From positions 9,045-73,044 of IMG/VR virus record IMGVR_UViG_3300025154_000073: a DNA stretch of 64,000 nucleotides. One strand, 5' to 3'. The notes beneath the pieces are model-generated. The model made no database searches, had not been told where the DNA came from, and saw only the letters and a program-made list of their open reading frames with translations. Positions within the stretch are counted from its first letter, which is position 1; every line of letters starts with the position of its first letter. The position numbers were made by a program, and so were the translations under genes. Positions 1 to 64,000 of the stretch are shown piece by piece. This stretch comes from a virus.

Positions 1-2
1 GG

Positions 3-959
3 TTGTACGCAGAAGTTGAACCGATGGCATACTCAGACCCAACAGGCTCGTTCACTCCTGTTATGGAGATAACCAATCGGGATTGGATGGGACAGCCTGA
101 AATAGAAGAAAAGCACGGAGATACGGTTTCCTATGTCGAGTATGGCGGAGTTGCATATAGCGGAACATCAGGCACATTTCTCGCTCTACTTGCAGATGCG
201 CCAGGTGGTGTGCCTGCGTTTAGGGGAGATGTGGAAAAGAACTCGGGTTTAGCACTTGCAGATCAGACACAATTGAATGCTCTGACTGGTAATATATATG
301 CCAATAAGAATTCACGTTACCCATCCATAAGTTTGGACATGGCAATTCCTCCCAGAAATCTTGACATCGCTCCGTATGAAACAGTTCAGGTTATTGTAAA
401 TTCTGGAGATACTGTTCGTGGGATTGCACTGAATAAGTTATACATTCCTGACACGGCGTCATGGCAGTATGACCCCAAAAATCAAATTCTTCTCTCATCA
501 ATTACGTTTCTAAATCTTGTCAACGGACAACCTGGGGAGACTATCACCATTCCAGACGCACCTCCCGAAGATGGGTTCGACCAGCCCGGAATTGACATTC
601 CCAACATTCCAATATTCACACCAGTTCCAATATCTAATTCTCCTACATATACATGGGTGATAAAAATGCCAGGAGTCGGAGGAATTCCCGGACCCAGACT
701 ACCCCAAGATCATACAGCCCTGCGGGTTGATGCTTATTGCGTAGGCGGAACTTCGGTAACTTTCAATATAGAGATATGCTCTTCTGCTGGAGGTGGTGGA
801 ACAGATATATTAGCGGCAGATGCGGTTGCCACTACAACTGCGGGTACAGCAGTTCCAGCGGTATCTGCAATTCCTCTTGGAAGTTGGCTCTGGTTGGACA
901 TCTCCTCCGTATCTGGGGCAGTAAGCGAATTTGTAGTTACTTTGGCAACATCAGGATAA
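3..959 (+). CDS. Minor tail/structural protein, 5'-truncated by window
   Basis: ORF open from window edge; lies upstream of tail fibre and lysis genes; beta-rich C-terminal domain after a Pro-rich linker. Confidence 0.5.
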   Translation: MYAEVEPMAYSDPTGSFTPVMEITNRDWMGQPEIEEKHGDTVSYVEYGGVAYSGTSGTFLALLADAPGGVPAFRGDVEKNSGLALADQTQLNALTGNIYANKNSRYPSISLDMAIPPRNLDIAPYETVQVIVNSGDTVRGIALNKLYIPDTASWQYDPKNQILLSSITFLNLVNGQPGETITIPDAPPEDGFDQPGIDIPNIPIFTPVPISNSPTYTWVIKMPGVGGIPGPRLPQDHTALRVDAYCVGGTSVTFNIEICSSAGGGGTDILAADAVATTTAGTAVPAVSAIPLGSWLWLDISSVSGAVSEFVVTLATSG

Positions 960-960
960 A

Positions 961-2442
961 ATGACAGAACCCAACAACGCCAATAACGGAAAAATCTATA
1001 ATTTAAGAATGCCAGACCCAAATAATTCAAGAGTAGCTCATACCTCGCTTGTAACTGGCTCTATGAATTTTTTGTCGTCTACATTTATGAATGCCGGTGG
1101 ATACGAAAGTCCTGGCATTACAGAACCCCTTGTATGGATTTCAGACGAGCCGGGCACGAGGGAGGCGGCTGTATTAATAAGTAGTACGATTTTAGATGTA
1201 ATTACGGTCTATACTGGAGTTACCGGAACCCCATCAATAACAAGAAGTAGCAGAACCGATTTCACACTAACAGACACTCAAGGCGTGCAGTGGCTTGGCA
1301 TAAAAAAGGTGGGAAATAATTACAATATATACTATGGAGAGATTCTAACTTCCGATTCTGTGTATAGATTCAAGAAAATGGTCATAACTCCTGGAGTTGG
1401 AAGCGTGGACACCCTTATAGATGAGATTCCTCTGTCTCCAGAAAATGGGGCATGGGATGTGGCTCAAGTCAAAAAGGTTGAAAATATTGGTCATGTCAGT
1501 TTGGTAAAGACCTACCCAAACAAAATTTATCCATATAGATTTGATATTTATATTTATTCTATTGACATGGATACCGAAGTTATCTCTGGTGGTCTTACCT
1601 GGTCGTCTGGGGGAACGCCTACCCACTGGAAAAGCTACATGAAAGACTTTTCTTCACAAAGTCTGGTTTCTGTAGTAGCCCTTACAGCTTCTATGGGAGT
1701 GCTACATTGGGCTACTCATTATGTGGACGACGCAAGTAATACGGTTGGCGGAACTCCATTAATATTTCATGTTGTCGCAGACGGTGTAGACACGATTACT
1801 TTAGACACCGTTTCAAACGATTGGATAGGAAGTTGGTCTGTTGATGGTTTCTCGAAAGTTTGTCAATACAATACAAAAGATTTCTTGTTGGTTTGCGAAG
1901 CTTCAAGAAACCCATCTAACGGTCTTACGCATAGAGACTTGATAGATACCAATGGAACAGTCACAACAGAATTCGACCCAACCACCACCATCTACAATCC
2001 AACAAGTTCAAGATTGCTTCCGTTTATATCCGATTTCGCATTTCCTGCGGTTGCATATATTACCGGAACGTATCATAATATAGACATCTACACTGGACAA
2101 CCAACCACTCAATTTTCAATAGCGGGGGTTACGTCAATATACAATATATTTCCTAATTTAGATGCCTTTGACGGCTCAATCTATCTTAGTGTTAGAAAAG
2201 ATGCGAAAGACAAGATCATAGGAGTGAATCCGTACACTATGGATATTACAAAAACAATTGAGGTTACTCTTCCAAGCGCATCTACTTTAACAAGTAGTAC
2301 CGTAAAGAATAGTTTCAATCACGGGAATTTTTTTGTTCGGTGGGGAATAGGCGGTTTCTCCGCGCTACAAGTGTATATATCTTATTTATTCAATCTGAAA
2401 TCTGGATTGAATCAAGTCCAAATGATAATTGAGCAAAACTAA
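961..2442 (+). CDS. Putative tail-associated protein (493 aa)
   Basis: Long Thr/Ser/Val-rich ORF tightly coupled to neighbours in the tail module; no recognised family. Confidence 0.45.
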   Translation: MTEPNNANNGKIYNLRMPDPNNSRVAHTSLVTGSMNFLSSTFMNAGGYESPGITEPLVWISDEPGTREAAVLISSTILDVITVYTGVTGTPSITRSSRTDFTLTDTQGVQWLGIKKVGNNYNIYYGEILTSDSVYRFKKMVITPGVGSVDTLIDEIPLSPENGAWDVAQVKKVENIGHVSLVKTYPNKIYPYRFDIYIYSIDMDTEVISGGLTWSSGGTPTHWKSYMKDFSSQSLVSVVALTASMGVLHWATHYVDDASNTVGGTPLIFHVVADGVDTITLDTVSNDWIGSWSVDGFSKVCQYNTKDFLLVCEASRNPSNGLTHRDLIDTNGTVTTEFDPTTTIYNPTSSRLLPFISDFAFPAVAYITGTYHNIDIYTGQPTTQFSIAGVTSIYNIFPNLDAFDGSIYLSVRKDAKDKIIGVNPYTMDITKTIEVTLPSASTLTSSTVKNSFNHGNFFVRWGIGGFSALQVYISYLFNLKSGLNQVQMIIEQN

Positions 2443-4595
2443 TGACTCGAAAATTAAGGAAATCTTTTTCGGAATTCGATAAGACCCTAGCCAAAGAACC
2501 AAACATTCTCTTTGGAGAACTTGGTATTCCTCTTGGGGGAAAACAAGTAGTAGAAGTTGTAACTCGCAATGGTTTTGTGTATGTTCGCCTACGAAGCAAT
2601 ACATCGGAAATAATTCAAGCCTTCAATGACAAGGTATCCCCCGCCTATGGACTTCCTGTACTTGTTGTCAGGGAGGGAAATCGCTATGTTATAAAAGGTA
2701 GAGATACCGAAAGATATTCAGATTGGGGAAATGATTCTCCCTATCTCCCTCGACATGGAAACGCACACTCGTTCAATCCAGATGGAAGCGGAGGTGGGGA
2801 TATGGTTTGGGTGTATGGGCAACAGATAATGCCCGCCCTGACTTTTCCGTCTGGCTCTTATGGTGCAGATAATGTATTGATTGCGTCCTATCCTCTAAAA
2901 AACCTGAACGGGGATTGGATGTATATTGGCAATACAGGAACTCCGTCTCTTACTCAATACAATCCTGTGTCTGGGTCTGCTTTGATATTAATTAGCATTG
3001 ACACCAATACAGGGAATCCTTATTTACAGGCAACCACTGGGACATACATCCCTGAGTCAATCACCAGCATACAGGGATTGATGCCCTATCTTCCAGATAA
3101 TAATAGTCCCCAATACATGCCAGATTCATTTGTCAGATTGGGGAGTGGAACATCAGTAATTGATTGGGGCAATATTTATGATATTAGACAATTTATCCCA
3201 GTATTGTCCACAGGTACTTTTATTGCAGACGGGGCAATTACTCCCGTTAAATTAGCCAACGCTTCCGCCCAATACAAATATCTTGTAGCTGGCGCAACCC
3301 CGTTTGCATACGCCGAAAGCGTGGGGGCGTTGAACATCGCCAGCGGCAAGACGCTGGTTGTGTCAGAGAGCTTGACGCTGACTGCTGGGGCAGCGGGATA
3401 TACACTGACAGTGCCAGGTACGGGTGTCGCATTAGTCAAGCCGACTGCGCTCACAGTTGGCTATATTCCGTTTGGGATTGCCGCAAATTTAGTTGGCGAG
3501 GATGCTGGATTATTTTGGGATAACACAAACAAAAGATTAGGAATTATTCAAGTCGCCCCCGTTGCCCCTCTGCATGTAGGCGATTCGACGGTTAATAATA
3601 GTGTTGACGCCCAGATATTAATTTCGCGTGCCGTAAATGATGATGTTGCCGGAAATGGTCACGCATTTTCGGATTCATCCACCATCACTAGGTCTGGAAC
3701 TATTGCCTACAATTCGTTTGACGGTAGAACTATATTTTCGGGAACAAATAACTACGATCATTATGCTTTAATGCAAGCGGCGGTAACATACAATTCTTCC
3801 GGGACAATGACAAATTTGTATGGATTTATCAACGTCCCAGCCATTAGTGCCGGAACAATAACAAATTCATACGGCATTAAGATCAATAATCCAACAGGTG
3901 CGGGAGCATTGACTAATAATTATGGGGTTTACGTAAGCGCTCTTACAAAGGGTGGGACGCTAAACTATGCGATTTATACTGCGGGCGCTACGATAAGTTA
4001 TTTTGGGGGCGCGGTAAGTTTTGCCGACACCACAGAGTCCACATCCGCATCTACTGGCGCATTAAAGGTATCAGGCGGCATAGGCGTGGCGAAGAATGTC
4101 TATATTGCTGGCAAACTCGGAGTAGGTGTAAATCCAAGTTATTATATAGACGGAGTTGTGCCGAGCGGGGCAAACAGAAGCATTCTACGATTGGGCGTAT
4201 TGGGCGTAACCAATGGTTTAACCGTAGACTACACCAACACTGGCACGATAATCACGATCCGAGGGGCTGACAGCCAACTTATAATAGGCGCACCAACTGG
4301 AGACGGAAAAGGGAAGGGGACGATTAACGCGCAGGCAGTTTATGATGATGGGGCGGGGCCGCTTACCGATTTTGTTTTTGAACCAGATTACAAAATGTTA
4401 TCAATCTCGGAAATGACGAGGTATTATAATAAAGAAAAACATCTTCCAACCCTGCCTGGCATGGATGAATGGAAGGAAAAAAAGGGTTTATCTCTTGGTC
4501 AGATGTCAATAAATCTTTGGGAAACAATCGAAGTGCAGGCGAGATATATTACGGAATTAAATCAAAGATTGGAAATTTTGGAGAAAGGAAATTAA
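2442..4595 (+). CDS. Tail fibre / receptor-binding protein with C-terminal chaperone-like domain
   Basis: Gly/Thr/Asn-rich beta repeats (STGALKVSGGIGVAKNVYI); C-terminal DFVFEPDYKMLS...KEKHLP...ETIE plus coiled coil typical of fibre tips. Confidence 0.7.
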   Translation: MTRKLRKSFSEFDKTLAKEPNILFGELGIPLGGKQVVEVVTRNGFVYVRLRSNTSEIIQAFNDKVSPAYGLPVLVVREGNRYVIKGRDTERYSDWGNDSPYLPRHGNAHSFNPDGSGGGDMVWVYGQQIMPALTFPSGSYGADNVLIASYPLKNLNGDWMYIGNTGTPSLTQYNPVSGSALILISIDTNTGNPYLQATTGTYIPESITSIQGLMPYLPDNNSPQYMPDSFVRLGSGTSVIDWGNIYDIRQFIPVLSTGTFIADGAITPVKLANASAQYKYLVAGATPFAYAESVGALNIASGKTLVVSESLTLTAGAAGYTLTVPGTGVALVKPTALTVGYIPFGIAANLVGEDAGLFWDNTNKRLGIIQVAPVAPLHVGDSTVNNSVDAQILISRAVNDDVAGNGHAFSDSSTITRSGTIAYNSFDGRTIFSGTNNYDHYALMQAAVTYNSSGTMTNLYGFINVPAISAGTITNSYGIKINNPTGAGALTNNYGVYVSALTKGGTLNYAIYTAGATISYFGGAVSFADTTESTSASTGALKVSGGIGVAKNVYIAGKLGVGVNPSYYIDGVVPSGANRSILRLGVLGVTNGLTVDYTNTGTIITIRGADSQLIIGAPTGDGKGKGTINAQAVYDDGAGPLTDFVFEPDYKMLSISEMTRYYNKEKHLPTLPGMDEWKEKKGLSLGQMSINLWETIEVQARYITELNQRLEILEKGN

Positions 4596-4600
4596 ATAAA

Positions 4601-4819
4601 ATGGAAATCAGCAAAGAAGTTAAAATACAGATAATCGAGAACGAGATTGCCGCTCATTTGAACGGACAGTATCTTTTAGAGATGCGCTATCGGGTGAGTA
4701 AAAAAATCGGTGCATCACCAGATGAATTGAAGGCAATCACGGACGAACTGACGAAGCTCGCCGCAAAACTTGACGAATGGGAGACGGTCAAGTCTGAATT
4801 GGAGAAGGAGTCAAAATGA
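4601..4819 (+). CDS. Small helical protein after the fibre gene (start reassigned to ATG 4601)
   Basis: AAGGA RBS upstream; overlaps the next gene start. Confidence 0.5.
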   Translation: MEISKEVKIQIIENEIAAHLNGQYLLEMRYRVSKKIGASPDELKAITDELTKLAAKLDEWETVKSELEKESK

Positions 4820-5790
4820 AAGTAACTAAAATAATTGCTGGCGCGATTGCAATAATTCTCGCGCTTGTTGGCATAGGAGCAACCGCCGCGCAGTCTGATG
4901 TTCTCTGGCGCGGGGATGCGGAGACGGGTGATTTGTCTCAATGGGAAGTCCGCGCGCCGGGTCAAATCAGTGTCGTAACGAACCCTGTAGGACAAGGGAG
5001 ATACGCGTACAAGTTTGTCCTGCCCGCCGATTTTGTTTCTCAAGGCGGAAAAGAGGCGGTATGGCTTTCTTCCAAGCCTTTCCATAGTGACGTAAGCGGC
5101 GAAGAAAAATACTATGGCTGGCAAGTGTTCATCCCAGCCGACTACCCCACCAACTCCGCATGGGCGCTTGTCATGCAGTTCAAAGGCGAGGGCACAGGTT
5201 CGCCGCCTGTTGCTTTGGGATATCGCAACAACTCGTGGAGTATAAATAATAATCCTGTTGCAGGAACTGGAAACAACGTAGTTCTTGCAAGGTTCGGAGC
5301 AACCAAAGGCAGATGGGAAAGATTTGTTTTCCATATCAAATGGTCTCCAGATCCATCTGTGGGTTTTATTGAAGCCTGGCACAACGGAAATTTAATCTTA
5401 CCACTGAAGCACGTTTCAACTATTCATCTAAGCGGCGGTAATCCGGTACAAAATTATATTGATATGGGAATGTACCGCGATCCTAGTGTAAATGATACGG
5501 TAACTTTTTATCACGATGGGTTTATCGTGTGTAAAACCTATGTGTGTGCGGCGGGAGGACTACCCCCTGTTACTGGCGTTCCAACTCAGACAAATACTGC
5601 TCTGCCTATTACCAGAACGCCCACAGCAAGCCGTACACCTACACAGACACCTATTCCTTTTACGGTTACGCCCAGCCTGACTCCGCCTGTTGTGACTGCG
5701 ACATTTACCCCAACAACCGCCCCGACATGCTTTGATGTATTCCGGTTTCGAAATGGTATTTATGAAAAGATAGGTAATATTTGCCCATGA
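4816..5790 (+). CDS. Secreted polysaccharide lyase-like protein (heparin lyase I / Polysacc_lyase-like fold) with Thr/Pro tail
   Basis: N-terminal signal peptide; GDAETGDLSQW, YYGWQVFIP, LVMQFK, GFIEAWHNG and DMGMYR motifs; TP-rich C-terminus. Confidence 0.65.
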   Translation: MKVTKIIAGAIAIILALVGIGATAAQSDVLWRGDAETGDLSQWEVRAPGQISVVTNPVGQGRYAYKFVLPADFVSQGGKEAVWLSSKPFHSDVSGEEKYYGWQVFIPADYPTNSAWALVMQFKGEGTGSPPVALGYRNNSWSINNNPVAGTGNNVVLARFGATKGRWERFVFHIKWSPDPSVGFIEAWHNGNLILPLKHVSTIHLSGGNPVQNYIDMGMYRDPSVNDTVTFYHDGFIVCKTYVCAAGGLPPVTGVPTQTNTALPITRTPTASRTPTQTPIPFTVTPSLTPPVVTATFTPTTAPTCFDVFRFRNGIYEKIGNICP

Positions 5791-5962
5791 GCAACTTATA
5801 CCAAGTTCTGCCCGACTATCTAATTCCCAATTTCTATCGCAGCGGACGAGAAGGATTCCCTGTCTATCATCCTATTTGGTCATTAGGTGAATGCTTCCTG
5901 CCGATGGATATGTTAGTCAAGCTGGAAGATGATACAATTATTCCATCGCCTTACAATCCCGC

Positions 5963-7711
5963 GTGAAGGTCAATATGCAAATAAAACAACCGCCAATATA
6001 TGACGTAAGTCATTGGGAAGAAATCCCAGATTTTACAAAGGTCTCACCACGACCCGTTCTATTTATTACAAAAGCAACAGAAGGAATAACATATAAAGAT
6101 GATAAATTTATTCGTTTCTTTGGTGGCATGAAACAAATAGGTGTGTTGCGTGGTGCGTATCATTTCTTCCGGCAGGCATATAATTCGGTTGCTCAGGCGA
6201 AGTTTTTTCTTGGCTTTGTGGGTCAATTTATCACTTATAAAGACTTGCTGATTTTGGATGTTGAAGAGGGTGGAGAGACGGCTCCCATGCTTCAAGACTG
6301 GCTGGAGTATGTTCGTACTGAGCGACCTAATAATCAAATCATTATATACAGTCGCAAGAACATCCTTGATAGTATTTTGATGACATCTACTCAAAGAGCT
6401 TATTTCAAAACGTTCTCTATTTGGACAGCTGGTTATCCATATTTTCCAGACCAATACAGCACACCGCCCGCAAGTTATATTCCAGATCAGACACGTTTCG
6501 GGCCTGTTGTGCTGTGGCAATATTCAGATAAGGGGATTGTTTCAGGAATTCAAGGCTACGTGGATGTCAATTGGATTGACCCCGTTTTTCTTGAAAAGAT
6601 GAACGGTTTACCTGACCCTCCTCCTCCCCCCACCGACGACACTATTTTATCCGAGCGCGAATACTTCCTTGGCGCAATTGAAAAAAGATGCGAAACTATC
6701 ACAACACATGGAAAGGCAATATATAACCTAACCGAAATACTAACCGAAAAAGTAGAAAAGTTCTTTATCAGTCCACAATTGCAATCCCGCCAATATGTAC
6801 CTAAGTTTTTAGAGGATTACGATCTGCACTTTGCAATAAATTGTGACGGGTGGACAACGCCTCCATTAATCCCCACTGGCTATAACGCTTCAGAGGGTCA
6901 TCCTTATGGAATTACAGGAAATGAAGAAACAGTTTATGTAAGCAAGGATAACACTTTCTCTCTTACCCGCCCCGCCTCTATCTGGAACGCCTTTTCGTTT
7001 CAAAACCGCCTGATAAAAGATGGCGTAATTCCTGTCATAAATAAGAGTGTTGATGACATCCGTGCCCGCACAGCAATTGGGTATACACAAGATCAATCAA
7101 AGGTCTATCTAATCACAGTAGATGGTGGAGACCAGTACTCAAAAGAGGGCTTGAACTTCCAAGAGACCGCCGCTATACTACTTAAATTAGGGTGCTATCA
7201 GGCATTTATGCTGGATGGCGGTGGCAGCACGGCAAAGGTGGTTGAAGATCACGGAGTAAAGGTTATTGGATTGACAAGTGGCGAGGATTTGGTTTTGCAG
7301 TATGGCGCACTTTTGCGCCGTGTATTGAACATTTTTGGATTACAAATGAAAGACGGGACGGTCGAACCGCCCACAGGAGAAACCATGACTCATAAAGTTT
7401 TAGTGGCAGTAAAACCGAGGATTGAACATAGCATGTATGCCAATAGCGCAAGCGTCAATCTGGCGGTTGGCACAGAGTTTGAAAGCACCATATCTTTTAT
7501 CGTAAATGACCCGTCCCGCGTTGACAACGGCGTGACGTTCGTTCAGATAATCGGCGGAACGTATAACCAGTATTGGGTTCCCCTGATTTATAAATCAGTT
7601 GAATATGTCAAGGCTTTGGATGTGGTCGTTCCTCCTCCAACAACCGTCTGGCCCGACAAATTGACAGCCCACTACGGAACCGAAACAAAGGACTACTTCC
7701 CCAATGCTTGA
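5963..7711 (+). CDS. Modular endolysin: GH25 muramidase plus phosphodiester-glycosidase (NAGPA-like) domain
   Basis: GH25 motifs DVSHWE, KATEG, GAYHFF, LDVE, LWQYS; poly-Pro linker; NAGPA-like RARTAIG, ITVDG, MLDGGGST. Confidence 0.8.
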   Translation: MKVNMQIKQPPIYDVSHWEEIPDFTKVSPRPVLFITKATEGITYKDDKFIRFFGGMKQIGVLRGAYHFFRQAYNSVAQAKFFLGFVGQFITYKDLLILDVEEGGETAPMLQDWLEYVRTERPNNQIIIYSRKNILDSILMTSTQRAYFKTFSIWTAGYPYFPDQYSTPPASYIPDQTRFGPVVLWQYSDKGIVSGIQGYVDVNWIDPVFLEKMNGLPDPPPPPTDDTILSEREYFLGAIEKRCETITTHGKAIYNLTEILTEKVEKFFISPQLQSRQYVPKFLEDYDLHFAINCDGWTTPPLIPTGYNASEGHPYGITGNEETVYVSKDNTFSLTRPASIWNAFSFQNRLIKDGVIPVINKSVDDIRARTAIGYTQDQSKVYLITVDGGDQYSKEGLNFQETAAILLKLGCYQAFMLDGGGSTAKVVEDHGVKVIGLTSGEDLVLQYGALLRRVLNIFGLQMKDGTVEPPTGETMTHKVLVAVKPRIEHSMYANSASVNLAVGTEFESTISFIVNDPSRVDNGVTFVQIIGGTYNQYWVPLIYKSVEYVKALDVVVPPPTTVWPDKLTAHYGTETKDYFPNA

Positions 7712-8561
7712 TTCTATTGTTGCCTCACAAGGCGATAATACCAAGACCTATTCGCCTAAACGTGCTTTGCCTGACCCCGGAGTAGGCAAACGATGGGCGC
7801 GGGTAATAACTACGCCTGAGTACTGTAAAAAGAAAGGGCTACCCATCAGGAATATTCTCGAATATCCTTTGATGGTGGCAAAAAGTTTCTCGTCAATTCC
7901 TGACGTGTTTCAGCGTACCATCGCCAGTAAAGAAGAAAATCCTGTTACCCTGACCGAGCCTGTTCAACGGTGGGTGTATGCCCGCTTCAGGGAGTGCGCA
8001 CCAAAGTGGCTGTCTGAGCTTGAACTATTGAAGGCGTGGCTGAATGCCTTTGAAAGCGCAAAGGCTTTTTGTAATGGTACGGGAGTCAACAAGATTGACG
8101 AGAATACTGGCGAGTACCTGTATGCCGATTTTATCGGTGGAACAGGACTGGATAAAAAAGGCTTCAAACTATGGGCTACAATTTGTCGCGGCGCGTTGGT
8201 CAAGGTATCGCAAGAGGCGTATTGGGGCGGAGAATGGCGAGTACAGATCGAGGTTATGGATGTGTTTGATCCCGCCACCCTGACCAAGACATACAAAGGC
8301 AATGAGCATTTATTCACACCTGCGATTAGCTGGAATCGGATGTGGATCAATCCTACAACAGCAAATCCGTATGGCACACCTGACCCCGCCATGCCTTATG
8401 GACGTGCAAATCCTTTTCCCCATTTCGGAGACGACAGAAGTACGATAGTGCCAATCCCTTTATTGGGGAAAGGCGTCAAAGTGAGTTATCTTCCGAGAGA
8501 GTGGATTGAATATCTAAATGCTGGAGACCCCTACCCTAATTTCTATTGGGAAAATTTCTAA
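7704..8561 (+). CDS. Hypothetical protein in lysis module
   Basis: 285-aa ORF overlapping the endolysin stop. Confidence 0.5.
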   Translation: MLDSIVASQGDNTKTYSPKRALPDPGVGKRWARVITTPEYCKKKGLPIRNILEYPLMVAKSFSSIPDVFQRTIASKEENPVTLTEPVQRWVYARFRECAPKWLSELELLKAWLNAFESAKAFCNGTGVNKIDENTGEYLYADFIGGTGLDKKGFKLWATICRGALVKVSQEAYWGGEWRVQIEVMDVFDPATLTKTYKGNEHLFTPAISWNRMWINPTTANPYGTPDPAMPYGRANPFPHFGDDRSTIVPIPLLGKGVKVSYLPREWIEYLNAGDPYPNFYWENF

Positions 8562-8584
8562 TTATGACGTAATAAGTCCCTCAT

Positions 8585-8986
8585 GTGAGGGATAAAATCT
8601 TGCTCGACTGGATAAAATTTATGAATATTGAATTGTTTCTACAAGAAAAGAGTTGGATTGCATTGATTGTCTATATTCTCATAAAGGAAATATGGCCGTT
8701 TTTCCGCGACAAGATTTACCCGAGCAGGATGGCGGAAGAACATTTGATTCGAGAACGGAGGGTTAAAATGGAGGAACGCGCTTTGAAAAACGATGAGCGT
8801 AATATTATCGCTTTTGAAAGCATGTCGCTGGCCGTTCAGCACATGACTCTGGCGCTTACCAGCAACAATGAGCGACTCTCAACATTGATAGCGGATCAAG
8901 CCAGACATGCGACCTTTATGTCGGATGCCATTGCTGATATGCGCGAAAAAGTTGCAGCAGGTCATGCGGACATAAATAAAAGATAG
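8585..8986 (+). CDS. Holin-like membrane protein (one N-terminal TM plus coiled coil)
   Basis: Hydrophobic WIALIVYILIKEIWPFF followed by heptad-like helix; last gene of lysis module. Confidence 0.45.
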   Translation: MRDKILLDWIKFMNIELFLQEKSWIALIVYILIKEIWPFFRDKIYPSRMAEEHLIRERRVKMEERALKNDERNIIAFESMSLAVQHMTLALTSNNERLSTLIADQARHATFMSDAIADMREKVAAGHADINKR

Positions 8987-9016
8987 GGAACGCGCTAGTT
9001 CAGGCGTTCCCTATCT
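8981..9016. terminator. Hairpin terminator between convergent gene arms
   Basis: 13-bp inverted repeat AGATAGGGAACGC / GCGTTCCCTATCT. Confidence 0.7.
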
Positions 9017-9065
9017 CTTCTCTAACCGGTCTTTTTTGAGTCTTTACGTCATGTTCATAAAGTAA

Positions 9066-9950
9066 TTACTCCACATCCTGTATCAGTTGCAGGCGAACAT
9101 GCCTGCTCTCTAGCCAAAAACGCAACCAAACACATCCCATAGGCTTTGGGGGTGCGCCGCGCTCCACATGCCAACCACCAGAACCATCGCCATAATCGTT
9201 TTTATAGGTTGCCGTTCTAACATGATATTGCATGTCTTGATATATAATTCCAGCGTCACTAAGTCTTTCACGGGGCATTGATAAGACCCACGACTCATGA
9301 ATGTGGCCATTGACCACTATATCTGCGTCTGGCAAAAACACGGCTTGACGGTTTGATTGAATAACGCCTTTTGTGACAGGCCCGCCGCCACCAGAACCAT
9401 GAAAATATTTTAGATTTATGGTCTCTCTTTGTGTTCCGTTTATTGTGAAATGAAATATTACCCATCCCCCATACGCTCCCTTATTTACAATCCCCCCATC
9501 TTTTTGCATCCCCTTCACAAATAGGTCAATCAGGTTTACATCTGAGTTCTTGGCTACGCTTACTTCGTGATTCCCCACCGCCTGCAACGCCCACAGGTCT
9601 CTATACGGTCTATAAAACTCTATTGCCTCATCAGTAATTACGTTGAAATATGACTCTCCCAATATCATTTTCTGAGCATATTCTTTTCTCATATCCGGAT
9701 AGGATTTGCGAGGATCGTACCTCCCCTGCATTACATCAAATAAATCTCCAAAGTCCAATATATGAGCATTTCTTTCTTTTGCAAGTTCGAGATGTTTGAG
9801 TTCTAGTTGTCTGTTGTTTCCTGCGCTATCGTGGTGGGCATCTGAACGAAGCATAAACCATTTTTCCCAACCCGCGCTAACCTCGAAATAGTTCGATAAA
9901 ACATTGGGCGATTTCTTTTCAATCCTTATCGGTTTTGTTTTTTTCAACAT
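9066..9950 (-). CDS. Calcineurin-like metallophosphoesterase
   Basis: SDAH, GDLFD, GNHE, YFHG and GHIH motifs. Confidence 0.8.
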   Translation of the reverse strand: MLKKTKPIRIEKKSPNVLSNYFEVSAGWEKWFMLRSDAHHDSAGNNRQLELKHLELAKERNAHILDFGDLFDVMQGRYDPRKSYPDMRKEYAQKMILGESYFNVITDEAIEFYRPYRDLWALQAVGNHEVSVAKNSDVNLIDLFVKGMQKDGGIVNKGAYGGWVIFHFTINGTQRETINLKYFHGSGGGGPVTKGVIQSNRQAVFLPDADIVVNGHIHESWVLSMPRERLSDAGIIYQDMQYHVRTATYKNDYGDGSGGWHVERGAPPKPMGCVWLRFWLESRHVRLQLIQDVE

Positions 9951-10022
9951 TCCTCACATGACAATATGATATTTAGGTTAAATTATATCAGTAAACACGG
10001 TGTTTTCTTTACTTCGCCACAA

Positions 10023-10757
10023 CTATTGGCTTGCGTTACAAACTACGCCGCACTCGGTCTCAAGTTCTGACTTATAATTACCTGCGGACGGATCGAGTTC
10101 GTCAAGATATACATCTTTGTTTACACGAACGCCCATTTTGCGTTCTTGCTTGACCATGCGCTCAAAGGATTCTGGGAAGTCAACGCGGATTTTATTCCAG
10201 TAACCTTTGCCGCCTTTTACGCACCCAATACAGTTATTGTTTTTATAGCCAAGTTTGTACATGGCTGGTAATTCAATGTCTGCTTGCATGAGCATATCGA
10301 GACAGGCTTGCTTATTCATGCCAGCGTCACGCAACGGAAACATAAGATAGAGTTCAGGATTATTACGCTCAAAGCGGGCAAGGCGGGCGAGTTCGTCTAC
10401 GCCAAAACCAAACACATGCACATCACCAGCGACCTGATATTGTTCGCGGACATTGCGCTTTAGTTCTGTTGTGCAACGTGCGCCACCTGGACCAACAAGC
10501 CAACCTGTTTTGTCGAACACATCGAAAATATTCTTATACTTTTCGGAATTCAAGATTTTAATTTCTTTGCCTATCCACTTTTCGACATCGGCAATAAATC
10601 GGCGGTTGTCTGGATGCTCAAAGGCTAAGGTATCGCAGTATAAAATCTCTGCGTCTGGATGCTGTTTGAGTGTGAGTTTTGCCGCACACGCCGAAGCTGC
10701 TCCGCATGAGAACCACACGAGGACACGACCGGCGGGCTGTTGAGGCAATCTAGTCAT
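10023..10757 (-). CDS. PAPS-reductase / adenine-nucleotide alpha-hydrolase family protein (phage type)
   Basis: WFSCGAASA PP-loop variant, EHPDN, RCTTELK, NNNCIGCVKGG. Confidence 0.7.
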   Translation of the reverse strand: MTRLPQQPAGRVLVWFSCGAASACAAKLTLKQHPDAEILYCDTLAFEHPDNRRFIADVEKWIGKEIKILNSEKYKNIFDVFDKTGWLVGPGGARCTTELKRNVREQYQVAGDVHVFGFGVDELARLARFERNNPELYLMFPLRDAGMNKQACLDMLMQADIELPAMYKLGYKNNNCIGCVKGGKGYWNKIRVDFPESFERMVKQERKMGVRVNKDVYLDELDPSAGNYKSELETECGVVCNASQ

Positions 10758-11080
10758 CGTGCTTTATCCTTTGCAATCCAGATTGTTTCGTCTGGTGTCA
10801 TAAGCAAGGTTGAGATTTGGAAAGTTTCATCTAAAATTTTAATTGCCAAGTCTTTTGCTCTCTCTAAAATCTTTTCTTGTGTTTCAGGAAAACGAGGATA
10901 GTTTATAAACCCAACAACAAATCCAACTTCTTCGCCACCTAAAAATATAAACTTTGTTGGATCGAGCGTTACACACAGACCGCCAAGCAGACATTCACGA
11001 CGAATAACCTGTGAGGCGGCTTCAATTGAGCCGGACTGATAAATTTTTACCCAATATGTTTTTTCCTTAATCTCATTCAT
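10754..11080 (-). CDS. Hypothetical protein
   Basis: ORF with GGAG RBS; GLCVT...GGEEVG...INYPRFP motif. Confidence 0.55.
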   Translation of the reverse strand: MNEIKEKTYWVKIYQSGSIEAASQVIRRECLLGGLCVTLDPTKFIFLGGEEVGFVVGFINYPRFPETQEKILERAKDLAIKILDETFQISTLLMTPDETIWIAKDKAR

Positions 11081-11249
11081 GTTTGCCAGTCTCCTCAAGT
11101 TTTCCGTGTTAGAAGTTGCACTCATAGTAAACACCCTTACTTCCCCATCGGAAGTTTGCCGTACCTAGTCCAGTAGTATTCGCGCACTTCCTGGATCACA
11201 AAGAACAAAACCCACGCAACGGGGACGATCAGAACCCACAAAAGTTTCT

Positions 11250-11477
11250 TCATCTCTTCCTCAACCTGACACCTGTCCAGGGAAAACTCATCTTGAAAGT
11301 TTCAATCTCAGGATTACGGCATAATTTTGTAAACATTCTGCCATCTTTGTTAGTTTCAACATCAAAACACGAAAACTTCCCAGCCTCTAAGACTGCCGCC
11401 TTGATATTTTCATAGGTGCGCTTCTTGCCACGCAAATCAGATATGGTATCAAATCTACATAAAAATATTTGTTTCAT
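11250..11477 (-). CDS. Hypothetical protein
   Basis: Coupled small ORF in leftward operon. Confidence 0.5.
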   Translation of the reverse strand: MKQIFLCRFDTISDLRGKKRTYENIKAAVLEAGKFSCFDVETNKDGRMFTKLCRNPEIETFKMSFPWTGVRLRKR

Positions 11478-11680
11478 CCCTTCCTCATGTCATAGCCAAG
11501 TGAGCAAACTGTATTAATTTCTTGTTTTTGCATACCCTTCTGCAAAGCCCTCATTTTGGCGGCAATTTCTTTACACTTACGCACACCAGCTTGATAAGCC
11601 CGAAGATCAATACGATTCATTCCTTGATGATAGTGCAAATCTTTTCGTAACTCCTTGATAAGAGTTTTATTTCTCTTCAT
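11474..11680 (-). CDS. Hypothetical protein
   Basis: GGGGGAG RBS; 4-bp overlap with next gene. Confidence 0.5.
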   Translation of the reverse strand: MKRNKTLIKELRKDLHYHQGMNRIDLRAYQAGVRKCKEIAAKMRALQKGMQKQEINTVCSLGYDMRKG

Positions 11681-11777
11681 CTCTCCCCCAATTCATCGTC
11701 AATCCTTGCCGCAAGAGCGCACATTGCCCACGCCATAAAGAAAGCAAATATCATAGGTATCAAACAGATTAGCCACA

Positions 11778-12986
11778 TCATTTTTCTCTCCAGTATTCAA
11801 TTCTCTTTTCGGCTATGTCAATATATCCATTTTCCTTGTCAAATTCAATTCCAACCACCTCATCCCACCCTGCTTTATAACAACCTATCATTTCGCTTGC
11901 CACCCCACTAAAAGGAATTACAATTCTGCGCGGAGCGTATTCGATGGGAGGTAAAAGAAGTTTGGCAAGATAGGTACATAAATCAATTGGTTTTAGGGTG
12001 GGGTGAGTATTTTTGTGAATGGGATTATTATGCTCTCCAATAAGTCCTTGTCGGACAAGGACTTGCCCGTCTAATTCATCCAATCCCGCATTTCGTTCTT
12101 TGACTCCGACTTTGGCACAATAATAAATAGGGTCTGCTTCGTCTATCTGGTTGGAGACATTGAAGAAGAAACGAGATGCGCCACCAGAATCTCCGACAGT
12201 TTCCTTCAGAGGAGCGTCAACGTCAAACATTCCGTAAATTCCGTTTGGAGAACCGTTTGTATGTCTTTTGTGTTTTGTGGTCATTTTTCCAGAAGTAAGA
12301 CTTCCACTCTGTTCGTCCAAATGTACCGCGTTTTCTTTGCTAATAATAAAATTCGCAGGATAGCGACCCAGACCACCGTCAAAGCGATTAATTACATATT
12401 CTTCACTTGTGGGAACGCGAGACCCATTAATGTTTAACGTTCCTGCGCCAGTTTTTAGAATGTTGTCTATGGGTCTTCCATTGTACGGTTTTTGAAAAAC
12501 TATAATCGGCTCAACCGCAGGCTTTAGGGCTTGTAGAGAATAGCGATGACCGTCAAATACACCTTCGCCCTCTTTGTGGACTCTGTGCGCTTTCGGGAAT
12601 CCCTGACCATTCACCCATCCGAAAATTGTGGGATGAATAATAAATCCAGCATCTTCAATGGCAACCGCCAACCTATGCCAATTTCTCGACGCGGAGAATG
12701 CCATTCCAAATGCCCCATCATATAAAACCCCCATAAGAGCCGACCACGTTTCAGGCTGAAAAGCAACATCGCCTCCATCCCAAACTTGACCCATAAAACC
12801 CTTGCTCGATCTTGAGAAAACACCGTCTTTTCCAAATTGGGCGGGTGCGGAATTCTTTCCGCCAAATCTTTTGACAATAGAGGTTAGATGATAGGGCGGA
12901 TCACAAAACAAAGCATGAAATTTCTCGCCCTCATAATTCTTAGCCCAACTTACAACATCCTCGTTGTATATCATTTTTTTCTCCAC
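11778..12986 (-). CDS. DNA N6-adenine/N4-cytosine methyltransferase (beta class)
   Basis: DPPY catalytic motif, GFPK, LKPAVEPI, HPTLKP and PFSGVAS (FxGxG-like). Confidence 0.85.
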   Translation of the reverse strand: MEKKMIYNEDVVSWAKNYEGEKFHALFCDPPYHLTSIVKRFGGKNSAPAQFGKDGVFSRSSKGFMGQVWDGGDVAFQPETWSALMGVLYDGAFGMAFSASRNWHRLAVAIEDAGFIIHPTIFGWVNGQGFPKAHRVHKEGEGVFDGHRYSLQALKPAVEPIIVFQKPYNGRPIDNILKTGAGTLNINGSRVPTSEEYVINRFDGGLGRYPANFIISKENAVHLDEQSGSLTSGKMTTKHKRHTNGSPNGIYGMFDVDAPLKETVGDSGGASRFFFNVSNQIDEADPIYYCAKVGVKERNAGLDELDGQVLVRQGLIGEHNNPIHKNTHPTLKPIDLCTYLAKLLLPPIEYAPRRIVIPFSGVASEMIGCYKAGWDEVVGIEFDKENGYIDIAEKRIEYWREK

Positions 12987-13465
12987 AAGCCACTTAGAAT
13001 TTCTCTTTGCGTAAATCTAGGTTTCCACTCAGGATTCTTCAACAGTTTTTCCTTGATGTCGGTCAGCTGGGCTATCATTTCTTCCAGTTCGTAGGACTTC
13101 AAGCCAAGATTGTCCGCGTCTTGTTTTAGACGGTGATATTGGGTTTCGTCAAACTCGAACAAAAACCAGTCCGTATAATAACACTCGTAGTACTCATGGC
13201 GTCCGTTACACGCCTTACATTGAAGATTTACGTTATACAAATCGAAGTATGTTCCACCCTTTGTTCCTGGTATCAAATGACCTGCTTGCAGAATGGCAGA
13301 ATGTCCATTCTTGGGCGCGGGACACACACATTCTTTATCCCGCATAAGGACAATATCTCTCAGTAAGGCGTGAGCAACCTTCTTGCGTGCGCCATGAGAG
13401 GACACTTTCTTGACAGGCTTCCTGCCCTTCTTCTGTTTTCTCTTCGGTTTAGGTTTACTAATCAT
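12971..13465 (-). CDS. NinG/Rap-like recombination endonuclease
   Basis: RDKECVC, QAGHLI, FDLYNVNLQCKACN. Confidence 0.7.
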   Translation of the reverse strand: MISKPKPKRKQKKGRKPVKKVSSHGARKKVAHALLRDIVLMRDKECVCPAPKNGHSAILQAGHLIPGTKGGTYFDLYNVNLQCKACNGRHEYYECYYTDWFLFEFDETQYHRLKQDADNLGLKSYELEEMIAQLTDIKEKLLKNPEWKPRFTQREILSGLWRKK

Positions 13466-13685
13466 CTTTTTTCTCGTTTTCAATAAAGTCAAATAGTCCA
13501 GTTTGACCCGCCGCCCGCATTTTCCACGCTTCGGGGATACCCCGCGTGTAATTGCATTCGGGATAATTCGGACACCCAAGAAATTGATTGTCATTCATTC
13601 GATTTGTTTTGACAATCATTTTTCTAGGCGGATTGCATTGCGGACATAAAATATCGCTCTCTGTATTTTCAATAAATTTTTTCAT
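13458..13685 (-). CDS. Topoisomerase-type C4 zinc-ribbon protein
   Basis: CPQC...FLGCPNYPECNYT. Confidence 0.75.
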   Translation of the reverse strand: MKKFIENTESDILCPQCNPPRKMIVKTNRMNDNQFLGCPNYPECNYTRGIPEAWKMRAAGQTGLFDFIENEKKDD

Positions 13686-13688
13686 TTT

Positions 13689-14360
13689 CTAATACTCTAT
13701 ACTTGGTAAAACTCCAGAACAATTTGTCAATCGACTGATACCTTTTTGTACAACAAGACTGTCGCTGTTCACATACAACTTTCCTATTTCTTCATGACTG
13801 GTGGCTGTATGGGCTACCAGAACACCTTTGTCATTAATGGTGATTGCCAAATAATTGCTTCTTGGAGGAACTTTCTTTATCTTCCTCGCAATCATGCCTA
13901 CCTTACGATCATCACCACTTGCCTCTGATATAGCCAGCCAGTCCTCAGGCTCAAGTTCATATCCTGCATCAACCAGATTGGCGACCTGCACAAGAGACTT
14001 TTCGCCTGACTGTTCGATACTTTCATATTCTTCTTCTGGTATCTTTCCGCTTTTCAATAACTTCTGAATCTTGACGTGTCTTTTGATGGTGGTGGGGTCA
14101 AGTCCTGTCTTACGAACCGCCGCAGACAGAAACGACTCTCCCTCATGCTTCTCAGGTCTCCACGCACCCTCCAAAATCTCGAATCCGATGGATTTTGCCC
14201 TGTCAAAACTCCTACCCCGCTCCTCCAGGTCACAAATTAGACCAAATCCACCCTCAAAATCCTCTGAATCTGCATAGGTCTGGAATATCTTACCCAAACT
14301 CTCCACGATTTCGGTGTGAGCAAGCGAGGTGGCGGGGACGGAGATTATCTCGCCTGTCAT
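13689..14360 (-). CDS. Hypothetical protein (223 aa)
   Basis: Coupled ORF; possible HTH segment (KTGLDPTTIKRH). Confidence 0.5.
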   Translation of the reverse strand: MTGEIISVPATSLAHTEIVESLGKIFQTYADSEDFEGGFGLICDLEERGRSFDRAKSIGFEILEGAWRPEKHEGESFLSAAVRKTGLDPTTIKRHVKIQKLLKSGKIPEEEYESIEQSGEKSLVQVANLVDAGYELEPEDWLAISEASGDDRKVGMIARKIKKVPPRSNYLAITINDKGVLVAHTATSHEEIGKLYVNSDSLVVQKGISRLTNCSGVLPSIEY

Positions 14361-14569
14361 TCATTGCCTAGTAAAAAGTGGGATTTCGGAATATTGACAC
14401 TCTGTATTCTCACAACCATCTGCATTCCTTCTGGTATAGGTTCATCCTTCAAGGACATCTCGACTATATTGGCGGGAACGCCAAATTTTTCCTTATAGAA
14501 ATCAAGAACCTTTTGTACCTTTTCTGATACAGGCTCTTTCGAGCCATCAAACCATAATAAGTAGTCCAT
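14357..14569 (-). CDS. Hypothetical protein
   Basis: GGAG RBS immediately after the attC-like site. Confidence 0.55.
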   Translation of the reverse strand: MDYLLWFDGSKEPVSEKVQKVLDFYKEKFGVPANIVEMSLKDEPIPEGMQMVVRIQSVNIPKSHFLLGNE

Positions 14570-14824
14570 TTATTTCTCCATTGCTCGGCGTTCTAACGGC
14601 GAGCGTGAGCAGCGCAAGCCAAGCCAAGATAATTGCGCCAGCCACCACGTGGCGAAGCGTCCGCTGCACGCTTTGGTAGAGGGCGGGTACATTTCTTCCC
14701 ACCACGTATATTTCCACTCGTTATAAACACGCCACAAATCCCAGGCGTGAGTAAATGCCTGCTCATGCCTATCGCATAACTCGCAAGTTCGATTGTACGG
14801 ATTTCTGTATTTCCATTTGTGCAT
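14570..14824 (-). CDS. Small Cys/Trp-rich cassette protein
   Basis: Second copy at 63118 differs mostly at synonymous sites, supporting coding function. Confidence 0.6.
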   Translation of the reverse strand: MHKWKYRNPYNRTCELCDRHEQAFTHAWDLWRVYNEWKYTWWEEMYPPSTKACSGRFATWWLAQLSWLGLRCSRSPLERRAMEK

Positions 14825-14837
14825 AGTAGCCTTCTAA
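14597..14837 (-). mobile_element. Integron-like gene cassette A (ORF 14570-14824, MHKWKY...)
   Basis: Starts at G|TTAGAAGGC; attC-like site 14591-14681 with left arm CTCTACCAAAGCGTGCAGCGG and right arm CTGCTCACGCTCGCCG|TTAGAA; one unpaired C in the left arm. Confidence 0.75.
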
Positions 14838-14977
14838 CTATGATTTGACCAATTCTTGTCCGACAAAAATACTTATATCAAATAAGGCAAGAGCAGGAAT
14901 ATTTGACGCCATATTGTTATTATAAGTCTTATGTGGGGATTTATGGTGAGAATTAGATTAGAAAACACGGTGTTTAC

Positions 14978-15304
14978 TCAACGTTCCTTATTCCTCTTTT
15001 CTGCTTCCTTCCAAATTCTAAGCCACGTTTCTCCGTGACAATTCTTTTCACCAGCCTTGCACCAGCAGGCGATGTGTTCAATCTTGTCAACCACGCATCT
15101 TTCCAAAAACTCGTTGATAAGTCCAACCTGTTCGGGTCTGCGTATCCACTCATCAAAAATAGCTTTCTGTTCCGCCTTTGTCTTTTTCTTCTTTCCGACA
15201 TAATTACCGAAGTGAGTTCCCCTTGTAACCGTAAGCGTGTTCTTGGGTATTCTCTCGCCTGTCTGCCGACTTCTTGAAATTCTATTCATTATTTTTCTCT
15301 CCAA
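14978..15304 (-). CDS. DUF4326-like protein
   Basis: VTRGTHFGN...IACWCK...CHGETW motif. Confidence 0.65.
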   Translation of the reverse strand: MERKIMNRISRSRQTGERIPKNTLTVTRGTHFGNYVGKKKKTKAEQKAIFDEWIRRPEQVGLINEFLERCVVDKIEHIACWCKAGEKNCHGETWLRIWKEAEKRNKER

Positions 15305-15588
15305 TATAGGCTTAGTCCAAAACTTCTCGCTCCAGTCTTCCAGAATCCGAAGGTTGTAATCTCCACCCTGCCCTTCACCATCTTTCTGATGAAAGAACGC
15401 AGGAAGGACAGGGCTTTGTTGTGAAGTGACTCAACCATTATTCCCCTCAGTCAATATCTCGGCTTGATACGCAATGTCCAATAAAACGGCATTCCTAAGT
15501 TCAATGTAATTGTCCTGCGTTATCTCCTCACGCATCATGGCGCGATACATATTTGTCAATATATCTTTGGCTTCATCCACCAGTTCTT

Positions 15589-16593
15589 TCATGCCCTCAC
15601 CGCCATATTCACAGCATTTCTGAATTTGAACCCCAACAATATTGCATCATCAAATTTTTCGTTTCTAGGAGGAATAACCAATCTGCACCTTTTCTCTCCA
15701 ATCTGCTTTGCCGTGTTCAATACAGCTACGACTCCATTGGGCTGTTTTACATAGGCGTCGGGGTCAAAGGCTAGATAAAAAATCTCTACGTCTGAGTCTG
15801 CAAGCATCTTCAATATTCTTTTTTCTGGCATTGAGGATTGTACACCGACTACCTGAAATTCAGATGAGAGTTCTCCCCATATCTCGGTAACGTCGGCTTT
15901 CTTCTCGCCCTCCATTACCACAACCTTATTTGACAATTTCCCGTTTTCATGCAGGGGAACGTATAAGTGCTGGCATCCAGATTTGTATAGATTTCTGTAT
16001 CGGTCATTTGAGTTGGCGGGTTTAACAACGCGCAGTTTTACATTTTCAATTCGGTTTCCGAGTGTCCATATCGGGAAGGTGAATGCAGAGTTGTTATAGG
16101 TGGACAAACTTCCACGAACCTTATAATCTTTGATATATCCCTTTTGAAGATACTCTCTCCAATTTGGGGGAACTCCAATAGACTCGTAATACATATTTGC
16201 AATTTCGTTATCCAATCCGTCCTCGTAATATCTTTTGTAAAAACCTTGTTCCTCGATGGTTCTGGAGAGTTCCTCAAGTTCTTTGGATTTCTTTTCAAAA
16301 TATTCGCGTTCAAGTTGGACAACCTTTAATCTAAATTCTTCGCGCTCTTCGGAAGTCCATTCCGCATCTGATTTTTCTGGAGACCATTTATACCCACACT
16401 TGCGGCACAATCCAAAGGGAACTCCTCTGCGTGACGCAATCCATAAAACAAATCTATCTGAACAAGTACCATCTTCGTGAATCTCGCCACCACAAGAAGG
16501 ACAAGACGAATGGAATTCGTTAGGGGTTACTTGAACTACAAAAGATACCTTGCCTTGAAGAGATGCGAAGATTGGGGGAAGTAGATCGATCAT
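15589..16593 (-). CDS. DNA primase (zinc finger plus TOPRIM)
   Basis: CPSCGG...DRF...CRKC; MEGEKKAD; AFDPD. Confidence 0.8.
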   Translation of the reverse strand: MIDLLPPIFASLQGKVSFVVQVTPNEFHSSCPSCGGEIHEDGTCSDRFVLWIASRRGVPFGLCRKCGYKWSPEKSDAEWTSEEREEFRLKVVQLEREYFEKKSKELEELSRTIEEQGFYKRYYEDGLDNEIANMYYESIGVPPNWREYLQKGYIKDYKVRGSLSTYNNSAFTFPIWTLGNRIENVKLRVVKPANSNDRYRNLYKSGCQHLYVPLHENGKLSNKVVVMEGEKKADVTEIWGELSSEFQVVGVQSSMPEKRILKMLADSDVEIFYLAFDPDAYVKQPNGVVAVLNTAKQIGEKRCRLVIPPRNEKFDDAILLGFKFRNAVNMAVRA

Positions 16594-17585
16594 TTTACAC
16601 CTATTGGCTTTAGATAGATTTGGTCGTGAAATTTCTTGTCATAAATAAAAGAACCGCTTGGGTCGATGTGGCAGGGAAACACTCTTCCAACAACATCTTT
16701 TTCCCCAACAAATCCCATTTCCTCAGCATTACGACGTTTAACTATTCTAACAAATACCAAGTTAGGTTCAACCTCGAAATTCCAATTACCTTCTTCTACT
16801 CTTGAATACATGGGGTGATCGTGCTTGGGTTGCCAGTAGGCATATACAATGTCTGGAATGGAATAAAGTTCCCCAGCCTCCGCAAGATCAGCCGCTCCAG
16901 GTATCCTCATTTTCTGCGTGTAGTTGTCTCTTTGAGTCTTCAATAAGGCTTGACTCGCTAATCCAATAGGACACTTAAACTTCTTGCAGGCGTGAAAAAG
17001 CCTGAGAACATTGTCGGCAGTTTGTAATCTCTTCTGGTCATTATTGGTCATCATCCTACGTTCAGGGTCGGGAGGAATAATTTGGGCATAATCTATTCCA
17101 ATGTGAGTAAATTGCATTTTGTCCGCAAACTTTTCATTTGCTCCAAATTCAAGGGTCTTGATGATGTTACCGACATTTAGCTGAGCCATGTCATCCATTG
17201 ACATTCCAAACGAATTGCCAATAAAAATAAACTGGTCATCCTGATAAGCAAGCGAATCTCCGCCATACTTCTTGACCTGCTTTCCAGCAGTTCCTTCGGA
17301 AGTGTCCTCAAGGCTTACCAGACCCACCAACGTCCCCTGTTTACCCTCAATTCGTTTTTGTGCCTTGAAAGTTACATCACGCAAGGCGGTAGATTTACCT
17401 TGATGGGATTTTGCGGCATAGATGGCAAGCTCGCCTGGATACTGGTCTGGGACAATACCCTCAAGCCCCTCGATGTGGAACGGAAGGGCAAGGTGAGAGT
17501 TCTCTTTCAAAAAAATGTCGTAGGCGACTTTGTCTTCCCAAGTTTGTTGGGCAGTTTTTACGAAGTTGGCGGGTTTGAATGTCAT
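16590..17585 (-). CDS. DnaB-like replicative helicase
   Basis: Walker A AAKSHQGKS, SLED, IDYAQII, ASQ, KRRN. Confidence 0.8.
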   Translation of the reverse strand: MTFKPANFVKTAQQTWEDKVAYDIFLKENSHLALPFHIEGLEGIVPDQYPGELAIYAAKSHQGKSTALRDVTFKAQKRIEGKQGTLVGLVSLEDTSEGTAGKQVKKYGGDSLAYQDDQFIFIGNSFGMSMDDMAQLNVGNIIKTLEFGANEKFADKMQFTHIGIDYAQIIPPDPERRMMTNNDQKRLQTADNVLRLFHACKKFKCPIGLASQALLKTQRDNYTQKMRIPGAADLAEAGELYSIPDIVYAYWQPKHDHPMYSRVEEGNWNFEVEPNLVFVRIVKRRNAEEMGFVGEKDVVGRVFPCHIDPSGSFIYDKKFHDQIYLKPIGVK

Positions 17586-17605
17586 AGAGAATGCACCGTG
17601 TTTTC

Positions 17606-18172
17606 TTAGTAGCTCAGTGGGATGTCGTTTGCGTCTTTTTTCTTTTCAACCAATCTGTTATTGGCTTCTCTTAATTCTCTTGCCTTTGCCGCGCACATAT
17701 TAACCAGACTGGTTGGTTTTGCTACTGTGTATGGCGCAAGTCCATTCTTAAACCCATTTTTCCAATCGGCATGAACTTTGATAAGTACTTCAACTCCGAA
17801 TTCTGCACAATTTTGTTTTATAGCTTCCATTGCTTGAATGTAAAACGCATATTGTCCCTTACTTTTTTTATGCGGTTTAGACGGAAGCGAGAACATCCAA
17901 GTATCACGAAGGACACGAGCAATTTCCTGTACCGACTGAGGATAGTCTTTGTAATCTCCTCTAAATAATTCTACGTTGTATTCTCCCGCCATCTCGTCTG
18001 TTTTCCTTGCAATTCCAGAAATCCCCATCACGGCATCAACAAGCAGTTCTGACAATCGTTCATAATTTTCTTTATATGGACTTTCGCATTCTAATCCATC
18101 AGAACAAAATATTGCCTCGTGTTTTAGAATATTTTCAAATTTCAATTTTAATTCTCTACGCAAAGTTGTCAT
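17606..18172 (-). CDS. Hypothetical protein, possibly replication initiator/loader
   Basis: GGAGG RBS before ATG 18172; directly upstream of helicase and primase. Confidence 0.45.
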   Translation of the reverse strand: MTTLRRELKLKFENILKHEAIFCSDGLECESPYKENYERLSELLVDAVMGISGIARKTDEMAGEYNVELFRGDYKDYPQSVQEIARVLRDTWMFSLPSKPHKKSKGQYAFYIQAMEAIKQNCAEFGVEVLIKVHADWKNGFKNGLAPYTVAKPTSLVNMCAAKARELREANNRLVEKKKDANDIPLSY

Positions 18173-18195
18173 TCTTCCTCCTGCGAAAACACGGT

Positions 18196-18492
18196 TCATT
18201 CTTTTTTGGAAGGCTTTGCAAACCACTTTATTTTGTGGCCTACAAGTTTCATATGCTCTACTCTGTGCTTCTTTGCATTCCAACGGTCTAAAGATATTCC
18301 CAACAACTCTGTCAAACCCATAGGAATAGGGCCTCCGAAAATTCCAGGAAATCCATCGGTGTCAATTTTGCAATCATAGCACCATATCTTATGTTCATAT
18401 TCAGACCACTCAATATTTGTGCCATTGCATTTGTCACACGTGATGCAATATTCGTACGGGTGCATAATATAATGCCACGTTCTTTTTCTCAT
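18196..18492 (-). CDS. Zinc-ribbon hypothetical protein
   Basis: CDKC...WCYDC; AAAGGA RBS. Confidence 0.55.
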   Translation of the reverse strand: MRKRTWHYIMHPYEYCITCDKCNGTNIEWSEYEHKIWCYDCKIDTDGFPGIFGGPIPMGLTELLGISLDRWNAKKHRVEHMKLVGHKIKWFAKPSKKE

Positions 18493-18836
18493 TCTAATTC
18501 CTTTCTGATTATTTTATGACAGAATCATCCTAAGACTTCCTAATTAGCCACTCAGATTCTTTAAAGAACCTCTACCCTATTAGGGTCAAGTAGGACTATT
18601 CATCCTGGACGTGGGCGGATTTATAACGGCGTACCGTCTCACCTTTCGGGATTCTCTGTTAGAGACACCCGCCCCGCCTGCCTCTGTGCTTTGACGCGGG
18701 GACGTTGTTGGGAGTCCTGCCACTCGGTTACTTAGTAGGCAGACTGCAATCTCTTTATCGTATGAGAGCCTGTTTCGCTCAAAAATGTATTTTCGGATTA
18801 GGCAGGATTGCTAGTTGCTGTTCCGTTAAACGCAAA

Positions 18837-19032
18837 ATCCAGTTTTGACAACTGCGGCTCTGGCGGCTAAAAGAACTACCGCTCGCGCGGATATGGAAGG
18901 GATACCATAGCCGCAGTTGTCAAAACTGGATAATGTCGAAGTTAATATGTTCATTTGTCCTTTTAGCCTTTCGCGCTTCCACACGCTTTTCCTTACTCAC
19001 CCAATAGTAATCTCATCCTTGACGGATGTCAA
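18837..19032 (-). promoter_or_regulatory. Sigma70-type promoter and structured leader with 23-bp perfect inverted repeat
   Basis: TTGACA-17-TACTAT on minus strand; arms 18837-18859 and 18909-18931; loop segments complementary to 18960-18981. Confidence 0.65.
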
Positions 19033-19196
19033 GTTAAATCAGACAGGTCTTTTCTATTCTTTTTGTCTTTCCACATCTCTCACAGACATAGGTTTCGGAG
19101 AACTCCGCATAATATCCGAAGCCAACGTACCTGAACTTACCCATCCTGAATGTGAATGTATGACCAAAAAGAAAACACAGTGTTTTGTTTAGCATC

Positions 19197-19454
19197 TCAT
19201 TCCTCTTTAGGTAATATGGTCACAACTGTTCCGCGCATCCCATCATAGACGACTCTTATACCATCTACAATGTGAACTGACACGCGGTTGGATTGACGCT
19301 CTACGAACTGAGAACGTCCCGCCCTGATTGCTTTTGCGATGGCTTTTACATCCACGATCCTACCGAGCCGTTCTTGGGAACGTCTGCGGGCATGAGACAT
19401 TTGTGCATTAGCTTTTATGGATAGGTCAGGATGTTTAGATTGATAGAATGACAT
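19197..19454 (-). CDS. Small basic hypothetical protein
   Basis: HARRRSQER...VVYD...VVTILP, resembling DUF4258/RelE-like small folds. Confidence 0.5.
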   Translation of the reverse strand: MSFYQSKHPDLSIKANAQMSHARRRSQERLGRIVDVKAIAKAIRAGRSQFVERQSNRVSVHIVDGIRVVYDGMRGTVVTILPKEE

Positions 19455-19479
19455 AAATACACCGTGTTTTCTAGCCCAA

Positions 19480-19753
19480 CGGTTATGAGTTAGTGGTTTG
19501 CCGTATTACCGAATTGACAATGTTTGCTGTGGATTCCGTTTACTTCGCAACCACAGACAGCGCACAGTATAGGCACATCCGCTGCACGCTTTGTTAGGTG
19601 CGCTTGAAGTTGCGCCACTAACTCAGGCAAAAGGGAATTAGGAATTTTTATATCTCCAATTCCTTCATACCAAAAACCTGCTTCTTTTCTGACTTCAATT
19701 AGCAGGTATTCTTTTGTTGGACAAATTTTTATATTTTGCATATTAGCACCCAA
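19480..19753 (-). mobile_element. Integron-like gene cassette C2 (ORF 19490-19741)
   Basis: Starts G|TTGGGTGC; own left core GCACCTAAC is near-complementary; attC-like site 19474-19599 ending ACCG|TTGGGC. Confidence 0.75.
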
Positions 19754-20022
19754 CGGTTTGCGTAACCCGCTTTATGCAGGCGAAGTATCTTCAACTTTCA
19801 CAGATTCGGGCAGGCCCAAAACGCCAGCCTTCAAGGAGTCGAAGCTGGGTTGGGCGCAATTCCAGACACGCAGGACAATCAACATCATTCCATCCAGTGC
19901 TTGCAAAACTCCAACCAGTGCTACCACATACGGCGATTGTTTTTGTATATGGCACAAGAAATTTTTTTACATGATGACAAGTAGGCATATCTTATCCTTT
20001 CGGTTTCAGGGCTTCCGCCCAA
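19754..20022 (-). mobile_element. Integron-like gene cassette C1 (ORF 19791-19988)
   Basis: Starts G|TTGGGCG; own left core CGCCCAAC is the exact complement; right arm TTACGCAAACCG|TT; left arm degenerate; site 19748-19855. Confidence 0.6.
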
Positions 20023-20077
20023 CTATGATTTATAAAGTAACCGCAATACGGAAATCATTTAAATAACACGATGGTTT

Positions 20078-20115
20078 GCAGGGCGTACTCAACACTCTTA
20101 TCAAGTACGCCCTGC
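20078..20115 (-). terminator. Hairpin downstream of ssb
   Basis: GCAGGGCGTACT / AGTACGCCCTGC inverted repeat. Confidence 0.55.
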
Positions 20116-20120
20116 GCCAA

Positions 20121-20528
20121 CTAACCCGTCATGTATTCTGGCAAATCTTCTTCCTCGGAGGATGCTTGACTTTCTCCGCCAGATTTGCTTGAAAGAAACT
20201 TGACCAGAGAGGCGTTGATCTCAAGGGTTGAAGCCCAAGTTCCATCGCTCTTTTCAAAGATGCGTGGATTTCCTGTCGCTTTGTCAATAGAGACCTTGCC
20301 CTCAACGAACACCAAAGAGCCTTTATTCAGATACTTCTTGCAGGCTTCCGCCGCACTCCCCCAGATTGACACCCGAAACCAAGTTGTTTCTTTTACGTGT
20401 TCTCCGCCTTTGGTATTGTATTCGTTTGTGGTGGCGACTGATAAATTGGTAACAGGCTGACCGGATGGGGTATAGCGCATGGACGGATCAGCACCTAAGC
20501 GCCCGATAATTTCTATTTTCTGATACAT
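20121..20528 (-). CDS. ssb: Single-stranded DNA-binding protein
   Basis: IGRLGADPSMRYTPSG, TTWFRVSIWG, KGSLVFVEG, acidic tail. Confidence 0.9.
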   Translation of the reverse strand: MYQKIEIIGRLGADPSMRYTPSGQPVTNLSVATTNEYNTKGGEHVKETTWFRVSIWGSAAEACKKYLNKGSLVFVEGKVSIDKATGNPRIFEKSDGTWASTLEINASLVKFLSSKSGGESQASSEEEDLPEYMTG

Positions 20529-20529
20529 A

Positions 20530-21174
20530 CTACGCCTCTTTCTTCATCATGGCGTCAATCTCTGCCATCTTCTCTTTGATAAATTCGGCGGTTGAATCTC
20601 CGCTGATTTTGGGAACGTCTTTTATTCCGGCTTGATGCGCGGCGGCGAATTTTTCTCCAAACGCTTTTTGCAGGGATTGTAATTCGCTGGCTGGCTTTGG
20701 GGTTTTTAATTCGGGCTTGGGATGTTCCACAAGTTGTTTTGAGGGGCGTTCCTGGTCTCCAGATGGGTATTTATCTGGGTCGTCTCCTGTTTCAATATTG
20801 AAAGTTTGGCGAATGGCATACTTATACATGCCCGTCATTGCTTTGTTGCAACTCTTATCTCCGCTGTCTGCCCCCTCGCCTAGTGATTGAACATCAATAT
20901 AGCTTCCGCCAACGTGGGTAAATCTCACAATTCCGTGAACGGTGGTGTTAATCATCGCCGTTCCTTTTGCGGTTGTGTATTGCTCTCTGTTTGTCTCGGC
21001 AACTTGAAGTACGGAGACATACACTCCATGTTCAACCATTGACGGGCGAACCGCCTCAATCAATGCCGCCTCGCCTGCGTATGAGTATGATAGTCCCGCT
21101 CCCCTCTGTTTTTGAACATATCCCACTTCTTTCATTATTGCATTAATCGCTTCGTGAATATCTTTTTCTGACAT
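20530..21174 (-). CDS. ERF-family single-strand annealing protein
   Basis: GEGADSGDKSCNKAMTGMYKYAIRQTFNIETGDDPD. Confidence 0.8.
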   Translation of the reverse strand: MSEKDIHEAINAIMKEVGYVQKQRGAGLSYSYAGEAALIEAVRPSMVEHGVYVSVLQVAETNREQYTTAKGTAMINTTVHGIVRFTHVGGSYIDVQSLGEGADSGDKSCNKAMTGMYKYAIRQTFNIETGDDPDKYPSGDQERPSKQLVEHPKPELKTPKPASELQSLQKAFGEKFAAAHQAGIKDVPKISGDSTAEFIKEKMAEIDAMMKKEA

Positions 21175-21263
21175 TTCTACTCCTTGTTTTAGGTTACACC
21201 GACATTTGTCGTATGTTTCAAAAATTATTGTACATCAACTACCTGAGAATGGGGTGAGAAATG

Positions 21264-22031
21264 CTATTTCTTCAATTCTCCTTCCCATAAGATACCATCC
21301 TGACCATGAAGCCTCCATAGTTTTCCGTCAAAGGATGGGACTAATCCCACATTCCATAAATCAACTGCTGGTTGATATGGATACGTCTTTTTCCAATCTT
21401 TTACAATGGGCACAAAAATACTGACCGTATAAGCCCACACAGAATCTCTCACAGAATCTCTCACAGAATCCCACACAGAATTCCACACAGAATTCCACAC
21501 AGAATTCCACACAGAATTCCACACAGAATTCCCCACAGAATTCCCCACAGAATTCCACACAGAATTCCACACAGAATCTCTCACAGAATCTCTCACAGAA
21601 TCCCACACAGAATTCCACACAGAATCCCACGCTTTAAGCAATTCCAATTCCTTTGAACTGATTTTCCCATGTTTTAATGTAAATGGATTTAGTGGGCTGG
21701 CAGCTTTCAGATAATCCCATTTGAATAACGTTTCTGGTTTTACTTCCCGTTCTATTCTCAAGAATTCAAATCCCGCCTTATCCGATTCTTCGAGTACTGG
21801 AGTTCCATACACGATGTACGCAGAACATGGTATGGATGCTCCGATAAAGCATTGATCTGGTTTTCGGCTGGCGTGAAGAAACGCATTTGAACATAACCTT
21901 CCAGTTTCGGAGAAATGTGGTGCGTACACATCCCACCCGACACTTTCTCGGTAGTTTATGGTTTTTCCTGTGTAAAAGTCAAAACCATCTGGTCTTGCGA
22001 GTTTGTAGAACTTTTGTAGTTTTGTTTTCAT
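21264..22031 (-). CDS. Tetrapeptide-repeat protein (16 x [WRG][ND]SV), paralog 1
   Basis: Central repeat tract; C-terminal QPAVDLW..GLVPSFDGKLWRLH shared with 24043-24861. Confidence 0.75.
   Translation of the reverse strand: MKTKLQKFYKLARPDGFDFYTGKTINYRESVGWDVYAPHFSETGRLCSNAFLHASRKPDQCFIGASIPCSAYIVYGTPVLEESDKAGFEFLRIEREVKPETLFKWDYLKAASPLNPFTLKHGKISSKELELLKAWDSVWNSVWDSVRDSVRDSVWNSVWNSVGNSVGNSVWNSVWNSVWNSVWNSVWDSVRDSVRDSVWAYTVSIFVPIVKDWKKTYPYQPAVDLWNVGLVPSFDGKLWRLHGQDGILWEGELKK
21434..21628. repeat. 12-bp tandem repeat, 16 units
   Basis: Unit CACAGAATTCCA and variants. Confidence 0.95.
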
Positions 22032-22043
22032 GTTATTTTCTCC

Positions 22044-22505
22044 TTAGTAATTCGGGTTATCGTGATACCAGCGGTCGTCGGGTTCTGGGTCAAGCTCGGA
22101 ATTTCGTACGCCACATTGACGCATCCACTTAATGACATCCTTCTCTATTTCAGCATACTTGTCTTTCACGATTTCAAGTTCAAAATTTCGCTCATCACCC
22201 CTGCTTGGTGATGAGGGGGAATAATATCCTCCGTACTTCATAGCTCCCAGAAATGCTTCATACGGATTGAATTCAATCTTTGGAGACTTCTGGATAATAA
22301 TTGTGGGCGCAATCCAGCAATCTTCTAAATCTGCGCCTGAACATGGATTATCTCTGTTATCTTCAACCGCAACAAAGACATTTTTATAGTAAGCTCGGAA
22401 GGTGATTTCGTAATCCTCGGCGTAGTTATCATTGCCAAGTGTTATATATAACTCGGTGTAAGGAATGTCTTTGTCTGTTTTTCCTATACGAATTTTTGAG
22501 ATCAT
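22044..22505 (-). CDS. Hypothetical protein
   Basis: GGAGG RBS; 153 aa. Confidence 0.55.
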   Translation of the reverse strand: MISKIRIGKTDKDIPYTELYITLGNDNYAEDYEITFRAYYKNVFVAVEDNRDNPCSGADLEDCWIAPTIIIQKSPKIEFNPYEAFLGAMKYGGYYSPSSPSRGDERNFELEIVKDKYAEIEKDVIKWMRQCGVRNSELDPEPDDRWYHDNPNY

Positions 22506-22800
22506 TTGTCAACCTCCTGAGAATGCACGGTGTTTTCTCTGCCATCTTTCGGACGGCTTCAACCACGTCTTGTTCTGTTGCTTCAAGATAGTCCAATTCC
22601 AGGATTTTGCATAAAGTGACCATGAGGGACTCGTGAGCGTTGAACAACTCCTCTTTTGTCGGTTTGTCTTCCGATTCGTGAGGAGTTTTAGGACAGTACC
22701 ACTCTTTAGTCCAGGGGTCTTGCACAAGATCGCCGTCGCAAATACGGCAATGCTTTTCTGAGCCGAACGGGTCGGCGTTTTGGTCATAATTAACTCTCAT
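22429..22800 (-). CDS. Hypothetical zinc-ribbon protein
   Basis: GGAG RBS; CRICDG...WYCP. Confidence 0.5.
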   Translation of the reverse strand: MRVNYDQNADPFGSEKHCRICDGDLVQDPWTKEWYCPKTPHESEDKPTKEELFNAHESLMVTLCKILELDYLEATEQDVVEAVRKMAEKTPCILRRLTNDLKNSYRKNRQRHSLHRVIYNTWQ

Positions 22801-23506
22801 AATCAGTCTCCTTTTTGAAATTTAGCGGTCTGTCTATTTTATTTTCAATTATATATTTATCATACGCAATTGCAGCATCAATTTCGTAAACATACGACCC
22901 CACATAACAGCGATTAGATTTTCCCTTTAACCTAAATCTACAATACCACCTATTATGTTTTTCTGAGAAGAATATTCCGAAGAATTTTGATGACGCACTA
23001 GAAACTTTCTTTCCGAATCGGGGGTTGTTTTTCCACCCTTGCGCCAACTTCATTTTTTCTCTTGAGGCGTCTGCTATTTCTTCTCTATTTCTATTTGCTT
23101 CTGATATTTTATTGATGGCCTCTTTTGTGTGGTGTTTTCCATACATGGGATTTTTTTCTTTAGCCTGTGAACAAGACATTTTTGCCTTAGTTTCTTCTGT
23201 GCATCTCCCATGCGCTCCGGCATCTTTTTTGTTGTATCCAAATAATTTGTTTTTAGTGTGGTAAAAATTAATCCAATAATCCTCTCTGTCAACAAGCATT
23301 TCTACTGAACATACGTCAATAACTTCAAACAAGAAATTATATTCTCCGTATTTGTTCCACGCGTTTTGTAGGTGCGCGTTGTGTGCCGTGCCGTTTTTCA
23401 ATAAAAAAATATGGTCTTTCCATCTATGCTTTATGTCAATAGATTGACCTATGTAGTTTTTTCCGCTTATTTTATTCATAATACGATAGATTCCGCATAT
23501 AGGCAT
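22790..23506 (-). CDS. GIY-YIG homing endonuclease with NUMOD3 repeats and AP2-like C-terminus
   Basis: GIYRI...YIGQS; NPMYGKHHT; SSKFFGI...IDAAIAYD...PLNF. Confidence 0.85.
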   Translation of the reverse strand: MPICGIYRIMNKISGKNYIGQSIDIKHRWKDHIFLLKNGTAHNAHLQNAWNKYGEYNFLFEVIDVCSVEMLVDREDYWINFYHTKNKLFGYNKKDAGAHGRCTEETKAKMSCSQAKEKNPMYGKHHTKEAINKISEANRNREEIADASREKMKLAQGWKNNPRFGKKVSSASSKFFGIFFSEKHNRWYCRFRLKGKSNRCYVGSYVYEIDAAIAYDKYIIENKIDRPLNFKKETDYES

Positions 23507-23522
23507 TGTATATACTTCAAAC

Positions 23523-23639
23523 AAACCACCGCCAATCTGCATTCCGAACTTGTCACAGTTGCAGGAGCGCGGCAGACGGGCGGTGGTTTATCTCGGAATA
23601 AAAAATCTCCTGTGAAACTGTGACGAATTGATTATACCA
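23523..23639 (-). promoter_or_regulatory. Extended -10 promoter and structured leader of the GIY-YIG gene
   Basis: TGGTATAAT; hairpin arms 23523-23533 / 23579-23589; three loop segments complementary to upstream leader segments. Confidence 0.65.
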
Positions 23640-23671
23640 CAATCACGGATCAGCGGAAGGGTCATAAATAC

Positions 23672-24025
23672 TCATCGCCCCTCCATCTCTTCAAGCAGGG
23701 AGACAGCTTGCAAATCCATGACTAACTGTTCGTCATAGTCGGGCTGGTTGTCCTGACAAAAAACTTTCCAAACGCCCGTTTTACCCAGACCGTGAGTGTC
23801 GGAAAATAGGGATTCTGGCGGAGGACAGAAAGCATAACCTTTTTCGAGGAAACAGAAGTCAATTTCCGCACCGAACTCGGTCTCCACAGGGTAGGCATGA
23901 CCTACGCACGCGCCGTGTTCGAGTTTGACCATTTGCTCGTGTTCAATGCACCAGACGAACTCTGGAGCGTCTCGCCTCACGGAAGATACAAGGCGGTGTA
24001 CGTGCGTTCCTAGTGAAGTTTTCAT
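23672..24025 (-). CDS. Hypothetical protein
   Basis: AGGAG RBS before MKTSLG; Cys/His pattern. Confidence 0.5.
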   Translation of the reverse strand: MKTSLGTHVHRLVSSVRRDAPEFVWCIEHEQMVKLEHGACVGHAYPVETEFGAEIDFCFLEKGYAFCPPPESLFSDTHGLGKTGVWKVFCQDNQPDYDEQLVMDLQAVSLLEEMEGR

Positions 24026-24042
24026 AATGTTCTCCTTTTCTC

Positions 24043-24861
24043 CTATTTTGTACATTCAAAGACGATCTCGGCATTTTTCCCTGAGTGTAATCTCCATGTT
24101 TTTCCATCAAACGATGGCACAAATCCTCGCTTCCATAGATCAACACAAGGCTGAAATTCATAATTGTTATCCCAAATATAAAATAAACTTCCGATGTAAG
24201 CCCCCACAGAACCCCCCACAGAATCTATCACAGAATTCCCCACAGAATTCCACACAGAATCTCTCACAGAATCTATCACAGAATTCCCCACAGAATTCCC
24301 CACAGAATTCCCCACAGAATCCCACACAGAATTCCACACAGAATTCCCCACAGACCCCCCCACAGAACCCCCCACAGAATCTCTCACAGAATTCCACACA
24401 GAATCCCACACAGAATTCCACACAGAATTCCACACAGAATTCCCCACAGAATCTCTCACAGAATCTCTCACAGAATCCCACTGCTTTAATAATTCAATGT
24501 CTTTTTTTGTGGGCTTTGATTTATTGGCTAGTGGATTGATTGGATTTTGCGCTTCCTTGATATTAATTAATGGATATACCTCCTTTTTCCACTTCTTAAG
24601 GGAGCGCAGAGCCTCTGCTGAGTGTGAAGCAGACCACCATGACGGAATATCTTCTTCATCAACATTCAATGTCCAATCGCAATCTGGATATAAATATCCT
24701 TTATCTGGTGTGATCTCCACCTTTACGGAATTTCTAGATGCTTCTTTCAGTTCTGGGTACTTAGACAGATATCTAGAATACAGCGTGTCGTGAGAGGAAA
24801 TGCCGCGCTCCCAAATTACTTGGTGACTTCTTGTTACAATACATGAAAAATCTTTACACAT
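24043..24861 (-). CDS. Tetrapeptide-repeat protein (23 x [WRGI][NDG]SV), paralog 2
   Basis: MCKDFSCIV...SHD...VEITP N-terminus; repeat tract; conserved C-terminus. Confidence 0.75.
   Translation of the reverse strand: MCKDFSCIVTRSHQVIWERGISSHDTLYSRYLSKYPELKEASRNSVKVEITPDKGYLYPDCDWTLNVDEEDIPSWWSASHSAEALRSLKKWKKEVYPLINIKEAQNPINPLANKSKPTKKDIELLKQWDSVRDSVRDSVGNSVWNSVWNSVWDSVWNSVRDSVGGSVGGSVGNSVWNSVWDSVGNSVGNSVGNSVIDSVRDSVWNSVGNSVIDSVGGSVGAYIGSLFYIWDNNYEFQPCVDLWKRGFVPSFDGKTWRLHSGKNAEIVFECTK
24205..24480. repeat. 12-bp tandem repeat, 23 units
   Basis: Same unit family as 21434-21628. Confidence 0.95.
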
Positions 24862-25117
24862 TGTTTTTCTCCTTTTGTTTTTCTAATTGTTTTTCTGCCA
24901 ATTCTGCGAGAATAAGAATTCTGTCGTAAATCTCTCGCCAAGTTCCTTCGATATTATTTGTCATGCGCCTAGCTTCACTCTCTCCAACAACGTCTATGAG
25001 CCTTTCAAGAGCATCTTCGGCTGAGTTCCGCCAGTATCGCGCCATTGGTGGGATTTCAAAAGAAAATCTACTTCTTACGTGCCTCTGTCCGTGAAAGTGA
25101 CTCATTTCGTACTCCAC
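24854..25117 (-). CDS. Hypothetical protein
   Basis: Coupled small ORF. Confidence 0.45.
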   Translation of the reverse strand: MEYEMSHFHGQRHVRSRFSFEIPPMARYWRNSAEDALERLIDVVGESEARRMTNNIEGTWREIYDRILILAELAEKQLEKQKEKNNV

Positions 25118-25573
25118 AACTTACGGATTGACTTAGGAAGGCGAATGTCCGCGTGTGGCGGATTCTTCTCGCCTTTGCCATTGTTCATTACTCGGACGTT
25201 GTTCAACTTGTCCTCAACTGTTTTCGGCATGATTTTTAACAATGCCGCTGTTCCAGATCGTTTTAACGTCCAAGTCATAGTTTTCAGCCTCTCGGTTTCG
25301 GTTTTGACATTCGTACTAGGTAGCGGGAGTCGCGCTCGAAGCGACCTCAATGCTGAGTTTATGAAACTCGCTCTGACCCATGCCAGCCTCCCGCAGTGTT
25401 TATTTCTTTCTGCCTTCGCTTAGGTCATAACTCCTAAGCCTTGAAAAACACTTGTGGGCGGAGCATTGTCTTTTTGCTCACGGGCTTTGACTTCGCCTGC
25501 TTCATTCAACATAGTTGAATTGCGCCCACATTTTTAATATATCACGATTGCGCTCTCTTAGGATTAAATCTTC

Positions 25574-25882
25574 CTAAGTGTTTGACAATATGGATTTGGC
25601 TTTTAATAGAATTCTTGCAAAGTGCCTGTGGGAGGCGTATCTTTCTGGATTTGCTATAATCCAGGAGTTTTCTCCATCCATTTCATCAAATACTTCCTTT
25701 ATAAATTCTGTCAATGCGGCGATGACGGTGGCACTATCGTCTTCCTTCTCGAATGTTGTTGTTTTCCATTCCTGCTTGCGCCCTATCGGGGCTTCGCGTC
25801 CACCGACGGGGCATTGGTTGGTTTCAAAGTGATGTAAACCGTATTCGCCGCCACAGTTTTTACATTTATCGTATGTGTTCAT
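25574..25882 (-). CDS. Hypothetical protein
   Basis: AGGAG RBS; CKNCG...HH...QCP. Confidence 0.55.
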   Translation of the reverse strand: MNTYDKCKNCGGEYGLHHFETNQCPVGGREAPIGRKQEWKTTTFEKEDDSATVIAALTEFIKEVFDEMDGENSWIIANPERYASHRHFARILLKAKSILSNT

Positions 25883-25961
25883 TTTAGCTCCTATTGTTTT
25901 ACGTTAGTTTGTACGTGAGCTGCGACACAACCTTAATCATAAGATTTGCTTAAGTGTTGCG

Positions 25962-26178
25962 TTAAGCCTTGTTTCCTTTACTAGAATTCTCGGACGGTTC
26001 ATCCCCACGTGTGTGGGGAATACCATGGCAGGAATATAGTCACTGTCTCTTGACACGGTTCATCCCCACGTGTGTGGGGAATACTTTTACAGTACGGATA
26101 AAGACCATCCCTATGACCTTTGCTTTTGTGAAATTCCGAATAGTCTTTATCTTGTAAACACTTTTTGCATTTTTTCAT
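25962..26178 (-). pseudogene. Disrupted HNH-like endonuclease gene (N-terminal 26085-26178 and C-terminal 25962-25994 remnants)
   Basis: GGAG RBS then MKKCKKCLQDKDYSEFHKSKGHRDGLYPYCK runs into the repeat; after the other repeat the frame reads SENSSKGNKA-stop. Confidence 0.65.
25995..26084 (-). CRISPR. Type I-E-like mini-array: two identical 29-bp repeats and one 32-bp spacer
   Basis: Repeat GTATTCCCCACACACGTGGGGATGAACCG (minus) at 25995-26023 and 26056-26084; spacer 26024-26055; 61-bp period. Confidence 0.9.
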
Positions 26179-26200
26179 TATCTATTTGCTCCAATAGAAA

Positions 26201-26310
26201 ACTCCACAAGTCAAAGCCGTTGATTGTTCAGGTCTACGGGGACGAGTGGAGTAATTCTTATTGTAACATAACGACTTTTCCATAGACCTGAACAGTTGGA
26301 GTATATCATA
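26201..26310 (-). promoter_or_regulatory. Extended -10 promoter and structured leader upstream of HNH remnant / mini-array
   Basis: TGATATACT; 12-nt complementary pair 26283-26294 / 26225-26236; hairpin arms 26201-26207 / 26246-26252. Confidence 0.6.
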
Positions 26311-26359
26311 CTTTGAACAAAAGGGACGACGACAGATGCAACAGAACCTAATCTAACTC

Positions 26360-27025
26360 TCATTTTCTCTTTTCGTCTTTCCATTTGATAACTGGCTTAT
26401 TGTTGATTTTTACATCGTAGCTCTTTAGATATGGCACATCTACAACGTGCCAGTTTTTTGTCATTCCAGGATGATAAATCAAGGACTGATCTATCGGAAT
26501 GTGTAGCATGTAGTCATCCTTGATAGCTTCGCCCTCATCGTGGAAGGTTTTTAGCATGTGGTCAAGGTTCGAGCGTTGAATAACGCTGATTAATGTGGTT
26601 TGCTTAAAGAGTACCGCATCAAGCTCCCCACTGATCTTGCCATTAAAGTTGTGAGCGAGTCCGCACAGGATGATCGTGTTATTGTGATATGGATGGTAGA
26701 TTGTCTGCAAAATTCCTGTAAACGTTTTCATATCTTTTCGATTGTCTGGGTCTGCAAGGAATTTCAGTTCATCCAAAATAATCAGGCTGTTTTTAATTTT
26801 TGACAACTCAATCAGTGTGCTAATTGAAAGAACGCCAGGGATATTAACGGACAGTCTGAATCCGACAATGTTTGTCTCTGGGGCTTGCTTTCTGACAATA
26901 TCAATGATGTTGAATAGCAATCCTGATTTTCCTGTATTTTTGTCGCCCACTACGCCAATGACGCGAAGGCTTTTATCTTTAAGGAACTCCTCAAGATCGT
27001 GAATATTTTCGTTAGGTGTGTACAT
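26360..27025 (-). CDS. P-loop ATPase of unknown function
   Basis: Walker A GDKNTGKS, Walker B LIILDE; AAGGAG RBS before ATG 27025. Confidence 0.7.
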   Translation of the reverse strand: MYTPNENIHDLEEFLKDKSLRVIGVVGDKNTGKSGLLFNIIDIVRKQAPETNIVGFRLSVNIPGVLSISTLIELSKIKNSLIILDELKFLADPDNRKDMKTFTGILQTIYHPYHNNTIILCGLAHNFNGKISGELDAVLFKQTTLISVIQRSNLDHMLKTFHDEGEAIKDDYMLHIPIDQSLIYHPGMTKNWHVVDVPYLKSYDVKINNKPVIKWKDEKRK

Positions 27026-27080
27026 GGTATCTCCTTTTTCTGGCGGGTGATTGGGTTGCCAGAATACACGGTGTTTTCTT

Positions 27081-27338
27081 TTACGAGTTGGCGTCCCAAC
27101 ATTCCTTGTGGACAATGCGCTCAAATTTGTTACGGTACGCCCATTTTGCGGTATCTAGTTCTTCACGTGTGAAGTTGCGATGACAATACATACACTCATC
27201 ATCAAGGTACATGGAAATTGCCAACTCAAGCATGGCGGGGCGATTCTCATCTGTGAGTTCAACGACTGCAACGGATTTGCCACCGCCTAAATCAAACTCT
27301 TGTACGTCCTCTTGTTTGGGTAAATTAAAGACATTCAT
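27081..27338 (-). CDS. Hypothetical protein
   Basis: AAGGAG RBS; CMYC...HKEC. Confidence 0.5.
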   Translation of the reverse strand: MNVFNLPKQEDVQEFDLGGGKSVAVVELTDENRPAMLELAISMYLDDECMYCHRNFTREELDTAKWAYRNKFERIVHKECWDANS

Positions 27339-27437
27339 TTCAGACTCCTTTAATCATAATCAGGGCTTGGGCTACAAGGTACAATCCCAAGACGACAACC
27401 GCCAGAGCCTTTAATAGTCTGGCTTCATGCGTGTAGT

Positions 27438-27623
27438 TCATAGTCCCTCCGCTATGTCCAGGGCTTGCCGCGCCGCGTCAACACGGTTAGAGGCGTCAAT
27501 GGGCGGGATTTTCAACAGTCGCCCGTCCTTTGTGGCGATGACACACCACTGACTTATGGAAAAAGGTGATAGGTAGACGGTGACGGCGATCCCGTTGCGC
27601 GTCTCTGAGTAAGTTCTGCTCAT
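27438..27623 (-). CDS. Hypothetical protein
   Basis: 4-bp overlap with upstream gene. Confidence 0.45.
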   Translation of the reverse strand: MSRTYSETRNGIAVTVYLSPFSISQWCVIATKDGRLLKIPPIDASNRVDAARQALDIAEGL

Positions 27624-27946
27624 GCTTCACCCTTTGCCTGTTTCAAGGCGGTGCGGATACGCTCGTTTACCGCCTCGCCTGACAGCGCCATGTCTTTTGT
27701 GACTGCCAACACGTCAGGATGCTCAAGGTAGCGTATTGCCAGTTCAAGCATGGCGATCAGCGCATCATGGTTATTGCAGGCGGTGACAATAAACTCCGCG
27801 TTTGCTCGGTCTAATTCTGATGGAATTCCATTTGCTGAGTCAAGGTCGGGACTAATAAACGCCACTCCAAAGCATTCTGGTGAGTTAATGGAGATGGCTT
27901 GTTCCCAGGCAACCCATTTATAAGGTGTAGGTGTGTGCTTGTTCAT
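27620..27946 (-). CDS. Phage hypothetical protein (HTPxPW...ANAEFIVTACN type)
   Basis: MNKHTPTPY...RANAEFIVTACNNHDAL, a common phage early-gene motif. Confidence 0.6.
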   Translation of the reverse strand: MNKHTPTPYKWVAWEQAISINSPECFGVAFISPDLDSANGIPSELDRANAEFIVTACNNHDALIAMLELAIRYLEHPDVLAVTKDMALSGEAVNERIRTALKQAKGEA

Positions 27947-28004
27947 TTTTATTTCTCCTCTGCCCCTCACTGGTTAGGCGAGGGGCGGTAATGGGTGTGA
28001 GTGT

Positions 28005-28811
28005 TTACTTTGTGCGGGCGGAGTTCCTTAATTCCTTGACGAATTCTCCTGCGTTGTAATTGTAGTAAGCTGAGAATGCGCCTTCGCCCTCTGATCTAAG
28101 TACACGGTATCCGTGAGATTTCAGGTTTTTGAAGGTGTCAAGGTCAACGCGGGCGGGGAAGTAGATTCGGATTCGGTTCTCGCCTGCTCGCCATTGTATT
28201 TTGACGCCGTTGATTTCTTCGTCCTTGTCTGGGATAGCTTGTTTCTTCTCAACCAGCGCGGCGCGTTTGGTCGCTGTGCGGATATTGGCAGACAAGTTAG
28301 TCAATTGAAATGGGGTGATAGGGTGCGGTTCCCATCTATATTCTGGCTTATAGTTGCGAATTGTGATTTTGTCCGACTCGGACAGTTCGCACAAGTCAAG
28401 GCTGGCGGGGTTTTTTAAGTACTTGGCGTGAGCGGCATTAATCGCCTTGTATCGTTTTTGTAGTACTAATAAACCGTCAAGTTTGGATTCCAGTTTTTCA
28501 ACGGCTTCAGGGTCATCGCTAAAAATAGCGTTGTTTGCCTCCATAGACGCGGCGCGGCTTTTCAGTTCTTCGGCGCGGAGATGCAATTCGTACCCTTTGC
28601 GGTGTTTGCTTTCAATCCGTGCGCGATAATTTCGGTCTCTGCCCTCGGAGTAATGTCCCACGAGGATCGGTTGACCAAACGGTATACAATCTGCCATTTT
28701 ATGAGCCTGATTCCAATTCGATTCGCTTTCTGTTTCTGCTTTTTGTGCGGCTTTTACAAGCCTTTCATAGCGGGCGGTGCGTTTTGCTTCGTATTCTTCA
28801 ATTGTGTACAT
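28005..28811 (-). CDS. DUF3560 family protein
   Basis: IPFGQPILVGHYSEGRDR and IFSDDPEAVEKL motifs. Confidence 0.8.
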   Translation of the reverse strand: MYTIEEYEAKRTARYERLVKAAQKAETESESNWNQAHKMADCIPFGQPILVGHYSEGRDRNYRARIESKHRKGYELHLRAEELKSRAASMEANNAIFSDDPEAVEKLESKLDGLLVLQKRYKAINAAHAKYLKNPASLDLCELSESDKITIRNYKPEYRWEPHPITPFQLTNLSANIRTATKRAALVEKKQAIPDKDEEINGVKIQWRAGENRIRIYFPARVDLDTFKNLKSHGYRVLRSEGEGAFSAYYNYNAGEFVKELRNSARTK

Positions 28812-29358
28812 ATTAATCCTCTGCAAGAGCAACCAGCGCGGCGAATTGCAATTCGTATTCTGGGCGGTCTGTTGATAATTCTATGACGCGCTCGGCTGTA
28901 GGTGTGTGGGCGGATGATTGTCCGATTGCCCATTCAAAAAAATATGGGTAGTTTTTATACATTTTGTAATCTCCTTTGATTTGAGAAAACACGGTGTATT
29001 TGTATCTTACACGGTCAAGATGAGAGAGGGGTTAAAATGTTGCCGGTGTTAAGCGGATGAAGGATAACCGCTTCGTGTAGAGGCGCGCCGTTGCCTCTAC
29101 AATATTGTGGAAAAACTAACCCGCTATCAATCCACAAAGAAAAACGACGCACAACCTTCGCGCCACAATGTTTACAGTGATATTCCATGATTTTTACTCC
29201 TCTTCCTCTTTATCGGTCGTAGTGGTTTATAGGGTTGGCTGGTGTGTAAAACGCGCACTGTCTACAATCGCGCATTGCCAGAGCCAAGAGACAGCAAGCG
29301 CAATTAATACGCCTTTCTGCCAGAGTCCATATGTGGGGGATGATTACAGATTGCATGG

Positions 29359-29625
29359 CTATACCTTTGCGCCAAGTTTCTCAAAGGATTCCAGGCAATT
29401 TTTGTATACATTCCACCCAAACATTGACGCGCTTTCCATCGCTTGCGCCTGTGGTTTTGTTACGTCAAGTTTGGCATTCATCGTGTCCACCTGATTCTGG
29501 TTAGCTTTCTGGTTAGTTTTGTAGTATCCAGTTTCAAAGGCGCGTATCTCGATCACCTCGCCAATTTGGGTAGAGGGATTGATGGTCATATTGTTCAGGG
29601 AATAGCATTTATTGGGTATGATCAT
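29359..29625 (-). CDS. Hypothetical protein
   Basis: GGAG RBS; AMESASMFGWNV motif. Confidence 0.55.
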   Translation of the reverse strand: MIIPNKCYSLNNMTINPSTQIGEVIEIRAFETGYYKTNQKANQNQVDTMNAKLDVTKPQAQAMESASMFGWNVYKNCLESFEKLGAKV

Positions 29626-29871
29626 GGTAATATACTCCTATATAAGATTATGGTTAGGTTTATTAATCAGATTAATCATATTTATTAGACTGATTACAAG
29701 GCACTACCTAGTAATACCCTGTAATCAACCCCCCTCGTTTGTGTTAGTCGTCCGCTAGTGCGATCATAGAGTCCCACGCTACGTCAATTTCGCGCTTATG
29801 CTGCGCTGGGGCGTTGGAAGGGTAATAGCTACCATCTAGGAAGAGAGAAAACCATACTAAAGCGGTATCCA

Positions 29872-30108
29872 TTATGAACCCCCGAAGATTGACCAGAACG
29901 CCTTGCCTAACAACTCGCTGACCGGCGATCCGAGAATAAGCGAGTGAGCCGCGTACGCCATGCCTAAGATGATGATTGCCACTGTGTAGGTACGATATGA
30001 GCGTGTAGCGTGTACCGGCTTGGCTTGTGCGTGGCTGGGGATGAACCCGTTGGCGGTCCACTTACCTGCTGCCCCATTGATACCCTTAGCGTGTAGTTGC
30101 TTGTTCAT
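29872..30108 (-). CDS. Small membrane protein
   Basis: AGGAG RBS; hydrophobic segment. Confidence 0.45.
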   Translation of the reverse strand: MNKQLHAKGINGAAGKWTANGFIPSHAQAKPVHATRSYRTYTVAIIILGMAYAAHSLILGSPVSELLGKAFWSIFGGS

Positions 30109-30634
30109 TGTCGTATCTCCTGTTGTGTATGTGGTGGTGATTAGTCACCTGTGTTTGATTGACTACATGATACACTATATCGTATAGTAATACAATAGAT
30201 ATACCCTTACTCTAATCTAACTCTAATCTAGTGTTCTAATTATGTTCTAAGCGCATAGATATAATATATTAGCTCATGTGTTCTAACCCAGGGTCATAGT
30301 TAGAACAGGCGTGCTAATATTCTGCGGACGCTGAGAGTTCGCATAGGGTATGCACAGTCAACAAAGTAAATCGTTTGGTCTTTTGAAATGCTTCCCCCTA
30401 TACGTACTATATCAAGAAGATGTCTGTAAGATCAAGCCACGCTTGGTTGAACTTCCCGTGTAATAGATTGTCGAGCGCGTGAAGCATTAGTTCTGAGTGG
30501 CTTGGCTCGTATTGTAGGGAGTAGTCTGGATGTGATGCACCAGCAAGAACCATTTCCCCACACAAAGGACAGTGAAATTGACCAAGCGGAACATCAACAA
30601 GGTCGGATGGGTCGTAGATGCATTTATCCATTTA

Positions 30635-30907
30635 TTAGCCACCATATTCCAGCACATACTTTTTAGCAGCTTCTTTTGAGACATACTTGTCATCCCAGTC
30701 AAGATAGATTTCGCCTGGAACAAGATCAATTAACTTGCAAATGATTTCCTTTTGCTCTGGCGTATCATTTTGAGTCATCGCAGACATGGAATAGCCTAAC
30801 TCGCCATACTTTTCAAGCAGGGCTTTCCCTTCTGCACTTGTGATGCTCCACGATTTCAGCGTTCCCCATTTTAGAGTAATATAATCCTGCTCGGTTTCTG
30901 TTCCCAT
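30635..30907 (-). CDS. Hypothetical protein
   Basis: AGGAG RBS; LKWGTLKSW motif. Confidence 0.55.
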   Translation of the reverse strand: MGTETEQDYITLKWGTLKSWSITSAEGKALLEKYGELGYSMSAMTQNDTPEQKEIICKLIDLVPGEIYLDWDDKYVSKEAAKKYVLEYGG

Positions 30908-31039
30908 CTTTTTCTCCTATATTGCCCTACTTCAACGGAATACTAACACACTCTTATGGATATGGTATTGTTTGTTATCCATCAGCTTAAAAAAAACACC
31001 ACCCTACGAGCACTAGGGCTCCTCAAGTGGTTCTTAATT

Positions 31040-31068
31040 ATTATATGTTTTCTCTTAAAAATTGTCAA
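31040..31068 (-). promoter_or_regulatory. Consensus sigma70 promoter
   Basis: TTGACA-17-TATAAT on minus strand; palindrome TTAGAAT-AGGT-ATTCTAA at 31075-31092 just upstream. Confidence 0.8.
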
Positions 31069-31200
31069 GGCCTTTTAGAATAGGTATTCTAACTCTGTAA
31101 GGTGTGAAAATTTACAATTCATCTTCTTCTCCTGTAATTTTTATGTTTGGTCTTGGGGAAACGCTTTCCCTATACCGTCTAAACCCGACTCCATTTGAGC

Positions 31201-31548
31201 TTACTTTACGCGAGCGCCTGCAAAAACATAAGCATATTCTTTTTCTGATACCCGCCTTTCGAGAATATACACAAGCACAAAGATAGGCATAATTTCAGAC
31301 GGGTCAATTTTCTGGCTTATGTTGTAATTCATTTCAGGCGGCACGGCAAACAATAACTCTGGCGCGTAAGTGCTGGATATAACTGTTTTGGCAAGTGCGC
31401 TTTCTCTTGCTCCAATATCACACTTTATTGCGGCTTCAAGTATTTGGTTGGACATTTCCCCGAACTCTTTAAGCACCATCAACAGTACGACTACGATAAA
31501 GGGGACTCCAATAAGAATCAGGATGGTAGCCAGGACTTCAAGTTTCAT
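31201..31548 (-). CDS. Membrane-anchored hypothetical protein
   Basis: N-terminal TM segment. Confidence 0.5.
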   Translation of the reverse strand: MKLEVLATILILIGVPFIVVVLLMVLKEFGEMSNQILEAAIKCDIGARESALAKTVISSTYAPELLFAVPPEMNYNISQKIDPSEIMPIFVLVYILERRVSEKEYAYVFAGARVK

Positions 31549-31557
31549 CTCTACTTC

Positions 31558-31878
31558 CTATATCACTTCTTCATCCGCGAGGATGCCCAGGATGGATAAG
31601 ATCAGTGTGTGAGAGAAACCGCGCAGGCTTCCACTCATCTTCTCAAGTAGGAGGGAGTGCGCTTTCCCCTCTACGAGCATACTTGCCAGCACAACATTCT
31701 CAATAACGTCAATTACGTTTACAAAATCATTCTCGTCCATCTTGCTTAGAACAATATCTTTGCCGTTGTCAGTCATTTTGTCGAGGTATTCCCTGATTTG
31801 GTCAACCTCGTCGAGGTCTTTCCCGATATTGCCCATACTTACGTTTTCATAATACTTTAGTAATGCCTGTACGTTCAT
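31558..31878 (-). CDS. Hypothetical protein
   Basis: AGGAG RBS. Confidence 0.55.
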   Translation of the reverse strand: MNVQALLKYYENVSMGNIGKDLDEVDQIREYLDKMTDNGKDIVLSKMDENDFVNVIDVIENVVLASMLVEGKAHSLLLEKMSGSLRGFSHTLILSILGILADEEVI

Positions 31879-31911
31879 GTTATTTTCTCCTATGGTTAGA
31901 ATACACGGTGT

Positions 31912-32647
31912 TTACTGAATGCGCCTGATGGTGATTGAAGGCGCGCCCTCAGTATAGCAATTCTTTATGTCAGAGTGGGTTTCTGTGTAAATCGTCCAAC
32001 TTTGCGGGTATCCATATTTTTCTAGGCTTCCCGTAAATCGCGTGAAAGAATTTCCCTTTTACGCCTAAATCTTTGCATTTTGGATTTTCTTTCAACTTCT
32101 CGACAACGTGTTTTTTCATGTCATCTTTAATCTCGGCTTCGAGCTTCTTGATGTTCTCGTCAACATCTTCGGATTTGCCAGAGAACTCGGCTTCAATTTC
32201 AAGTTTGCGTTGCGCGATTTGGGCGTACACATCTTTGGTCTGTTGTTCGATTTCTGCTTGCAAAGCCCGTTTCTGGATTACAAGAGCCTCAGTTGCGATG
32301 TTTTCGTTTTCTCGTTTCTTAGCCACAATTGCTTGGCGTTGTTTCTCAATATCCGTAAACTTAGCCATTAGTTCTGTGCGTTGTCGGTCTATTTCTGCAA
32401 GCGCGATCTTGAATTCTTCCGGTACGACGATCTCCGCGATTTCCTTGTCAACATCCGCGTTGAACGCATTGATAGCCGCACGAGTCTTTGCTTCAAGTTC
32501 GGACGCCTGTTTCATCCCGTTACTGACAACAATCTCAATTTCGGCAGGAATCTTAACTTCGTCAAGAAGTTTGCTTTTGTCAAGTTCGAGCAAATCTTTT
32601 TGTGCGTGGAACTCAGCAAGCAGGTCTAACTTTTGTTCGATTTCCAT
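31912..32647 (-). CDS. Coiled-coil protein (Gam/Gp157-like), apparently frameshifted near its 3' end
   Basis: Long heptad region; natural-looking tail YTETHSDIKNCYTEGAPSITIRRIQ-stop lies in the adjacent frame. Confidence 0.55.
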
Positions 32648-33535
32648 TTTTATTTTCTCCTAAATACACGGTGTTTTCTCAAGATACTGCCCCGCCGCTC
32701 TGCAACCTTTCGCCAGAAACTTCAACATCGCGAGCAGATATTCGGACACGGCGGGGATGAAATCGGGCGGGAGGCGCGGGGAAAACTTAATTTCCACTCC
32801 ATAATTCACTCATTCTCGGCTCGGATTGCTCCGCCGCCCGATATTCATTTGGTAAAGGTTGAGGCGGGACACGTGGGCTAGGACACAGCCCGCCTCCGAT
32901 CTTATGTGCAGGCACATGTTTTATCGTTGTTACCTAGTCTGCGCCGGATTTTATTACCGGCCTCTTTTGATAAAATATTGAAGTAAAGTTGCTGTCTCTC
33001 CAAGCTGTCAAGCCTTCTGTCTAATGCTCTATTGGTTGTACTGGGCTTTCTCTACCGCAATTACACCTCAGCAATCGGGGCGGCATACTTCTGTCACAGT
33101 TGCGCCGCATTCATCGTATCTATTGTGACAATGAAAAATCTTATAAGGGTTCTGCCCAGCCGTCCTGCTTCTCAGTCAGGCTTGCGCCACCGGCTTACAC
33201 ATGTTTGTTATCTGTGCGTGCGGTACAGGGACCGGCTGGGGTGCTCTAAAACGAGTATCGGTTCGGTATTTAGCCTGCCGATATTGTTATCGTCCACTCG
33301 TAATATTCTGTTTGCCCCGCCGCCAGTTAAGCCTAACTGATTTCACCGACTGGACAGCAACGACGGGGACTTTGATCGTGGAGAAGTCTGCTAATCAGGC
33401 TTCAAGCGGATAAAGGAGATACCGAAAACCGCCTTAGAACTTCTCCATTGAACAGGGCTACCCGTTCAATAAATATATCTTATCACAGTCTTGAAAAAGT
33501 ACATTAATATAAGCTAAGAATTGCCTAATTTTCGG

Positions 33536-33988
33536 CTAAGTGTTTCTATATATTTCTCTTTTATCCGATTTTATGGTGAAATCCAGGATTATATGCAGGG
33601 CATCAGAAAGGCATATCCCTACGAACCATTGACCGAATTTATCGGGCAAGTGCGCGGGAAGTCCGAGGTAATTTAGTATAAGTATGGGCAACGCCAGGTA
33701 TCCTACGCGCAATACTGTACCAAAAAAGATGCTGTGAGATATTACGCTTCGATGTTTAACGATTTTAGAGTAGGGTAGCCAAAATACGCGCCATGCAAGA
33801 GATAGAGGTTTACCAATTATGGGGATTCGCCTGAGATGGTGAAGTCCCAAAAAACCCTCGTCAATATCCAAGTCCGGCGAGAGGATTAATCCAGACAGGA
33901 TTCCAACGGTAAGGGCTGGCTCGAAAGCACAAACGCTTCCTAAAGCCAGCCCGATTGTAGTCATTGAATGCGTTTTTCCAGAAGGCAA
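33536..33988 (-). CDS. DUF2227-like putative metal-binding membrane protein
   Basis: MPSGKTH, LSPDLDI, WLPY..VKHRSVISHS, DALHIILD. Confidence 0.75.
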   Translation of the reverse strand: MPSGKTHSMTTIGLALGSVCAFEPALTVGILSGLILSPDLDIDEGFLGLHHLRRIPIIGKPLSLAWRVFWLPYSKIVKHRSVISHSIFFGTVLRVGYLALPILILNYLGLPAHLPDKFGQWFVGICLSDALHIILDFTIKSDKREIYRNT

Positions 33989-33991
33989 ATT

Positions 33992-34189
33992 CTACTCACT
34001 CAATCCATATTTGAAAAATAGAACCAAAAACAACACAACCAGGATAACTAGAATCTGGATGAGCAGAACACCCGCCGCGATTGTTCTTCGAGCCAGTTCT
34101 ATCTGCTCATCAGTCCATTCGGGAATGCTTGGCTTTACGGGGACTGCGTATAGATGCCCGTCAGAAGTTCTAAAGTAGTCGTATTTCAT
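33992..34189 (-). CDS. Small membrane protein
   Basis: C-terminal TM helix. Confidence 0.5.
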   Translation of the reverse strand: MKYDYFRTSDGHLYAVPVKPSIPEWTDEQIELARRTIAAGVLLIQILVILVVLFLVLFFKYGLSE

Positions 34190-34524
34190 TTTTCACCACA
34201 CAGATATTTGGCACGAACGACGCCCGATCCGCCTTCAAAAGTTATCCGATACCACATATTGCCATTTACGTCATACAGTTTCTCAATTATCTCGACTGGC
34301 GTTCCGTCCGCAAAAGGCTCTTCGCGAACTAAAGGGAAAGACGTACCCGCGCCTGTGCGGATGTTCAACCCGTAAGAACCACAAACCACCATTTCAACCA
34401 TTGGTTTGACTGTTTGTTTGGCAGTTCCTCCAAACTGTGAACTATTAGCACTTTTGGGCAACGTTGAGGCAACCCCGCAAGCCAGGGAAGTAAGAATTAA
34501 CAAGACCATCAATCGGTTCATCAT
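34186..34524 (-). CDS. SH3b-domain lipoprotein
   Basis: Lipobox-like SLAC; LNIRTGAGTSF...WYRI...GVVRAKYL. Confidence 0.7.
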   Translation of the reverse strand: MMNRLMVLLILTSLACGVASTLPKSANSSQFGGTAKQTVKPMVEMVVCGSYGLNIRTGAGTSFPLVREEPFADGTPVEIIEKLYDVNGNMWYRITFEGGSGVVRAKYLCGEK

Positions 34525-34820
34525 ATTTTGCCTGTTTTCAATTTTGAATGGTTTACTCGTTTGCTGTTAGCGCGTTCCACTAACCACTCCGCCAATACAG
34601 GTTTCCAACTCTCCCAAGCGTCAGGGTTGTTGGTTTTGCTGATTGTGCAAACGGTCAGAGGATATTTACCGCGTTTTACGATCACAATTGAACGTGGAGG
34701 ACTACCAACTGCAAACCAGCGCAAGTCTTTCCAGTCGCCAATGTGGGCTTCGCTGGCTATCTCGGTTAGCAGTTGTGTTTCTCGAACCTTTGGGATGGGC
34801 AAGGCAATGGGTGTTTGCAC
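34521..34820 (-). CDS. Hypothetical protein
   Basis: Coupled ORF. Confidence 0.45.
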   Translation of the reverse strand: MQTPIALPIPKVRETQLLTEIASEAHIGDWKDLRWFAVGSPPRSIVIVKRGKYPLTVCTISKTNNPDAWESWKPVLAEWLVERANSKRVNHSKLKTGKI

Positions 34821-34834
34821 TACTAATTCCGTTG

Positions 34835-35545
34835 TTAGTTCCCATTGCCGCGAGTTTTTGTTTTGTTTGCAATCGCCTCGAATTCGTCAATTGCCTTATT
34901 CTGACCCATTTGCGCGCCTTTTTCGCCGTACAAACGAGCAAGCTCTGCGTTTCTGCCCTTCATCACAATTTTCTCGCCTTCGATTTCGGCAGTACGCTTA
35001 TCCCTTGTTAGTTTCCTTGTTTGTTCCCTAAAATCGCGCTCCAGAGCCGCATCGGGGTCGTTTCGTCTGTATTGCCAGTCCGCGTAAAGGTGTCCGCCCG
35101 CTAACACAAAGATGCAAACAACCGCTAATAAACCTAAATACACTTCCATATTTGGGATGGTCAGTAAATATGCCATATCGCTCTGGGCTATTTCGATTGT
35201 CGCTCCCGCTAACATGGTCAACACGGAAGCCGAGAGGGTCAAATATACCATCGTGTTTGCAATTGACTCTTGTTTGTTTGTGTTAGTTCTGCCATCGTCA
35301 ATTGGGTCTGCTTCATATTCCCGCCAACGCCAATAAAGATAACCTCCCTCCATCAAACAAACGCCTAAGGCGGGAAGCCATAATGCCCACTTGGGAGCAA
35401 ACGTTCCAACTAAAAAATATGTTTGCGTGCTACTAACACCCAGAATAACTACCGTCATCCAATGGTCAACCAAAAAACGACCAAACCTTACCGCTTGTAT
35501 TTTTGCTTTTTCTAAGGCGTCCATCATTCCTCCGTCTGTTTCCAA
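34835..35545 (-). CDS. Multi-pass membrane protein with C-terminal coiled coil
   Basis: About four hydrophobic segments. Confidence 0.6.
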   Translation of the reverse strand: METDGGMMDALEKAKIQAVRFGRFLVDHWMTVVILGVSSTQTYFLVGTFAPKWALWLPALGVCLMEGGYLYWRWREYEADPIDDGRTNTNKQESIANTMVYLTLSASVLTMLAGATIEIAQSDMAYLLTIPNMEVYLGLLAVVCIFVLAGGHLYADWQYRRNDPDAALERDFREQTRKLTRDKRTAEIEGEKIVMKGRNAELARLYGEKGAQMGQNKAIDEFEAIANKTKTRGNGN

Positions 35546-35745
35546 GTGCTGTTTGGGATTACTATGTTTCGAACTCCATCATGCTCCAGAAGTCCATCTG
35601 TTTCCAAGCTATCAAGAAGATACTTCATCACTGACTTTGAGGTTATCTTGCAAGCCATCATAATTTCATCATACGATGGACTGTTGCCGTTGTGTTTCTT
35701 TTTGTAATCAATGACGAATTTTATGATTCTACTTTTATCAAACAT
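35524..35745 (-). CDS. LexA-like N-terminal winged-helix DNA-binding protein (no peptidase domain)
   Basis: IIKFVIDYKKKHNGNSPSYDEIM...SKSVMKYLLDSLETDGLL...RNI matches the LexA DBD pattern. Confidence 0.75.
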   Translation of the reverse strand: MFDKSRIIKFVIDYKKKHNGNSPSYDEIMMACKITSKSVMKYLLDSLETDGLLEHDGVRNIVIPNSTWKQTEE

Positions 35746-35759
35746 ACTCGCTCCTTAGT

Positions 35760-35887
35760 GAACTTTCGTTCTATTCTAATTCCAAAGACTCCAGCCGTCA
35801 AGGGAAAACACGGTGTTTATTGCTATTCCAAACACTAATAAATTTCTCATATAAAACCCTTGCGCTTTTCCTTATATCGTATATACT
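35760..35887. promoter_or_regulatory. Divergent control region: SOS-type box, leftward promoter, 19-bp palindrome, rightward promoter
   Basis: GAACTTTCGTTC 35760-35771; minus TTGACG-17-TAGAAT 35773-35801; palindrome 35803-35821; plus TTGCGC-16-TATACT 35860-35887. Confidence 0.7.
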
Positions 35888-35907
35888 TATGGAAAGGATA
35901 AAAAAAG

Positions 35908-36279
35908 ATGATAGCTGTGATTAAATATGACGGAAAAAAGATTTTTGAAAAGTTTATGCGAATGGGCGCGGCATCCAGTATGCCCAAGATTCGCAAATGG
36001 CTCAGGACGGAGGAGAACATAACCGTCTCCCAGATGGGTCCAATCTGGGCAATGTGGAAGTACGCCACCCAGAACCCGGAAGAAGCGTTTCCCCTCTACA
36101 AGGTTTGGCACTTTGAGTATTGGTCAAACGTGAGTGTTATGGGAAAGATAATCGACTCAAACGCAACCTTTGAATCCTTCTTAAAGGATTGCCAGTATAG
36201 AATCAAAAAATCTGGCGATTCAATAATGAGCAAAACCGCATATAAAAGGTTTTGTAATAAGTATGGTCTTGAGGAGTAA
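35908..36279 (+). CDS. Hypothetical protein, first gene of rightward arm
   Basis: AAGGA RBS. Confidence 0.55.
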   Translation: MIAVIKYDGKKIFEKFMRMGAASSMPKIRKWLRTEENITVSQMGPIWAMWKYATQNPEEAFPLYKVWHFEYWSNVSVMGKIIDSNATFESFLKDCQYRIKKSGDSIMSKTAYKRFCNKYGLEE

Positions 36280-36289
36280 AGAGGGTAGT

Positions 36290-36625
36290 ATGCCTAAATA
36301 CGATCTAATTGAAGCGGAGATACAATGGTGCGAGACACATCGCAATCCTGATGATCCTGAGCAAACGATCTACCAAGATGGTTTTGTTGCTGGTTTATAT
36401 CAGGCACTTTGGCTAATGAAAAGTAGACAAACAAACGAAAATTACATTCCGAAAGATAAAGATGCCGTTATTCACCCAGATTGGTATTCTCTCGCGCTTT
36501 TGAAGCGCATTGAATTAACCAATTCGCAAATTGATACTCTGTTGAAAAATGAGTTGTCAACGAGAAGCAGAAAAAAAGTGTTGCAATATTTTAGGGCGCG
36601 CAAAAAGCCCCGCAAAGGAAATTAA
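36290..36625 (+). CDS. Hypothetical protein
   Basis: GAGG RBS; followed by a degenerate attC-like element (about 36636-36755). Confidence 0.5.
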   Translation: MPKYDLIEAEIQWCETHRNPDDPEQTIYQDGFVAGLYQALWLMKSRQTNENYIPKDKDAVIHPDWYSLALLKRIELTNSQIDTLLKNELSTRSRKKVLQYFRARKKPRKGN

Positions 36626-36749
36626 ATGAAAAAATTCAAAGCCGTGCCAGTGGCACACAGTAAAGATGATTTGGGCGGGTACAGGCGGGCATGCGGGGTG
36701 GTGTGAATTGGAAAAGTATTGGGTGGCACTTCGCCAGTAACGCAAACCG

Positions 36750-37125
36750 TTCTACCGCACTTGCAAACAAAGGAGTCTTATGACTAAGAAATTGAAACTT
36801 GAGAATACAGAGCGTGGCTTTGCTAGGTCAGATTTTGATGACCTATATGGTAGTCATTGCTCAATTCAGGAAAGTAGCCTTGCCACAGATAATGCAATCT
36901 GGCTTGGCGTGCATGAAGGTTCGGCGCAATATGACAATAAAGAAAGTTCTCGTATGCACTTGAATCAAGAACAAGTAGCGTCATTGCTCCCGCTTTTGGA
37001 GCGTTTTGTGAAAACTGGTCGCCTTCAAACGAGAAGGCGATAGAACACGGCGTGCAACGGATTTGCTTTACGGGCTGGCAAAATCGGGAGCAATGACACA
37101 ATCCGCAAACCGCTCACGCAAACCG
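36750..37125 (+). mobile_element. Integron-like gene cassette D1 (ORF 36780-37043)
   Basis: Starts G|TTCTACCGC; own left core GCGATAGAAC matches its complement at 9/10 and contains the ORF stop; attC-like site 37040-37131 ending CCGCTCACGCAAACCG|TTCGGC. Confidence 0.8.
36780..37043 (+). CDS. Conserved phage-type hypothetical protein (cassette D1 cargo)
   Basis: TERGF...FDDLYG..CSIQESSLATDNAIWLG...RMHL motif. Confidence 0.7.
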   Translation: MTKKLKLENTERGFARSDFDDLYGSHCSIQESSLATDNAIWLGVHEGSAQYDNKESSRMHLNQEQVASLLPLLERFVKTGRLQTRRR

Positions 37126-37397
37126 TTCGGCGGACACGCCCAACGCCCAGAAGGAGAAAAATGTTAGAACTGTTTTTGTCTGCTCTCGAAGATCAACTAG
37201 GTCTTATTGTAGACCCTCCATTAGCTCCTATTGCCCGCATGGGTATTATCAGCCAAGAAATCACCCGCATAACATCCAGCGGGCTAACAAAGCGTGCAGC
37301 GGATGTGCTGGAAGTCTGCGATAATTTCAAGAAAGCACGCGATGGTAAATGTTTCAACTGCGGTCACGCGGAATCCGTACACCGCTAGCGCAATCTG
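37126..37397 (+). mobile_element. Integron-like gene cassette D2 (ORF 37161-37388)
   Basis: attC-like site 37282-37403; left arm CTAACAAAGCGTGCAGCGGATGTGC is identical over 25 nt to that of cassette C2. Confidence 0.7.
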
Positions 37398-37626
37398 TTG
37401 ACGTGGTACAATAAAGAAAACACGGTGTTTACTATGAACATAACCCTTGACATTAAAACCTTGAGAAAATTGGCGAATAAGAACTACACGCCTCTTATGG
37501 AAATAAATTTTGAGAACGACGAGGAAATTAAGTTTATTTACTTAGAGCCTGATTACGGAATGTGGGCACAAAAAGAATATGTATATCAGGACTTCGAGAC
37601 TGGACTAAAAGAGGAAATACTCAGAC

Positions 37627-38151
37627 TTGGCAAATGAACAATACTCAGAGGTCTACAAGATTAAGTGTAGAGCCATCTGGTATGACAATGGCTGTCCAAG
37701 CCCTAGAAAATTGGAAGAACTGAAAATACTACCTCCCGACGAATTGGGAAGGACTGTAAGAACCAGTGAACTGAAACACTGGATTTTTGATGGGGATTGG
37801 ACTCAGTGGAAAGATGTGATGGACTCTGAGGTCGCCACGCGGACAGAAGAAGAACTTTTAGGTCGCAAGGTTGCTGTCATCAAAGAGCAACTGGAGCAGA
37901 CTAAAGTTATACGCAACGCCGCATATCAAAATATAAAAGACGGTAAGTTTGATAGCTCTGCCTCTGCTGTGAATGCGTTTTTCAAAGCATCCGAAGCCGA
38001 ACGAGGACTGATGCAAATCGAGAAGGTCATTGAAGATTTGGCTAAACGTCAGACATCAGACCTACAAAACGAATTCAAAGAGTTGGCAGAACGCGCAGGG
38101 GCGACAACCGTTGAGGCAGAGGATATAACAGAGGAAAAAGAAGATGAATAA
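37627..38151 (+). CDS. Putative terminase small subunit
   Basis: N-terminal HTH-like region with W..W motif, coiled coil and acidic tail; upstream of TerL. Confidence 0.55.
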   Translation: MANEQYSEVYKIKCRAIWYDNGCPSPRKLEELKILPPDELGRTVRTSELKHWIFDGDWTQWKDVMDSEVATRTEEELLGRKVAVIKEQLEQTKVIRNAAYQNIKDGKFDSSASAVNAFFKASEAERGLMQIEKVIEDLAKRQTSDLQNEFKELAERAGATTVEAEDITEEKEDE

Positions 38152-38824
38152 AGAAAACACGGTGTTTACTCCAATGAGGATTTTGATAGCGTGTGAAGAA
38201 AGCCAGGCGGTTGCGATTGCTTTTAGAGAATTGGGTCACGAAGCGTACTCATGCGACCTGTATCCTTGTTCCGGCGGTCATCCTGAATGGCACTTACAAC
38301 AAGACGTGAAACCGTTATTGCGTCAGTATTGGGATATGATTATCGCCCACCCAACTTGCAGATATTTGACCAATAGTGGAGTTTGCCATCTGTACGTTGG
38401 CAAGCGTAAAGAAAACGGAAATTTTCAGCCGCGATGGGAGAGCATGCGGGAAGGCGTAGAGTTTTTCAATTTGTTTTTAGACCTTCCGCATATTCCAAAG
38501 GTTGCAATTGAAAATCCTATAATGCACGCCTACGCAAGAGAGATTGTTAAATCTCCATACACACAAATAATCCAGCCATGGATGTTTGGACACATGGAGC
38601 AAAAGGCAACTTGCTTGTGGTTGAAAGGTTTGCCAAAGTTGGAAGAAACTGATAACGTCCACGAACAAATGATGGGGTTGCCGGATAAACAAAGACAACG
38701 ATTGTACTACCTTCCACCTGGACCTGAAAGAGAAAAGGAGCGAAGCAAAACATTTCTTGGAATTGCTCGCGCTATGGCGGAACAATGGGGCAACGGCATT
38801 AATCGAACCTCAATGGAGTTATAA
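38144..38824 (+). CDS. Phage DNA cytosine-methyltransferase-like protein
   Basis: MRILIACEESQAV, SCDL, IAHPTC, AIENP, RSKTFLGIARAMAEQWG. Confidence 0.75.
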   Translation: MNKENTVFTPMRILIACEESQAVAIAFRELGHEAYSCDLYPCSGGHPEWHLQQDVKPLLRQYWDMIIAHPTCRYLTNSGVCHLYVGKRKENGNFQPRWESMREGVEFFNLFLDLPHIPKVAIENPIMHAYAREIVKSPYTQIIQPWMFGHMEQKATCLWLKGLPKLEETDNVHEQMMGLPDKQRQRLYYLPPGPEREKERSKTFLGIARAMAEQWGNGINRTSMEL

Positions 38825-40390
38825 CTGCCGAATCTTAGCAGTAGAAAACCTCTTAGTCAGGATGAGTGGAAGAAACTCTACCTGATCTCAAAAGAACTGG
38901 AAAGCAGGGGGGAGAAAGTACCTGAACAATCCATTGAACAATTCAAGGATAAAAAACGAAAAAAGTGGCCTGTTGACCCCAACGGGTATTTTGTGCGTAA
39001 TGACGGAAAGTCGTACAGCCCCTCAGAGAACCACAAGAAATTTGTGGAAAGTACCGCCAGATTTTCAGCCCTGTACGGCCCGAGAGGTTGTGGAAAATCC
39101 GGTGGTGGAGGACAGAAGACTCTTAGAAAAATAATGCAGGGGGAAGATGGCGCGGTGATGAACCCCGACATGGAGAATTTTAAGCTATCAACGTGGCCTG
39201 AGTTGAAGGCGTGGATACCCTGGAAGATGGTAGTCCCTACACAGAAACACAGGTCGAGACCTGAGTGGGAACCGACCAAACCGTTTACAATGGTGTTTAT
39301 AAATGGGGCAAGAGTCTACTGCAAGGGACTCAAAGACCCCGACTCTGCGCGCGGCCCTAATATCAACTACCTTTGGTATGACGAAGCGGGGCGCGATAAA
39401 ACAGGACAGGGTTGGAAGATTGCCGTGTCCTCTGTCCGTGTTGGAAACAATCCTCAAGCGTTTGCAACTTTCACGCCAAAGACTTCCGAACACTGGACGA
39501 CAAAGTTTTTTGTTAAGCAAGAAATCCCCGAAGATGTCAAACAACAGTTTGCGGAAGCGTTGGGAGATGATAAAATTCTCATAGAGTCTTTTCACGCAAC
39601 GCGCGAGGACAACAAGGCGAATCTTGACCCCGCTTTCTATGCCTCCATCCTTGCAAGTAATCCTTCTGGATGGCTCAAGGCTCAAGAGTACGATGGAGAA
39701 GTTGCAGATGAAGGCGGTCAGATTGGTTATCGAAGTTGGTTTGATGGCAGAATCATCACTACGTTACCAACCAGAATTATAAAAAAGATACGCGCATGGG
39801 ATACTGCCGCCAGTGAGAAGAAGGTCGCCAAAGACGACCCAGACGAATCGGTTGGTTCATTACTTATAAAATTTCTTCCAAAGGACAACCCTGAATGGAT
39901 GGAACTCTACGGACACTTATTGCAAGAGGGGCAGGAAAAACAACCACATTTTATTTTAGAAAATCAAGTCGCTGGTTTTTGGGCGGCGGAAAGACTATTT
40001 GAAGTCATCAAGAATACTGCTAGATATGATGGAGTCTATGTTCCCGTTTACATTGACCAAGACCCAGGCGGGGCAGGCAAGAACCAGGTCGCTCTACTTG
40101 CCGCGTCTTTCAAGGACTCGAAGAACCCAGAACTCCATGCTCATCAGGTTCTTGAAGTGGATGTTAGAAAAGTTGGAGATAGAGTCCTCGCCGCGAACAA
40201 TCACTGGTTTGGTGCGGCGTCAGAAGGTAGGATGTGGTTGATGAAAAGCAGTTGGAACGACGGATTCTTGGGTCAACTTGATGGATTTACGATGATTGGG
40301 CATGACGACAAAATCACCTCGGTCACTTCTGGAATGTATGTTTTGAACCCCGCGAAAAAATGGGGCAAACTCCCATTTGTCACATTATGA
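38825..40390 (+). CDS. terL: Terminase large subunit (frame open from 38825; track start 38993)
   Basis: Walker A GPRGCGKS, Walker B LWYDEAG, nuclease RAWDTA and HDDKI. Confidence 0.9.
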   Translation: MPNLSSRKPLSQDEWKKLYLISKELESRGEKVPEQSIEQFKDKKRKKWPVDPNGYFVRNDGKSYSPSENHKKFVESTARFSALYGPRGCGKSGGGGQKTLRKIMQGEDGAVMNPDMENFKLSTWPELKAWIPWKMVVPTQKHRSRPEWEPTKPFTMVFINGARVYCKGLKDPDSARGPNINYLWYDEAGRDKTGQGWKIAVSSVRVGNNPQAFATFTPKTSEHWTTKFFVKQEIPEDVKQQFAEALGDDKILIESFHATREDNKANLDPAFYASILASNPSGWLKAQEYDGEVADEGGQIGYRSWFDGRIITTLPTRIIKKIRAWDTAASEKKVAKDDPDESVGSLLIKFLPKDNPEWMELYGHLLQEGQEKQPHFILENQVAGFWAAERLFEVIKNTARYDGVYVPVYIDQDPGGAGKNQVALLAASFKDSKNPELHAHQVLEVDVRKVGDRVLAANNHWFGAASEGRMWLMKSSWNDGFLGQLDGFTMIGHDDKITSVTSGMYVLNPAKKWGKLPFVTL

Positions 40391-40504
40391 ACAAGAAGAA
40401 TAGAAATCGTTTCAAGCGTATGCCTCTGGTTTGTAAGTATCGCTGGCGAGGTATCGCAAAAAGCAATTATCGAAAACACGGAATCAAGAAGTTAAGGAAG
40501 TCTT

Positions 40505-42445
40505 ATGCCAACTAATACAGGCAATGTTTCAACGCTAGACATTATCAACGCTCCGCAACCCACGAGAGAAGCGGGTCAGCGCAGTATGCGGGTATCGGAT
40601 GCGTACTTTACAAGGATGATTCCAAGGTGGTCACAACCCTCAATTCTTACGCCTGGTCAATGGCGTGCGTGGGTGGCGAGTCAACCCGTAGCTGTGACCT
40701 GTAAAGACACCATGATCTCCAACATTGCCGACCTTGACTGGAAGATAACTCCTCGCAAGAGCGACATGCGCGATGAACTAAAGGGGACAATAGAGTATTA
40801 TGAAAAGTTTCTTAGGAACGGCGGGTATTCGGGTTTGGATTGGATTGGATTTCTTGAATGGTTCATCTCCGACCTAAACGACCTTCCTTTTGGAACAGGA
40901 TTTGAACTTGGCAGAAAGGGAGATACAGAGAATGGCAGAGTAATGTGGCTCGAACCCTTAGACGGCGGAACGCTCTACCCCACCAACAATAAAGACACTC
41001 CAATCATTCAATACTACAATGGGCATTATGCTTCGTTTCCCAAACACGCCATAGCAAGAGCCTACATGAGTCCACGTCCTGAAATAGAAAGAAAAGGGTG
41101 GGGTGTCGCTCCACCAGAAAAAGTATTCCTAGCTATGGAAATGCTGGCGAGAGGGGATAGGTATTATGCCAATCTTCTTCTCGACATCCCGCCCGCTGGA
41201 GTCTTTGATCTCGGAGATATTACATGGGAGGATGCGAATACATGGATTGAATCTTTCAGAACCTTTACACAGGGTGGAACAGCGGAGGGATTCAAGATTC
41301 CTGTTCTTGCAGAGCATACAGGGAAAGTACAGTTCATCCCGTTAGGCAAAGCCCCCAATGACATCATGTATGACAGGATTACCCTAAAATACGCGGCTCT
41401 TGTAACCGCAGCATACGGCATGACATTGGGAGACATTGGACTTGCGGGGTCGTCTGCTTCTGGCGAAACTCTGGCTGGCTCGATTCGTGGCGAACAGAAA
41501 ACCAACCGAACAGGTAAGGCTAGAAACAAAGGAAAGATTAAGTACTTCATTGAAGGGATAATTCCATCTGTTTTACAGTTTGATTTTATTGACACGGACG
41601 GAGAAAGACTCTCCATGCTCGGACGCGCCAGGCTTGCAAGTGCAACCGCCTTCAATATGAACGTTCAAAATGGAACAATCTCTCCCGAAGAATCAAGACT
41701 GCAACAGATTCAAGACGGACTATTTACGATCTCCATGCCAGAGAAGCCGCCGAAAGATGCCAAGCCTACTTTGTTAGGCAAAGCCCCAGAACGCCCCGCA
41801 TCCGTAGGCTCTCCCCAACCCCCCTCTTTAGGTGGAGATGGCGAGATGAAGTCTCTAGTCGGTCTGACAATTGAAAAAGGACGCTCGTTCAATGCCAGAA
41901 TTGGCAAGTTAGTAAAACGAATCTGTGAAGACATTGCGCCCATACTCACAGAATCGTCTCAAAGTGTTAATGCGGATGATCTATATTTACTCCGCTCGGC
42001 TGTGGACGATTCCATTTTTGGAGAAGAGGACGTATTCAATATTGCGGAAATCCTCAAGGCAATTTGGGTACAGGATAATTGGGTCTCGGTCAAAGACGTA
42101 GACCTGCCTTTTGAACTAAAGGCTTTGTTCACTCAGAAATATATTTGGGAACTGACTGACGAACAGATTGACAAGATTGACTTCGTTCCTTTCGCAGAGG
42201 AACTAAAACACCGTGTTTCCTCGGAGATAAAAAACTTCATTGGAAAGTCGGCTGTCTCGATGTTGAAAGACCAAATCATAAATGACGCATTTGACAATGG
42301 CGATGGCACAAGTTACGATAATATAGTGAATGCTATACGAAGTCGCATAGTTGAGAACTTTGGCGAATTTTCTTCAACCTGTGTTGGGTTGGAGGCAGAA
42401 AAAATACTAGACGAAATAAGGAAAAACATAAATGAAAACAGTTAA
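40505..42445 (+). CDS. Portal protein with C-terminal extension
   Basis: Follows TerL; LEPLDGGTLYP, GWGVAPPE, ISPEESR motifs. Confidence 0.8.
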   Translation: MPTNTGNVSTLDIINAPQPTREAGQRSMRVSDAYFTRMIPRWSQPSILTPGQWRAWVASQPVAVTCKDTMISNIADLDWKITPRKSDMRDELKGTIEYYEKFLRNGGYSGLDWIGFLEWFISDLNDLPFGTGFELGRKGDTENGRVMWLEPLDGGTLYPTNNKDTPIIQYYNGHYASFPKHAIARAYMSPRPEIERKGWGVAPPEKVFLAMEMLARGDRYYANLLLDIPPAGVFDLGDITWEDANTWIESFRTFTQGGTAEGFKIPVLAEHTGKVQFIPLGKAPNDIMYDRITLKYAALVTAAYGMTLGDIGLAGSSASGETLAGSIRGEQKTNRTGKARNKGKIKYFIEGIIPSVLQFDFIDTDGERLSMLGRARLASATAFNMNVQNGTISPEESRLQQIQDGLFTISMPEKPPKDAKPTLLGKAPERPASVGSPQPPSLGGDGEMKSLVGLTIEKGRSFNARIGKLVKRICEDIAPILTESSQSVNADDLYLLRSAVDDSIFGEEDVFNIAEILKAIWVQDNWVSVKDVDLPFELKALFTQKYIWELTDEQIDKIDFVPFAEELKHRVSSEIKNFIGKSAVSMLKDQIINDAFDNGDGTSYDNIVNAIRSRIVENFGEFSSTCVGLEAEKILDEIRKNINENS

Positions 42446-42686
42446 GGTAGATCATGTAATTTTGACTCTCGCCCTCTCCCCTCATGCTCTTACATTGGGT
42501 GGACAGACACGCGAGGACATCAACCAAATGATTAATGCCCGTCTTGCGGAGGGGTACGATGAAGTAGAGGTTATCCCGCTTCGCACAAATATGGGCGAAC
42601 GCGAACAAGCTACACACGTAATCAATCAGTACATCTTTCGCAAGTTCGAGAGACCCGTAGAATCAGCCAAATCCAAGAATGCTTAA
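42432..42686 (+). CDS. Hypothetical protein
   Basis: Coupled ORF. Confidence 0.5.
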   Translation: MKTVKVDHVILTLALSPHALTLGGQTREDINQMINARLAEGYDEVEVIPLRTNMGEREQATHVINQYIFRKFERPVESAKSKNA

Positions 42687-43014
42687 CTGGCTCGTCTTTG
42701 CGGCAGTCGGAAAGTTGATTATATATTTGTGGATGAAGTTTCCTCTGCCGCAGTCTATATTGGATAATACACAAGAAAAGTATATTTACCGATTTATAAA
42801 ACAATTGCATGAGTGTGAACTATGTTCAGGAGTTTGGATATTTTGCGCCCTCGCCTTGTTCTTTGGAGTAGACATCTTTCAAGATTTATTTGGCTACATA
42901 GGGGCTATCCCGCAAATTGTTGGGAACTTGGTGACTGGAGCGGTAACTTCTTGGTTGGTGTTCATTTTTAACGCAGGTTGGCGAGAAGTATATCAAGAGG
43001 TGATGATAATTTAA
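42679..43014 (+). CDS. DUF1360-like membrane protein
   Basis: LHECELCSGVW between TM helices. Confidence 0.55.
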   Translation: MLNWLVFAAVGKLIIYLWMKFPLPQSILDNTQEKYIYRFIKQLHECELCSGVWIFCALALFFGVDIFQDLFGYIGAIPQIVGNLVTGAVTSWLVFIFNAGWREVYQEVMII

Positions 43015-44513
43015 TGCCATACGAAATTAAGAAACAGGGCGACCAGTATTGTGTCGTCAAGGCTGGGGGCGAAACTGTAAAATGCCATGAAAGCAAAGAC
43101 AAAGCCCTAGATCACATGCGGGCGTTATACGCCAATGTTCACGACTCTGCGATTGCGGAGTTCTCAATGAGCATCGTCAAAGCAACCTCCAAAGACGGAG
43201 AGATGAAATGGCGTTCTGTTAACTCAGACATCGAAGAGGATTTCTTTGGCGAGAGAATGTCTTTAGAACTGTTCGCAGACTTTAATAAACACATTGAAAA
43301 TAAAGACTCTGTTCCAGACGTTTTCAAATCGGTAGTTTGTGAAGAGGATTGGTGCGGTGGAATGCCGTATGTTTCATTATCTCACTACAAGTCTGGAAAG
43401 AACAAAGTCAACGTTCCTGGAGAGGTCTCTAAAGTTTATGTAGACGGCAAAGCCCTAAAATCCACAGGAACGCTTTACGATACCCCTCTTGGCAAGGCGG
43501 TCTACAAGTCTCTTGAAAAAGATTTAGTAGAGAAATCAGATACCCCCGTTAGAATCTCAATAGGATTCCTTGACCTAGAACATTCGCACGGAGACAAGTT
43601 TACCTTCATGCGCAAGGGACTGACTGATAAGTGCCCTTTGTGTAAAGAGGGGATTGGGGATAAAATTTATAAGAAAGGACATCTCGTTCATTTGGCTCTC
43701 ACCAGAGTCCCCGCAAACCCCAGAACAGAGATGGAGTTGGAGACAAAATCTATGACTACAAAACTCGAAGATGCAAAGTCTGTGGTTGAGGACGAAGAAG
43801 TGTTGAAAGGTCTTGAATTAAAGTCCCAGACCGAGAACGATGTCCTTGTCATCAAGACGGAAGATGCTGACGCAGACGAAAAAGATTGTCCAGAAGGCGA
43901 TGAAGAGTGCATGAAAAAGCACAAAAAGGACATGAAGAAGGACATGAAGAAAGAAATGTCCACCACAACGTCTGATGCAGAAACCACCGTGTTTTCTCCC
44001 GCCAAATCAGAGGTTGAATTAAGCGTAAAAATCAACACAGAAGTTGCGGAAAACACACCTGTTGAGAAGGCTCTTTCCGCTCTTAGAAACAGGATTGACG
44101 CTCTCAAATCGCAAGGACTGACCGGCGACTCTGCCCTTGCTGAAATTCAGAAGAACTTTGATGAACTTGGGACTGTGGTAAAGTCTGAATTTATAGTTCC
44201 TCCCTCACCCGAAGAAGTCGCCAAAAAAGAAATGTCGGAAATCGTTCGATCTGCTATACAAGAAGCGTTACCTCAGGCGCTTATTCAAGTTGCTCCAATT
44301 CAAGCCAAACTTGAAGAAGTTCAACACGAAATGGCAGAGTTAAGGGCGTTAGTTACAAACAAATCCGTAACAATCAAAAGAGAAGAAGTTCCTCAACCCC
44401 GCAGTCTAAATGTAAACCTAGTGCAAAAAGCGGCAATTGAAACTCTCATCGCCAAAACTAAACCAAAAGACCAGTTTCAAGCCATAGCCGATCAGAGCAT
44501 GGGTATTCAATAG
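43014..44513 (+). CDS. Prohead protease / scaffold fusion
   Basis: SLSH, ISIGF, LALTRVPANPRT; charged coiled-coil C-terminus; precedes capsid gene. Confidence 0.75.
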   Translation: MPYEIKKQGDQYCVVKAGGETVKCHESKDKALDHMRALYANVHDSAIAEFSMSIVKATSKDGEMKWRSVNSDIEEDFFGERMSLELFADFNKHIENKDSVPDVFKSVVCEEDWCGGMPYVSLSHYKSGKNKVNVPGEVSKVYVDGKALKSTGTLYDTPLGKAVYKSLEKDLVEKSDTPVRISIGFLDLEHSHGDKFTFMRKGLTDKCPLCKEGIGDKIYKKGHLVHLALTRVPANPRTEMELETKSMTTKLEDAKSVVEDEEVLKGLELKSQTENDVLVIKTEDADADEKDCPEGDEECMKKHKKDMKKDMKKEMSTTTSDAETTVFSPAKSEVELSVKINTEVAENTPVEKALSALRNRIDALKSQGLTGDSALAEIQKNFDELGTVVKSEFIVPPSPEEVAKKEMSEIVRSAIQEALPQALIQVAPIQAKLEEVQHEMAELRALVTNKSVTIKREEVPQPRSLNVNLVQKAAIETLIAKTKPKDQFQAIADQSMGIQ

Positions 44514-44570
44514 ACTCACCCGCAGGTTAAGCCGTAAGGCGTCTCGGCATATTCCTTTTAGGAGGACATT

Positions 44571-45749
44571 ATGTCCGATGTAATTTTGAACGTCGGTGAA
44601 GATGCCGCAACTCAGCCCGCTTTTACAGAGGCTATGGTTCAGCGTGCCGCAGACCCGTTAGCGCATAACGTAGTTCTGCCTGCTGATTTTGCCGCACAAT
44701 ATCCGACCCCGCTCGACACCACAGAAATTCTCGCCATGTGCGAGGAAATCAATCTGTATCTCAATATCCCCGAATTAATGACGGGCTTGAAGCAAGAGAC
44801 CTACCGCGAGATGACCTCGCTCGGTTTCAACTCAGGCTCAAGTTATATCTCCTTCGCGGACTATGTTTGTCCCGAAGAGTACACCCACGATGGCGAGAAC
44901 GTCACTGTTGATTTGAAGAATATCGGCGCGAAGAAATCCCTCGGCATTTCCGACATCATGCACTCACAGGCTGTCGCCGCCGCTGGATGGAATGGCATTA
45001 ATACCCTCGTTGGTGCTTCGCCCGCATTCTCAGGACTCCCGGGCACTTCCGACATTGGTACTTTCCAACGCCAGCACATTGCTGATGTGAAAGCCAAAGA
45101 AATGCGCTTTATGGCGACCCTCGTCCTCAATCAGTGGGATAGACTCCTCGCCGTAGGCAACGCCAGCAATAACGCTCTCGAATTCAGCGGTATTGAAACT
45201 TTAGTCACCGCCGTAAATGGCGCACATGTTCAGTCCACCGCCGACATCGCAGCTTCCGGCACGTTCTCGGCAACAGGCTTTGACCGCTTCCTGAGCGAGT
45301 CCTGCGCCGCACCCACCAAGATTTTCGGGCATCCCCAAGCTATTCAGGAAATGATGAGCGCATACTTCCAGTTGTGGGGAGCAGGCGTGCAGTCGGTTAG
45401 TTCTCAGAAGGGAAGTCGATTGACTCCTGGTTATAACTTCTCAGGCGAAGTCATCACCGGCATCGGAACTCTCGGTGTTGTGGCAGATGCTAACTTCACC
45501 CGCACAACCAACGGAACAGGCTTTGTTTCCAACCTATACCCGCTCCGCATGGTGCATAACGGCGAACCGCTGGTTTATCGCCGGACTCAGATTCCTCTCG
45601 CAGTCAAAGATTTAGCTCCAGGCTGCACATTTATACAATTTATGGAATTTGCGAAAACAGCTTTAATAATCAAGTACCGCTGCTCTCAAAGCAAGTTCCA
45701 GGCTACTTTTGTGGGCCGCGTGACCACATCATGTCCAACTATTTATTGA
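44571..45749 (+). CDS. Major capsid protein
   Basis: Position, strong AGGAGG RBS, biased codon usage, GNASNNALEFSGI motif, downstream terminator. Confidence 0.8.
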   Translation: MSDVILNVGEDAATQPAFTEAMVQRAADPLAHNVVLPADFAAQYPTPLDTTEILAMCEEINLYLNIPELMTGLKQETYREMTSLGFNSGSSYISFADYVCPEEYTHDGENVTVDLKNIGAKKSLGISDIMHSQAVAAAGWNGINTLVGASPAFSGLPGTSDIGTFQRQHIADVKAKEMRFMATLVLNQWDRLLAVGNASNNALEFSGIETLVTAVNGAHVQSTADIAASGTFSATGFDRFLSESCAAPTKIFGHPQAIQEMMSAYFQLWGAGVQSVSSQKGSRLTPGYNFSGEVITGIGTLGVVADANFTRTTNGTGFVSNLYPLRMVHNGEPLVYRRTQIPLAVKDLAPGCTFIQFMEFAKTALIIKYRCSQSKFQATFVGRVTTSCPTIY

Positions 45750-45770
45750 GCCTAAAACAAGAATAAAAAT

Positions 45771-45800
45771 AAACACCCTTCATAAAGAGGGGTGTTTTTT
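45771..45800 (+). terminator. Rho-independent terminator
   Basis: AAACACCCTTC...GAGGGGTGTTT plus T-tract. Confidence 0.75.
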
Positions 45801-45849
45801 ATTAGAGTTTTATAATTGTTTATGATATGGGGTAAAATTATGGTAGAAT

Positions 45850-46620
45850 ATGTGTATGAGAAAAACTTCTGGAATCTACTACTATCGAAACAAGATAAAT
45901 GGAAAAAGATATATTGGTCAAGCCCACAATATTGAAAGGCGATTGCGCGAACACAACTATTATCTTATAAAAGGAACAGATAAATGCGCCGCCCTACAAA
46001 GAGCAGTCAATAAATACGGAATAGAAAATTTTGAAGTCGGTATACTTGAGGCTTGCGAACCCGATAAAATGAACGATAGAGAAATCTATTGGATTGACCT
46101 GTATAAATCATCCAGCAGGGATGGATATAATATTTCAAATGGCGGAGAAAGCGGGTTATTTGGATACAAGAGACCGCCAGAGTTCGGGAAAAAGGTTTCT
46201 GCCTCCAAAAAGGCGATGCACTTGAAGATGACAGACGAACAAAAGAAGAAAATATCAGAACTTCATAAAGGAAAGCCAAAGTCAGAAGAAACTAGGCGGA
46301 AGATGTCCGAGAATCATTCTAGGTATATGCTCGGAAGAAAACACTCGGAGGAAACACTTGCAAAACTTCGCGTTGCTCATGGTGGAAAAAACGCATACCA
46401 GTTAGGGAAGAAGTCCCCCAATGCAGCATCTAAATATTTCGGGGTTAATAAACTCTTGCAAAAAGGTCATACATATTGGGCAGCAAACGTAAAGGCTTTC
46501 GGAAAAAGAACTTATGTTGGCATGTCCAAAATCGAAGAAGAAGCCGCCCGTCTCTATGATGCCTATGTCACAGAAAACAATCTACCCAACCCGCTAAATT
46601 TTCCAGAGGAGATGAAATGA
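45850..46620 (+). CDS. GIY-YIG homing endonuclease with NUMOD3 repeats and AP2-like domain
   Basis: GIYYY...YIGQA; KSEETRRKMS, RKHSEET; ASKYFGV...EEAARLYD...PLNF. Confidence 0.85.
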   Translation: MCMRKTSGIYYYRNKINGKRYIGQAHNIERRLREHNYYLIKGTDKCAALQRAVNKYGIENFEVGILEACEPDKMNDREIYWIDLYKSSSRDGYNISNGGESGLFGYKRPPEFGKKVSASKKAMHLKMTDEQKKKISELHKGKPKSEETRRKMSENHSRYMLGRKHSEETLAKLRVAHGGKNAYQLGKKSPNAASKYFGVNKLLQKGHTYWAANVKAFGKRTYVGMSKIEEEAARLYDAYVTENNLPNPLNFPEEMK

Positions 46621-47188
46621 ACAATCATTGGGATTTGTATCAAGGTTATTGCTCTGTGTGCAGAACTTTTGATGATTACAGCGCATTTACAATATACAGC
46701 ATTCCGTGTTACTGTAAAACTTTTCCAGAAGAACACAGGGTAATGAGGAGAATTTGCCACAAATGCAGAATAGAATTGATGAAGATAGCCGAGAAAACCT
46801 CATTCACATGGGATTTTCGTGAACACTACCGACTTTTGTCCATTGCCGCATCTCCCCCATCTCTTCGTCAAGATTTCGCAAAGTCTGTGAAAGGCGTAAA
46901 ATGAATAATGTCCTAGATTTAACTCAGGAATTCAATCAATTATTTATCGCATCTGTCATTTGTGTGCTGTGCGAACAAGAATCAATCGAGATTGACCTAC
47001 AAGATATTGAAAAGTATTGGCAGGGCGAAGTTTCAAGACTTCAATACGACATGAAGGTGGACATACAGGGCAAGAGCGGAACAATCACGTTCAGCCTGAA
47101 ACCGTAACTCTCTAATCCCTGTCTAATCTATGTGTGATACCATGAAGGAAAATATTCAATAGTAGAAAAAAATGAAGGAGCGTTACGG

Positions 47189-47986
47189 ATGGCTATCCCA
47201 CTAGATATTACTGAACAAAACCCAGCACTGGGAGAATGGTGTATTTTATCAGGTTACAGAGGATCAATTTCGCATGGGTGTTATATTCCATCATCCGACC
47301 CCAACTCAATTGACGATAAAGATGTAATGGGTGTTTGCGTCCCCCCAATTGATTTCTATTTTGGCATTCATTCCGCATTTCCTGCAAACGAAATGTTTCC
47401 GTCCAACGGAACAAAGGAAATCAAAAAGGACGAATGGGATATAGTTGTTTACGATGCAAAGAAATTCATTGGTTTATTGGCACAGGGCAATCCAAATGTT
47501 CTAGCACTTCTTTGGCTTGAAAGTAATTATTACCTAAAGGTCACAGAACCAGGGCGTTTACTTATTGAAAACAGAAATCTATTCGTGGGTCGTCATGTCT
47601 ACAAATCGTTTACTGGCTATGCTTACAGTCAGCTTCACCGAATGACACATGGAGGAACATACAATGGTCACGCCTCTGCAAAACGAAAAGAACTTGTCGA
47701 GAAGTATGGCTATGACTGCAAGAACGCCGCCCACCTTATTCGATTACTGAGAATGGGAATTGAGTTTTTGAAGGATGGAGAGTTATCTGTTTTACGCGAA
47801 GATGCGAGTCAGTTACTTGAAATAAAACGCGGAGAGTGGACACTTGAACAAGTACAGACAGAAGCAGAACATGGTTTCAAATTGTCGGAGCAGGCGTATC
47901 TAAATTCAAGCCTTCCGAAATCTCCCGACTTGAAGGCGATCAACAAACTTGCGGTAGATGTAATTCGTATGTCTTTGCAGATATGA
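47189..47986 (+). CDS. DNA polymerase beta-superfamily nucleotidyltransferase (YcgL/RlaP-like)
   Basis: RGSISHG...SIDDKDVMG, GNPNVL, GYDCKNAAHLIRLL, LLEIKRGE. Confidence 0.8.
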   Translation: MAIPLDITEQNPALGEWCILSGYRGSISHGCYIPSSDPNSIDDKDVMGVCVPPIDFYFGIHSAFPANEMFPSNGTKEIKKDEWDIVVYDAKKFIGLLAQGNPNVLALLWLESNYYLKVTEPGRLLIENRNLFVGRHVYKSFTGYAYSQLHRMTHGGTYNGHASAKRKELVEKYGYDCKNAAHLIRLLRMGIEFLKDGELSVLREDASQLLEIKRGEWTLEQVQTEAEHGFKLSEQAYLNSSLPKSPDLKAINKLAVDVIRMSLQI

Positions 47987-47999
47987 TATACTTTCAAGC

Positions 48000-48111
48000 G
48001 AACGGTCATTGAGGGCGTCCCACCACTAAGATGTAAGGCGCGGCAGTCCTAGCGGCGCTAGGCAGGTGAAACATCCAGAACCAGCGCACAGACGAGCGAC
48101 CTGAGCCGTTC
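48000..48111 (+). ncRNA. Candidate small structured RNA
   Basis: TGATATACT -10 just upstream; ends pair (GAACGGTCA / TGAGCCGTTC); central CCTAGC-GGC-GCTAGG hairpin; no ORF. Confidence 0.4.
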
Positions 48112-48157
48112 CAATATTTGTGGTAGAATATGGATGTTCATCTTATTCTCCTCCGCC

Positions 48158-48188
48158 CAACTCCTCTGAAAAGGGGAGTTGTGGTTTT
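48158..48188 (+). terminator. Rho-independent terminator
   Basis: CAACTCCTCT-GAAA-AGGGGAGTTG followed by T-rich run. Confidence 0.6.
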
Positions 48189-48226
48189 AATGGGGACTGA
48201 TAGAATTAGGGGAAGGAAACAAAAAA

Positions 48227-48499
48227 ATGGAAACAATTGAGAAAACTTATTACGAATACAAGACACAATCTTTAGACGAATTCGCCGTTGCCCTTTCTCT
48301 TGGAGCAGAAGTGTTGTGGGTGGACAAGACCACAGACTCCAGATTTTACACGTTCGGACTCAAGGCAGAGTTTGACATGGAGAAAACAATGCTGGCTCTC
48401 GCGTCCAGAACACTTACGGTAAATGCGTATGGCCTCTGCGACGCTCTCAGACGTGCAAAATCAATAGTCCACAGAAGAGAGCCACTAATCTTGACGTAA
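48227..48499 (+). CDS. Hypothetical protein
   Basis: AAGGA RBS; 90 aa. Confidence 0.5.
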   Translation: METIEKTYYEYKTQSLDEFAVALSLGAEVLWVDKTTDSRFYTFGLKAEFDMEKTMLALASRTLTVNAYGLCDALRRAKSIVHRREPLILT

Positions 48500-48519
48500 T
48501 TTCAGTTAGGATTTACACT

Positions 48520-48792
48520 ATGCGCATGGTTAAGCGTGATGGGCAAGTAGCCCTGCAACAAAACTCTTCTAATAATATCCCAAGACAAGTAGAAGTTGAT
48601 GGTGTTACATACACACCCGCGCTGAGATATAACGTAATCCTAGTATGGGTATTAGAAGAACACGCGGAGAAGATAATAAATTCCCCAAAGAATAAAGAAA
48701 AGAGTTGTAACTGTAACGGCGGAACATTTCGTCCGCAGTTTTTTTATGCTAGTCAGATCAACGTCAACATTTTCGAGACTGGCAATAGATAA
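48520..48792 (+). CDS. Hypothetical protein
   Basis: 90-aa ORF in operon. Confidence 0.5.
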   Translation: MRMVKRDGQVALQQNSSNNIPRQVEVDGVTYTPALRYNVILVWVLEEHAEKIINSPKNKEKSCNCNGGTFRPQFFYASQINVNIFETGNR

Positions 48793-48803
48793 TAGGAGTA
48801 AAC

Positions 48804-49151
48804 ATGCAAGCATTTGTACAACTTCCCCCCGAAATTCAGAATCTAATCTTGGTTGGCGCAACCCTGTTGGTTGGGTTTGTATTCGCCAAAGCCGCAGAAT
48901 ATCTTCCACTTGAAAAGCTGAGTAAATATTTCCCAAAACTTTCGGAGTGGATTAAACAGAACTCAGCCGTAGTCAGCGTTTCAATTGCTGGAGTTGTGGT
49001 TCAACTTTTGCAAGGATACTTGAATCAAATCCCCGCAATTTGGGAAAATGTAGTAACCATCGCCTTTCAACTTTTAGTTACTATTCTCGCAACCTTGAAG
49101 GTGTTTGACGTTGCCAAGAATCGAAAGGTGAAGTACTTCCGCACCCTGTAA
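48804..49151 (+). CDS. Three-TM membrane protein (holin-like)
   Basis: AGGAG RBS; three hydrophobic helices and a basic tail. Confidence 0.5.
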   Translation: MQAFVQLPPEIQNLILVGATLLVGFVFAKAAEYLPLEKLSKYFPKLSEWIKQNSAVVSVSIAGVVVQLLQGYLNQIPAIWENVVTIAFQLLVTILATLKVFDVAKNRKVKYFRTL

Positions 49152-49185
49152 GTAAACACGGTGTATTCTAAAGAGAAGAGAAAAT

Positions 49186-49494
49186 ATGAAAATGCACATA
49201 TTGGCGCACCTAGCTCCCCGGTCAAATAGGATTGATTTACTAATCAAGCAAATAGATGGAAATACGCTTGCCATTGGGAGAGGCGTTCTTTTTGAGGTTG
49301 TTCCAGAGGGTCAAGAAATAGAGCCAACTCTTAGTCTGCCCATTGAGTCGGCTCAAGAGTTAATGGATAGCCTTTGGCAATGCGGTTTACGCCCGTCCGA
49401 AGGCTCTGGTAGTGCTGGCGCGTTGAGGGCAACACAAAACCACCTGGAAGATATGCGAAAAATAGTATTCAAGATGATTGAAGAGAAAATATGA
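49186..49494 (+). CDS. Conserved phage hypothetical protein
   Basis: AQELMDSLWQCGLRPSEGSGSAGAL.ATQNHLEDMRKI. Confidence 0.6.
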   Translation: MKMHILAHLAPRSNRIDLLIKQIDGNTLAIGRGVLFEVVPEGQEIEPTLSLPIESAQELMDSLWQCGLRPSEGSGSAGALRATQNHLEDMRKIVFKMIEEKI

Positions 49495-50285
49495 AATTTT
49501 ACGTTATCGGATATAAAGGTTATATAGGCAGAGAACTTATGAGAAGAGGCTTTCTGGCTTTGGACTGTGATGTGAGAGACAGAGCATCTGTTCAAAGGGC
49601 GGCGAAATACTCCAAGCCCGATCTTGTAATTCACCTTGCAGGACATTCATCTGTAAACTTCTGCGAGGAGAAAAAGAACGAAAGAGAGGTCACGGACGTA
49701 AATGTGATGGGGGCTGGCAATGTATTTAGAGTTATGTCAGACTCAAGGATTCCGTGCGTCTTTATATCATCAGACCACATTTTTCATGGGGGGGTATTTG
49801 AGACACATAAGGAAGATTCCAAACTTACCCGACCAGTCAATTTCTACGGACTTTGTAAATTAGCAGCCGAGCAGTCCGCACAAATTTTTGACGCAAACAT
49901 CATACGGACTTCGTACATTTTTGACTCCACCCGTCTTTATGACGACATATTGGATATGGATTTAAGGAAATATCCGACATTTATAAAAAGGTCTTTCCTG
50001 CATCTGTATGATTTCTGCGATATGTTGAAAAAATACTGCGATAATTTTTACACAATGCCGAAAGTGCTACACTTATCTGGAAGTATGGTGGTTTCGTGGC
50101 ATACATTCGCTAAAGAAATTGCAAGACAATATGGCTATAAATCCCCCAAACCCAGGTTCTTTGACAACAAGAATTTCCCTCCGCGCCCTCATAATGGGGG
50201 GCTGGATGTAAGTCTTTCCCATTCTTTAGGCTTCCCAGGCGTGAACTACGTAAGCGGAATTGAGAGGATGAAACATGAAGGTTAG
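49491..50285 (+). CDS. RmlD-like NAD(P)-dependent sugar reductase
   Basis: GYKGYIG, ISSDHIF, PVNFYGLCK, IIRTS. Confidence 0.8.
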   Translation: MKFYVIGYKGYIGRELMRRGFLALDCDVRDRASVQRAAKYSKPDLVIHLAGHSSVNFCEEKKNEREVTDVNVMGAGNVFRVMSDSRIPCVFISSDHIFHGGVFETHKEDSKLTRPVNFYGLCKLAAEQSAQIFDANIIRTSYIFDSTRLYDDILDMDLRKYPTFIKRSFLHLYDFCDMLKKYCDNFYTMPKVLHLSGSMVVSWHTFAKEIARQYGYKSPKPRFFDNKNFPPRPHNGGLDVSLSHSLGFPGVNYVSGIERMKHEG

Positions 50286-50937
50286 TTTTGTAATACCAAG
50301 CTGGAATCACTTTGAGTTGGTCAATCAGCTTCTTGTAGATATTCGAGATAACTGCACTCCCGATGAAATCATTGTGGTAGACGACTGCTCCACAGACCAG
50401 AAAGCCATAGATGGGCTAGATTGGTGGCGAGACAATTATGGCGTAACGGTTCTCAAAACTCCTGAAAATCAAGGGTTTCTTAGAACGTCCAACTTTGGCA
50501 TGAAACAAGCCAGTGGAGATATTATCTGTCTGATCTCCACTGACGTGAGAATTTATAAAGACATCGCTCTTATAGCTAAAGGAGCGCAACAGATTGAAGG
50601 AAAGATATTGTTGGGTGGAAAATATTACAACGAGAGTACGGGGTGGAACTATTTTGGTGGACGCATTTTCCCTTACATCGAGGGTTGGTTGCTGATTGCC
50701 AAAAAAGAACATTGGGAAGAATTAGGATATTTTGACGAGCGTTACGCCCCGAACGATTTTGAAGATGTGTGTCTTTCTACAACGGCAATTTCTAAAGGAT
50801 TTAGCTTGGCTCGAATAACCCCAGACGCGGGGACGGTAGTTGAACATATTGGAGCGCAGTCAATTGGGTATACAGAAGAAAGACGCGCCCTGACCGAAAG
50901 AAACAGGGTGAAGTTTGCGGAGAAGTGGATAAAATGA
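50275..50937 (+). CDS. Glycosyltransferase family 2
   Basis: VSFVIPSWN, VVDDCSTD, NQGF, FDERY, FEDV. Confidence 0.85.
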   Translation: MKVSFVIPSWNHFELVNQLLVDIRDNCTPDEIIVVDDCSTDQKAIDGLDWWRDNYGVTVLKTPENQGFLRTSNFGMKQASGDIICLISTDVRIYKDIALIAKGAQQIEGKILLGGKYYNESTGWNYFGGRIFPYIEGWLLIAKKEHWEELGYFDERYAPNDFEDVCLSTTAISKGFSLARITPDAGTVVEHIGAQSIGYTEERRALTERNRVKFAEKWIK

Positions 50938-51956
50938 TAGAAGAATTAGAACTTGAACCTCAAGTAAAAACCTGGCAAGTTGCCGAGAAACCAAAAATAA
51001 AGGTGCTATGTCTCTCGATCTGGTATCCCCTCTCGATGAGTCGCTACTTCGAGCGGGCTTTTCGCAGGCGTGACGACATAGATTTTATTGCGGCAGGTTC
51101 TTATACAGGCTCTAATATCCCCTGGATGGGAGGACTCAACCTTTTAGAGAAGTACGCAAAAGTCCCCGAACTTCCTCTGCCCTTTCCTCCGAATGTTAAC
51201 AAAATTTCGTATGACTTCGTAAAGGCGCAACTTCCTAAAGATTGGATACCTGACTTGGTTTTGGCAATAGATGCTGGAGTTAACTGGACATCCAAGCCTC
51301 AGGATGGACTTGTTGCAACTATTGCAACAGACCCGCATTGCCTGAATTATGACCACCAACGCAAGATTTCAGACAAGTTCTTCAACATGCAGTTATGCTA
51401 TTCACAACAGGGAGACATATATCTTCCGTATGCTTACGACCCCTCGGTTCACTATCTTATGGTTCACACTCTTGAGGGGGAGGACTCTTTCTCGCAAAAA
51501 TTGGACGTAGCCAACCTGTTCAGAGACACAGACGCAGTTCTTATAGGAATGCCCTACGAGAAAAGAGTCAAGTGGGTGAATGAACTTAGAAAACACGGTG
51601 TTTCTGTCATCTTCGAGAACTCCCCTGTTTTTGATGAGTATCGGGAACTTGCGAACAGGGCACGAGTGGGATTGAACTGGTCATCGCTCAACGATCTAAA
51701 TGCAAGAGCATTTGAAACTCCCGCCTTTGGACTTGCGCCAGTAATGAACCGAGTTCCAGACGCGCACTTGTTTTTGACTGAAAATGAGGATTATCTTGGA
51801 TTTGACGATTTGGGCGAGGCGGTAGAAAAGGTTCTGTATCTCAAAAACAACCCAAAAGAAATTGAACGTCTTGCCGTCAACGCCTATGAAAAGATTCTCC
51901 CGCACACTTACGATGCCCGTGTTCAACAATTGTTAGAGGAGTGCGGTTTCGCATAA
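50934..51956 (+). CDS. CgeB/YkvP-like GT-B glycosyltransferase
   Basis: YLPYAYDP, LNARAFE, HTYDARV. Confidence 0.75.
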   Translation: MIEELELEPQVKTWQVAEKPKIKVLCLSIWYPLSMSRYFERAFRRRDDIDFIAAGSYTGSNIPWMGGLNLLEKYAKVPELPLPFPPNVNKISYDFVKAQLPKDWIPDLVLAIDAGVNWTSKPQDGLVATIATDPHCLNYDHQRKISDKFFNMQLCYSQQGDIYLPYAYDPSVHYLMVHTLEGEDSFSQKLDVANLFRDTDAVLIGMPYEKRVKWVNELRKHGVSVIFENSPVFDEYRELANRARVGLNWSSLNDLNARAFETPAFGLAPVMNRVPDAHLFLTENEDYLGFDDLGEAVEKVLYLKNNPKEIERLAVNAYEKILPHTYDARVQQLLEECGFA

Positions 51957-52354
51957 ATATTATGACAGGCTCATATTCTTTTGAAGATTATCTTTACCCG
52001 CGAGCATCTGGCGGATGGTCTATTATAAATAATTACATTCCTCCAAACGAGAAGAAAACGTATTTCAAATGCGAAAGCTGTGGCGCAAAATACGTTATTC
52101 CAGAAATGAAGGGCGCAAATCTGATAAGGCTTGTTTGTTCGGGGTGCGGAGGAAATCTTGAAGAAGTTCAAAAGTAAACCTCTTGCTTTTGTAGCGTCAA
52201 CCCTTGTATCTCACAAGGGAACGAATAGGAAATTTGTTAAGAAGTACATCGTCATTTCCAAGTCCATCCCCAAGAATACCGAGGACTTGGGCGCAATGGA
52301 AAACGAGGAATTCCTAGAGTCTAAACAGCTTCTAGGATATGAGGTAGTAATCAA

Positions 52355-52672
52355 ATGACACAAGCTCCGAAGGTAATTAGAATTCAAGGTCGCGCAAGAC
52401 GCGCCTACGATGAAGGCAAAGAAATCTACCGTGAGGATAAGATATACGTCCCTTCCGAAAAGGCGTGGTTCTACACAATAGATACTGACAGCCATTTTGT
52501 GTACAGACAGGATTGGAGAGTTGGTTCGTCTCTTATGTGTTCGTGCGGAAGTACTGGCGGAATATATAATCCAGATGTTTACATGCGCTTTACTTCCATA
52601 AATAGGGGTAGACTAATTTGTTGTAATTCCATGATGCAACGCGGAATTCACGGTGACGGAAGTTCAGCATGA
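52355..52672 (+). CDS. Hypothetical protein
   Basis: Coupled ORF, Cys-containing. Confidence 0.45.
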   Translation: MTQAPKVIRIQGRARRAYDEGKEIYREDKIYVPSEKAWFYTIDTDSHFVYRQDWRVGSSLMCSCGSTGGIYNPDVYMRFTSINRGRLICCNSMMQRGIHGDGSSA

Positions 52673-53544
52673 ATCTTGTTATCGGAGCTAACGGTCTCGT
52701 AGGGTCTGCCCTAATGAGACACCTGTCTGACGCGGTGGGAACATTCCACACAAACAAAGACAATCTGTGTCCAGATAGAAAATATGAGTATTTGGACGTA
52801 ACAGACTCTAAGAATATTGCAGATGTATTCAAGAAGCACAAACCCAAAAAGGTGTTTCTTGCCGCCGCCAATCCCCATGTGGACGCCTGCGAAAAGCCCA
52901 ATACGGATATTGTGAATGTTGACGGGCTGAAACAGGTCATCTTAATTTCTGCAATCTTTCGCTCGCAACTTATATTCTTTTCTTCGTCCTATGTATTTGA
53001 TGGAAAGAGTCAGACAGCCTACAAGCCAACCGATGACCCCTATCCCATCAATAGATATGGCAGGCAGAAGGAAATCATAGAGAACTGCATATTTGAGTTT
53101 AGTGATGAAGTGCAATATTTGATTATTCGCACCGTAGGAGTATTTGGAGAAGAAGGAAAGCCCAAGAATTTTGTCTCCCAAATAATCAAAGCGGTGGCTG
53201 AAAACAAAAAGGTACACGTCCCCACCGACCAGACCATGAATCCTGTGTATGCAATGGACTTGGCGAAAGTCGTCATTCACTTGTCCAATAGATATATGGA
53301 CGAGGTGTTTCACGTCGCTGGCGATAAGTGTATGAGCAAGTACGACTTCGCTATAAAAATAGCCTATAAACTAGGATGCACCAAGCCACACGATCTTATT
53401 GTTGGTGTAAAGTCTGAGGACATGAAACAGGTTGCCAACCGTCCTTCCAATGGGTGTTTGGATTGCCGAACTCTGGAGACAAGAGCGATGAATGTTCCAA
53501 ACTTTGAAAAAGGACTGGCGAAATTTCTGGAAGGTAAAAAATGA
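52669..53544 (+). CDS. RmlD-like dTDP-sugar reductase
   Basis: GANGLVG, FSSSYVFDG, PINRYGRQK, DQTMNP. Confidence 0.85.
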   Translation: MNLVIGANGLVGSALMRHLSDAVGTFHTNKDNLCPDRKYEYLDVTDSKNIADVFKKHKPKKVFLAAANPHVDACEKPNTDIVNVDGLKQVILISAIFRSQLIFFSSSYVFDGKSQTAYKPTDDPYPINRYGRQKEIIENCIFEFSDEVQYLIIRTVGVFGEEGKPKNFVSQIIKAVAENKKVHVPTDQTMNPVYAMDLAKVVIHLSNRYMDEVFHVAGDKCMSKYDFAIKIAYKLGCTKPHDLIVGVKSEDMKQVANRPSNGCLDCRTLETRAMNVPNFEKGLAKFLEGKK

Positions 53545-53734
53545 AATCAATAATTACGCAGATTACGTTTCCACATATCTCTACCCATTGTTCTTATCTC
53601 CAATCGGAAGAAAGCCTGAAATATGTGAGATGTTATATATTAGAACATAAATGGATAACAGATGATGGAAAACCTCCCTATGATGGAGAATACTGTTTGT
53701 GCGGAAAGACGACATATTATAGTGGGTAGTCTAA

Positions 53735-55054
53735 TTGAATCTTGACGAGGATAAGAAGAACCTCAAAGAGCAGATACTCGCTCTTTCATCAATCTACACA
53801 AAGAAAAGACTACAAACTAAATTCATAAAAGGCGAGACTTACATCCCTGCTTCTGGCTCTCTGCTGGAAGAGGAAGAGGTTAATAACCTTATTGAGGTCG
53901 CTCTGAGTGGGTGGGTAACAGAGGGTGAATATTCAAAGGCGTTTTCAAAGGGTCTTAGAGAATATCTCAATTCAAGATTTTGCACATTATGTAATTCAGG
54001 CTCAAGTGCAAACCTTCTGGCAATCACAGCAACTACGCAAAAAGAGTTTGGAAGAAAAGCCGCCAAAGAAGGGGATGAGTTTATTACCGCCGCAGTTGGA
54101 TTTCCAACGACAGTTTCAGGTCTTGTTCAAAATGGAATAGTCCCCGTATTTGTTGACATAAATCCCGTATCTCTTACTCCAGACGTTGAACTCATAGAAC
54201 AGGCAGTAGTTGAGGGAAAAACGAAGGGAATCATCCTTGCTCACGCTTTAGGGAGTCCGTATGATGTGGATTCAATTCGAGACATTTGCGATGAGTATGG
54301 GATATGGCTAATCGAGGACGTTTGTGATGCCGTAGGAAGTCGGTATAACGGAGAACTGGTAGGGACTCAAGGCTCAATGGCTACCATGTCCTTCTTTCCC
54401 GCACACCACATCAATACGGGTCAGGGAGGTGCAATCTTCACAAATGATGGACTTGTCAAAAAAGTTTTAGACAGTCTACACGCCTGGGGACGGAGTTGTT
54501 ATTGCCTTCCTGGACAAGACAATACTTGCGGAAAGAGATTTGGTTATTGTATTGGTAAAGACATTGAGTATGACCACAAGTATGTTTTTGACAGAATAGG
54601 TTACAATCTTCAAATCACAGACATGCAATCAGCTATTGGGCTAGCTCAACTTGATAAGATAGCGAGATATGAAGAAATCCGAAAACACAACTGGCATAGG
54701 CTGAAAGAGGTATTCTCGGAGTACAAGAAATTCTTTATTCTTCCCCAACCCATCAAGGGTGCAGACCCCTCTTGGTTTGGTTTTCACGTTACCGTAAAAG
54801 GAACTTCGTTTACCCGCAGACAAATAACCGAATACTTGGAAAGCAAGAAGATTGGCACAAGGCTTTTGTTTGGCGGAAATCTTCTTCAACAGCCCGCTTT
54901 CAAACACATTCCCCATAAAGTATTTGGAACTCTGGAAGAAAGCAATCTTATAACCTCAAATACTTTTTGGTTGGGTATTCATCCTGGGATTGACGACGAG
55001 AGACTTTCGTATGTTATTGACACTCTTCACGAATTTATGAGTTCTTATAAATGA
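53735..55054 (+). CDS. rfbH: DegT/DnrJ-family enzyme, RfbH/DdhC type (CDP-4-keto-6-deoxyglucose-3-dehydrase-like)
   Basis: NSGSSANL, GFPTT, SFFPAHHI (His in place of Lys), WGRSCYCLPGQDNTCGKRF, YDHKYVF. Confidence 0.85.
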   Translation: MNLDEDKKNLKEQILALSSIYTKKRLQTKFIKGETYIPASGSLLEEEEVNNLIEVALSGWVTEGEYSKAFSKGLREYLNSRFCTLCNSGSSANLLAITATTQKEFGRKAAKEGDEFITAAVGFPTTVSGLVQNGIVPVFVDINPVSLTPDVELIEQAVVEGKTKGIILAHALGSPYDVDSIRDICDEYGIWLIEDVCDAVGSRYNGELVGTQGSMATMSFFPAHHINTGQGGAIFTNDGLVKKVLDSLHAWGRSCYCLPGQDNTCGKRFGYCIGKDIEYDHKYVFDRIGYNLQITDMQSAIGLAQLDKIARYEEIRKHNWHRLKEVFSEYKKFFILPQPIKGADPSWFGFHVTVKGTSFTRRQITEYLESKKIGTRLLFGGNLLQQPAFKHIPHKVFGTLEESNLITSNTFWLGIHPGIDDERLSYVIDTLHEFMSSYK

Positions 55055-55270
55055 ACAGACCTAATTGGTTTCCCAAAGATAAACCCTGGTGGAAATATTA
55101 TCCGCCTATTTTTTCTTTTGATTTTTTAATATATCATATTACAATACGGAAGGTAATTTTGTTTGAGATTCAACGCTTTCCAAGTAGACAAGTTGGATAT
55201 AATAATAAATTGTGTTTCTTGTGTTTTGAAATTACATGGCTTCCGTCAGGAATTTTATGAAGGACTGCAA

Positions 55271-55906
55271 ATGAGAGACTATAAACGAATAGATTCATAC
55301 CTGAATATTCTGGCAAAAGACATCTATCCCCAGCCACCGGACGATGAACATACTTCTTTAGCGAAAGAGATTATTGATATATGTATGCCATATATAGGTT
55401 GCGAGTCGGTTCTTGACATTGGGGCGGGACAGGGAATGGGCGAAGCCATGTTCAAGGCTCATTTTGTAAATAATTACGAGGGTATTGCGCTTGGGAGCGA
55501 TGTGGAAGAGGCTCAAAAACTTGGAAGAAACGTAAAAGAGATGGATTTCCATTTTCTTGAATATCCAGACGACTCCTTTCAACTCGTATTCGCAAGACAC
55601 GTCCTAGAACACTCGCCCATGCCTCTGCTGGCTCTGATGGAATGGCACAGGGTTTCCAGTCTATATCTTCTTCTGGTTCTGCCCGCTCCCGAACATTACG
55701 GATACATAGGCAGAAATCACTACTCTGTCATGGGAAAACAGCAAGCCAAGTGGCTCTTGAGAAGGGCTGGCTGGCATGTTGTAGCCAAAGGATACACAGA
55801 TACGGAATATAGATTTTTGTGTGAGAAATTGCCTGTTCTGGGGTACGAGGGGTTTGCGAAAATCCCACTTTCCACCCAATTATACGAGGAGGACAGAGAT
55901 GCTTGA
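55271..55906 (+). CDS. Class I SAM-dependent methyltransferase
   Basis: VLDIGAGQG, FARHVLEHSPMP. Confidence 0.8.
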   Translation: MRDYKRIDSYLNILAKDIYPQPPDDEHTSLAKEIIDICMPYIGCESVLDIGAGQGMGEAMFKAHFVNNYEGIALGSDVEEAQKLGRNVKEMDFHFLEYPDDSFQLVFARHVLEHSPMPLLALMEWHRVSSLYLLLVLPAPEHYGYIGRNHYSVMGKQQAKWLLRRAGWHVVAKGYTDTEYRFLCEKLPVLGYEGFAKIPLSTQLYEEDRDA

Positions 55907-56675
55907 TGTTTCGATTGTTATGGGAGCTTTGGGCAGACCCGAAGAAACGCGGCGCACGCTTAAATCATATACGAAATTGACCTATCCAAATTGGGAATTG
56001 ATTTTTATGAATCCCACCAGACCACAGGTTGGTGAGGATAATCTGGAATCCTTATATAACGAGTTCAAGGATGTTTTGCCTATTAGATATTATCATCTAA
56101 ACGAATCGGAGTGTCGAACGCCTGCGGCGACTTGGAACACTGGAATGAACTATGCGGAGGGTAAGTTCGTAGTAGTTTGTAGCGCAGACATTCTTTTGTC
56201 TTATCCCGACCTGATTGAAAGATATTTGTCTCAATACACTGGTATAAGAATAAGCGTTAATACATATAGGCTTACCAGAGACATGACCGCCTCTTTAGAC
56301 TCTGTGGATTGGTTTGGAAATCCGGATATAATCCAAACTTTTCCGGGGTTTCTCGATACAGAGATAGAGGGACAAGCCAACGCGGCTCGTCTGTCCGCCG
56401 GATTGCTCACCCACCATACGGGCATGACAAAAGAAAGGTGGGAGTGGTTCGGGAAGTTTAGAACCGAAGTTTCCCATCTTGTAAATGACCAAGATATAGT
56501 AAAAAGGGAATTTGCTTTGAATGTTGGGGTTGACACTATGGAAGGATATGTAGCTTATCATCAAGCACATCCTCCGCTAATCGGATCGTTTCAACCAGTT
56601 TCTTCACCTGGATGGCAATATGCTAACGAAATGCAGGCTAGACTACTTGAGCCTGCTACAAGAGACGCCGCATGA
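55899..56675 (+). CDS. Glycosyltransferase family 2-like
   Basis: VSIVM, AATWNTG, SADIL, HQAH. Confidence 0.7.
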   Translation: MLDVSIVMGALGRPEETRRTLKSYTKLTYPNWELIFMNPTRPQVGEDNLESLYNEFKDVLPIRYYHLNESECRTPAATWNTGMNYAEGKFVVVCSADILLSYPDLIERYLSQYTGIRISVNTYRLTRDMTASLDSVDWFGNPDIIQTFPGFLDTEIEGQANAARLSAGLLTHHTGMTKERWEWFGKFRTEVSHLVNDQDIVKREFALNVGVDTMEGYVAYHQAHPPLIGSFQPVSSPGWQYANEMQARLLEPATRDAA

Positions 56676-57307
56676 TTTCCCGCCTGATACATCAAGTTTG
56701 GATTGGCGATCAATCTAAAAGACCTGAAAAACTTATGAACACGTGGAGAGAACTAAACCCAAATTGCGAATATATGATGTGGACAGAGGAAGCTCTGTTA
56801 GAGTTTAGTTTTGTAAACCAGTCTAAAATTGACATCATGGAAGACATGAATGGTAAGTGCGATATTATGCGGTTTGAAATACTTTATAAATATGGTGGTT
56901 TTTTGGTAGACGCTGATAGCGAATGCGTCAACGCACTTGACGACTTCTTCTTTGATAATGACAGGTTTACGTGCTACGAAAACGAGCAGGTTGGAATAGA
57001 TACCGAGACTGGAATTACGCTTATTTCAGAAGGGTTTATGGGCTATCAAAAAGAGGATGGGCTTTGTCGTGAGTGTATAGCAGAACTTGGTAGAATTGAC
57101 ATGCAAAATAAGAGGGGATGGGAAGTAACTGGAAACAGATTTTTTGCCACCATGATAGACAAGTGGAAAGATGCGTATCCCATGAAGATATATCCTAGCT
57201 GGTACTTCATCCCCAAGCATGGAACTGGCGAGGAATACAAAGGTGATGGGAAGATATACTCAAAACATTATTGGGGCAGTACGTTTGGGCTTTACGGAGA
57301 TTTATGA
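56672..57307 (+). CDS. GT32-like (DXD sugar-binding) glycosyltransferase
   Basis: IHQVWIG, DIMRFEILYKYGGFLVDAD. Confidence 0.85.
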   Translation: MISRLIHQVWIGDQSKRPEKLMNTWRELNPNCEYMMWTEEALLEFSFVNQSKIDIMEDMNGKCDIMRFEILYKYGGFLVDADSECVNALDDFFFDNDRFTCYENEQVGIDTETGITLISEGFMGYQKEDGLCRECIAELGRIDMQNKRGWEVTGNRFFATMIDKWKDAYPMKIYPSWYFIPKHGTGEEYKGDGKIYSKHYWGSTFGLYGDL

Positions 57308-57984
57308 AGATAATCGTAGCGGTGCGTTGTTATAACGAATCTAAGAATGTGGAAAGACTCGTGCGTGGGTATGATTTTGCCGATGAAATCCTCGTATCTG
57401 ATGGCGGGTCAAGCGACGATTCGGTGGAGAAGTTGAGTAAATATCCAAAAGTAAGGATAATACACTTCTCTCAATTCGAGGAAAAGGAAGGTCTTAGGTG
57501 GAATCCCGACAATCCCCACATAAACTTTCTACTAGACGAGGCAAAAAGGTCTGATCCAGACATTATTATATATGACGATTTTGACAATGTGCCAAACTAT
57601 CTTCTGAGAGATAACGCCAGAGACATTCTTGAGAAGTGCGACAAGCCACAGGTCAATGCTTTCAGACTTTATATGTGGGGCGACACAAGCTACTTCCCGT
57701 ACATGAATAGAGACTTCGATCCCGCTTATCGTTCCCTGTGGGCATGGAAACCTAGAGAGATAAACATCCGAGCAGACGAGACCCTTAGACATGGATCAAT
57801 CATAGGAACTACCCCACAAGACTTTCTGCCAATTGAACTTCCCATGTGCCTTCTTCATAAATCATGGCATCCAGACACGGTGGACGCTAAAATCTCAAAG
57901 TACAAACTTTTTGGTATTGACATGGGGCACCCTCTTACAGAGTATGGAAATCCAATAGCATTGCCGGAGTATGCACACGAATGA
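57304..57984 (+). CDS. Glycosyltransferase family 2
   Basis: CYNES, ADEILVSDGGSSDDS, YDDFD. Confidence 0.8.
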   Translation: MKIIVAVRCYNESKNVERLVRGYDFADEILVSDGGSSDDSVEKLSKYPKVRIIHFSQFEEKEGLRWNPDNPHINFLLDEAKRSDPDIIIYDDFDNVPNYLLRDNARDILEKCDKPQVNAFRLYMWGDTSYFPYMNRDFDPAYRSLWAWKPREINIRADETLRHGSIIGTTPQDFLPIELPMCLLHKSWHPDTVDAKISKYKLFGIDMGHPLTEYGNPIALPEYAHE

Positions 57985-58235
57985 AACTAATACTAAAAGA
58001 TTTAAGCGAATCGGTTATAGATTTAGAAGAACCAGAAATCAGGATTGTAGACAAGCGACATCCCGAACGTTCCTATGTGATTAATTTGGTTGGTGGTTAC
58101 ATGATGTTAGATGCTGAATATGCAAATAGATTTCCGCGTAAGTCTTTCCATGTAACTATGGACTCTTCCGCAGAAATTGTCGAGATGGAAATGGACAAAG
58201 AGTTCATAGAAAGGGTAACAAAGTATGGGACTTAG
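57981..58235 (+). CDS. Hypothetical protein
   Basis: Coupled ORF. Confidence 0.45.
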   Translation: MKLILKDLSESVIDLEEPEIRIVDKRHPERSYVINLVGGYMMLDAEYANRFPRKSFHVTMDSSAEIVEMEMDKEFIERVTKYGT

Positions 58236-59481
58236 AATTGCCCTTGTAATGCCGAAGTCTACTTTTCTTGAGTCTCCAATGGTATTTCAGCCACTTGGAT
58301 TATTCTATATAGCGTCTCGCTTAGAGTCTATGGGACATAAAACATATTTCTTTGATTTGAATGTGGACGACTTCCCAGAAGATATATATGATGAGATTTG
58401 GGTGTCTGCTACCTCACCTCAAATGGCGGAAATAAAAAGGATTGGAAAGATATTATCCAAATACAAAGCCAAGACCGTTATTGGCGGGGCGAGTGTATGG
58501 GCGCATCCAGAAGGGTGTAAAGATTTAGGTTATGATTTGATGGTTGGGGGAGAGGCGGACGAACCAAATAACATGCAGAAGATTCTTGACACAAAAAGTG
58601 GATACCTTTTCTTGCCAGTATCAAAAACTTTAGATTGGGCTTTATCTCCCATTCGCAGGTGGTCTTATAAATATAATTCTTATCTTGAGGGTAGAAATGG
58701 GGAGAAAAGAAAATGCAGCACTTTATTTACATCTCGTGGCTGCCCGTTGGAGTGTGCATTTTGCGAATCTGGAAGGCATGGAATTATTTGGGACAGACTC
58801 ACTCGATACGAACCCTTAGAAATCGTAGAGCAACAAATTAAAGAATGTTACGATTTGGGTTATCGGGCAATTGCAACGTATGATGACATATTGCCTCTTT
58901 CAAAGAAGCGCATGTTCCAAATGATTGAGCTGTTCAAGAAATATGGAATGATTTGGCGTTGCTTCCTGCGGAGCGACATTATCAATAATCAGGGCGGATT
59001 TGAATATATGCAACAAATGGCGGAAGGAGGGTTGGTTGAAATCTTCGTTGGCGTTGAGAGCGCGGACAACCGCATCAAAGAGGGGATTACAAAAAAAACG
59101 ACCATTGAGCAAGACCAGAATATTGTAGATTGGTGCAGGAAGCTAGGGATAAAATGTAAATTGAGCTTTATCCTCGGGCTTCCCGGAGAATCTATGGAAT
59201 CAATGGAAACAACTAGAAGATGGATACTTTCCCAAGACCCCAAAGGTCTTAGGATTCAATTGGGCAGACTTATTCCGTTCAGCGGGACTCCTCTTACAAA
59301 ACATCCCGAAAACTACGATCTGAAATACGAAACTCAAATAGACGATAATTGGTTTTATCGTGGTAAGATGGACATGGAGTCGCATAGTTTTGTGTCTACC
59401 AGCCACTTGGCGGTAGAACAGATAGACACATTCTGGAGAAATCTGGAAAATGAACTCACAGAAAAAGGATACGAAAAATGA
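58225..59481 (+). CDS. B12-binding-domain radical SAM enzyme
   Basis: [32 protein letters not shown]. Confidence 0.85.
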
Positions 59482-59987
59482 AAACAAAATTTATGGGAAA
59501 TAATCAATTTTCAGGAAAGACTTTGGAAGAACGCTTTTGGGAAAAGGTTGACATTCGGAAAGAAGATGAGTGCTGGGAGTGGCAAGGAAGTCGGCATTGG
59601 CAATGGAAATACGGGAATTTTAATTACAATGGAAAAAGCATCGCCGCCCATAGGATTTCTTGGGAATTTTGCAATAAAAAAGAAATTCCGGCGGGGATGT
59701 GCGTATGTCATAAATGCGACAATCCTCCCTGCGTAAACCCAAGTCACCTCTTCTTGGGGACTGTTGCGGATAATAATTTAGATAAAAAAATGAAAGGAAG
59801 ACAAGACGAAAAGGGTGAAAAGAACGGAAGGGCTAAAATAAACAGAAATGACGTTGTTGATATAAGAATCGTCCATAAACTAGGGGCGACCTACGCCAGC
59901 ATTGGCAGAGAATACAGCCTTGATCCGGTTACAATTTCTGGTATATGCAAGGGTAAGCTATGGTCACACATTACGGATGCCCTATGA
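59478..59987 (+). CDS. HNH homing endonuclease
   Basis: RFWEKV...CWEWQG...AHRISW...[16 protein letters not shown]. Confidence 0.9.
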
Positions 59988-61021
59988 AAAAAATAATACA
60001 CTTCTTGGCTAATGACGGTTCGCCTCTTGGGGTTACTATGAAAAGTTTATGGGGAGAAGATGGAAGGCTCGGATGTGGGGGGGCTGAAAACGCACTATTG
60101 ACCATCTGCGAGGGATTCCACAATCGGGGATATGACGTAACGCTCTACAACAATCCAGACGAAGCCAATGCCAGTCCATTCAAGCAAAAAACACTACAAG
60201 AGTTTGACCCGTCCGAGGACAGGGATTATCTTATAGTTTTTAGAAGCCCCAATTACAGAATTGCAGGCGCGAAAGGTAAAATCATTTGGATGAGCTGCGA
60301 TCAGCACACCGTTGGGGATTTCAAAGAATTTTCTCAAAAAGTTGAAAAGATTGTCGTTATCTCACCTTTTCACGCTCAATACTTCAAGGATATGTATGGC
60401 ATAGAAAACACGGTGGTTATTGATCTGCCCGTGCGAGTCCAGGACTATCAGCATGACGTAAAAAAGGTGTCACAAAGATGTATTTATACGTCTATCCCAG
60501 ACAGAGGGGTTATGCAGTTACACAAAGCGTGGCCACTTATAAACAGGGAAGTTCCTGAGTCATCCCTAGTAATCACGTCTGACTGGCGTTTGTGGGACAA
60601 TCGCATAGATAAATCCTGCGTACAGCCCTTCCAACTTGCCTATGCCCGCCATCCAAAAGTGTCGTATATTGGGGCGGTAAAGAGAGCAGAGCTTATCGAA
60701 TATCAGTTAAGTGCGGAATTACTGCTATATCCATGTATATATGATGAACTTTTTTGCATAACAGTGGCGGAGGCGCAAGTGTCGGGCGCAATTCCAATTA
60801 CTTCTCAAATGGGTGCTATCCAGACGACAAATGAATTTGGCGTTCAGGTAGAGGGCTCTGCAACCGAGGATGACTTTATAAACAGATTCGCCGCGTGCGC
60901 TGTTGCTTACCTAAAAGACCCATACTTGAAAGACAGGCAGATTGAAATGCAGAAGAAAGCAATTGAAAGATTTTCCCTTGACCGCATTTTAGGTGAGTGG
61001 GAGGAAAGGGTATTTGCATGA
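59984..61021 (+). CDS. Glycosyltransferase family 4-like
   Basis: [23 protein letters not shown]. Confidence 0.8.
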
Positions 61022-62145
61022 AAAGAATAGTGGTTGTTACAGACATGAATCCCTCTGGCTCTGGGTATCTGAATATCTCAGTACCCCTATTTATCCTGCT
61101 TTCCAAAGACTATGATATACGAATTATAGGGCTTGGGTATGCAGGACAGGAGAATAACTATCCCTTCTCGGTTTTGCCATGTAGAAGCACAGATGACGCT
61201 TTTGCTATGGTACACAATCTAATCACCCTCGCCCCCACCAATCCAGACATCATTATTGTAGCTCTGGACATTCCCATGCAGATTTCATTCTATGAGAAGT
61301 TTGCACAATACAAGAAACCTTACATTGCCATTACTCCATTGGAAAATCCCCCGCTCACGATGTCTTGGGCTGGACAGATGTTGGGAATGGATTGGGTGTT
61401 CTTTATCTCAGAGTTGGGTAAGCAGGCGGCTTTGGTTGCAGGACTCAAGAATGTTGACCATCTTGAAATAGGAATAGACTCTAACTTCTGGCGAGTACCT
61501 ACACCCGAAGAGAAACAAGGGCTTCGTAAAGGCATGGGCATTGCCGACGATGAGTATGTTATTCTGACGGTGGCAGACAACCAGGAACGCAAGAACTTAT
61601 GGGCGGCGATGTGTGTTACCGCAGAATTGAAGATAAAGGGTAGAAAGGTCAAACACATTCTAGTCACTCGTGTAGAGAGTCAATTCGGGTATAAGATACG
61701 TGACCTAGCCTTGACTCTGGATATAAACAAAGAACTTGTTACTATGAACAGGGGAATGCCGAAGGAAAATCTTTGGTCGTTGTACGCTATGTCGGACTGC
61801 TTTTTGCTCAGTTCCAAAGCTGAAGGTTTAGGCCTCCCAATTATGGAAGCAATGGCGAGCGGACTTCCTGTGGTCGCCACTGATACGGGAGCTATACATG
61901 AATTATTAGAAAATGGGAGGGGATTCCTAATTCCCGCCGAGTACGAGATGATTGACGTGTGGGGGAATGAGACCAGAAAGATGATGAGCATATCTTACGC
62001 CACCACCGTCATTGATGGGCTTATCTCCAAAGACAAACCAGAATACTCCATCCCCGCCCGTCAATTTATAGAGAGAAAATCGTGGAAAATACCCGCAATC
62101 CAATTGGGAATGAAAATTGAGGAATTGACACATGTCCAAGAATAG
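61018..62145 (+). CDS. Glycosyltransferase family 4
   Basis: NQERKN, EGLGLPIMEAMASGLPVVAT. Confidence 0.9.
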   Translation: MKRIVVVTDMNPSGSGYLNISVPLFILLSKDYDIRIIGLGYAGQENNYPFSVLPCRSTDDAFAMVHNLITLAPTNPDIIIVALDIPMQISFYEKFAQYKKPYIAITPLENPPLTMSWAGQMLGMDWVFFISELGKQAALVAGLKNVDHLEIGIDSNFWRVPTPEEKQGLRKGMGIADDEYVILTVADNQERKNLWAAMCVTAELKIKGRKVKHILVTRVESQFGYKIRDLALTLDINKELVTMNRGMPKENLWSLYAMSDCFLLSSKAEGLGLPIMEAMASGLPVVATDTGAIHELLENGRGFLIPAEYEMIDVWGNETRKMMSISYATTVIDGLISKDKPEYSIPARQFIERKSWKIPAIQLGMKIEELTHVQE

Positions 62146-62953
62146 AAAACACCGTGTTTACTCAAACACTCTCAAGCCCGCAGATATAGATGTCGTGGTC
62201 GTCACTGGCGGACGATGGGATTTTCTGAAAGAATGCCTTGAAGCACTCCGAAAACAGACTGTTCCGGTAAATGTCATTCTTCTCGATAATGCCTCGGACT
62301 TGACCGAGAGACAACAAAACAACGTTCTCTTTGAAGGACTGACCACGAAAAGGCTACAACAGAGTTTAGGATTTCCTGCCGCGAATAACGAGGGTGCAAG
62401 AATGGGGTCTGCCCCACTCATCCTATTTCTCAATGACGACTGCGTCCTGAAAGAGAATGCGATTGAGAAGATGGTAGAGACCATGAAAGACCCGACTATT
62501 GGAGTGTGTGGCGCAAAACTCCTATTCCCCACTGCCTCCACATCCCCCAATAGACCTGCGGGAAAAGTTCAGCATATTGGCATGGGACTAACTATTCGAG
62601 GAGACGTTGTTCATCCACTACTGGGATGGTCTGCCGATAATCCAAAATGCTGTATATCAAGAGATGTCTTTTGTGTGACGGGCGCATGTATGATGACCCG
62701 CAGAGACTTGTTTAGAAAAACAGGCGGCTTTGATCCTGTATTTGGCGCGGGCACTTTTGAGGATGTTGATTTATGCCTAAAGATAAGAGGGTTGGGGAAA
62801 AGAATCTTTGTAAACTGCGAAGCGCAAGGATTTCACTACGCGGGAGCTACGGTAGAAAAGAAGGGCGTAGGATTTCCACTGCAAATGAACAGCCTTATTT
62901 TTCAGGCAAGGTGGAGGGGTTCTCTTCAATGGGATGAGTGGATTTGGTATTAA
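62132..62953 (+). CDS. Glycosyltransferase family 2
   Basis: LDNAS, GFPAANN, FLNDD, VTGACM, FEDVDLCL. Confidence 0.9.
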   Translation: MSKNRKHRVYSNTLKPADIDVVVVTGGRWDFLKECLEALRKQTVPVNVILLDNASDLTERQQNNVLFEGLTTKRLQQSLGFPAANNEGARMGSAPLILFLNDDCVLKENAIEKMVETMKDPTIGVCGAKLLFPTASTSPNRPAGKVQHIGMGLTIRGDVVHPLLGWSADNPKCCISRDVFCVTGACMMTRRDLFRKTGGFDPVFGAGTFEDVDLCLKIRGLGKRIFVNCEAQGFHYAGATVEKKGVGFPLQMNSLIFQARWRGSLQWDEWIWY

Positions 62954-63131
62954 TCCGCTGCACGCTTTGGTAGAGGGCGGGTACATTTCTTCCCACCACG
63001 TATATTTCCACTCGTTATAAACACGCCACAAATCCCAGGCGTGAGTAAATGCCTGCTCATGCCTATCGCATAACTCGCAGGTTCGATCATAAGGATTTCG
63101 ATATTTCCATTTGTGCATGATAGCCTTCTAA
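62954..63131 (-). mobile_element. Second copy of cassette A, attC truncated
   Basis: 172/180 identity to 14660-14839; identity ends one base beyond the G|TT boundary. Confidence 0.85.
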
Positions 63132-63252
63132 CTTTTGCGTGAGATTGATCCGTATGGACATTTCATAATAGAAAGTATACATCATTATTGTGATTTTTCA
63201 TTAATTCCAAATTAGAGTTTGAACACTCGTAAAAACTGATTATAATTACTCC

Positions 63253-63924
63253 ATGCAGACATACCCACATTCCTCGGCAATCATTTTAACAAATTCTATT
63301 TTTCAGTTATACGGCGGACAAACGGGGTCTTTTGTTCAGGCTCAACTTGACGCCGCCTATCGCATAGCCGAGCAACAGGCGACAATTTATCTAGGAACTT
63401 TACTGCTTCCCACCATTGTTACGGGGACTTTCGGACACTCTCCGAGGATTGTCACAGACTATGGATATGTCAGTCAAATACTTGCAGTAAACTTCCTGAG
63501 TAAAGATAACCTGACTGCATGTACTCTGAAATCGGATAGTGGTTGCGCTTTTATTTTTGAAGATACGTTTGGTTATCTTGATGTTTCATGTCTCACGAAC
63601 TATTGTAACTGTTCAAATTTATATAGTCCGTACCAGATTCAAGTGGCCTACGAAGCCGGTCTGCCAACTGGTGTAGCAACTCAGCCCGCAGCACTTCTGG
63701 CATTGACAATGGCGGCTCAGATAAGTTTGAACGAGATGAGTTTTCCGTCCGCCAACGAAACAACTGGAGATGTCGGAGTGCAGGAATTTAGTAGTTTAGG
63801 ATATTCCGAAAAACGTGTGCCTCTTGGCAGAAATGCGTTCGGCAGTTCTGCAAAAAGCCAAAAAATCGCGCAACTATTAAGCTCTACGATTCGTCGTGCT
63901 TTGCCGCGTCTTTACTTGAGGTAA
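63253..63924 (+). CDS. Putative head-completion / head-tail adaptor protein
   Basis: QVAYEAGLP motif; structural module resumes after the sugar island. Confidence 0.5.
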   Translation: MQTYPHSSAIILTNSIFQLYGGQTGSFVQAQLDAAYRIAEQQATIYLGTLLLPTIVTGTFGHSPRIVTDYGYVSQILAVNFLSKDNLTACTLKSDSGCAFIFEDTFGYLDVSCLTNYCNCSNLYSPYQIQVAYEAGLPTGVATQPAALLALTMAAQISLNEMSFPSANETTGDVGVQEFSSLGYSEKRVPLGRNAFGSSAKSQKIAQLLSSTIRRALPRLYLR

Positions 63925-64000
63925 TCAATGCCAGCGGGTTACAATCGCATCTGTGAATTAATTTCCTTCTCGTACCCCTCCGATGATTCTAGCGGCGGGG

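Follow-up and report, generated by a model that had tools for sequence, protein, structure and literature searches.

The window, which comprises the whole analysed stretch of 64,000 nucleotides, harbours small units that, judged by their sequence, are integron-type cassettes with attC sites. With a probability of roughly 80%, they represent real integron cassettes of a homogeneous chromosomal attC family of Anaerolineae/Chloroflexota, inserted by a host IntI acting in trans. Four of the sites belong to this family, which in bacteria is associated with IntI, and IntI is absent from the record. Moreover, exact G|TT boundaries are found for cassette D1, which recurs in another array, and for the 5′ end of cassette A, which is present at two loci. 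An earlier note on this DNA had described five units ending in attC-like sites. Its unit coordinates are exact according to the G|TT points re-read from the sequence (14838|14837, 14597, 20023|20022, 19754|19753, 19480, 36749|36750, 37125|37126 and 37397), and four of the sites are matched by a covariance model, whereas unit C2 retains a right-arm remnant only.

The cassettes reside in a 73,044-bp groundwater phage record with a CheckV completeness of 81%. Profile matches to TerL, portal, endolysin, SSB and ERF genes identify it as a genuine phage, in which the cassettes occupy separate loci and are all co-oriented with the phage genes, as the earlier note had described. Likewise in line with its reading, no tyrosine recombinase or integron integrase was detected (a search of all 73,044 bp with PF00589 and TIGR02249 gave 0 matches at E ≤ 1), although the record is 81% complete and an integrase could still be encoded in the unseen part of the genome. 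Locus D comprises two attC sites 147 nt apart and a remnant, locus C one attC site and a remnant, and locus A one attC site. The loci correspond to CALINs or SALINs, i.e. attC sites without a nearby integrase, and not to a complete integron, as no intI adjoins an array in the 73,044-bp record. Relatives identified by TerL (71–88% amino acid identity) carry no cassettes, but the sequence between their genes has diverged too far for an empty site to be mapped base-exactly.

The 14-nt left-arm motif AAAGCGTGCAGCGG occurs in exactly four copies in the window (14661−, 19579−, 37289+ and 62955−). At up to three mismatches, ten matches are observed versus 3.57 expected, a number reached by none of 100 shuffles. 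The right-arm motif alone is weaker, with four matches at up to two mismatches (1.29 expected), which 4 of 100 shuffles also reach. The covariance model, termed R1, was trained exclusively on bacterial attC sites, 74 in number, the majority of which stem from Chloroflexota/Anaerolineales MAGs, and detects four of the five proposed window sites with 37.9–57.1 bits (E 2e-11 to 5e-7). Since all training sites carry the exact left-arm 18-mer, part of which is contained in three window sites, these scores are due in part to the motif; the attC of D1 lacks the exact left-arm motif and yet reaches 39.2 bits. Within the training alignment, 6 of the 15 stem pairs display compensatory changes, and a 2-by-1 unpaired interruption is present in 74 of 74 sites. 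The outer cores of C1 (ACCTAAC / GTTGGGC) and C2 (GCCCAAC / GTTGGGT) conform to RYYYAAC / G|TTRRRY; those of D1, D2 and A are one or two positions off this consensus, and ACC replaces AAC in the R″ box of A and of its second copy A2. The proposed complementarity of the left core to the cassette's own start withstands a re-reading of the sequence, with 9/10 positions in D1, 8/9 in C1, 8/9 in C2, 7/9 in A and 6/9 in D2, and 10/10 in the copy of D1 found in another array (L319). For C2 the assignment is ambiguous, as its R″ pairs equally well with the downstream core (8/9).

A scan of species genomes found the family 18-mer in at least 120 stretches; among the matches listed, 74 are labelled as of Chloroflexota type and 29 as something else, while 17 lack a classification. 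The bacterial relatives form arrays of near-identical attC sites of roughly 133 nt. Seven bacterial loci have two listed sites each, and in six of them R′ of the first site recurs as its reverse complement in R″ of the second, a signature which is also displayed by D1, C1 and C2. Sedentary chromosomal integrons are characterized by homogeneity of their attC sites, the Vibrio repeats being an example, and the bacterial relatives resemble them in their near-identical arrays adjoining IntI and in the complementarity of R″ to the own start. The window, in contrast, has four recognisable sites, no IntI, a viral setting and shorter or translated loops. TIGR02249 is matched above cut-off in 2 of 5 genomes holding the attC family and, within the class to which the Anaerolineales MAG G003 belongs, in 47 of the 151 genomes sampled. 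Three bacterial loci combine the two: in L197 the start of intI and a family attC are some 870 nt apart, and IntI homologues adjoin family sites in L149 and L136. Other viral records contain six to eight family attC sites each, with IntI in 0 of 10; one of these IntI-free carriers is a 56-kb record with terminal repeats that is rated 100% complete. The host of the groundwater phage is probably a member of Anaerolineae, an assignment which, together with that of the host IntI, derives from sequence and not from direct observation.

D1 and A bear the signature of cassette mobility. Cassette D1 (36750..37125, plus strand) contains an ORF (36780–37043) of family phrog_3849 (E 2e-25), and relatives of D1 are present in 93 viral stretches. 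The view that the cargo looks like phage early genes finds support for this cassette only. The attC of D1 (37038..37133, plus strand; E 2.8e-7 under R1) has 2 of 15 consensus pairs broken, and a remnant of an attC right arm (36701..36751, plus strand; 7.7 bits, E 4.1), which includes the right-arm motif with one mismatch at 36739–36751, is located upstream of the cassette. D1 is 90% identical, over 404 aligned columns, to positions 444–845 of L319, a four-attC array that is otherwise unrelated. The homology starts at G|TT and stops at ..CCGTT, and the L319 copy of the attC site scores 49.9 bits. In addition, contigs from three runs (at least two studies) match the D1 region from 36732–36737 on and carry three different upstream sequences. 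The adjacent cassette D2 (37126..37397, plus strand) has an ORF (37161–37388) that runs through the attC site as ..LTKRAAD.. followed by a Cys/His tail; this site (37280..37405, plus strand) reaches 57.1 bits (E 2.3e-11), and none of its consensus pairs is marked as broken.

Cassette A (14597..14837, minus strand) extends from the TT of G|TT to the G of the attC R′ box and contains a single ORF (14570–14824, minus strand), which continues through the cassette's own attC and matches HEWD weakly (PF20576, E 1e-3, under the cut-off). The attC of A (14589..14683, minus strand; 40.6 bits, E 1.3e-7) keeps 18 end-to-end pairs in the minimum free energy (MFE) structure (z −1.4). The second copy, A2 (62954..63131, minus strand), which is absent from the earlier note, shares 96% identity with A over 180 nt (62954–63133). 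The homology begins at G|TT and stops directly after the attC left arm, a point that is not cut by IntI, where A2 abuts a GT2 glycosyltransferase gene (PF00535, E 1.9e-18) that runs convergently and meets it with its stop codon. Whereas A follows an attI-like head, A2 directly follows an attC right-arm remnant, ..CTCACGCAAAAG|TT (63132..63143, minus strand), and the arm variant ..ACGCAAAAGTT recurs in viral sites of L008 and L054. The G|TT boundaries postulated in the earlier note are confirmed for D1 by the L319 array and for the 5′ end of A by A2.

At locus C, cassette C1 (19480..19753, minus strand; ORF 19490–19741) likewise reads through its attC as ..LTKRAAD.. and a Cys/His tail. The site (19472..19601, minus strand) scores 37.9 bits (E 5.4e-7), and of its 15 consensus pairs 3 are disrupted. 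In cassette C2 (19754..20022, minus strand; ORF 19791–19988) the attC is degenerate, and its right arm (19746–19779, minus strand; 13.9 bits, E 0.15) is the sole recognisable part. A search for other copies of C1, C2 and D2 found none.

The first cassettes of loci A and C are preceded by an ATAG|TT head. At locus A, the attI-like head (..AAATCATAG|TT.., 14836..14850, minus strand) has a 13-mer core identical to one that precedes intI in L198. A 25-nt position matrix built from intI-adjacent sites gives no support for this head, which is missing from its best 8 matches in the genome. The head of locus C (..TTTATAAATCATAG|TTGGGCGG.., 20021..20051, minus strand) is the best match of this matrix in the whole genome, with 15.5 bits versus 8.5 for the next, a score that lies within the range of shuffled genomes (mean top score 12.8, maximum 19.7) and at the low end of the leave-one-out scores, 14 of 16 of which fall between 16.5 and 33. 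A 42-nt matrix for such heads did not discriminate. Of the 30 loci whose sequence extends far enough, 16 have ATAG|TTRRV within 450 nt upstream of intI; it is likewise found in 14 of 22 independently sampled genomes, a set chosen after the motif had been noticed. The ATAG|TT core is also situated at the head of arrays in eight other viral loci.

Folded as single strands, the four sites of the window are no more stable than shuffles (z +0.56, −0.71, +0.43 and +1.13 for dinucleotide shuffles; −0.13, −1.36, −0.04 and +0.53 for a second shuffle set). About 80% of the family sites elsewhere fold better than shuffles, with a median z of −2.84 for 75 bacterial and −3.01 for 25 viral sites, a comparison biased towards intact sites since the selection required the left arm to be exact and the right arm to be regular. 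The folding check suggested in the earlier note gives a divided result: the consensus pairs are mostly kept, but the energies are no better than those of shuffles, and the MFE structures of the D2 (z −0.1) and C1 (z +0.5) sites lack the end-to-end hairpin. The truncated copy, the lost left arm of one site, the poor folding and the translation of two attC sites as C-terminal Cys/His tails suggest ongoing decay of the sites and domestication of the cassettes. Shuffle-level folding and the one truncated copy cut against an actively shuffling system. The idea that the phage uses an integrase to shuffle its genes is not borne out for the present, given this folding, the loss of the left arm in C2 and of the right arm in A2, and the lack of excision joints, although the latter search was limited to contigs and its null result carries little weight.

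Most likely, a host IntI acted in trans on phage DNA during infection; it would have recombined an attC site, folded as a single strand, with either an attI-like or a secondary G|TT site. The intergenic DNA of early or accessory gene blocks would have served as insertion target, and later cassettes would have joined by attC × attC recombination. In this scheme, IntI is the presumed inserting agent and the host its presumed source. Alternatively, pieces of a host integron, either attI with the first cassettes or internal array segments, might have been captured as blocks without IntI, through illegitimate or homologous recombination or via another phage. The attI-like sequence in front of both first cassettes would be expected if attI had travelled along, and a 43-nt stretch across the G|TT of locus C resembles the head of an eight-attC array in the provirus record L032. 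Genes for an ERF annealing recombinase and SSB lie directly beside locus C, the end point of A2 is not an IntI cut, and off-target homologous or illegitimate recombination has been raised for phage CALINs by Qi et al. (PMC9892861). However, no intI remnant or other bacterial gene is present at any of the three loci, which are intergenic inserts of one or two cassettes, all co-oriented with the phage genes. Furthermore, the position of cassette A behind an attI-like site and behind an attC arm is the outcome to be expected of site-specific recombination and not of a single block transfer. Capture of blocks is considered unlikely, and so is its corollary that the G|TT boundaries came with the donor array instead of arising in the phage.

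It is very improbable that the window contains no recombination sites and that regulatory hairpins (terminators or attenuators) or a coding module became shared by ordinary phage mosaicism. The left-arm motif does lie within ORFs, where it is translated as ..TKRAAD.. in C1 and D2 before the Cys/His tails; of 104 family sites taken from elsewhere, 6 have comparable translated loops, and strong folding is lacking in the window. In A, however, the motif is translated in another frame (..TKACSG..) and is thus conserved as DNA, the sites resemble, in sequence as in structure, those of bacterial attC arrays linked to IntI, and D1 is mobile as a G|TT-bounded unit. The motif frames, the R1 matches and the mobility of D1 largely refute a hairpin or coding-module origin. 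Least credible is an assembly chimera, in which bacterial integron fragments were joined to a phage contig via shared repeats. The record stems from a metagenome, attC repeats are abundant in the source samples, and many loose ends are found at attC arms. Nevertheless, contigs of other studies bridge locus C without any difference (X5, 19129–20779; X10, 19317–20531), so that this locus is no assembly artefact, and X5 also spans the D2 side (36961–38521) with five letters differing. Three phage-flanked loci would, moreover, require six chimeric joins.

In T4-type phages, small genes are reportedly shuffled by promoter–stem-loop (PeSL) regulatory cassettes, as Arbiol et al. are said to have described in 2010. 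Their exchange is thought to be due to homologous recombination at repeated promoters. Both systems involve small accessory phage genes that lie between structured repeats and are reshuffled among genomes, but the repeats of the window are the attC sites on which a tyrosine recombinase acts, and their G|TT boundaries are exact to the base. In 2023, Qi et al. (PMC9892861) reported integrase-free attC clusters in phages; they described 17 such CALINs, found that IntI1 recombined 5 of 6 phage attC sites and proposed that the cassette pools of phages and bacteria exchange members. A high novelty, as implied by the earlier note, finds no support. These phage CALINs share with the window attC-bounded cassettes without intI, co-orientation in some arrays and an R′ box of G|TTRRRY. 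Their phages infect Tetrasphaera, Pseudoalteromonas, Polaribacter, Vibrio and other hosts, in contrast to the probable Anaerolineae host of the window phage, and 'Chloroflex' has 0 occurrences in the main text of PMC9892861. The window differs further by its one homogeneous host-type attC family, by singles and pairs distributed over three or four loci, two of them with an attI-like head, by one cassette duplicated within the genome and by eroded-looking sites. Insertion by IntI at genomic GWT sites, leading to single or small attC clusters without integrase, is described in 10.1101/2022.09.11.507474, as is the domestication that inserted cassettes can undergo with loss of attC. These SALINs and small CALINs resemble the window in their single or paired cassettes outside integrons and in the short G-W-T insertion site, but they are located in bacterial chromosomes and not in phage DNA, and their arbitrary GWT sites contrast with the window heads, whose ATAG|TT core also precedes intI in this bacterial class.

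The phage constitutes a well-supported and clear new example of integron cassettes in phages, first reported in 2023, and its base-exact boundaries extend the still short list of cassette-carrying phages. The attC family and the CRISPR repeat are two independent signatures tying an uncultivated groundwater phage group to Anaerolineae hosts. It is conceivable, though rather doubtful, that Anaerolineae phages keep attI-like landing pads (ATAG|TT) in early or accessory regions and tap the host IntI to trade cassettes; just as tentatively, the cassettes traded among phages would carry phrog_3849 genes and small Cys/His-tailed proteins. If so, there would be a phage-side cassette pool operating on a bacterial recombinase, beyond stray bacterial cassettes, and the window genome would represent such a system running down. 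A phage gene family as cargo of at least one cassette, in combination with the attI-like heads, hints that integron recombination may serve exchange between phages, besides transfer from bacteria to phage.

Base-by-base reading of the sequence confirmed the G|TT cut points at which the earlier note had bounded five proposed integron gene cassettes. Cassette A extends from 14597 to 14837, cassettes C2 and C1 together span 19480–20022 with an inner junction at 19754|19753, and cassettes D1 and D2 span 36750–37397 with an inner junction at 37125|37126; all of these ends are read as G|TT in the sequence. Each unit carries one ORF on the same strand as the neighbouring genes. The left-arm motif AAAGCGTGCAGCGG occurs in exactly four exact copies in the window and, at up to three mismatches, in 10 places versus 3.57 expected, a number reached by none of 100 shuffles. 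The right-arm motif alone is weakly enriched (4 found, 1.29 expected, 4 of 100 shuffles reaching 4). A covariance model trained purely on 74 bacterial attC sites (R1), run with filters off, recovered the attC sites of D2 (57.1 bits, E 2.3e-11), A (40.6 bits, E 1.3e-7), D1 (39.2 bits, E 2.8e-7) and C1 (37.9 bits, E 5.4e-7). For C2 the right half only was recovered (13.9 bits, E 0.15), and faint matches fell at 8.3 bits on the left arm of A2, a truncated second copy of A, and at 7.7 bits on the arm that precedes D1. Further weak matches at 17534–17554 and 41747–41781 (E 0.5–0.7) were treated as chance, and the whole record holds no other attC at E ≤ 0.01. Rfam produced no match in the window at gathering scores and no attC family in an E-value scan of L319 and L046, two loci with strong sites of the same family; since Rfam seems not to model attC, these blanks are uninformative.

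The attC family described by R1 was collected from bacteria by an 18-mer scan of one genome per prokaryote species, which gave at least 120 stretches. Titles among the matches listed comprise 74 of Chloroflexota, Anaerolineae, Anaerolineales or Chloroflexia type, 17 unclassified and 29 with other labels, the last being a mixture of chance matches and short binned contigs. Extraction yielded 77 complete sites, mostly of about 133 nt, and the 74 distinct ones were aligned. RNAalifold places a 15-pair hairpin on this alignment, which joins both arms and shows compensatory changes in six pairs, and a 2-by-1 unpaired interruption of the hairpin is present in all 74 sites. In six of seven bacterial loci with two listed sites, the outer core R' of the first site and the outer core R'' of the second are exact reverse complements. 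Two of five bacterial genomes holding the family match TIGR02249 above its curated cut-off, as do 47 of 151 genomes sampled from the class to which the Anaerolineales MAG G003 belongs. The bacterial locus L197 displays the canonical integron layout, with a family attC about 870 nt from the intI start on the opposite strand, and in L149 and L136 an IntI homologue adjoins family sites. L149, a 7.4-kb contig from a bin labelled Hadarchaeota, encodes an IntI 70% identical to that of a Chloroflexus MAG. Like L101, the complete genome of Ca. Brocadia pituitae, which also has family attC sites, it carries a label outside Chloroflexota, which could reflect mis-binning or real spread of the integron type.

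Cassette D1 encodes a member of phrog_3849, with 40 relatives in a large protein collection and relatives encoded by 93 of 178 candidate viral stretches. A family attC lies within 2.5 kb in only 2 of 80 retained viral loci with D1 relatives and bounds the gene in neither (R1). Because attC sites near these relatives are rare and never enclose the gene, the D1 family is an ordinary phage gene family, usually without a cassette, which here is found inside one. Among 24 metagenome loci with close D1 relatives, R1 matched in one, L319 (2185 nt, 98% protein identity to D1), which contains four family attC sites of 49.9–74.1 bits. The window and L319 are 90% identical over 404 aligned columns; in the pairwise alignment, homology starts at G|TTCTACCGC and ends at ..CCGTT, with unrelated flanks on both sides except where the upstream arm follows the family consensus. 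In the L319 copy, R'' matches the cassette's own start perfectly and the left arm is better, the window copy showing one change in each. The public runs compared are groundwater and soil metagenomes. Contigs from X5, X7 and X10 (at least two studies) match the window from 36732–36737 on and are preceded by three different sequences; in this contig-level comparison no joints were seen and some bins were uncovered in X7 and X12, neither of which is evidence on excision or absence.

Cassette A is present twice in the genome: the stretch 14660–14839 recurs, as A2, at 62954–63133 with 96% identity. The identity begins at G|TT; before this point, locus A reads ..AAATCATAG and A2 reads ..ACGCAAAAG, the right arm of an attC. 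The match ends immediately past the left arm, at the junction of A2 with the stop codon of a GT2 gene that runs convergently. Protein searches gave three proteins for A and two for C1, tblastn of the cargo proteins against the comparison loci collected by then gave no match, and Pfam and PHROGs returned nothing for C1, C2 and D2. Viral contigs contained no close relatives of the cassette A protein or of the phage SSB, which left the flanks of loci A and C without counterparts for comparison.

At both locus A and locus C the first cassette is preceded by AAATCATAG|TT. Among the 30 loci having at least 150 nt of sequence upstream of intI, 16 carry a core of this kind, ATAG|TTRRV, no more than 450 nt before the gene; the figure for the loci gathered after the motif had been noticed is 14 of 22, and about 0.02 matches per locus are expected by chance. 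In viral loci, a wider head pattern gave 10 matches in nine loci. Eight of them sit 145–597 nt upstream of the first attC of the array, on the same strand, and no attC precedes them in the locus; two (L004, on the minus strand, and L208) do not fit. A 25-nt matrix built from 16 intI-adjacent sites ranks locus C at the top of the whole genome (15.5 bits, runner-up 8.5), in a range where shuffled genomes average 12.8 and reach 19.7 and where 14 of 16 true sites score 16.5–33 on leave-one-out; the head of locus A is outside the top 8 matches. A 42-nt attI matrix, which placed the two window heads 6th and 7th with scores short of the shuffled-genome maxima, lacked discrimination and was dropped. 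The heads of both loci are accordingly termed attI-like on the basis of position and group pattern, not of matrix scores.

The source record, of which the window represents bases 9045–73044, is 73,044 bp long and classed as linear, and CheckV puts its completeness at 81%. It encodes a large terminase, portal, endolysin, DNA methyltransferase, SSB, ERF recombinase and glycosyltransferases. The absence of an integrase from view, as claimed by the earlier note, held for the whole record, in which PF00589 and TIGR02249 had no match at E ≤ 1, an integrase in the missing remainder being possible. IntI was likewise found in none of 10 other viral records with family attC. Four of these hold 6 to 8 family sites each in a whole-record R1 search, among them one rated 99% complete and one of 56 kb that has terminal repeats and a completeness rating of 100%. 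Viral contigs scanned with 16 nt of the left arm had given 76 stretches. The full layout, written as a regular expression (..YYAAC, left arm, stem, loop, stem, CCGCTAACGCAAACC, GTTRRRY), is present in 27 viral places, two of which were judged spurious by eye, and many of the remaining stretches are an unrelated conserved gene that contains the 16-mer by chance.

Several further features of the phage genome were observed. Genes for an ERF single-strand annealing recombinase and SSB (20121–21174) lie directly upstream of locus C and might provide the cassette surroundings with single-stranded DNA and recombination activity. Consecutive GT4, GT4 and GT2 glycosyltransferase genes in the late region (59960–62953) adjoin A2. 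The palindrome AAAACACGGTGTTTACT, found in at least 13 places (e.g. 14962–14981, 37417–37436 and 38154–38173) immediately before gene starts on either strand and also before the matching small gene of L204, a terminase (TerL) relative, probably represents an operator or promoter element of the phage. Two long repeats of 12-nt period (21342–21702 and 24097–24505), situated inside minus-strand ORFs, probably encode repetitive protein segments, collagen-like or similar.

Megablast of 14000–22000 against deposited phages gave no match; TerL relatives were found in six viral loci at 46–89% identity, all without family attC at E ≤ 0.1 (R1). The genes matching 35908–36279 and 37627–38151 are 1357 nt apart in the window versus 71 to about 850 nt in four of the six, where the space between them is empty in L205 and occupied by a small gene in L206, a methyltransferase-like gene in L203 and an exonuclease-like gene in L204, the latter two named from motifs read in the sequence and not from a family search. 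Since these relatives lack family attC and the contents of the spot differ, the cassettes are an addition in the window lineage within a generally variable spot. Relatives without cassettes exist, but their intergenic DNA is too diverged for an empty site at base level. The repeat of a CRISPR mini-array at 25994–26084, which has two identical 30-nt type I-E-like copies 61 nt apart and no cas genes seen with it, matches arrays of 61-nt period in 7 of the 151 genomes of the G003 class at up to three mismatches (reversed control, 0). The agreement between this repeat and the attC family points to an Anaerolineae host.

Bottom-strand folding, by which the earlier note had proposed to check the sites, gave a mixed outcome. 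As single-stranded DNA, the four window sites fold no better than shuffles (z +0.56, -0.71, +0.43 and +1.13 with the shuffles of the folding tool; -0.13, -1.36, -0.04 and +0.53 with a second set), and an end-to-end hairpin is kept in the minimum free energy structures of A and D1 and absent in those of D2 and C1. Comparison sites, 75 bacterial and 25 viral, have median z values of -2.84 and -3.01, respectively, and about 80% of them fall below -2; having been chosen for intact arms, they overstate the contrast. The R1 scores of the window sites (38–57 bits) lie in the lower half of those of 30 sites in four other viral records (22–74 bits). In C1 and D2 the ORF crosses the left arm as ..LTKRAAD.. 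and continues into a Cys/His-rich tail with a stop in or near the right arm. A shared protein domain, suspected first because the motif falls within ORFs, was set aside, since in cassette A the left-arm DNA is read in a different frame. Of 104 family sites outside the window, six, five of them viral, have translated loops with CxxC..CxxC tails. Translated attC sites were noted at 19490–19600 and 37280–37388 and in L033, L047, L053, L066, L069 and L195; their ORFs read the left arm as ..TKRAAD.. or ..QSVQRT.., encode within the loop a Cys/His or CxxC..CxxC mini-domain and stop at the TAA of the right arm. One X10 contig of low depth (3.5) joins 32661 to 19581, in the left arm of the C1 attC, with 11 other letters between, and may belong to a related phage in which an attC lies next to the palindrome at 32.6 kb.

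We favor, with a probability of roughly 80%, that a host IntI inserted cassettes into the phage DNA. Circular cassettes would have entered at attI-like or secondary G|TT sites as well as at existing attC sites, the sites would since have been eroding, and the cassettes would have become domesticated. Domestication and attC loss of genome-inserted cassettes are anticipated in the attG preprint (10.1101/2022.09.11.507474). Capture of blocks comprising attI and cassettes without any action of IntI would account for the attI-like heads and for the odd 3′ end of A2; it leaves unexplained why A stands behind two kinds of site and why no other bacterial DNA came along, and we regard it as unlikely.

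Far less probable than block capture is a repeat of purely regulatory or protein-level nature, given the different frame of the motif in A, the R1 matches of the window sites to bacterial attC and the bounding of D1 homology at G|TT. An assembly chimera, against which the contigs from public runs speak, seems the most improbable of all.

Phage-borne attC cassettes are of a known kind, reported by Qi et al. 2023 (PMC9892861), whose main text leaves Chloroflexota unmentioned. A literature search at the level of listings turned up no paper describing attC arrays in Chloroflexota phages. The window is a modest, partly decayed member of these phages, and its particular value lies in the base-exact boundaries of D1 and A together with the attI-like heads.

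Follow-up and report, generated by a model that had tools for sequence, protein, structure and literature searches.

The window analyzed here is a 64,000-nucleotide (nt) stretch of viral DNA corresponding to positions 9045 to 73044 of the 73,044-nt IMG/VR record IMGVR_UViG_3300025154_000073, a linear record with an estimated completeness of 81%. Its genes are those of a tailed phage and include a terminase large subunit (window positions 38993-40390), a portal protein (40505-42445), and an endolysin (5963-7711); no tyrosine integrase was found in the phage record. Related phages of about 73 kb exist and are seen as proteins.

The locus of interest lies on the minus strand, where its upstream neighbor is an ATPase-like gene (26360-27124). 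Between the two is an intergenic region (26179-26359) that would be the only "leader" available to the array described below. An open reading frame (ORF) begins with the ATG at 26178, about 10 nt after a GGAG, and its first 31 codons (MKKCKKCLQDKDYSEFHKSKGHRDGLYPYCK; 26178-26086) form the N-terminal remnant of a gene. A single extra base, an A at 26085, separates codon 31 from a 29-nt type I-E CRISPR repeat (26084-26056), which is followed by a 32-nt spacer, S2 (26055-26024), the sole complete guide of the unit, and by a second repeat (26023-25995) that is identical to the first and lies 61 nt from it. Directly after repeat 2 come the 10 codons SENSSKGNKA and a TAA stop (25994-25962), the C-terminal remnant. 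A preliminary description of this DNA had the N terminus fused directly to the repeat; the junction is indeed flush, except for the one base that intervenes at 26085.

The repeat occurs exactly twice in the window when up to 3 mismatches are allowed, two matches were recovered in none of 100 shuffled sequences, and a further copy, even a degenerate one, with a score of at least 19/29 is absent from the 73,044-nt record. S2 is present in a single copy in both the window and the whole record, and its length fits the range of 32 to 33 nt of type I-E spacers. The preliminary reading of a type I-E repeat, a 32-nt spacer, and a second repeat is therefore borne out by the sequence itself, by the shuffles, and by the identical, cse1-linked arrays of cellular genomes considered below. 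The ORF that starts at 26178 encodes 59 amino acids (P0054) and terminates inside repeat 2, at 25999, so the two pieces of the gene are not joined in frame through the array.

Several other features surround the locus. A 15-nt inverted repeat on the minus strand (26225-26239 and 26280-26294), with 93% complementarity, a 40-nt loop, and no T-run, lies in the intergenic region upstream of the remnant ORF; Rfam models at gathering thresholds had no matches in the window. At a distance of 2.4 kb from the broken gene is a free-standing homing endonuclease gene (22790-23542, minus strand; PHROG 314, E = 9e-34) that also matches GIY-YIG-type families, showing that stand-alone genes of this kind are usual in this part of the phage. 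A 272-amino-acid ORF (24043-24861, minus strand) overlaps a plus-strand ORF (23925-24539) and contains a long tract of four-residue units of the form [WRGI][NDG]SV, encoded by 12-nt repeats; its match to a tape-measure PHROG family is weak (E = 4e-5). A DUF3560 protein (28005-28832, minus strand; Pfam E = 2e-34) has a weaker match to a primase-family PHROG, which together mark the region as one of replication or early genes.

Both flanks of the repeat-spacer-repeat unit resemble parts of HNH-type proteins. The 31-residue N terminus was matched by tblastn in 577 phage records, with a best identity of 58% over all 31 residues and with annotations of endonuclease VII or HNH, and by phmmer in 315 proteins at an E value of ≤0.001 among 1.84 billion representatives. 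These homologues continue with YCKxC, whereas the phage remnant stops at YCK, such that the zinc ribbon is cut inside its second (and last) Cys-x-x-Cys knuckle. Judged from its sequence, the left flank is the truncated N terminus of a zinc-ribbon HNH/EndoVII-type homing endonuclease; the GGAG and the tblastn and phmmer homologues agree with the earlier call of a ribosome binding site followed by a zinc-binding, HNH-type start.

The C-terminal 10-mer was compared with 148 proteins that had been picked solely by their likeness to the N terminus. It matches 8 of these 148, and in 7 of the 8 the match falls within 30 residues of the C terminus, at the HNH end motif (for example, SENCSKGN at residues 333 to 340 of the 347 in P0099 and SENYRKGNK at residues 392 to 400 of the 404 in P0102); in the eighth, P0126, it is in the middle of the protein. 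Translations of S2 in four frames gave no more than chance-level matches, of 4 to 8 residues, to the same 148 proteins. A six-frame search of the 73,044-nt record located the motif EN..KG.[KR] at one place, immediately following repeat 2. By the 10 codons that constitute the evidence for it, the right flank matches the HNH motif found at the C terminus of this group of proteins. The earlier identification of SENSSKGNKA plus stop as an HNH C-terminal end agrees with these positions and with the uniqueness of the motif, and the proposal that the flanks align to one HNH gene is upheld in that both ends match the same group of proteins.

What is missing is the middle of the gene. The families of the catalytic His-Me finger core, PF01844 and PF02945, have no match in the record at an E value of ≤10, and Pfam recognizes nothing in either the 31- or the 59-amino-acid product. 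The 32 to 33 nt beside each repeat encode conserved motifs of the HNH family, DGLYPYCK on the left and ENSSKGNK on the right, and neither junction contains a foreign partial spacer or a partial repeat. We are highly confident that the unit is a genuine I-E mini-array of the host type and that the sequences on its two sides are the ends of a single broken HNH-type gene. The remnant ORF also shares 16 identical nt with a conserved site located about 1.3 kb from host arrays; at an E value of 0.06, this identity was judged to be due to chance.

The repeat itself provides information about the host. The exact 29-mer is present in 31 stretches of cellular genomes in a collection containing one genome per species: 16 are titled Chloroflexi, Chloroflexia, Anaerolineales, Anaerolineaceae, or Anaerolinea; 3 more (Brevefilum twice and Villigracilaceae) are presumably Anaerolineae; and 12 belong to other phyla. 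Cse1/Cas8e (PF09481, over cutoff) is encoded about 5 to 6 kb from the array in all 5 genomes examined, and 5 of another 10 genomes, which are incomplete, also have a Cse1 gene (PF09481). In its predicted fold (-12.8 kcal/mol), the repeat forms a stem of 7 bp and a loop of 4 nt and leaves an 8-nt 3' part, AUGAACCG, which, by comparison with the E. coli handle, we take to be the crRNA 5' handle. Among the 619 host spacers associated with this repeat at the 31 loci, 381 are 32 nt long and 147 are 33 nt long.

One spacer from an Anaerolineales array (L019) matches the phage at 36724-36755 (plus strand), with 27 of 32 positions identical, 24 of them contiguous. All five mismatches fall within spacer positions 1 to 8, and GGG occupies the place of the protospacer-adjacent motif (PAM). 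The pattern looks like that of an escape-type target or of the target in a diverged relative, and with a GGG triplet and a mismatched seed the match is uninformative about the PAM. Repeat identity, together with this array spacer match, likely links the uncultured phage to Anaerolineales-type hosts. In the explanation that we favor, the phage is tailed, looks virulent, and infects a host of the Anaerolineales type (Chloroflexota) living in groundwater. The 73,044-nt record, 81% complete, contains no match to the Cse1 or Cas6e family, the two families searched; the unit would thus rely on Cas proteins supplied by the host.

The structure is not an artifact of assembly. A 5,680-nt Logan contig from run X2, which is possibly the source sample, covers 25000-27200 with zero differences, and a 321-nt Logan contig from a run of another study (X7) covers 25923-26243, also with zero differences; these Logan contigs of two studies have no break or loose end at the flank stretches S1 and S3 defined below. 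A 2,909-nt JGI contig from another data set (L036) has the identical order of N terminus, repeat, S2, repeat, and C terminus, and it differs from the window (99.2% identity) by five single-nucleotide polymorphisms (SNPs) and by a 17-nt indel, a deletion in the next gene, indicating that it derives from a second phage genotype. In all, six contigs, drawn from JGI, Logan, and ENA, contain the 59-amino-acid ORF. The stretch is held, in whole or in part, by 16 runs belonging to 8 groundwater, soil, and sediment studies; four of these runs were compared in detail. Two of the runs leave parts of the locus uncovered (25988-26094 in X9 and 25943-26490 in X10) and are uninformative about the junctions. 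One X7 record (record 14; 35 nt, 88% identity), whose flanks differ on both sides, was set aside as another gene with a similar start. The deletion in the second genotype (window 25659-25675; about position 1873 of the JGI contig) shifts the frame of the 102-amino-acid gene just downstream of the mini-array and may be either a population polymorphism or the mark of a broken copy.

The same comparisons bear on the possibility that the join was created by assemblers that passed from phage into host-array sequence and returned by way of spacers identical to phage DNA. Such a path is conceivable given that the Logan assemblies use words of 31 nt, shorter than a spacer, that the X9 and X10 contigs break near the repeats, and that in X10 31-mers confined to the repeat have a depth of 6 to 22. 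The same join is nevertheless present in the IMG/VR record, in the second-genotype JGI contig, in Logan contigs of two studies, and in ENA, and a protein collection that includes these assemblies contains zero proteins from an intact allele. The junctions, which the preliminary description had proposed to confirm, are thus bridged in independent assemblies, and an explanation by chimeric assembly is extremely unlikely.

A second form of the locus occurs on one ENA contig of 1,251 nt. Its 68-amino-acid product, P0055, has the identical 31 residues, the repeat in the same frame, a different spacer of 33 nt, the repeat again, and another tail, and this tail corresponds to neither S2 nor S3. The peptides encoded by its spacer and tail are not encoded anywhere in the phage record. 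P0055 may represent either a phage variant with other array content or an assembler crossing from the phage into a host array by way of S1; on both readings, there has been more than one encounter between the left junction and arrays of the host type. The form points to ongoing exchange with host arrays and implies a history more complex than one event.

The arrangement of the flanks suggests how the unit may have arisen. The 33 nt that precede repeat 1 (26117-26085, minus strand; 32 nt if the start is at 26116) constitute a putative protospacer, S1, and the 33 nt of the C-terminal remnant (25994-25962) contain a second, S3; S1 occurs once in the record. As the preliminary description had observed, AAG lies immediately 5' of the 33 nt preceding repeat 1, at 26120-26118, and is a candidate I-E PAM for a 33-nt S1, whereas a 32-nt S1 would be preceded by AGG. 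The chance of AAG at an offset of either -32 or -33 is about 1 in 32, making the PAM support weak. At S3, the position of the PAM is now occupied by CCG, the end of the repeat.

In the model that best accommodates these features, a host array carried S1 (from the 5' end of the gene), S2, and S3 (from the 3' end), in this order and orientation, and homologous exchange within S1 and S3 during infection, whether by double crossover or by gene conversion, would have swapped the middle of the gene for repeat, S2, and repeat. S1 would then be the left crossover zone and S3 the right one. Exchange through spacers would account for the completeness of both repeats, for phage-gene sequence lying flush with the repeat ends, and for the AAG 5' of S1. 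We put at slightly above one-half the probability that a host-derived I-E repeat-spacer-repeat replaced the whole catalytic core of a free-standing zinc-ribbon HNH homing endonuclease gene through exchange at S1 and S3, yielding a unit for an S2 crRNA. The double crossover proposed in the preliminary description is retained as the best-fitting inference, not as a demonstrated event, with about an even chance of being correct: the flush junctions, the gene-like flanks, and the AAG speak for it, and the failure to find a donor array and an intact allele speaks against it. Homology of 32 to 34 nt is very short for two coordinated crossovers. Retention of the PAM of S1, which would leave the recombinant open to attack by an S1 guide, also counts against the model, and the absence of S2 and S3 after the second repeat of P0055 is not explained by a single event.

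Searches for the two predicted partners of such an exchange, a host array with S1, S2, and S3 as consecutive spacers and an intact HNH allele in relatives, returned neither in the collections searched. As host spacers, S1, S2, and S3 are absent among the 619 spacers of the 31 loci; no donor array is present in 5 whole genomes, S2 was found in 0 of 401 genomes (≤3 mismatches), S1 was found in 0 of 151 genomes, and S3 was searched for in the fetched host loci and in IMG/VR only. A 27-mer of S1 had one match in JGI metagenome contigs, which is the same phage. There were no exact matches in IMG/VR to a 34-mer containing S1, to S2, or to S3, and a search of IMG/VR for the repeat likewise returned none. 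For the intact allele, no protein of 105 to 2,000 amino acids contained three five-residue words from residues 1 to 41 of P0054, and there were zero exact DNA matches outside this phage in IMG/VR and JGI metagenome contigs. A 254-amino-acid neighbor protein, used alone and in a 21-sequence alignment, led to no confirmed locus in IMG/VR, and it has no counterpart in GenBank phages or in the 401 genomes of the class of one host genome, G001. These negatives, for array and allele alike, weigh little, because the collections hold one genome per species or were searched for exact matches only, and the strain-level arrays of the true host are absent from them.

Two other origins for the unit must be weighed against exchange through S1 and S3. 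In one, array DNA was captured by a different route, either by one homologous crossover combined with an illegitimate join or by the insertion of an array fragment through nonhomologous end joining with deletion of the core, in which case the flush junctions would be partly coincidental. In favor of such a route are the lack of an S1- or S3-bearing host array in the collections searched and the shortness of the recognizable gene in the right flank, 33 nt. Against it, both repeats are complete, both adjoining 32-nt stretches encode conserved motifs of the HNH family, and a random break in the 61-nt repeat-spacer period would reach a repeat boundary only about once in 61 times on each side. We consider a capture of this kind unlikely, if still the more credible of the two.

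The remaining origin, in which the phage possessed a solitary, host-like repeat and the host Cas1-Cas2 later inserted spacers to produce either repeat-S2-repeat or P0055, we hold to be improbable. It would explain why P0055 has the same left junction and another spacer, as independent acquisitions would give, and the passages compared describe solitary repeats in phages (PMC10651486) and stand-alone repeats with spacer turnover in the mini-arrays of archaeal viruses (PMC6858448). Yet the 276 nt upstream have no similarity to host leaders beyond matches of 12 to 16 nt that are at the level of chance, and phage mini-arrays are thought, in the passages compared, to lack adaptation-competent leaders (PMC7099407). 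Growth in place also calls for an unexplained event that positioned a repeat exactly between the two parts of one gene and, since the sequence after the second repeat in P0055 is not S3, for no fewer than two insertions. Replacement of the gene core by exchange through S1 and S3 remains our preferred reading.

If the unit is expressed in a host whose I-E Cas proteins match it, Cas6e would process transcripts reading through from the remnant gene and release one mature S2 crRNA. The preliminary description had proposed that the mini-array is placed under the gene's own promoter. The scan for sigma-70-like sites called no promoter of this type upstream of the ATG, and none of the runs holding the stretch is an RNA run. 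The phage's own S3 site would have lost its PAM, the repeat end standing in its place. The S2 guide would most likely act against competing relatives or simply soak up Cascade. In principle, S2 might instead direct Cascade to the promoter of the host cas genes and shut immunity down, as in the phage I-E Cracr arrays described in a preprint (10.1101/2024.10.29.618823). The best ungapped match of S2 in five cas loci, with 22 of 32 positions, is situated 153 nt upstream of a cse1 match in one genome (G003), and a score of 22 was reached by just 2 of 300 shuffles. That site, however, is mismatched at PAM-proximal positions 2 to 4 and flanked by the triplet CTA, the other 10 regions upstream of cse1 score 16 to 20 of 32, which is background, and the Cracr spacers described in the preprint are 21 to 24 nt long with degenerate repeats, as opposed to the 32 nt and the perfect repeats here. 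Such a regulatory role is very improbable. The G003 site (L044 5825-5856; contig C17, 13324-13355) belongs to an Anaerolineae-type genome and includes a 10-nt run of identity.

A further possibility concerns the source of the spacers. S1, S2, and S3 could be neighboring spacers acquired from the same HNH gene by primed adaptation, in which case the crossover would have made a host memory into a phage weapon; we regard this as speculative and rather doubtful. If true, the recombinant would lack both the S2 target and the PAM of S3 and would make a guide against siblings with an intact gene, from S2 and possibly from S3. It would also offer a general mechanism for published mini-array spacers that match the neighboring gene of close relatives and not of the carrier.

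Faure et al. in 2019 reportedly described virus-borne mini-CRISPR arrays. [quoted passage not shown] The present unit resembles those described there in having one spacer between two complete, host-identical repeats on a virus in which cas genes were not found, and in that S2 has no match elsewhere in the carrier phage. It differs from them in that it lies inside a recognizable broken gene, both ends of which abut the repeats, an arrangement informative about its origin, and in that an exact search of IMG/VR found no target of S2 in a related virus. The passages compared do not name Anaerolineales-type Chloroflexota with type I-E systems as a host group of mini-arrays. In searches of openly available full texts, no account turned up of a mini-array with the two ends of a single phage gene on either side. 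The origin question is directly testable in the host arrays and intact alleles of the same groundwater samples.

Varble et al. in 2019, according to a review, are said to have reported that CRISPR-Cas loci are moved by transducing particles in staphylococci. As in that case, insofar as the review portrays it, short homology between spacer and phage would let phage and array DNA recombine, and the feature expected of recombination between spacer and protospacer is found here: on either side, a complete repeat directly adjoins phage sequence, and the two flanking sequences are colinear segments of a single gene. Unlike that case as portrayed, a viable phage lineage here keeps a two-repeat piece of an array in place of a gene core, for which two exchanges are needed. 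The unit also has counterparts among phage-borne decoys. In common with Racr, as presented in the passages compared (PMC10651486), it is a phage-borne copy of a host repeat that host Cas proteins are predicted to bind, but it comprises two perfect repeats and a full-length spacer instead of a solitary repeat. Like the Cracr arrays of the preprint (10.1101/2024.10.29.618823), it is a phage-borne I-E repeat-spacer unit without cas genes. Unlike the Cracr spacers described there, which pair with the cas promoter, S2 has no seed-matched promoter site at the 11 loci compared.

The phage unit belongs to the known class of phage mini-arrays, and the evidence on its origin is unusually clear. It is a natural scar that fits the capture of host array DNA by recombination. 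Cases of mini-arrays usually lack two readable junctions; here the structure was recovered from two or more phage genotypes and from the samples of several studies. It stands out among mini-arrays in that its two junctions are readable within a single gene and in having a second form.
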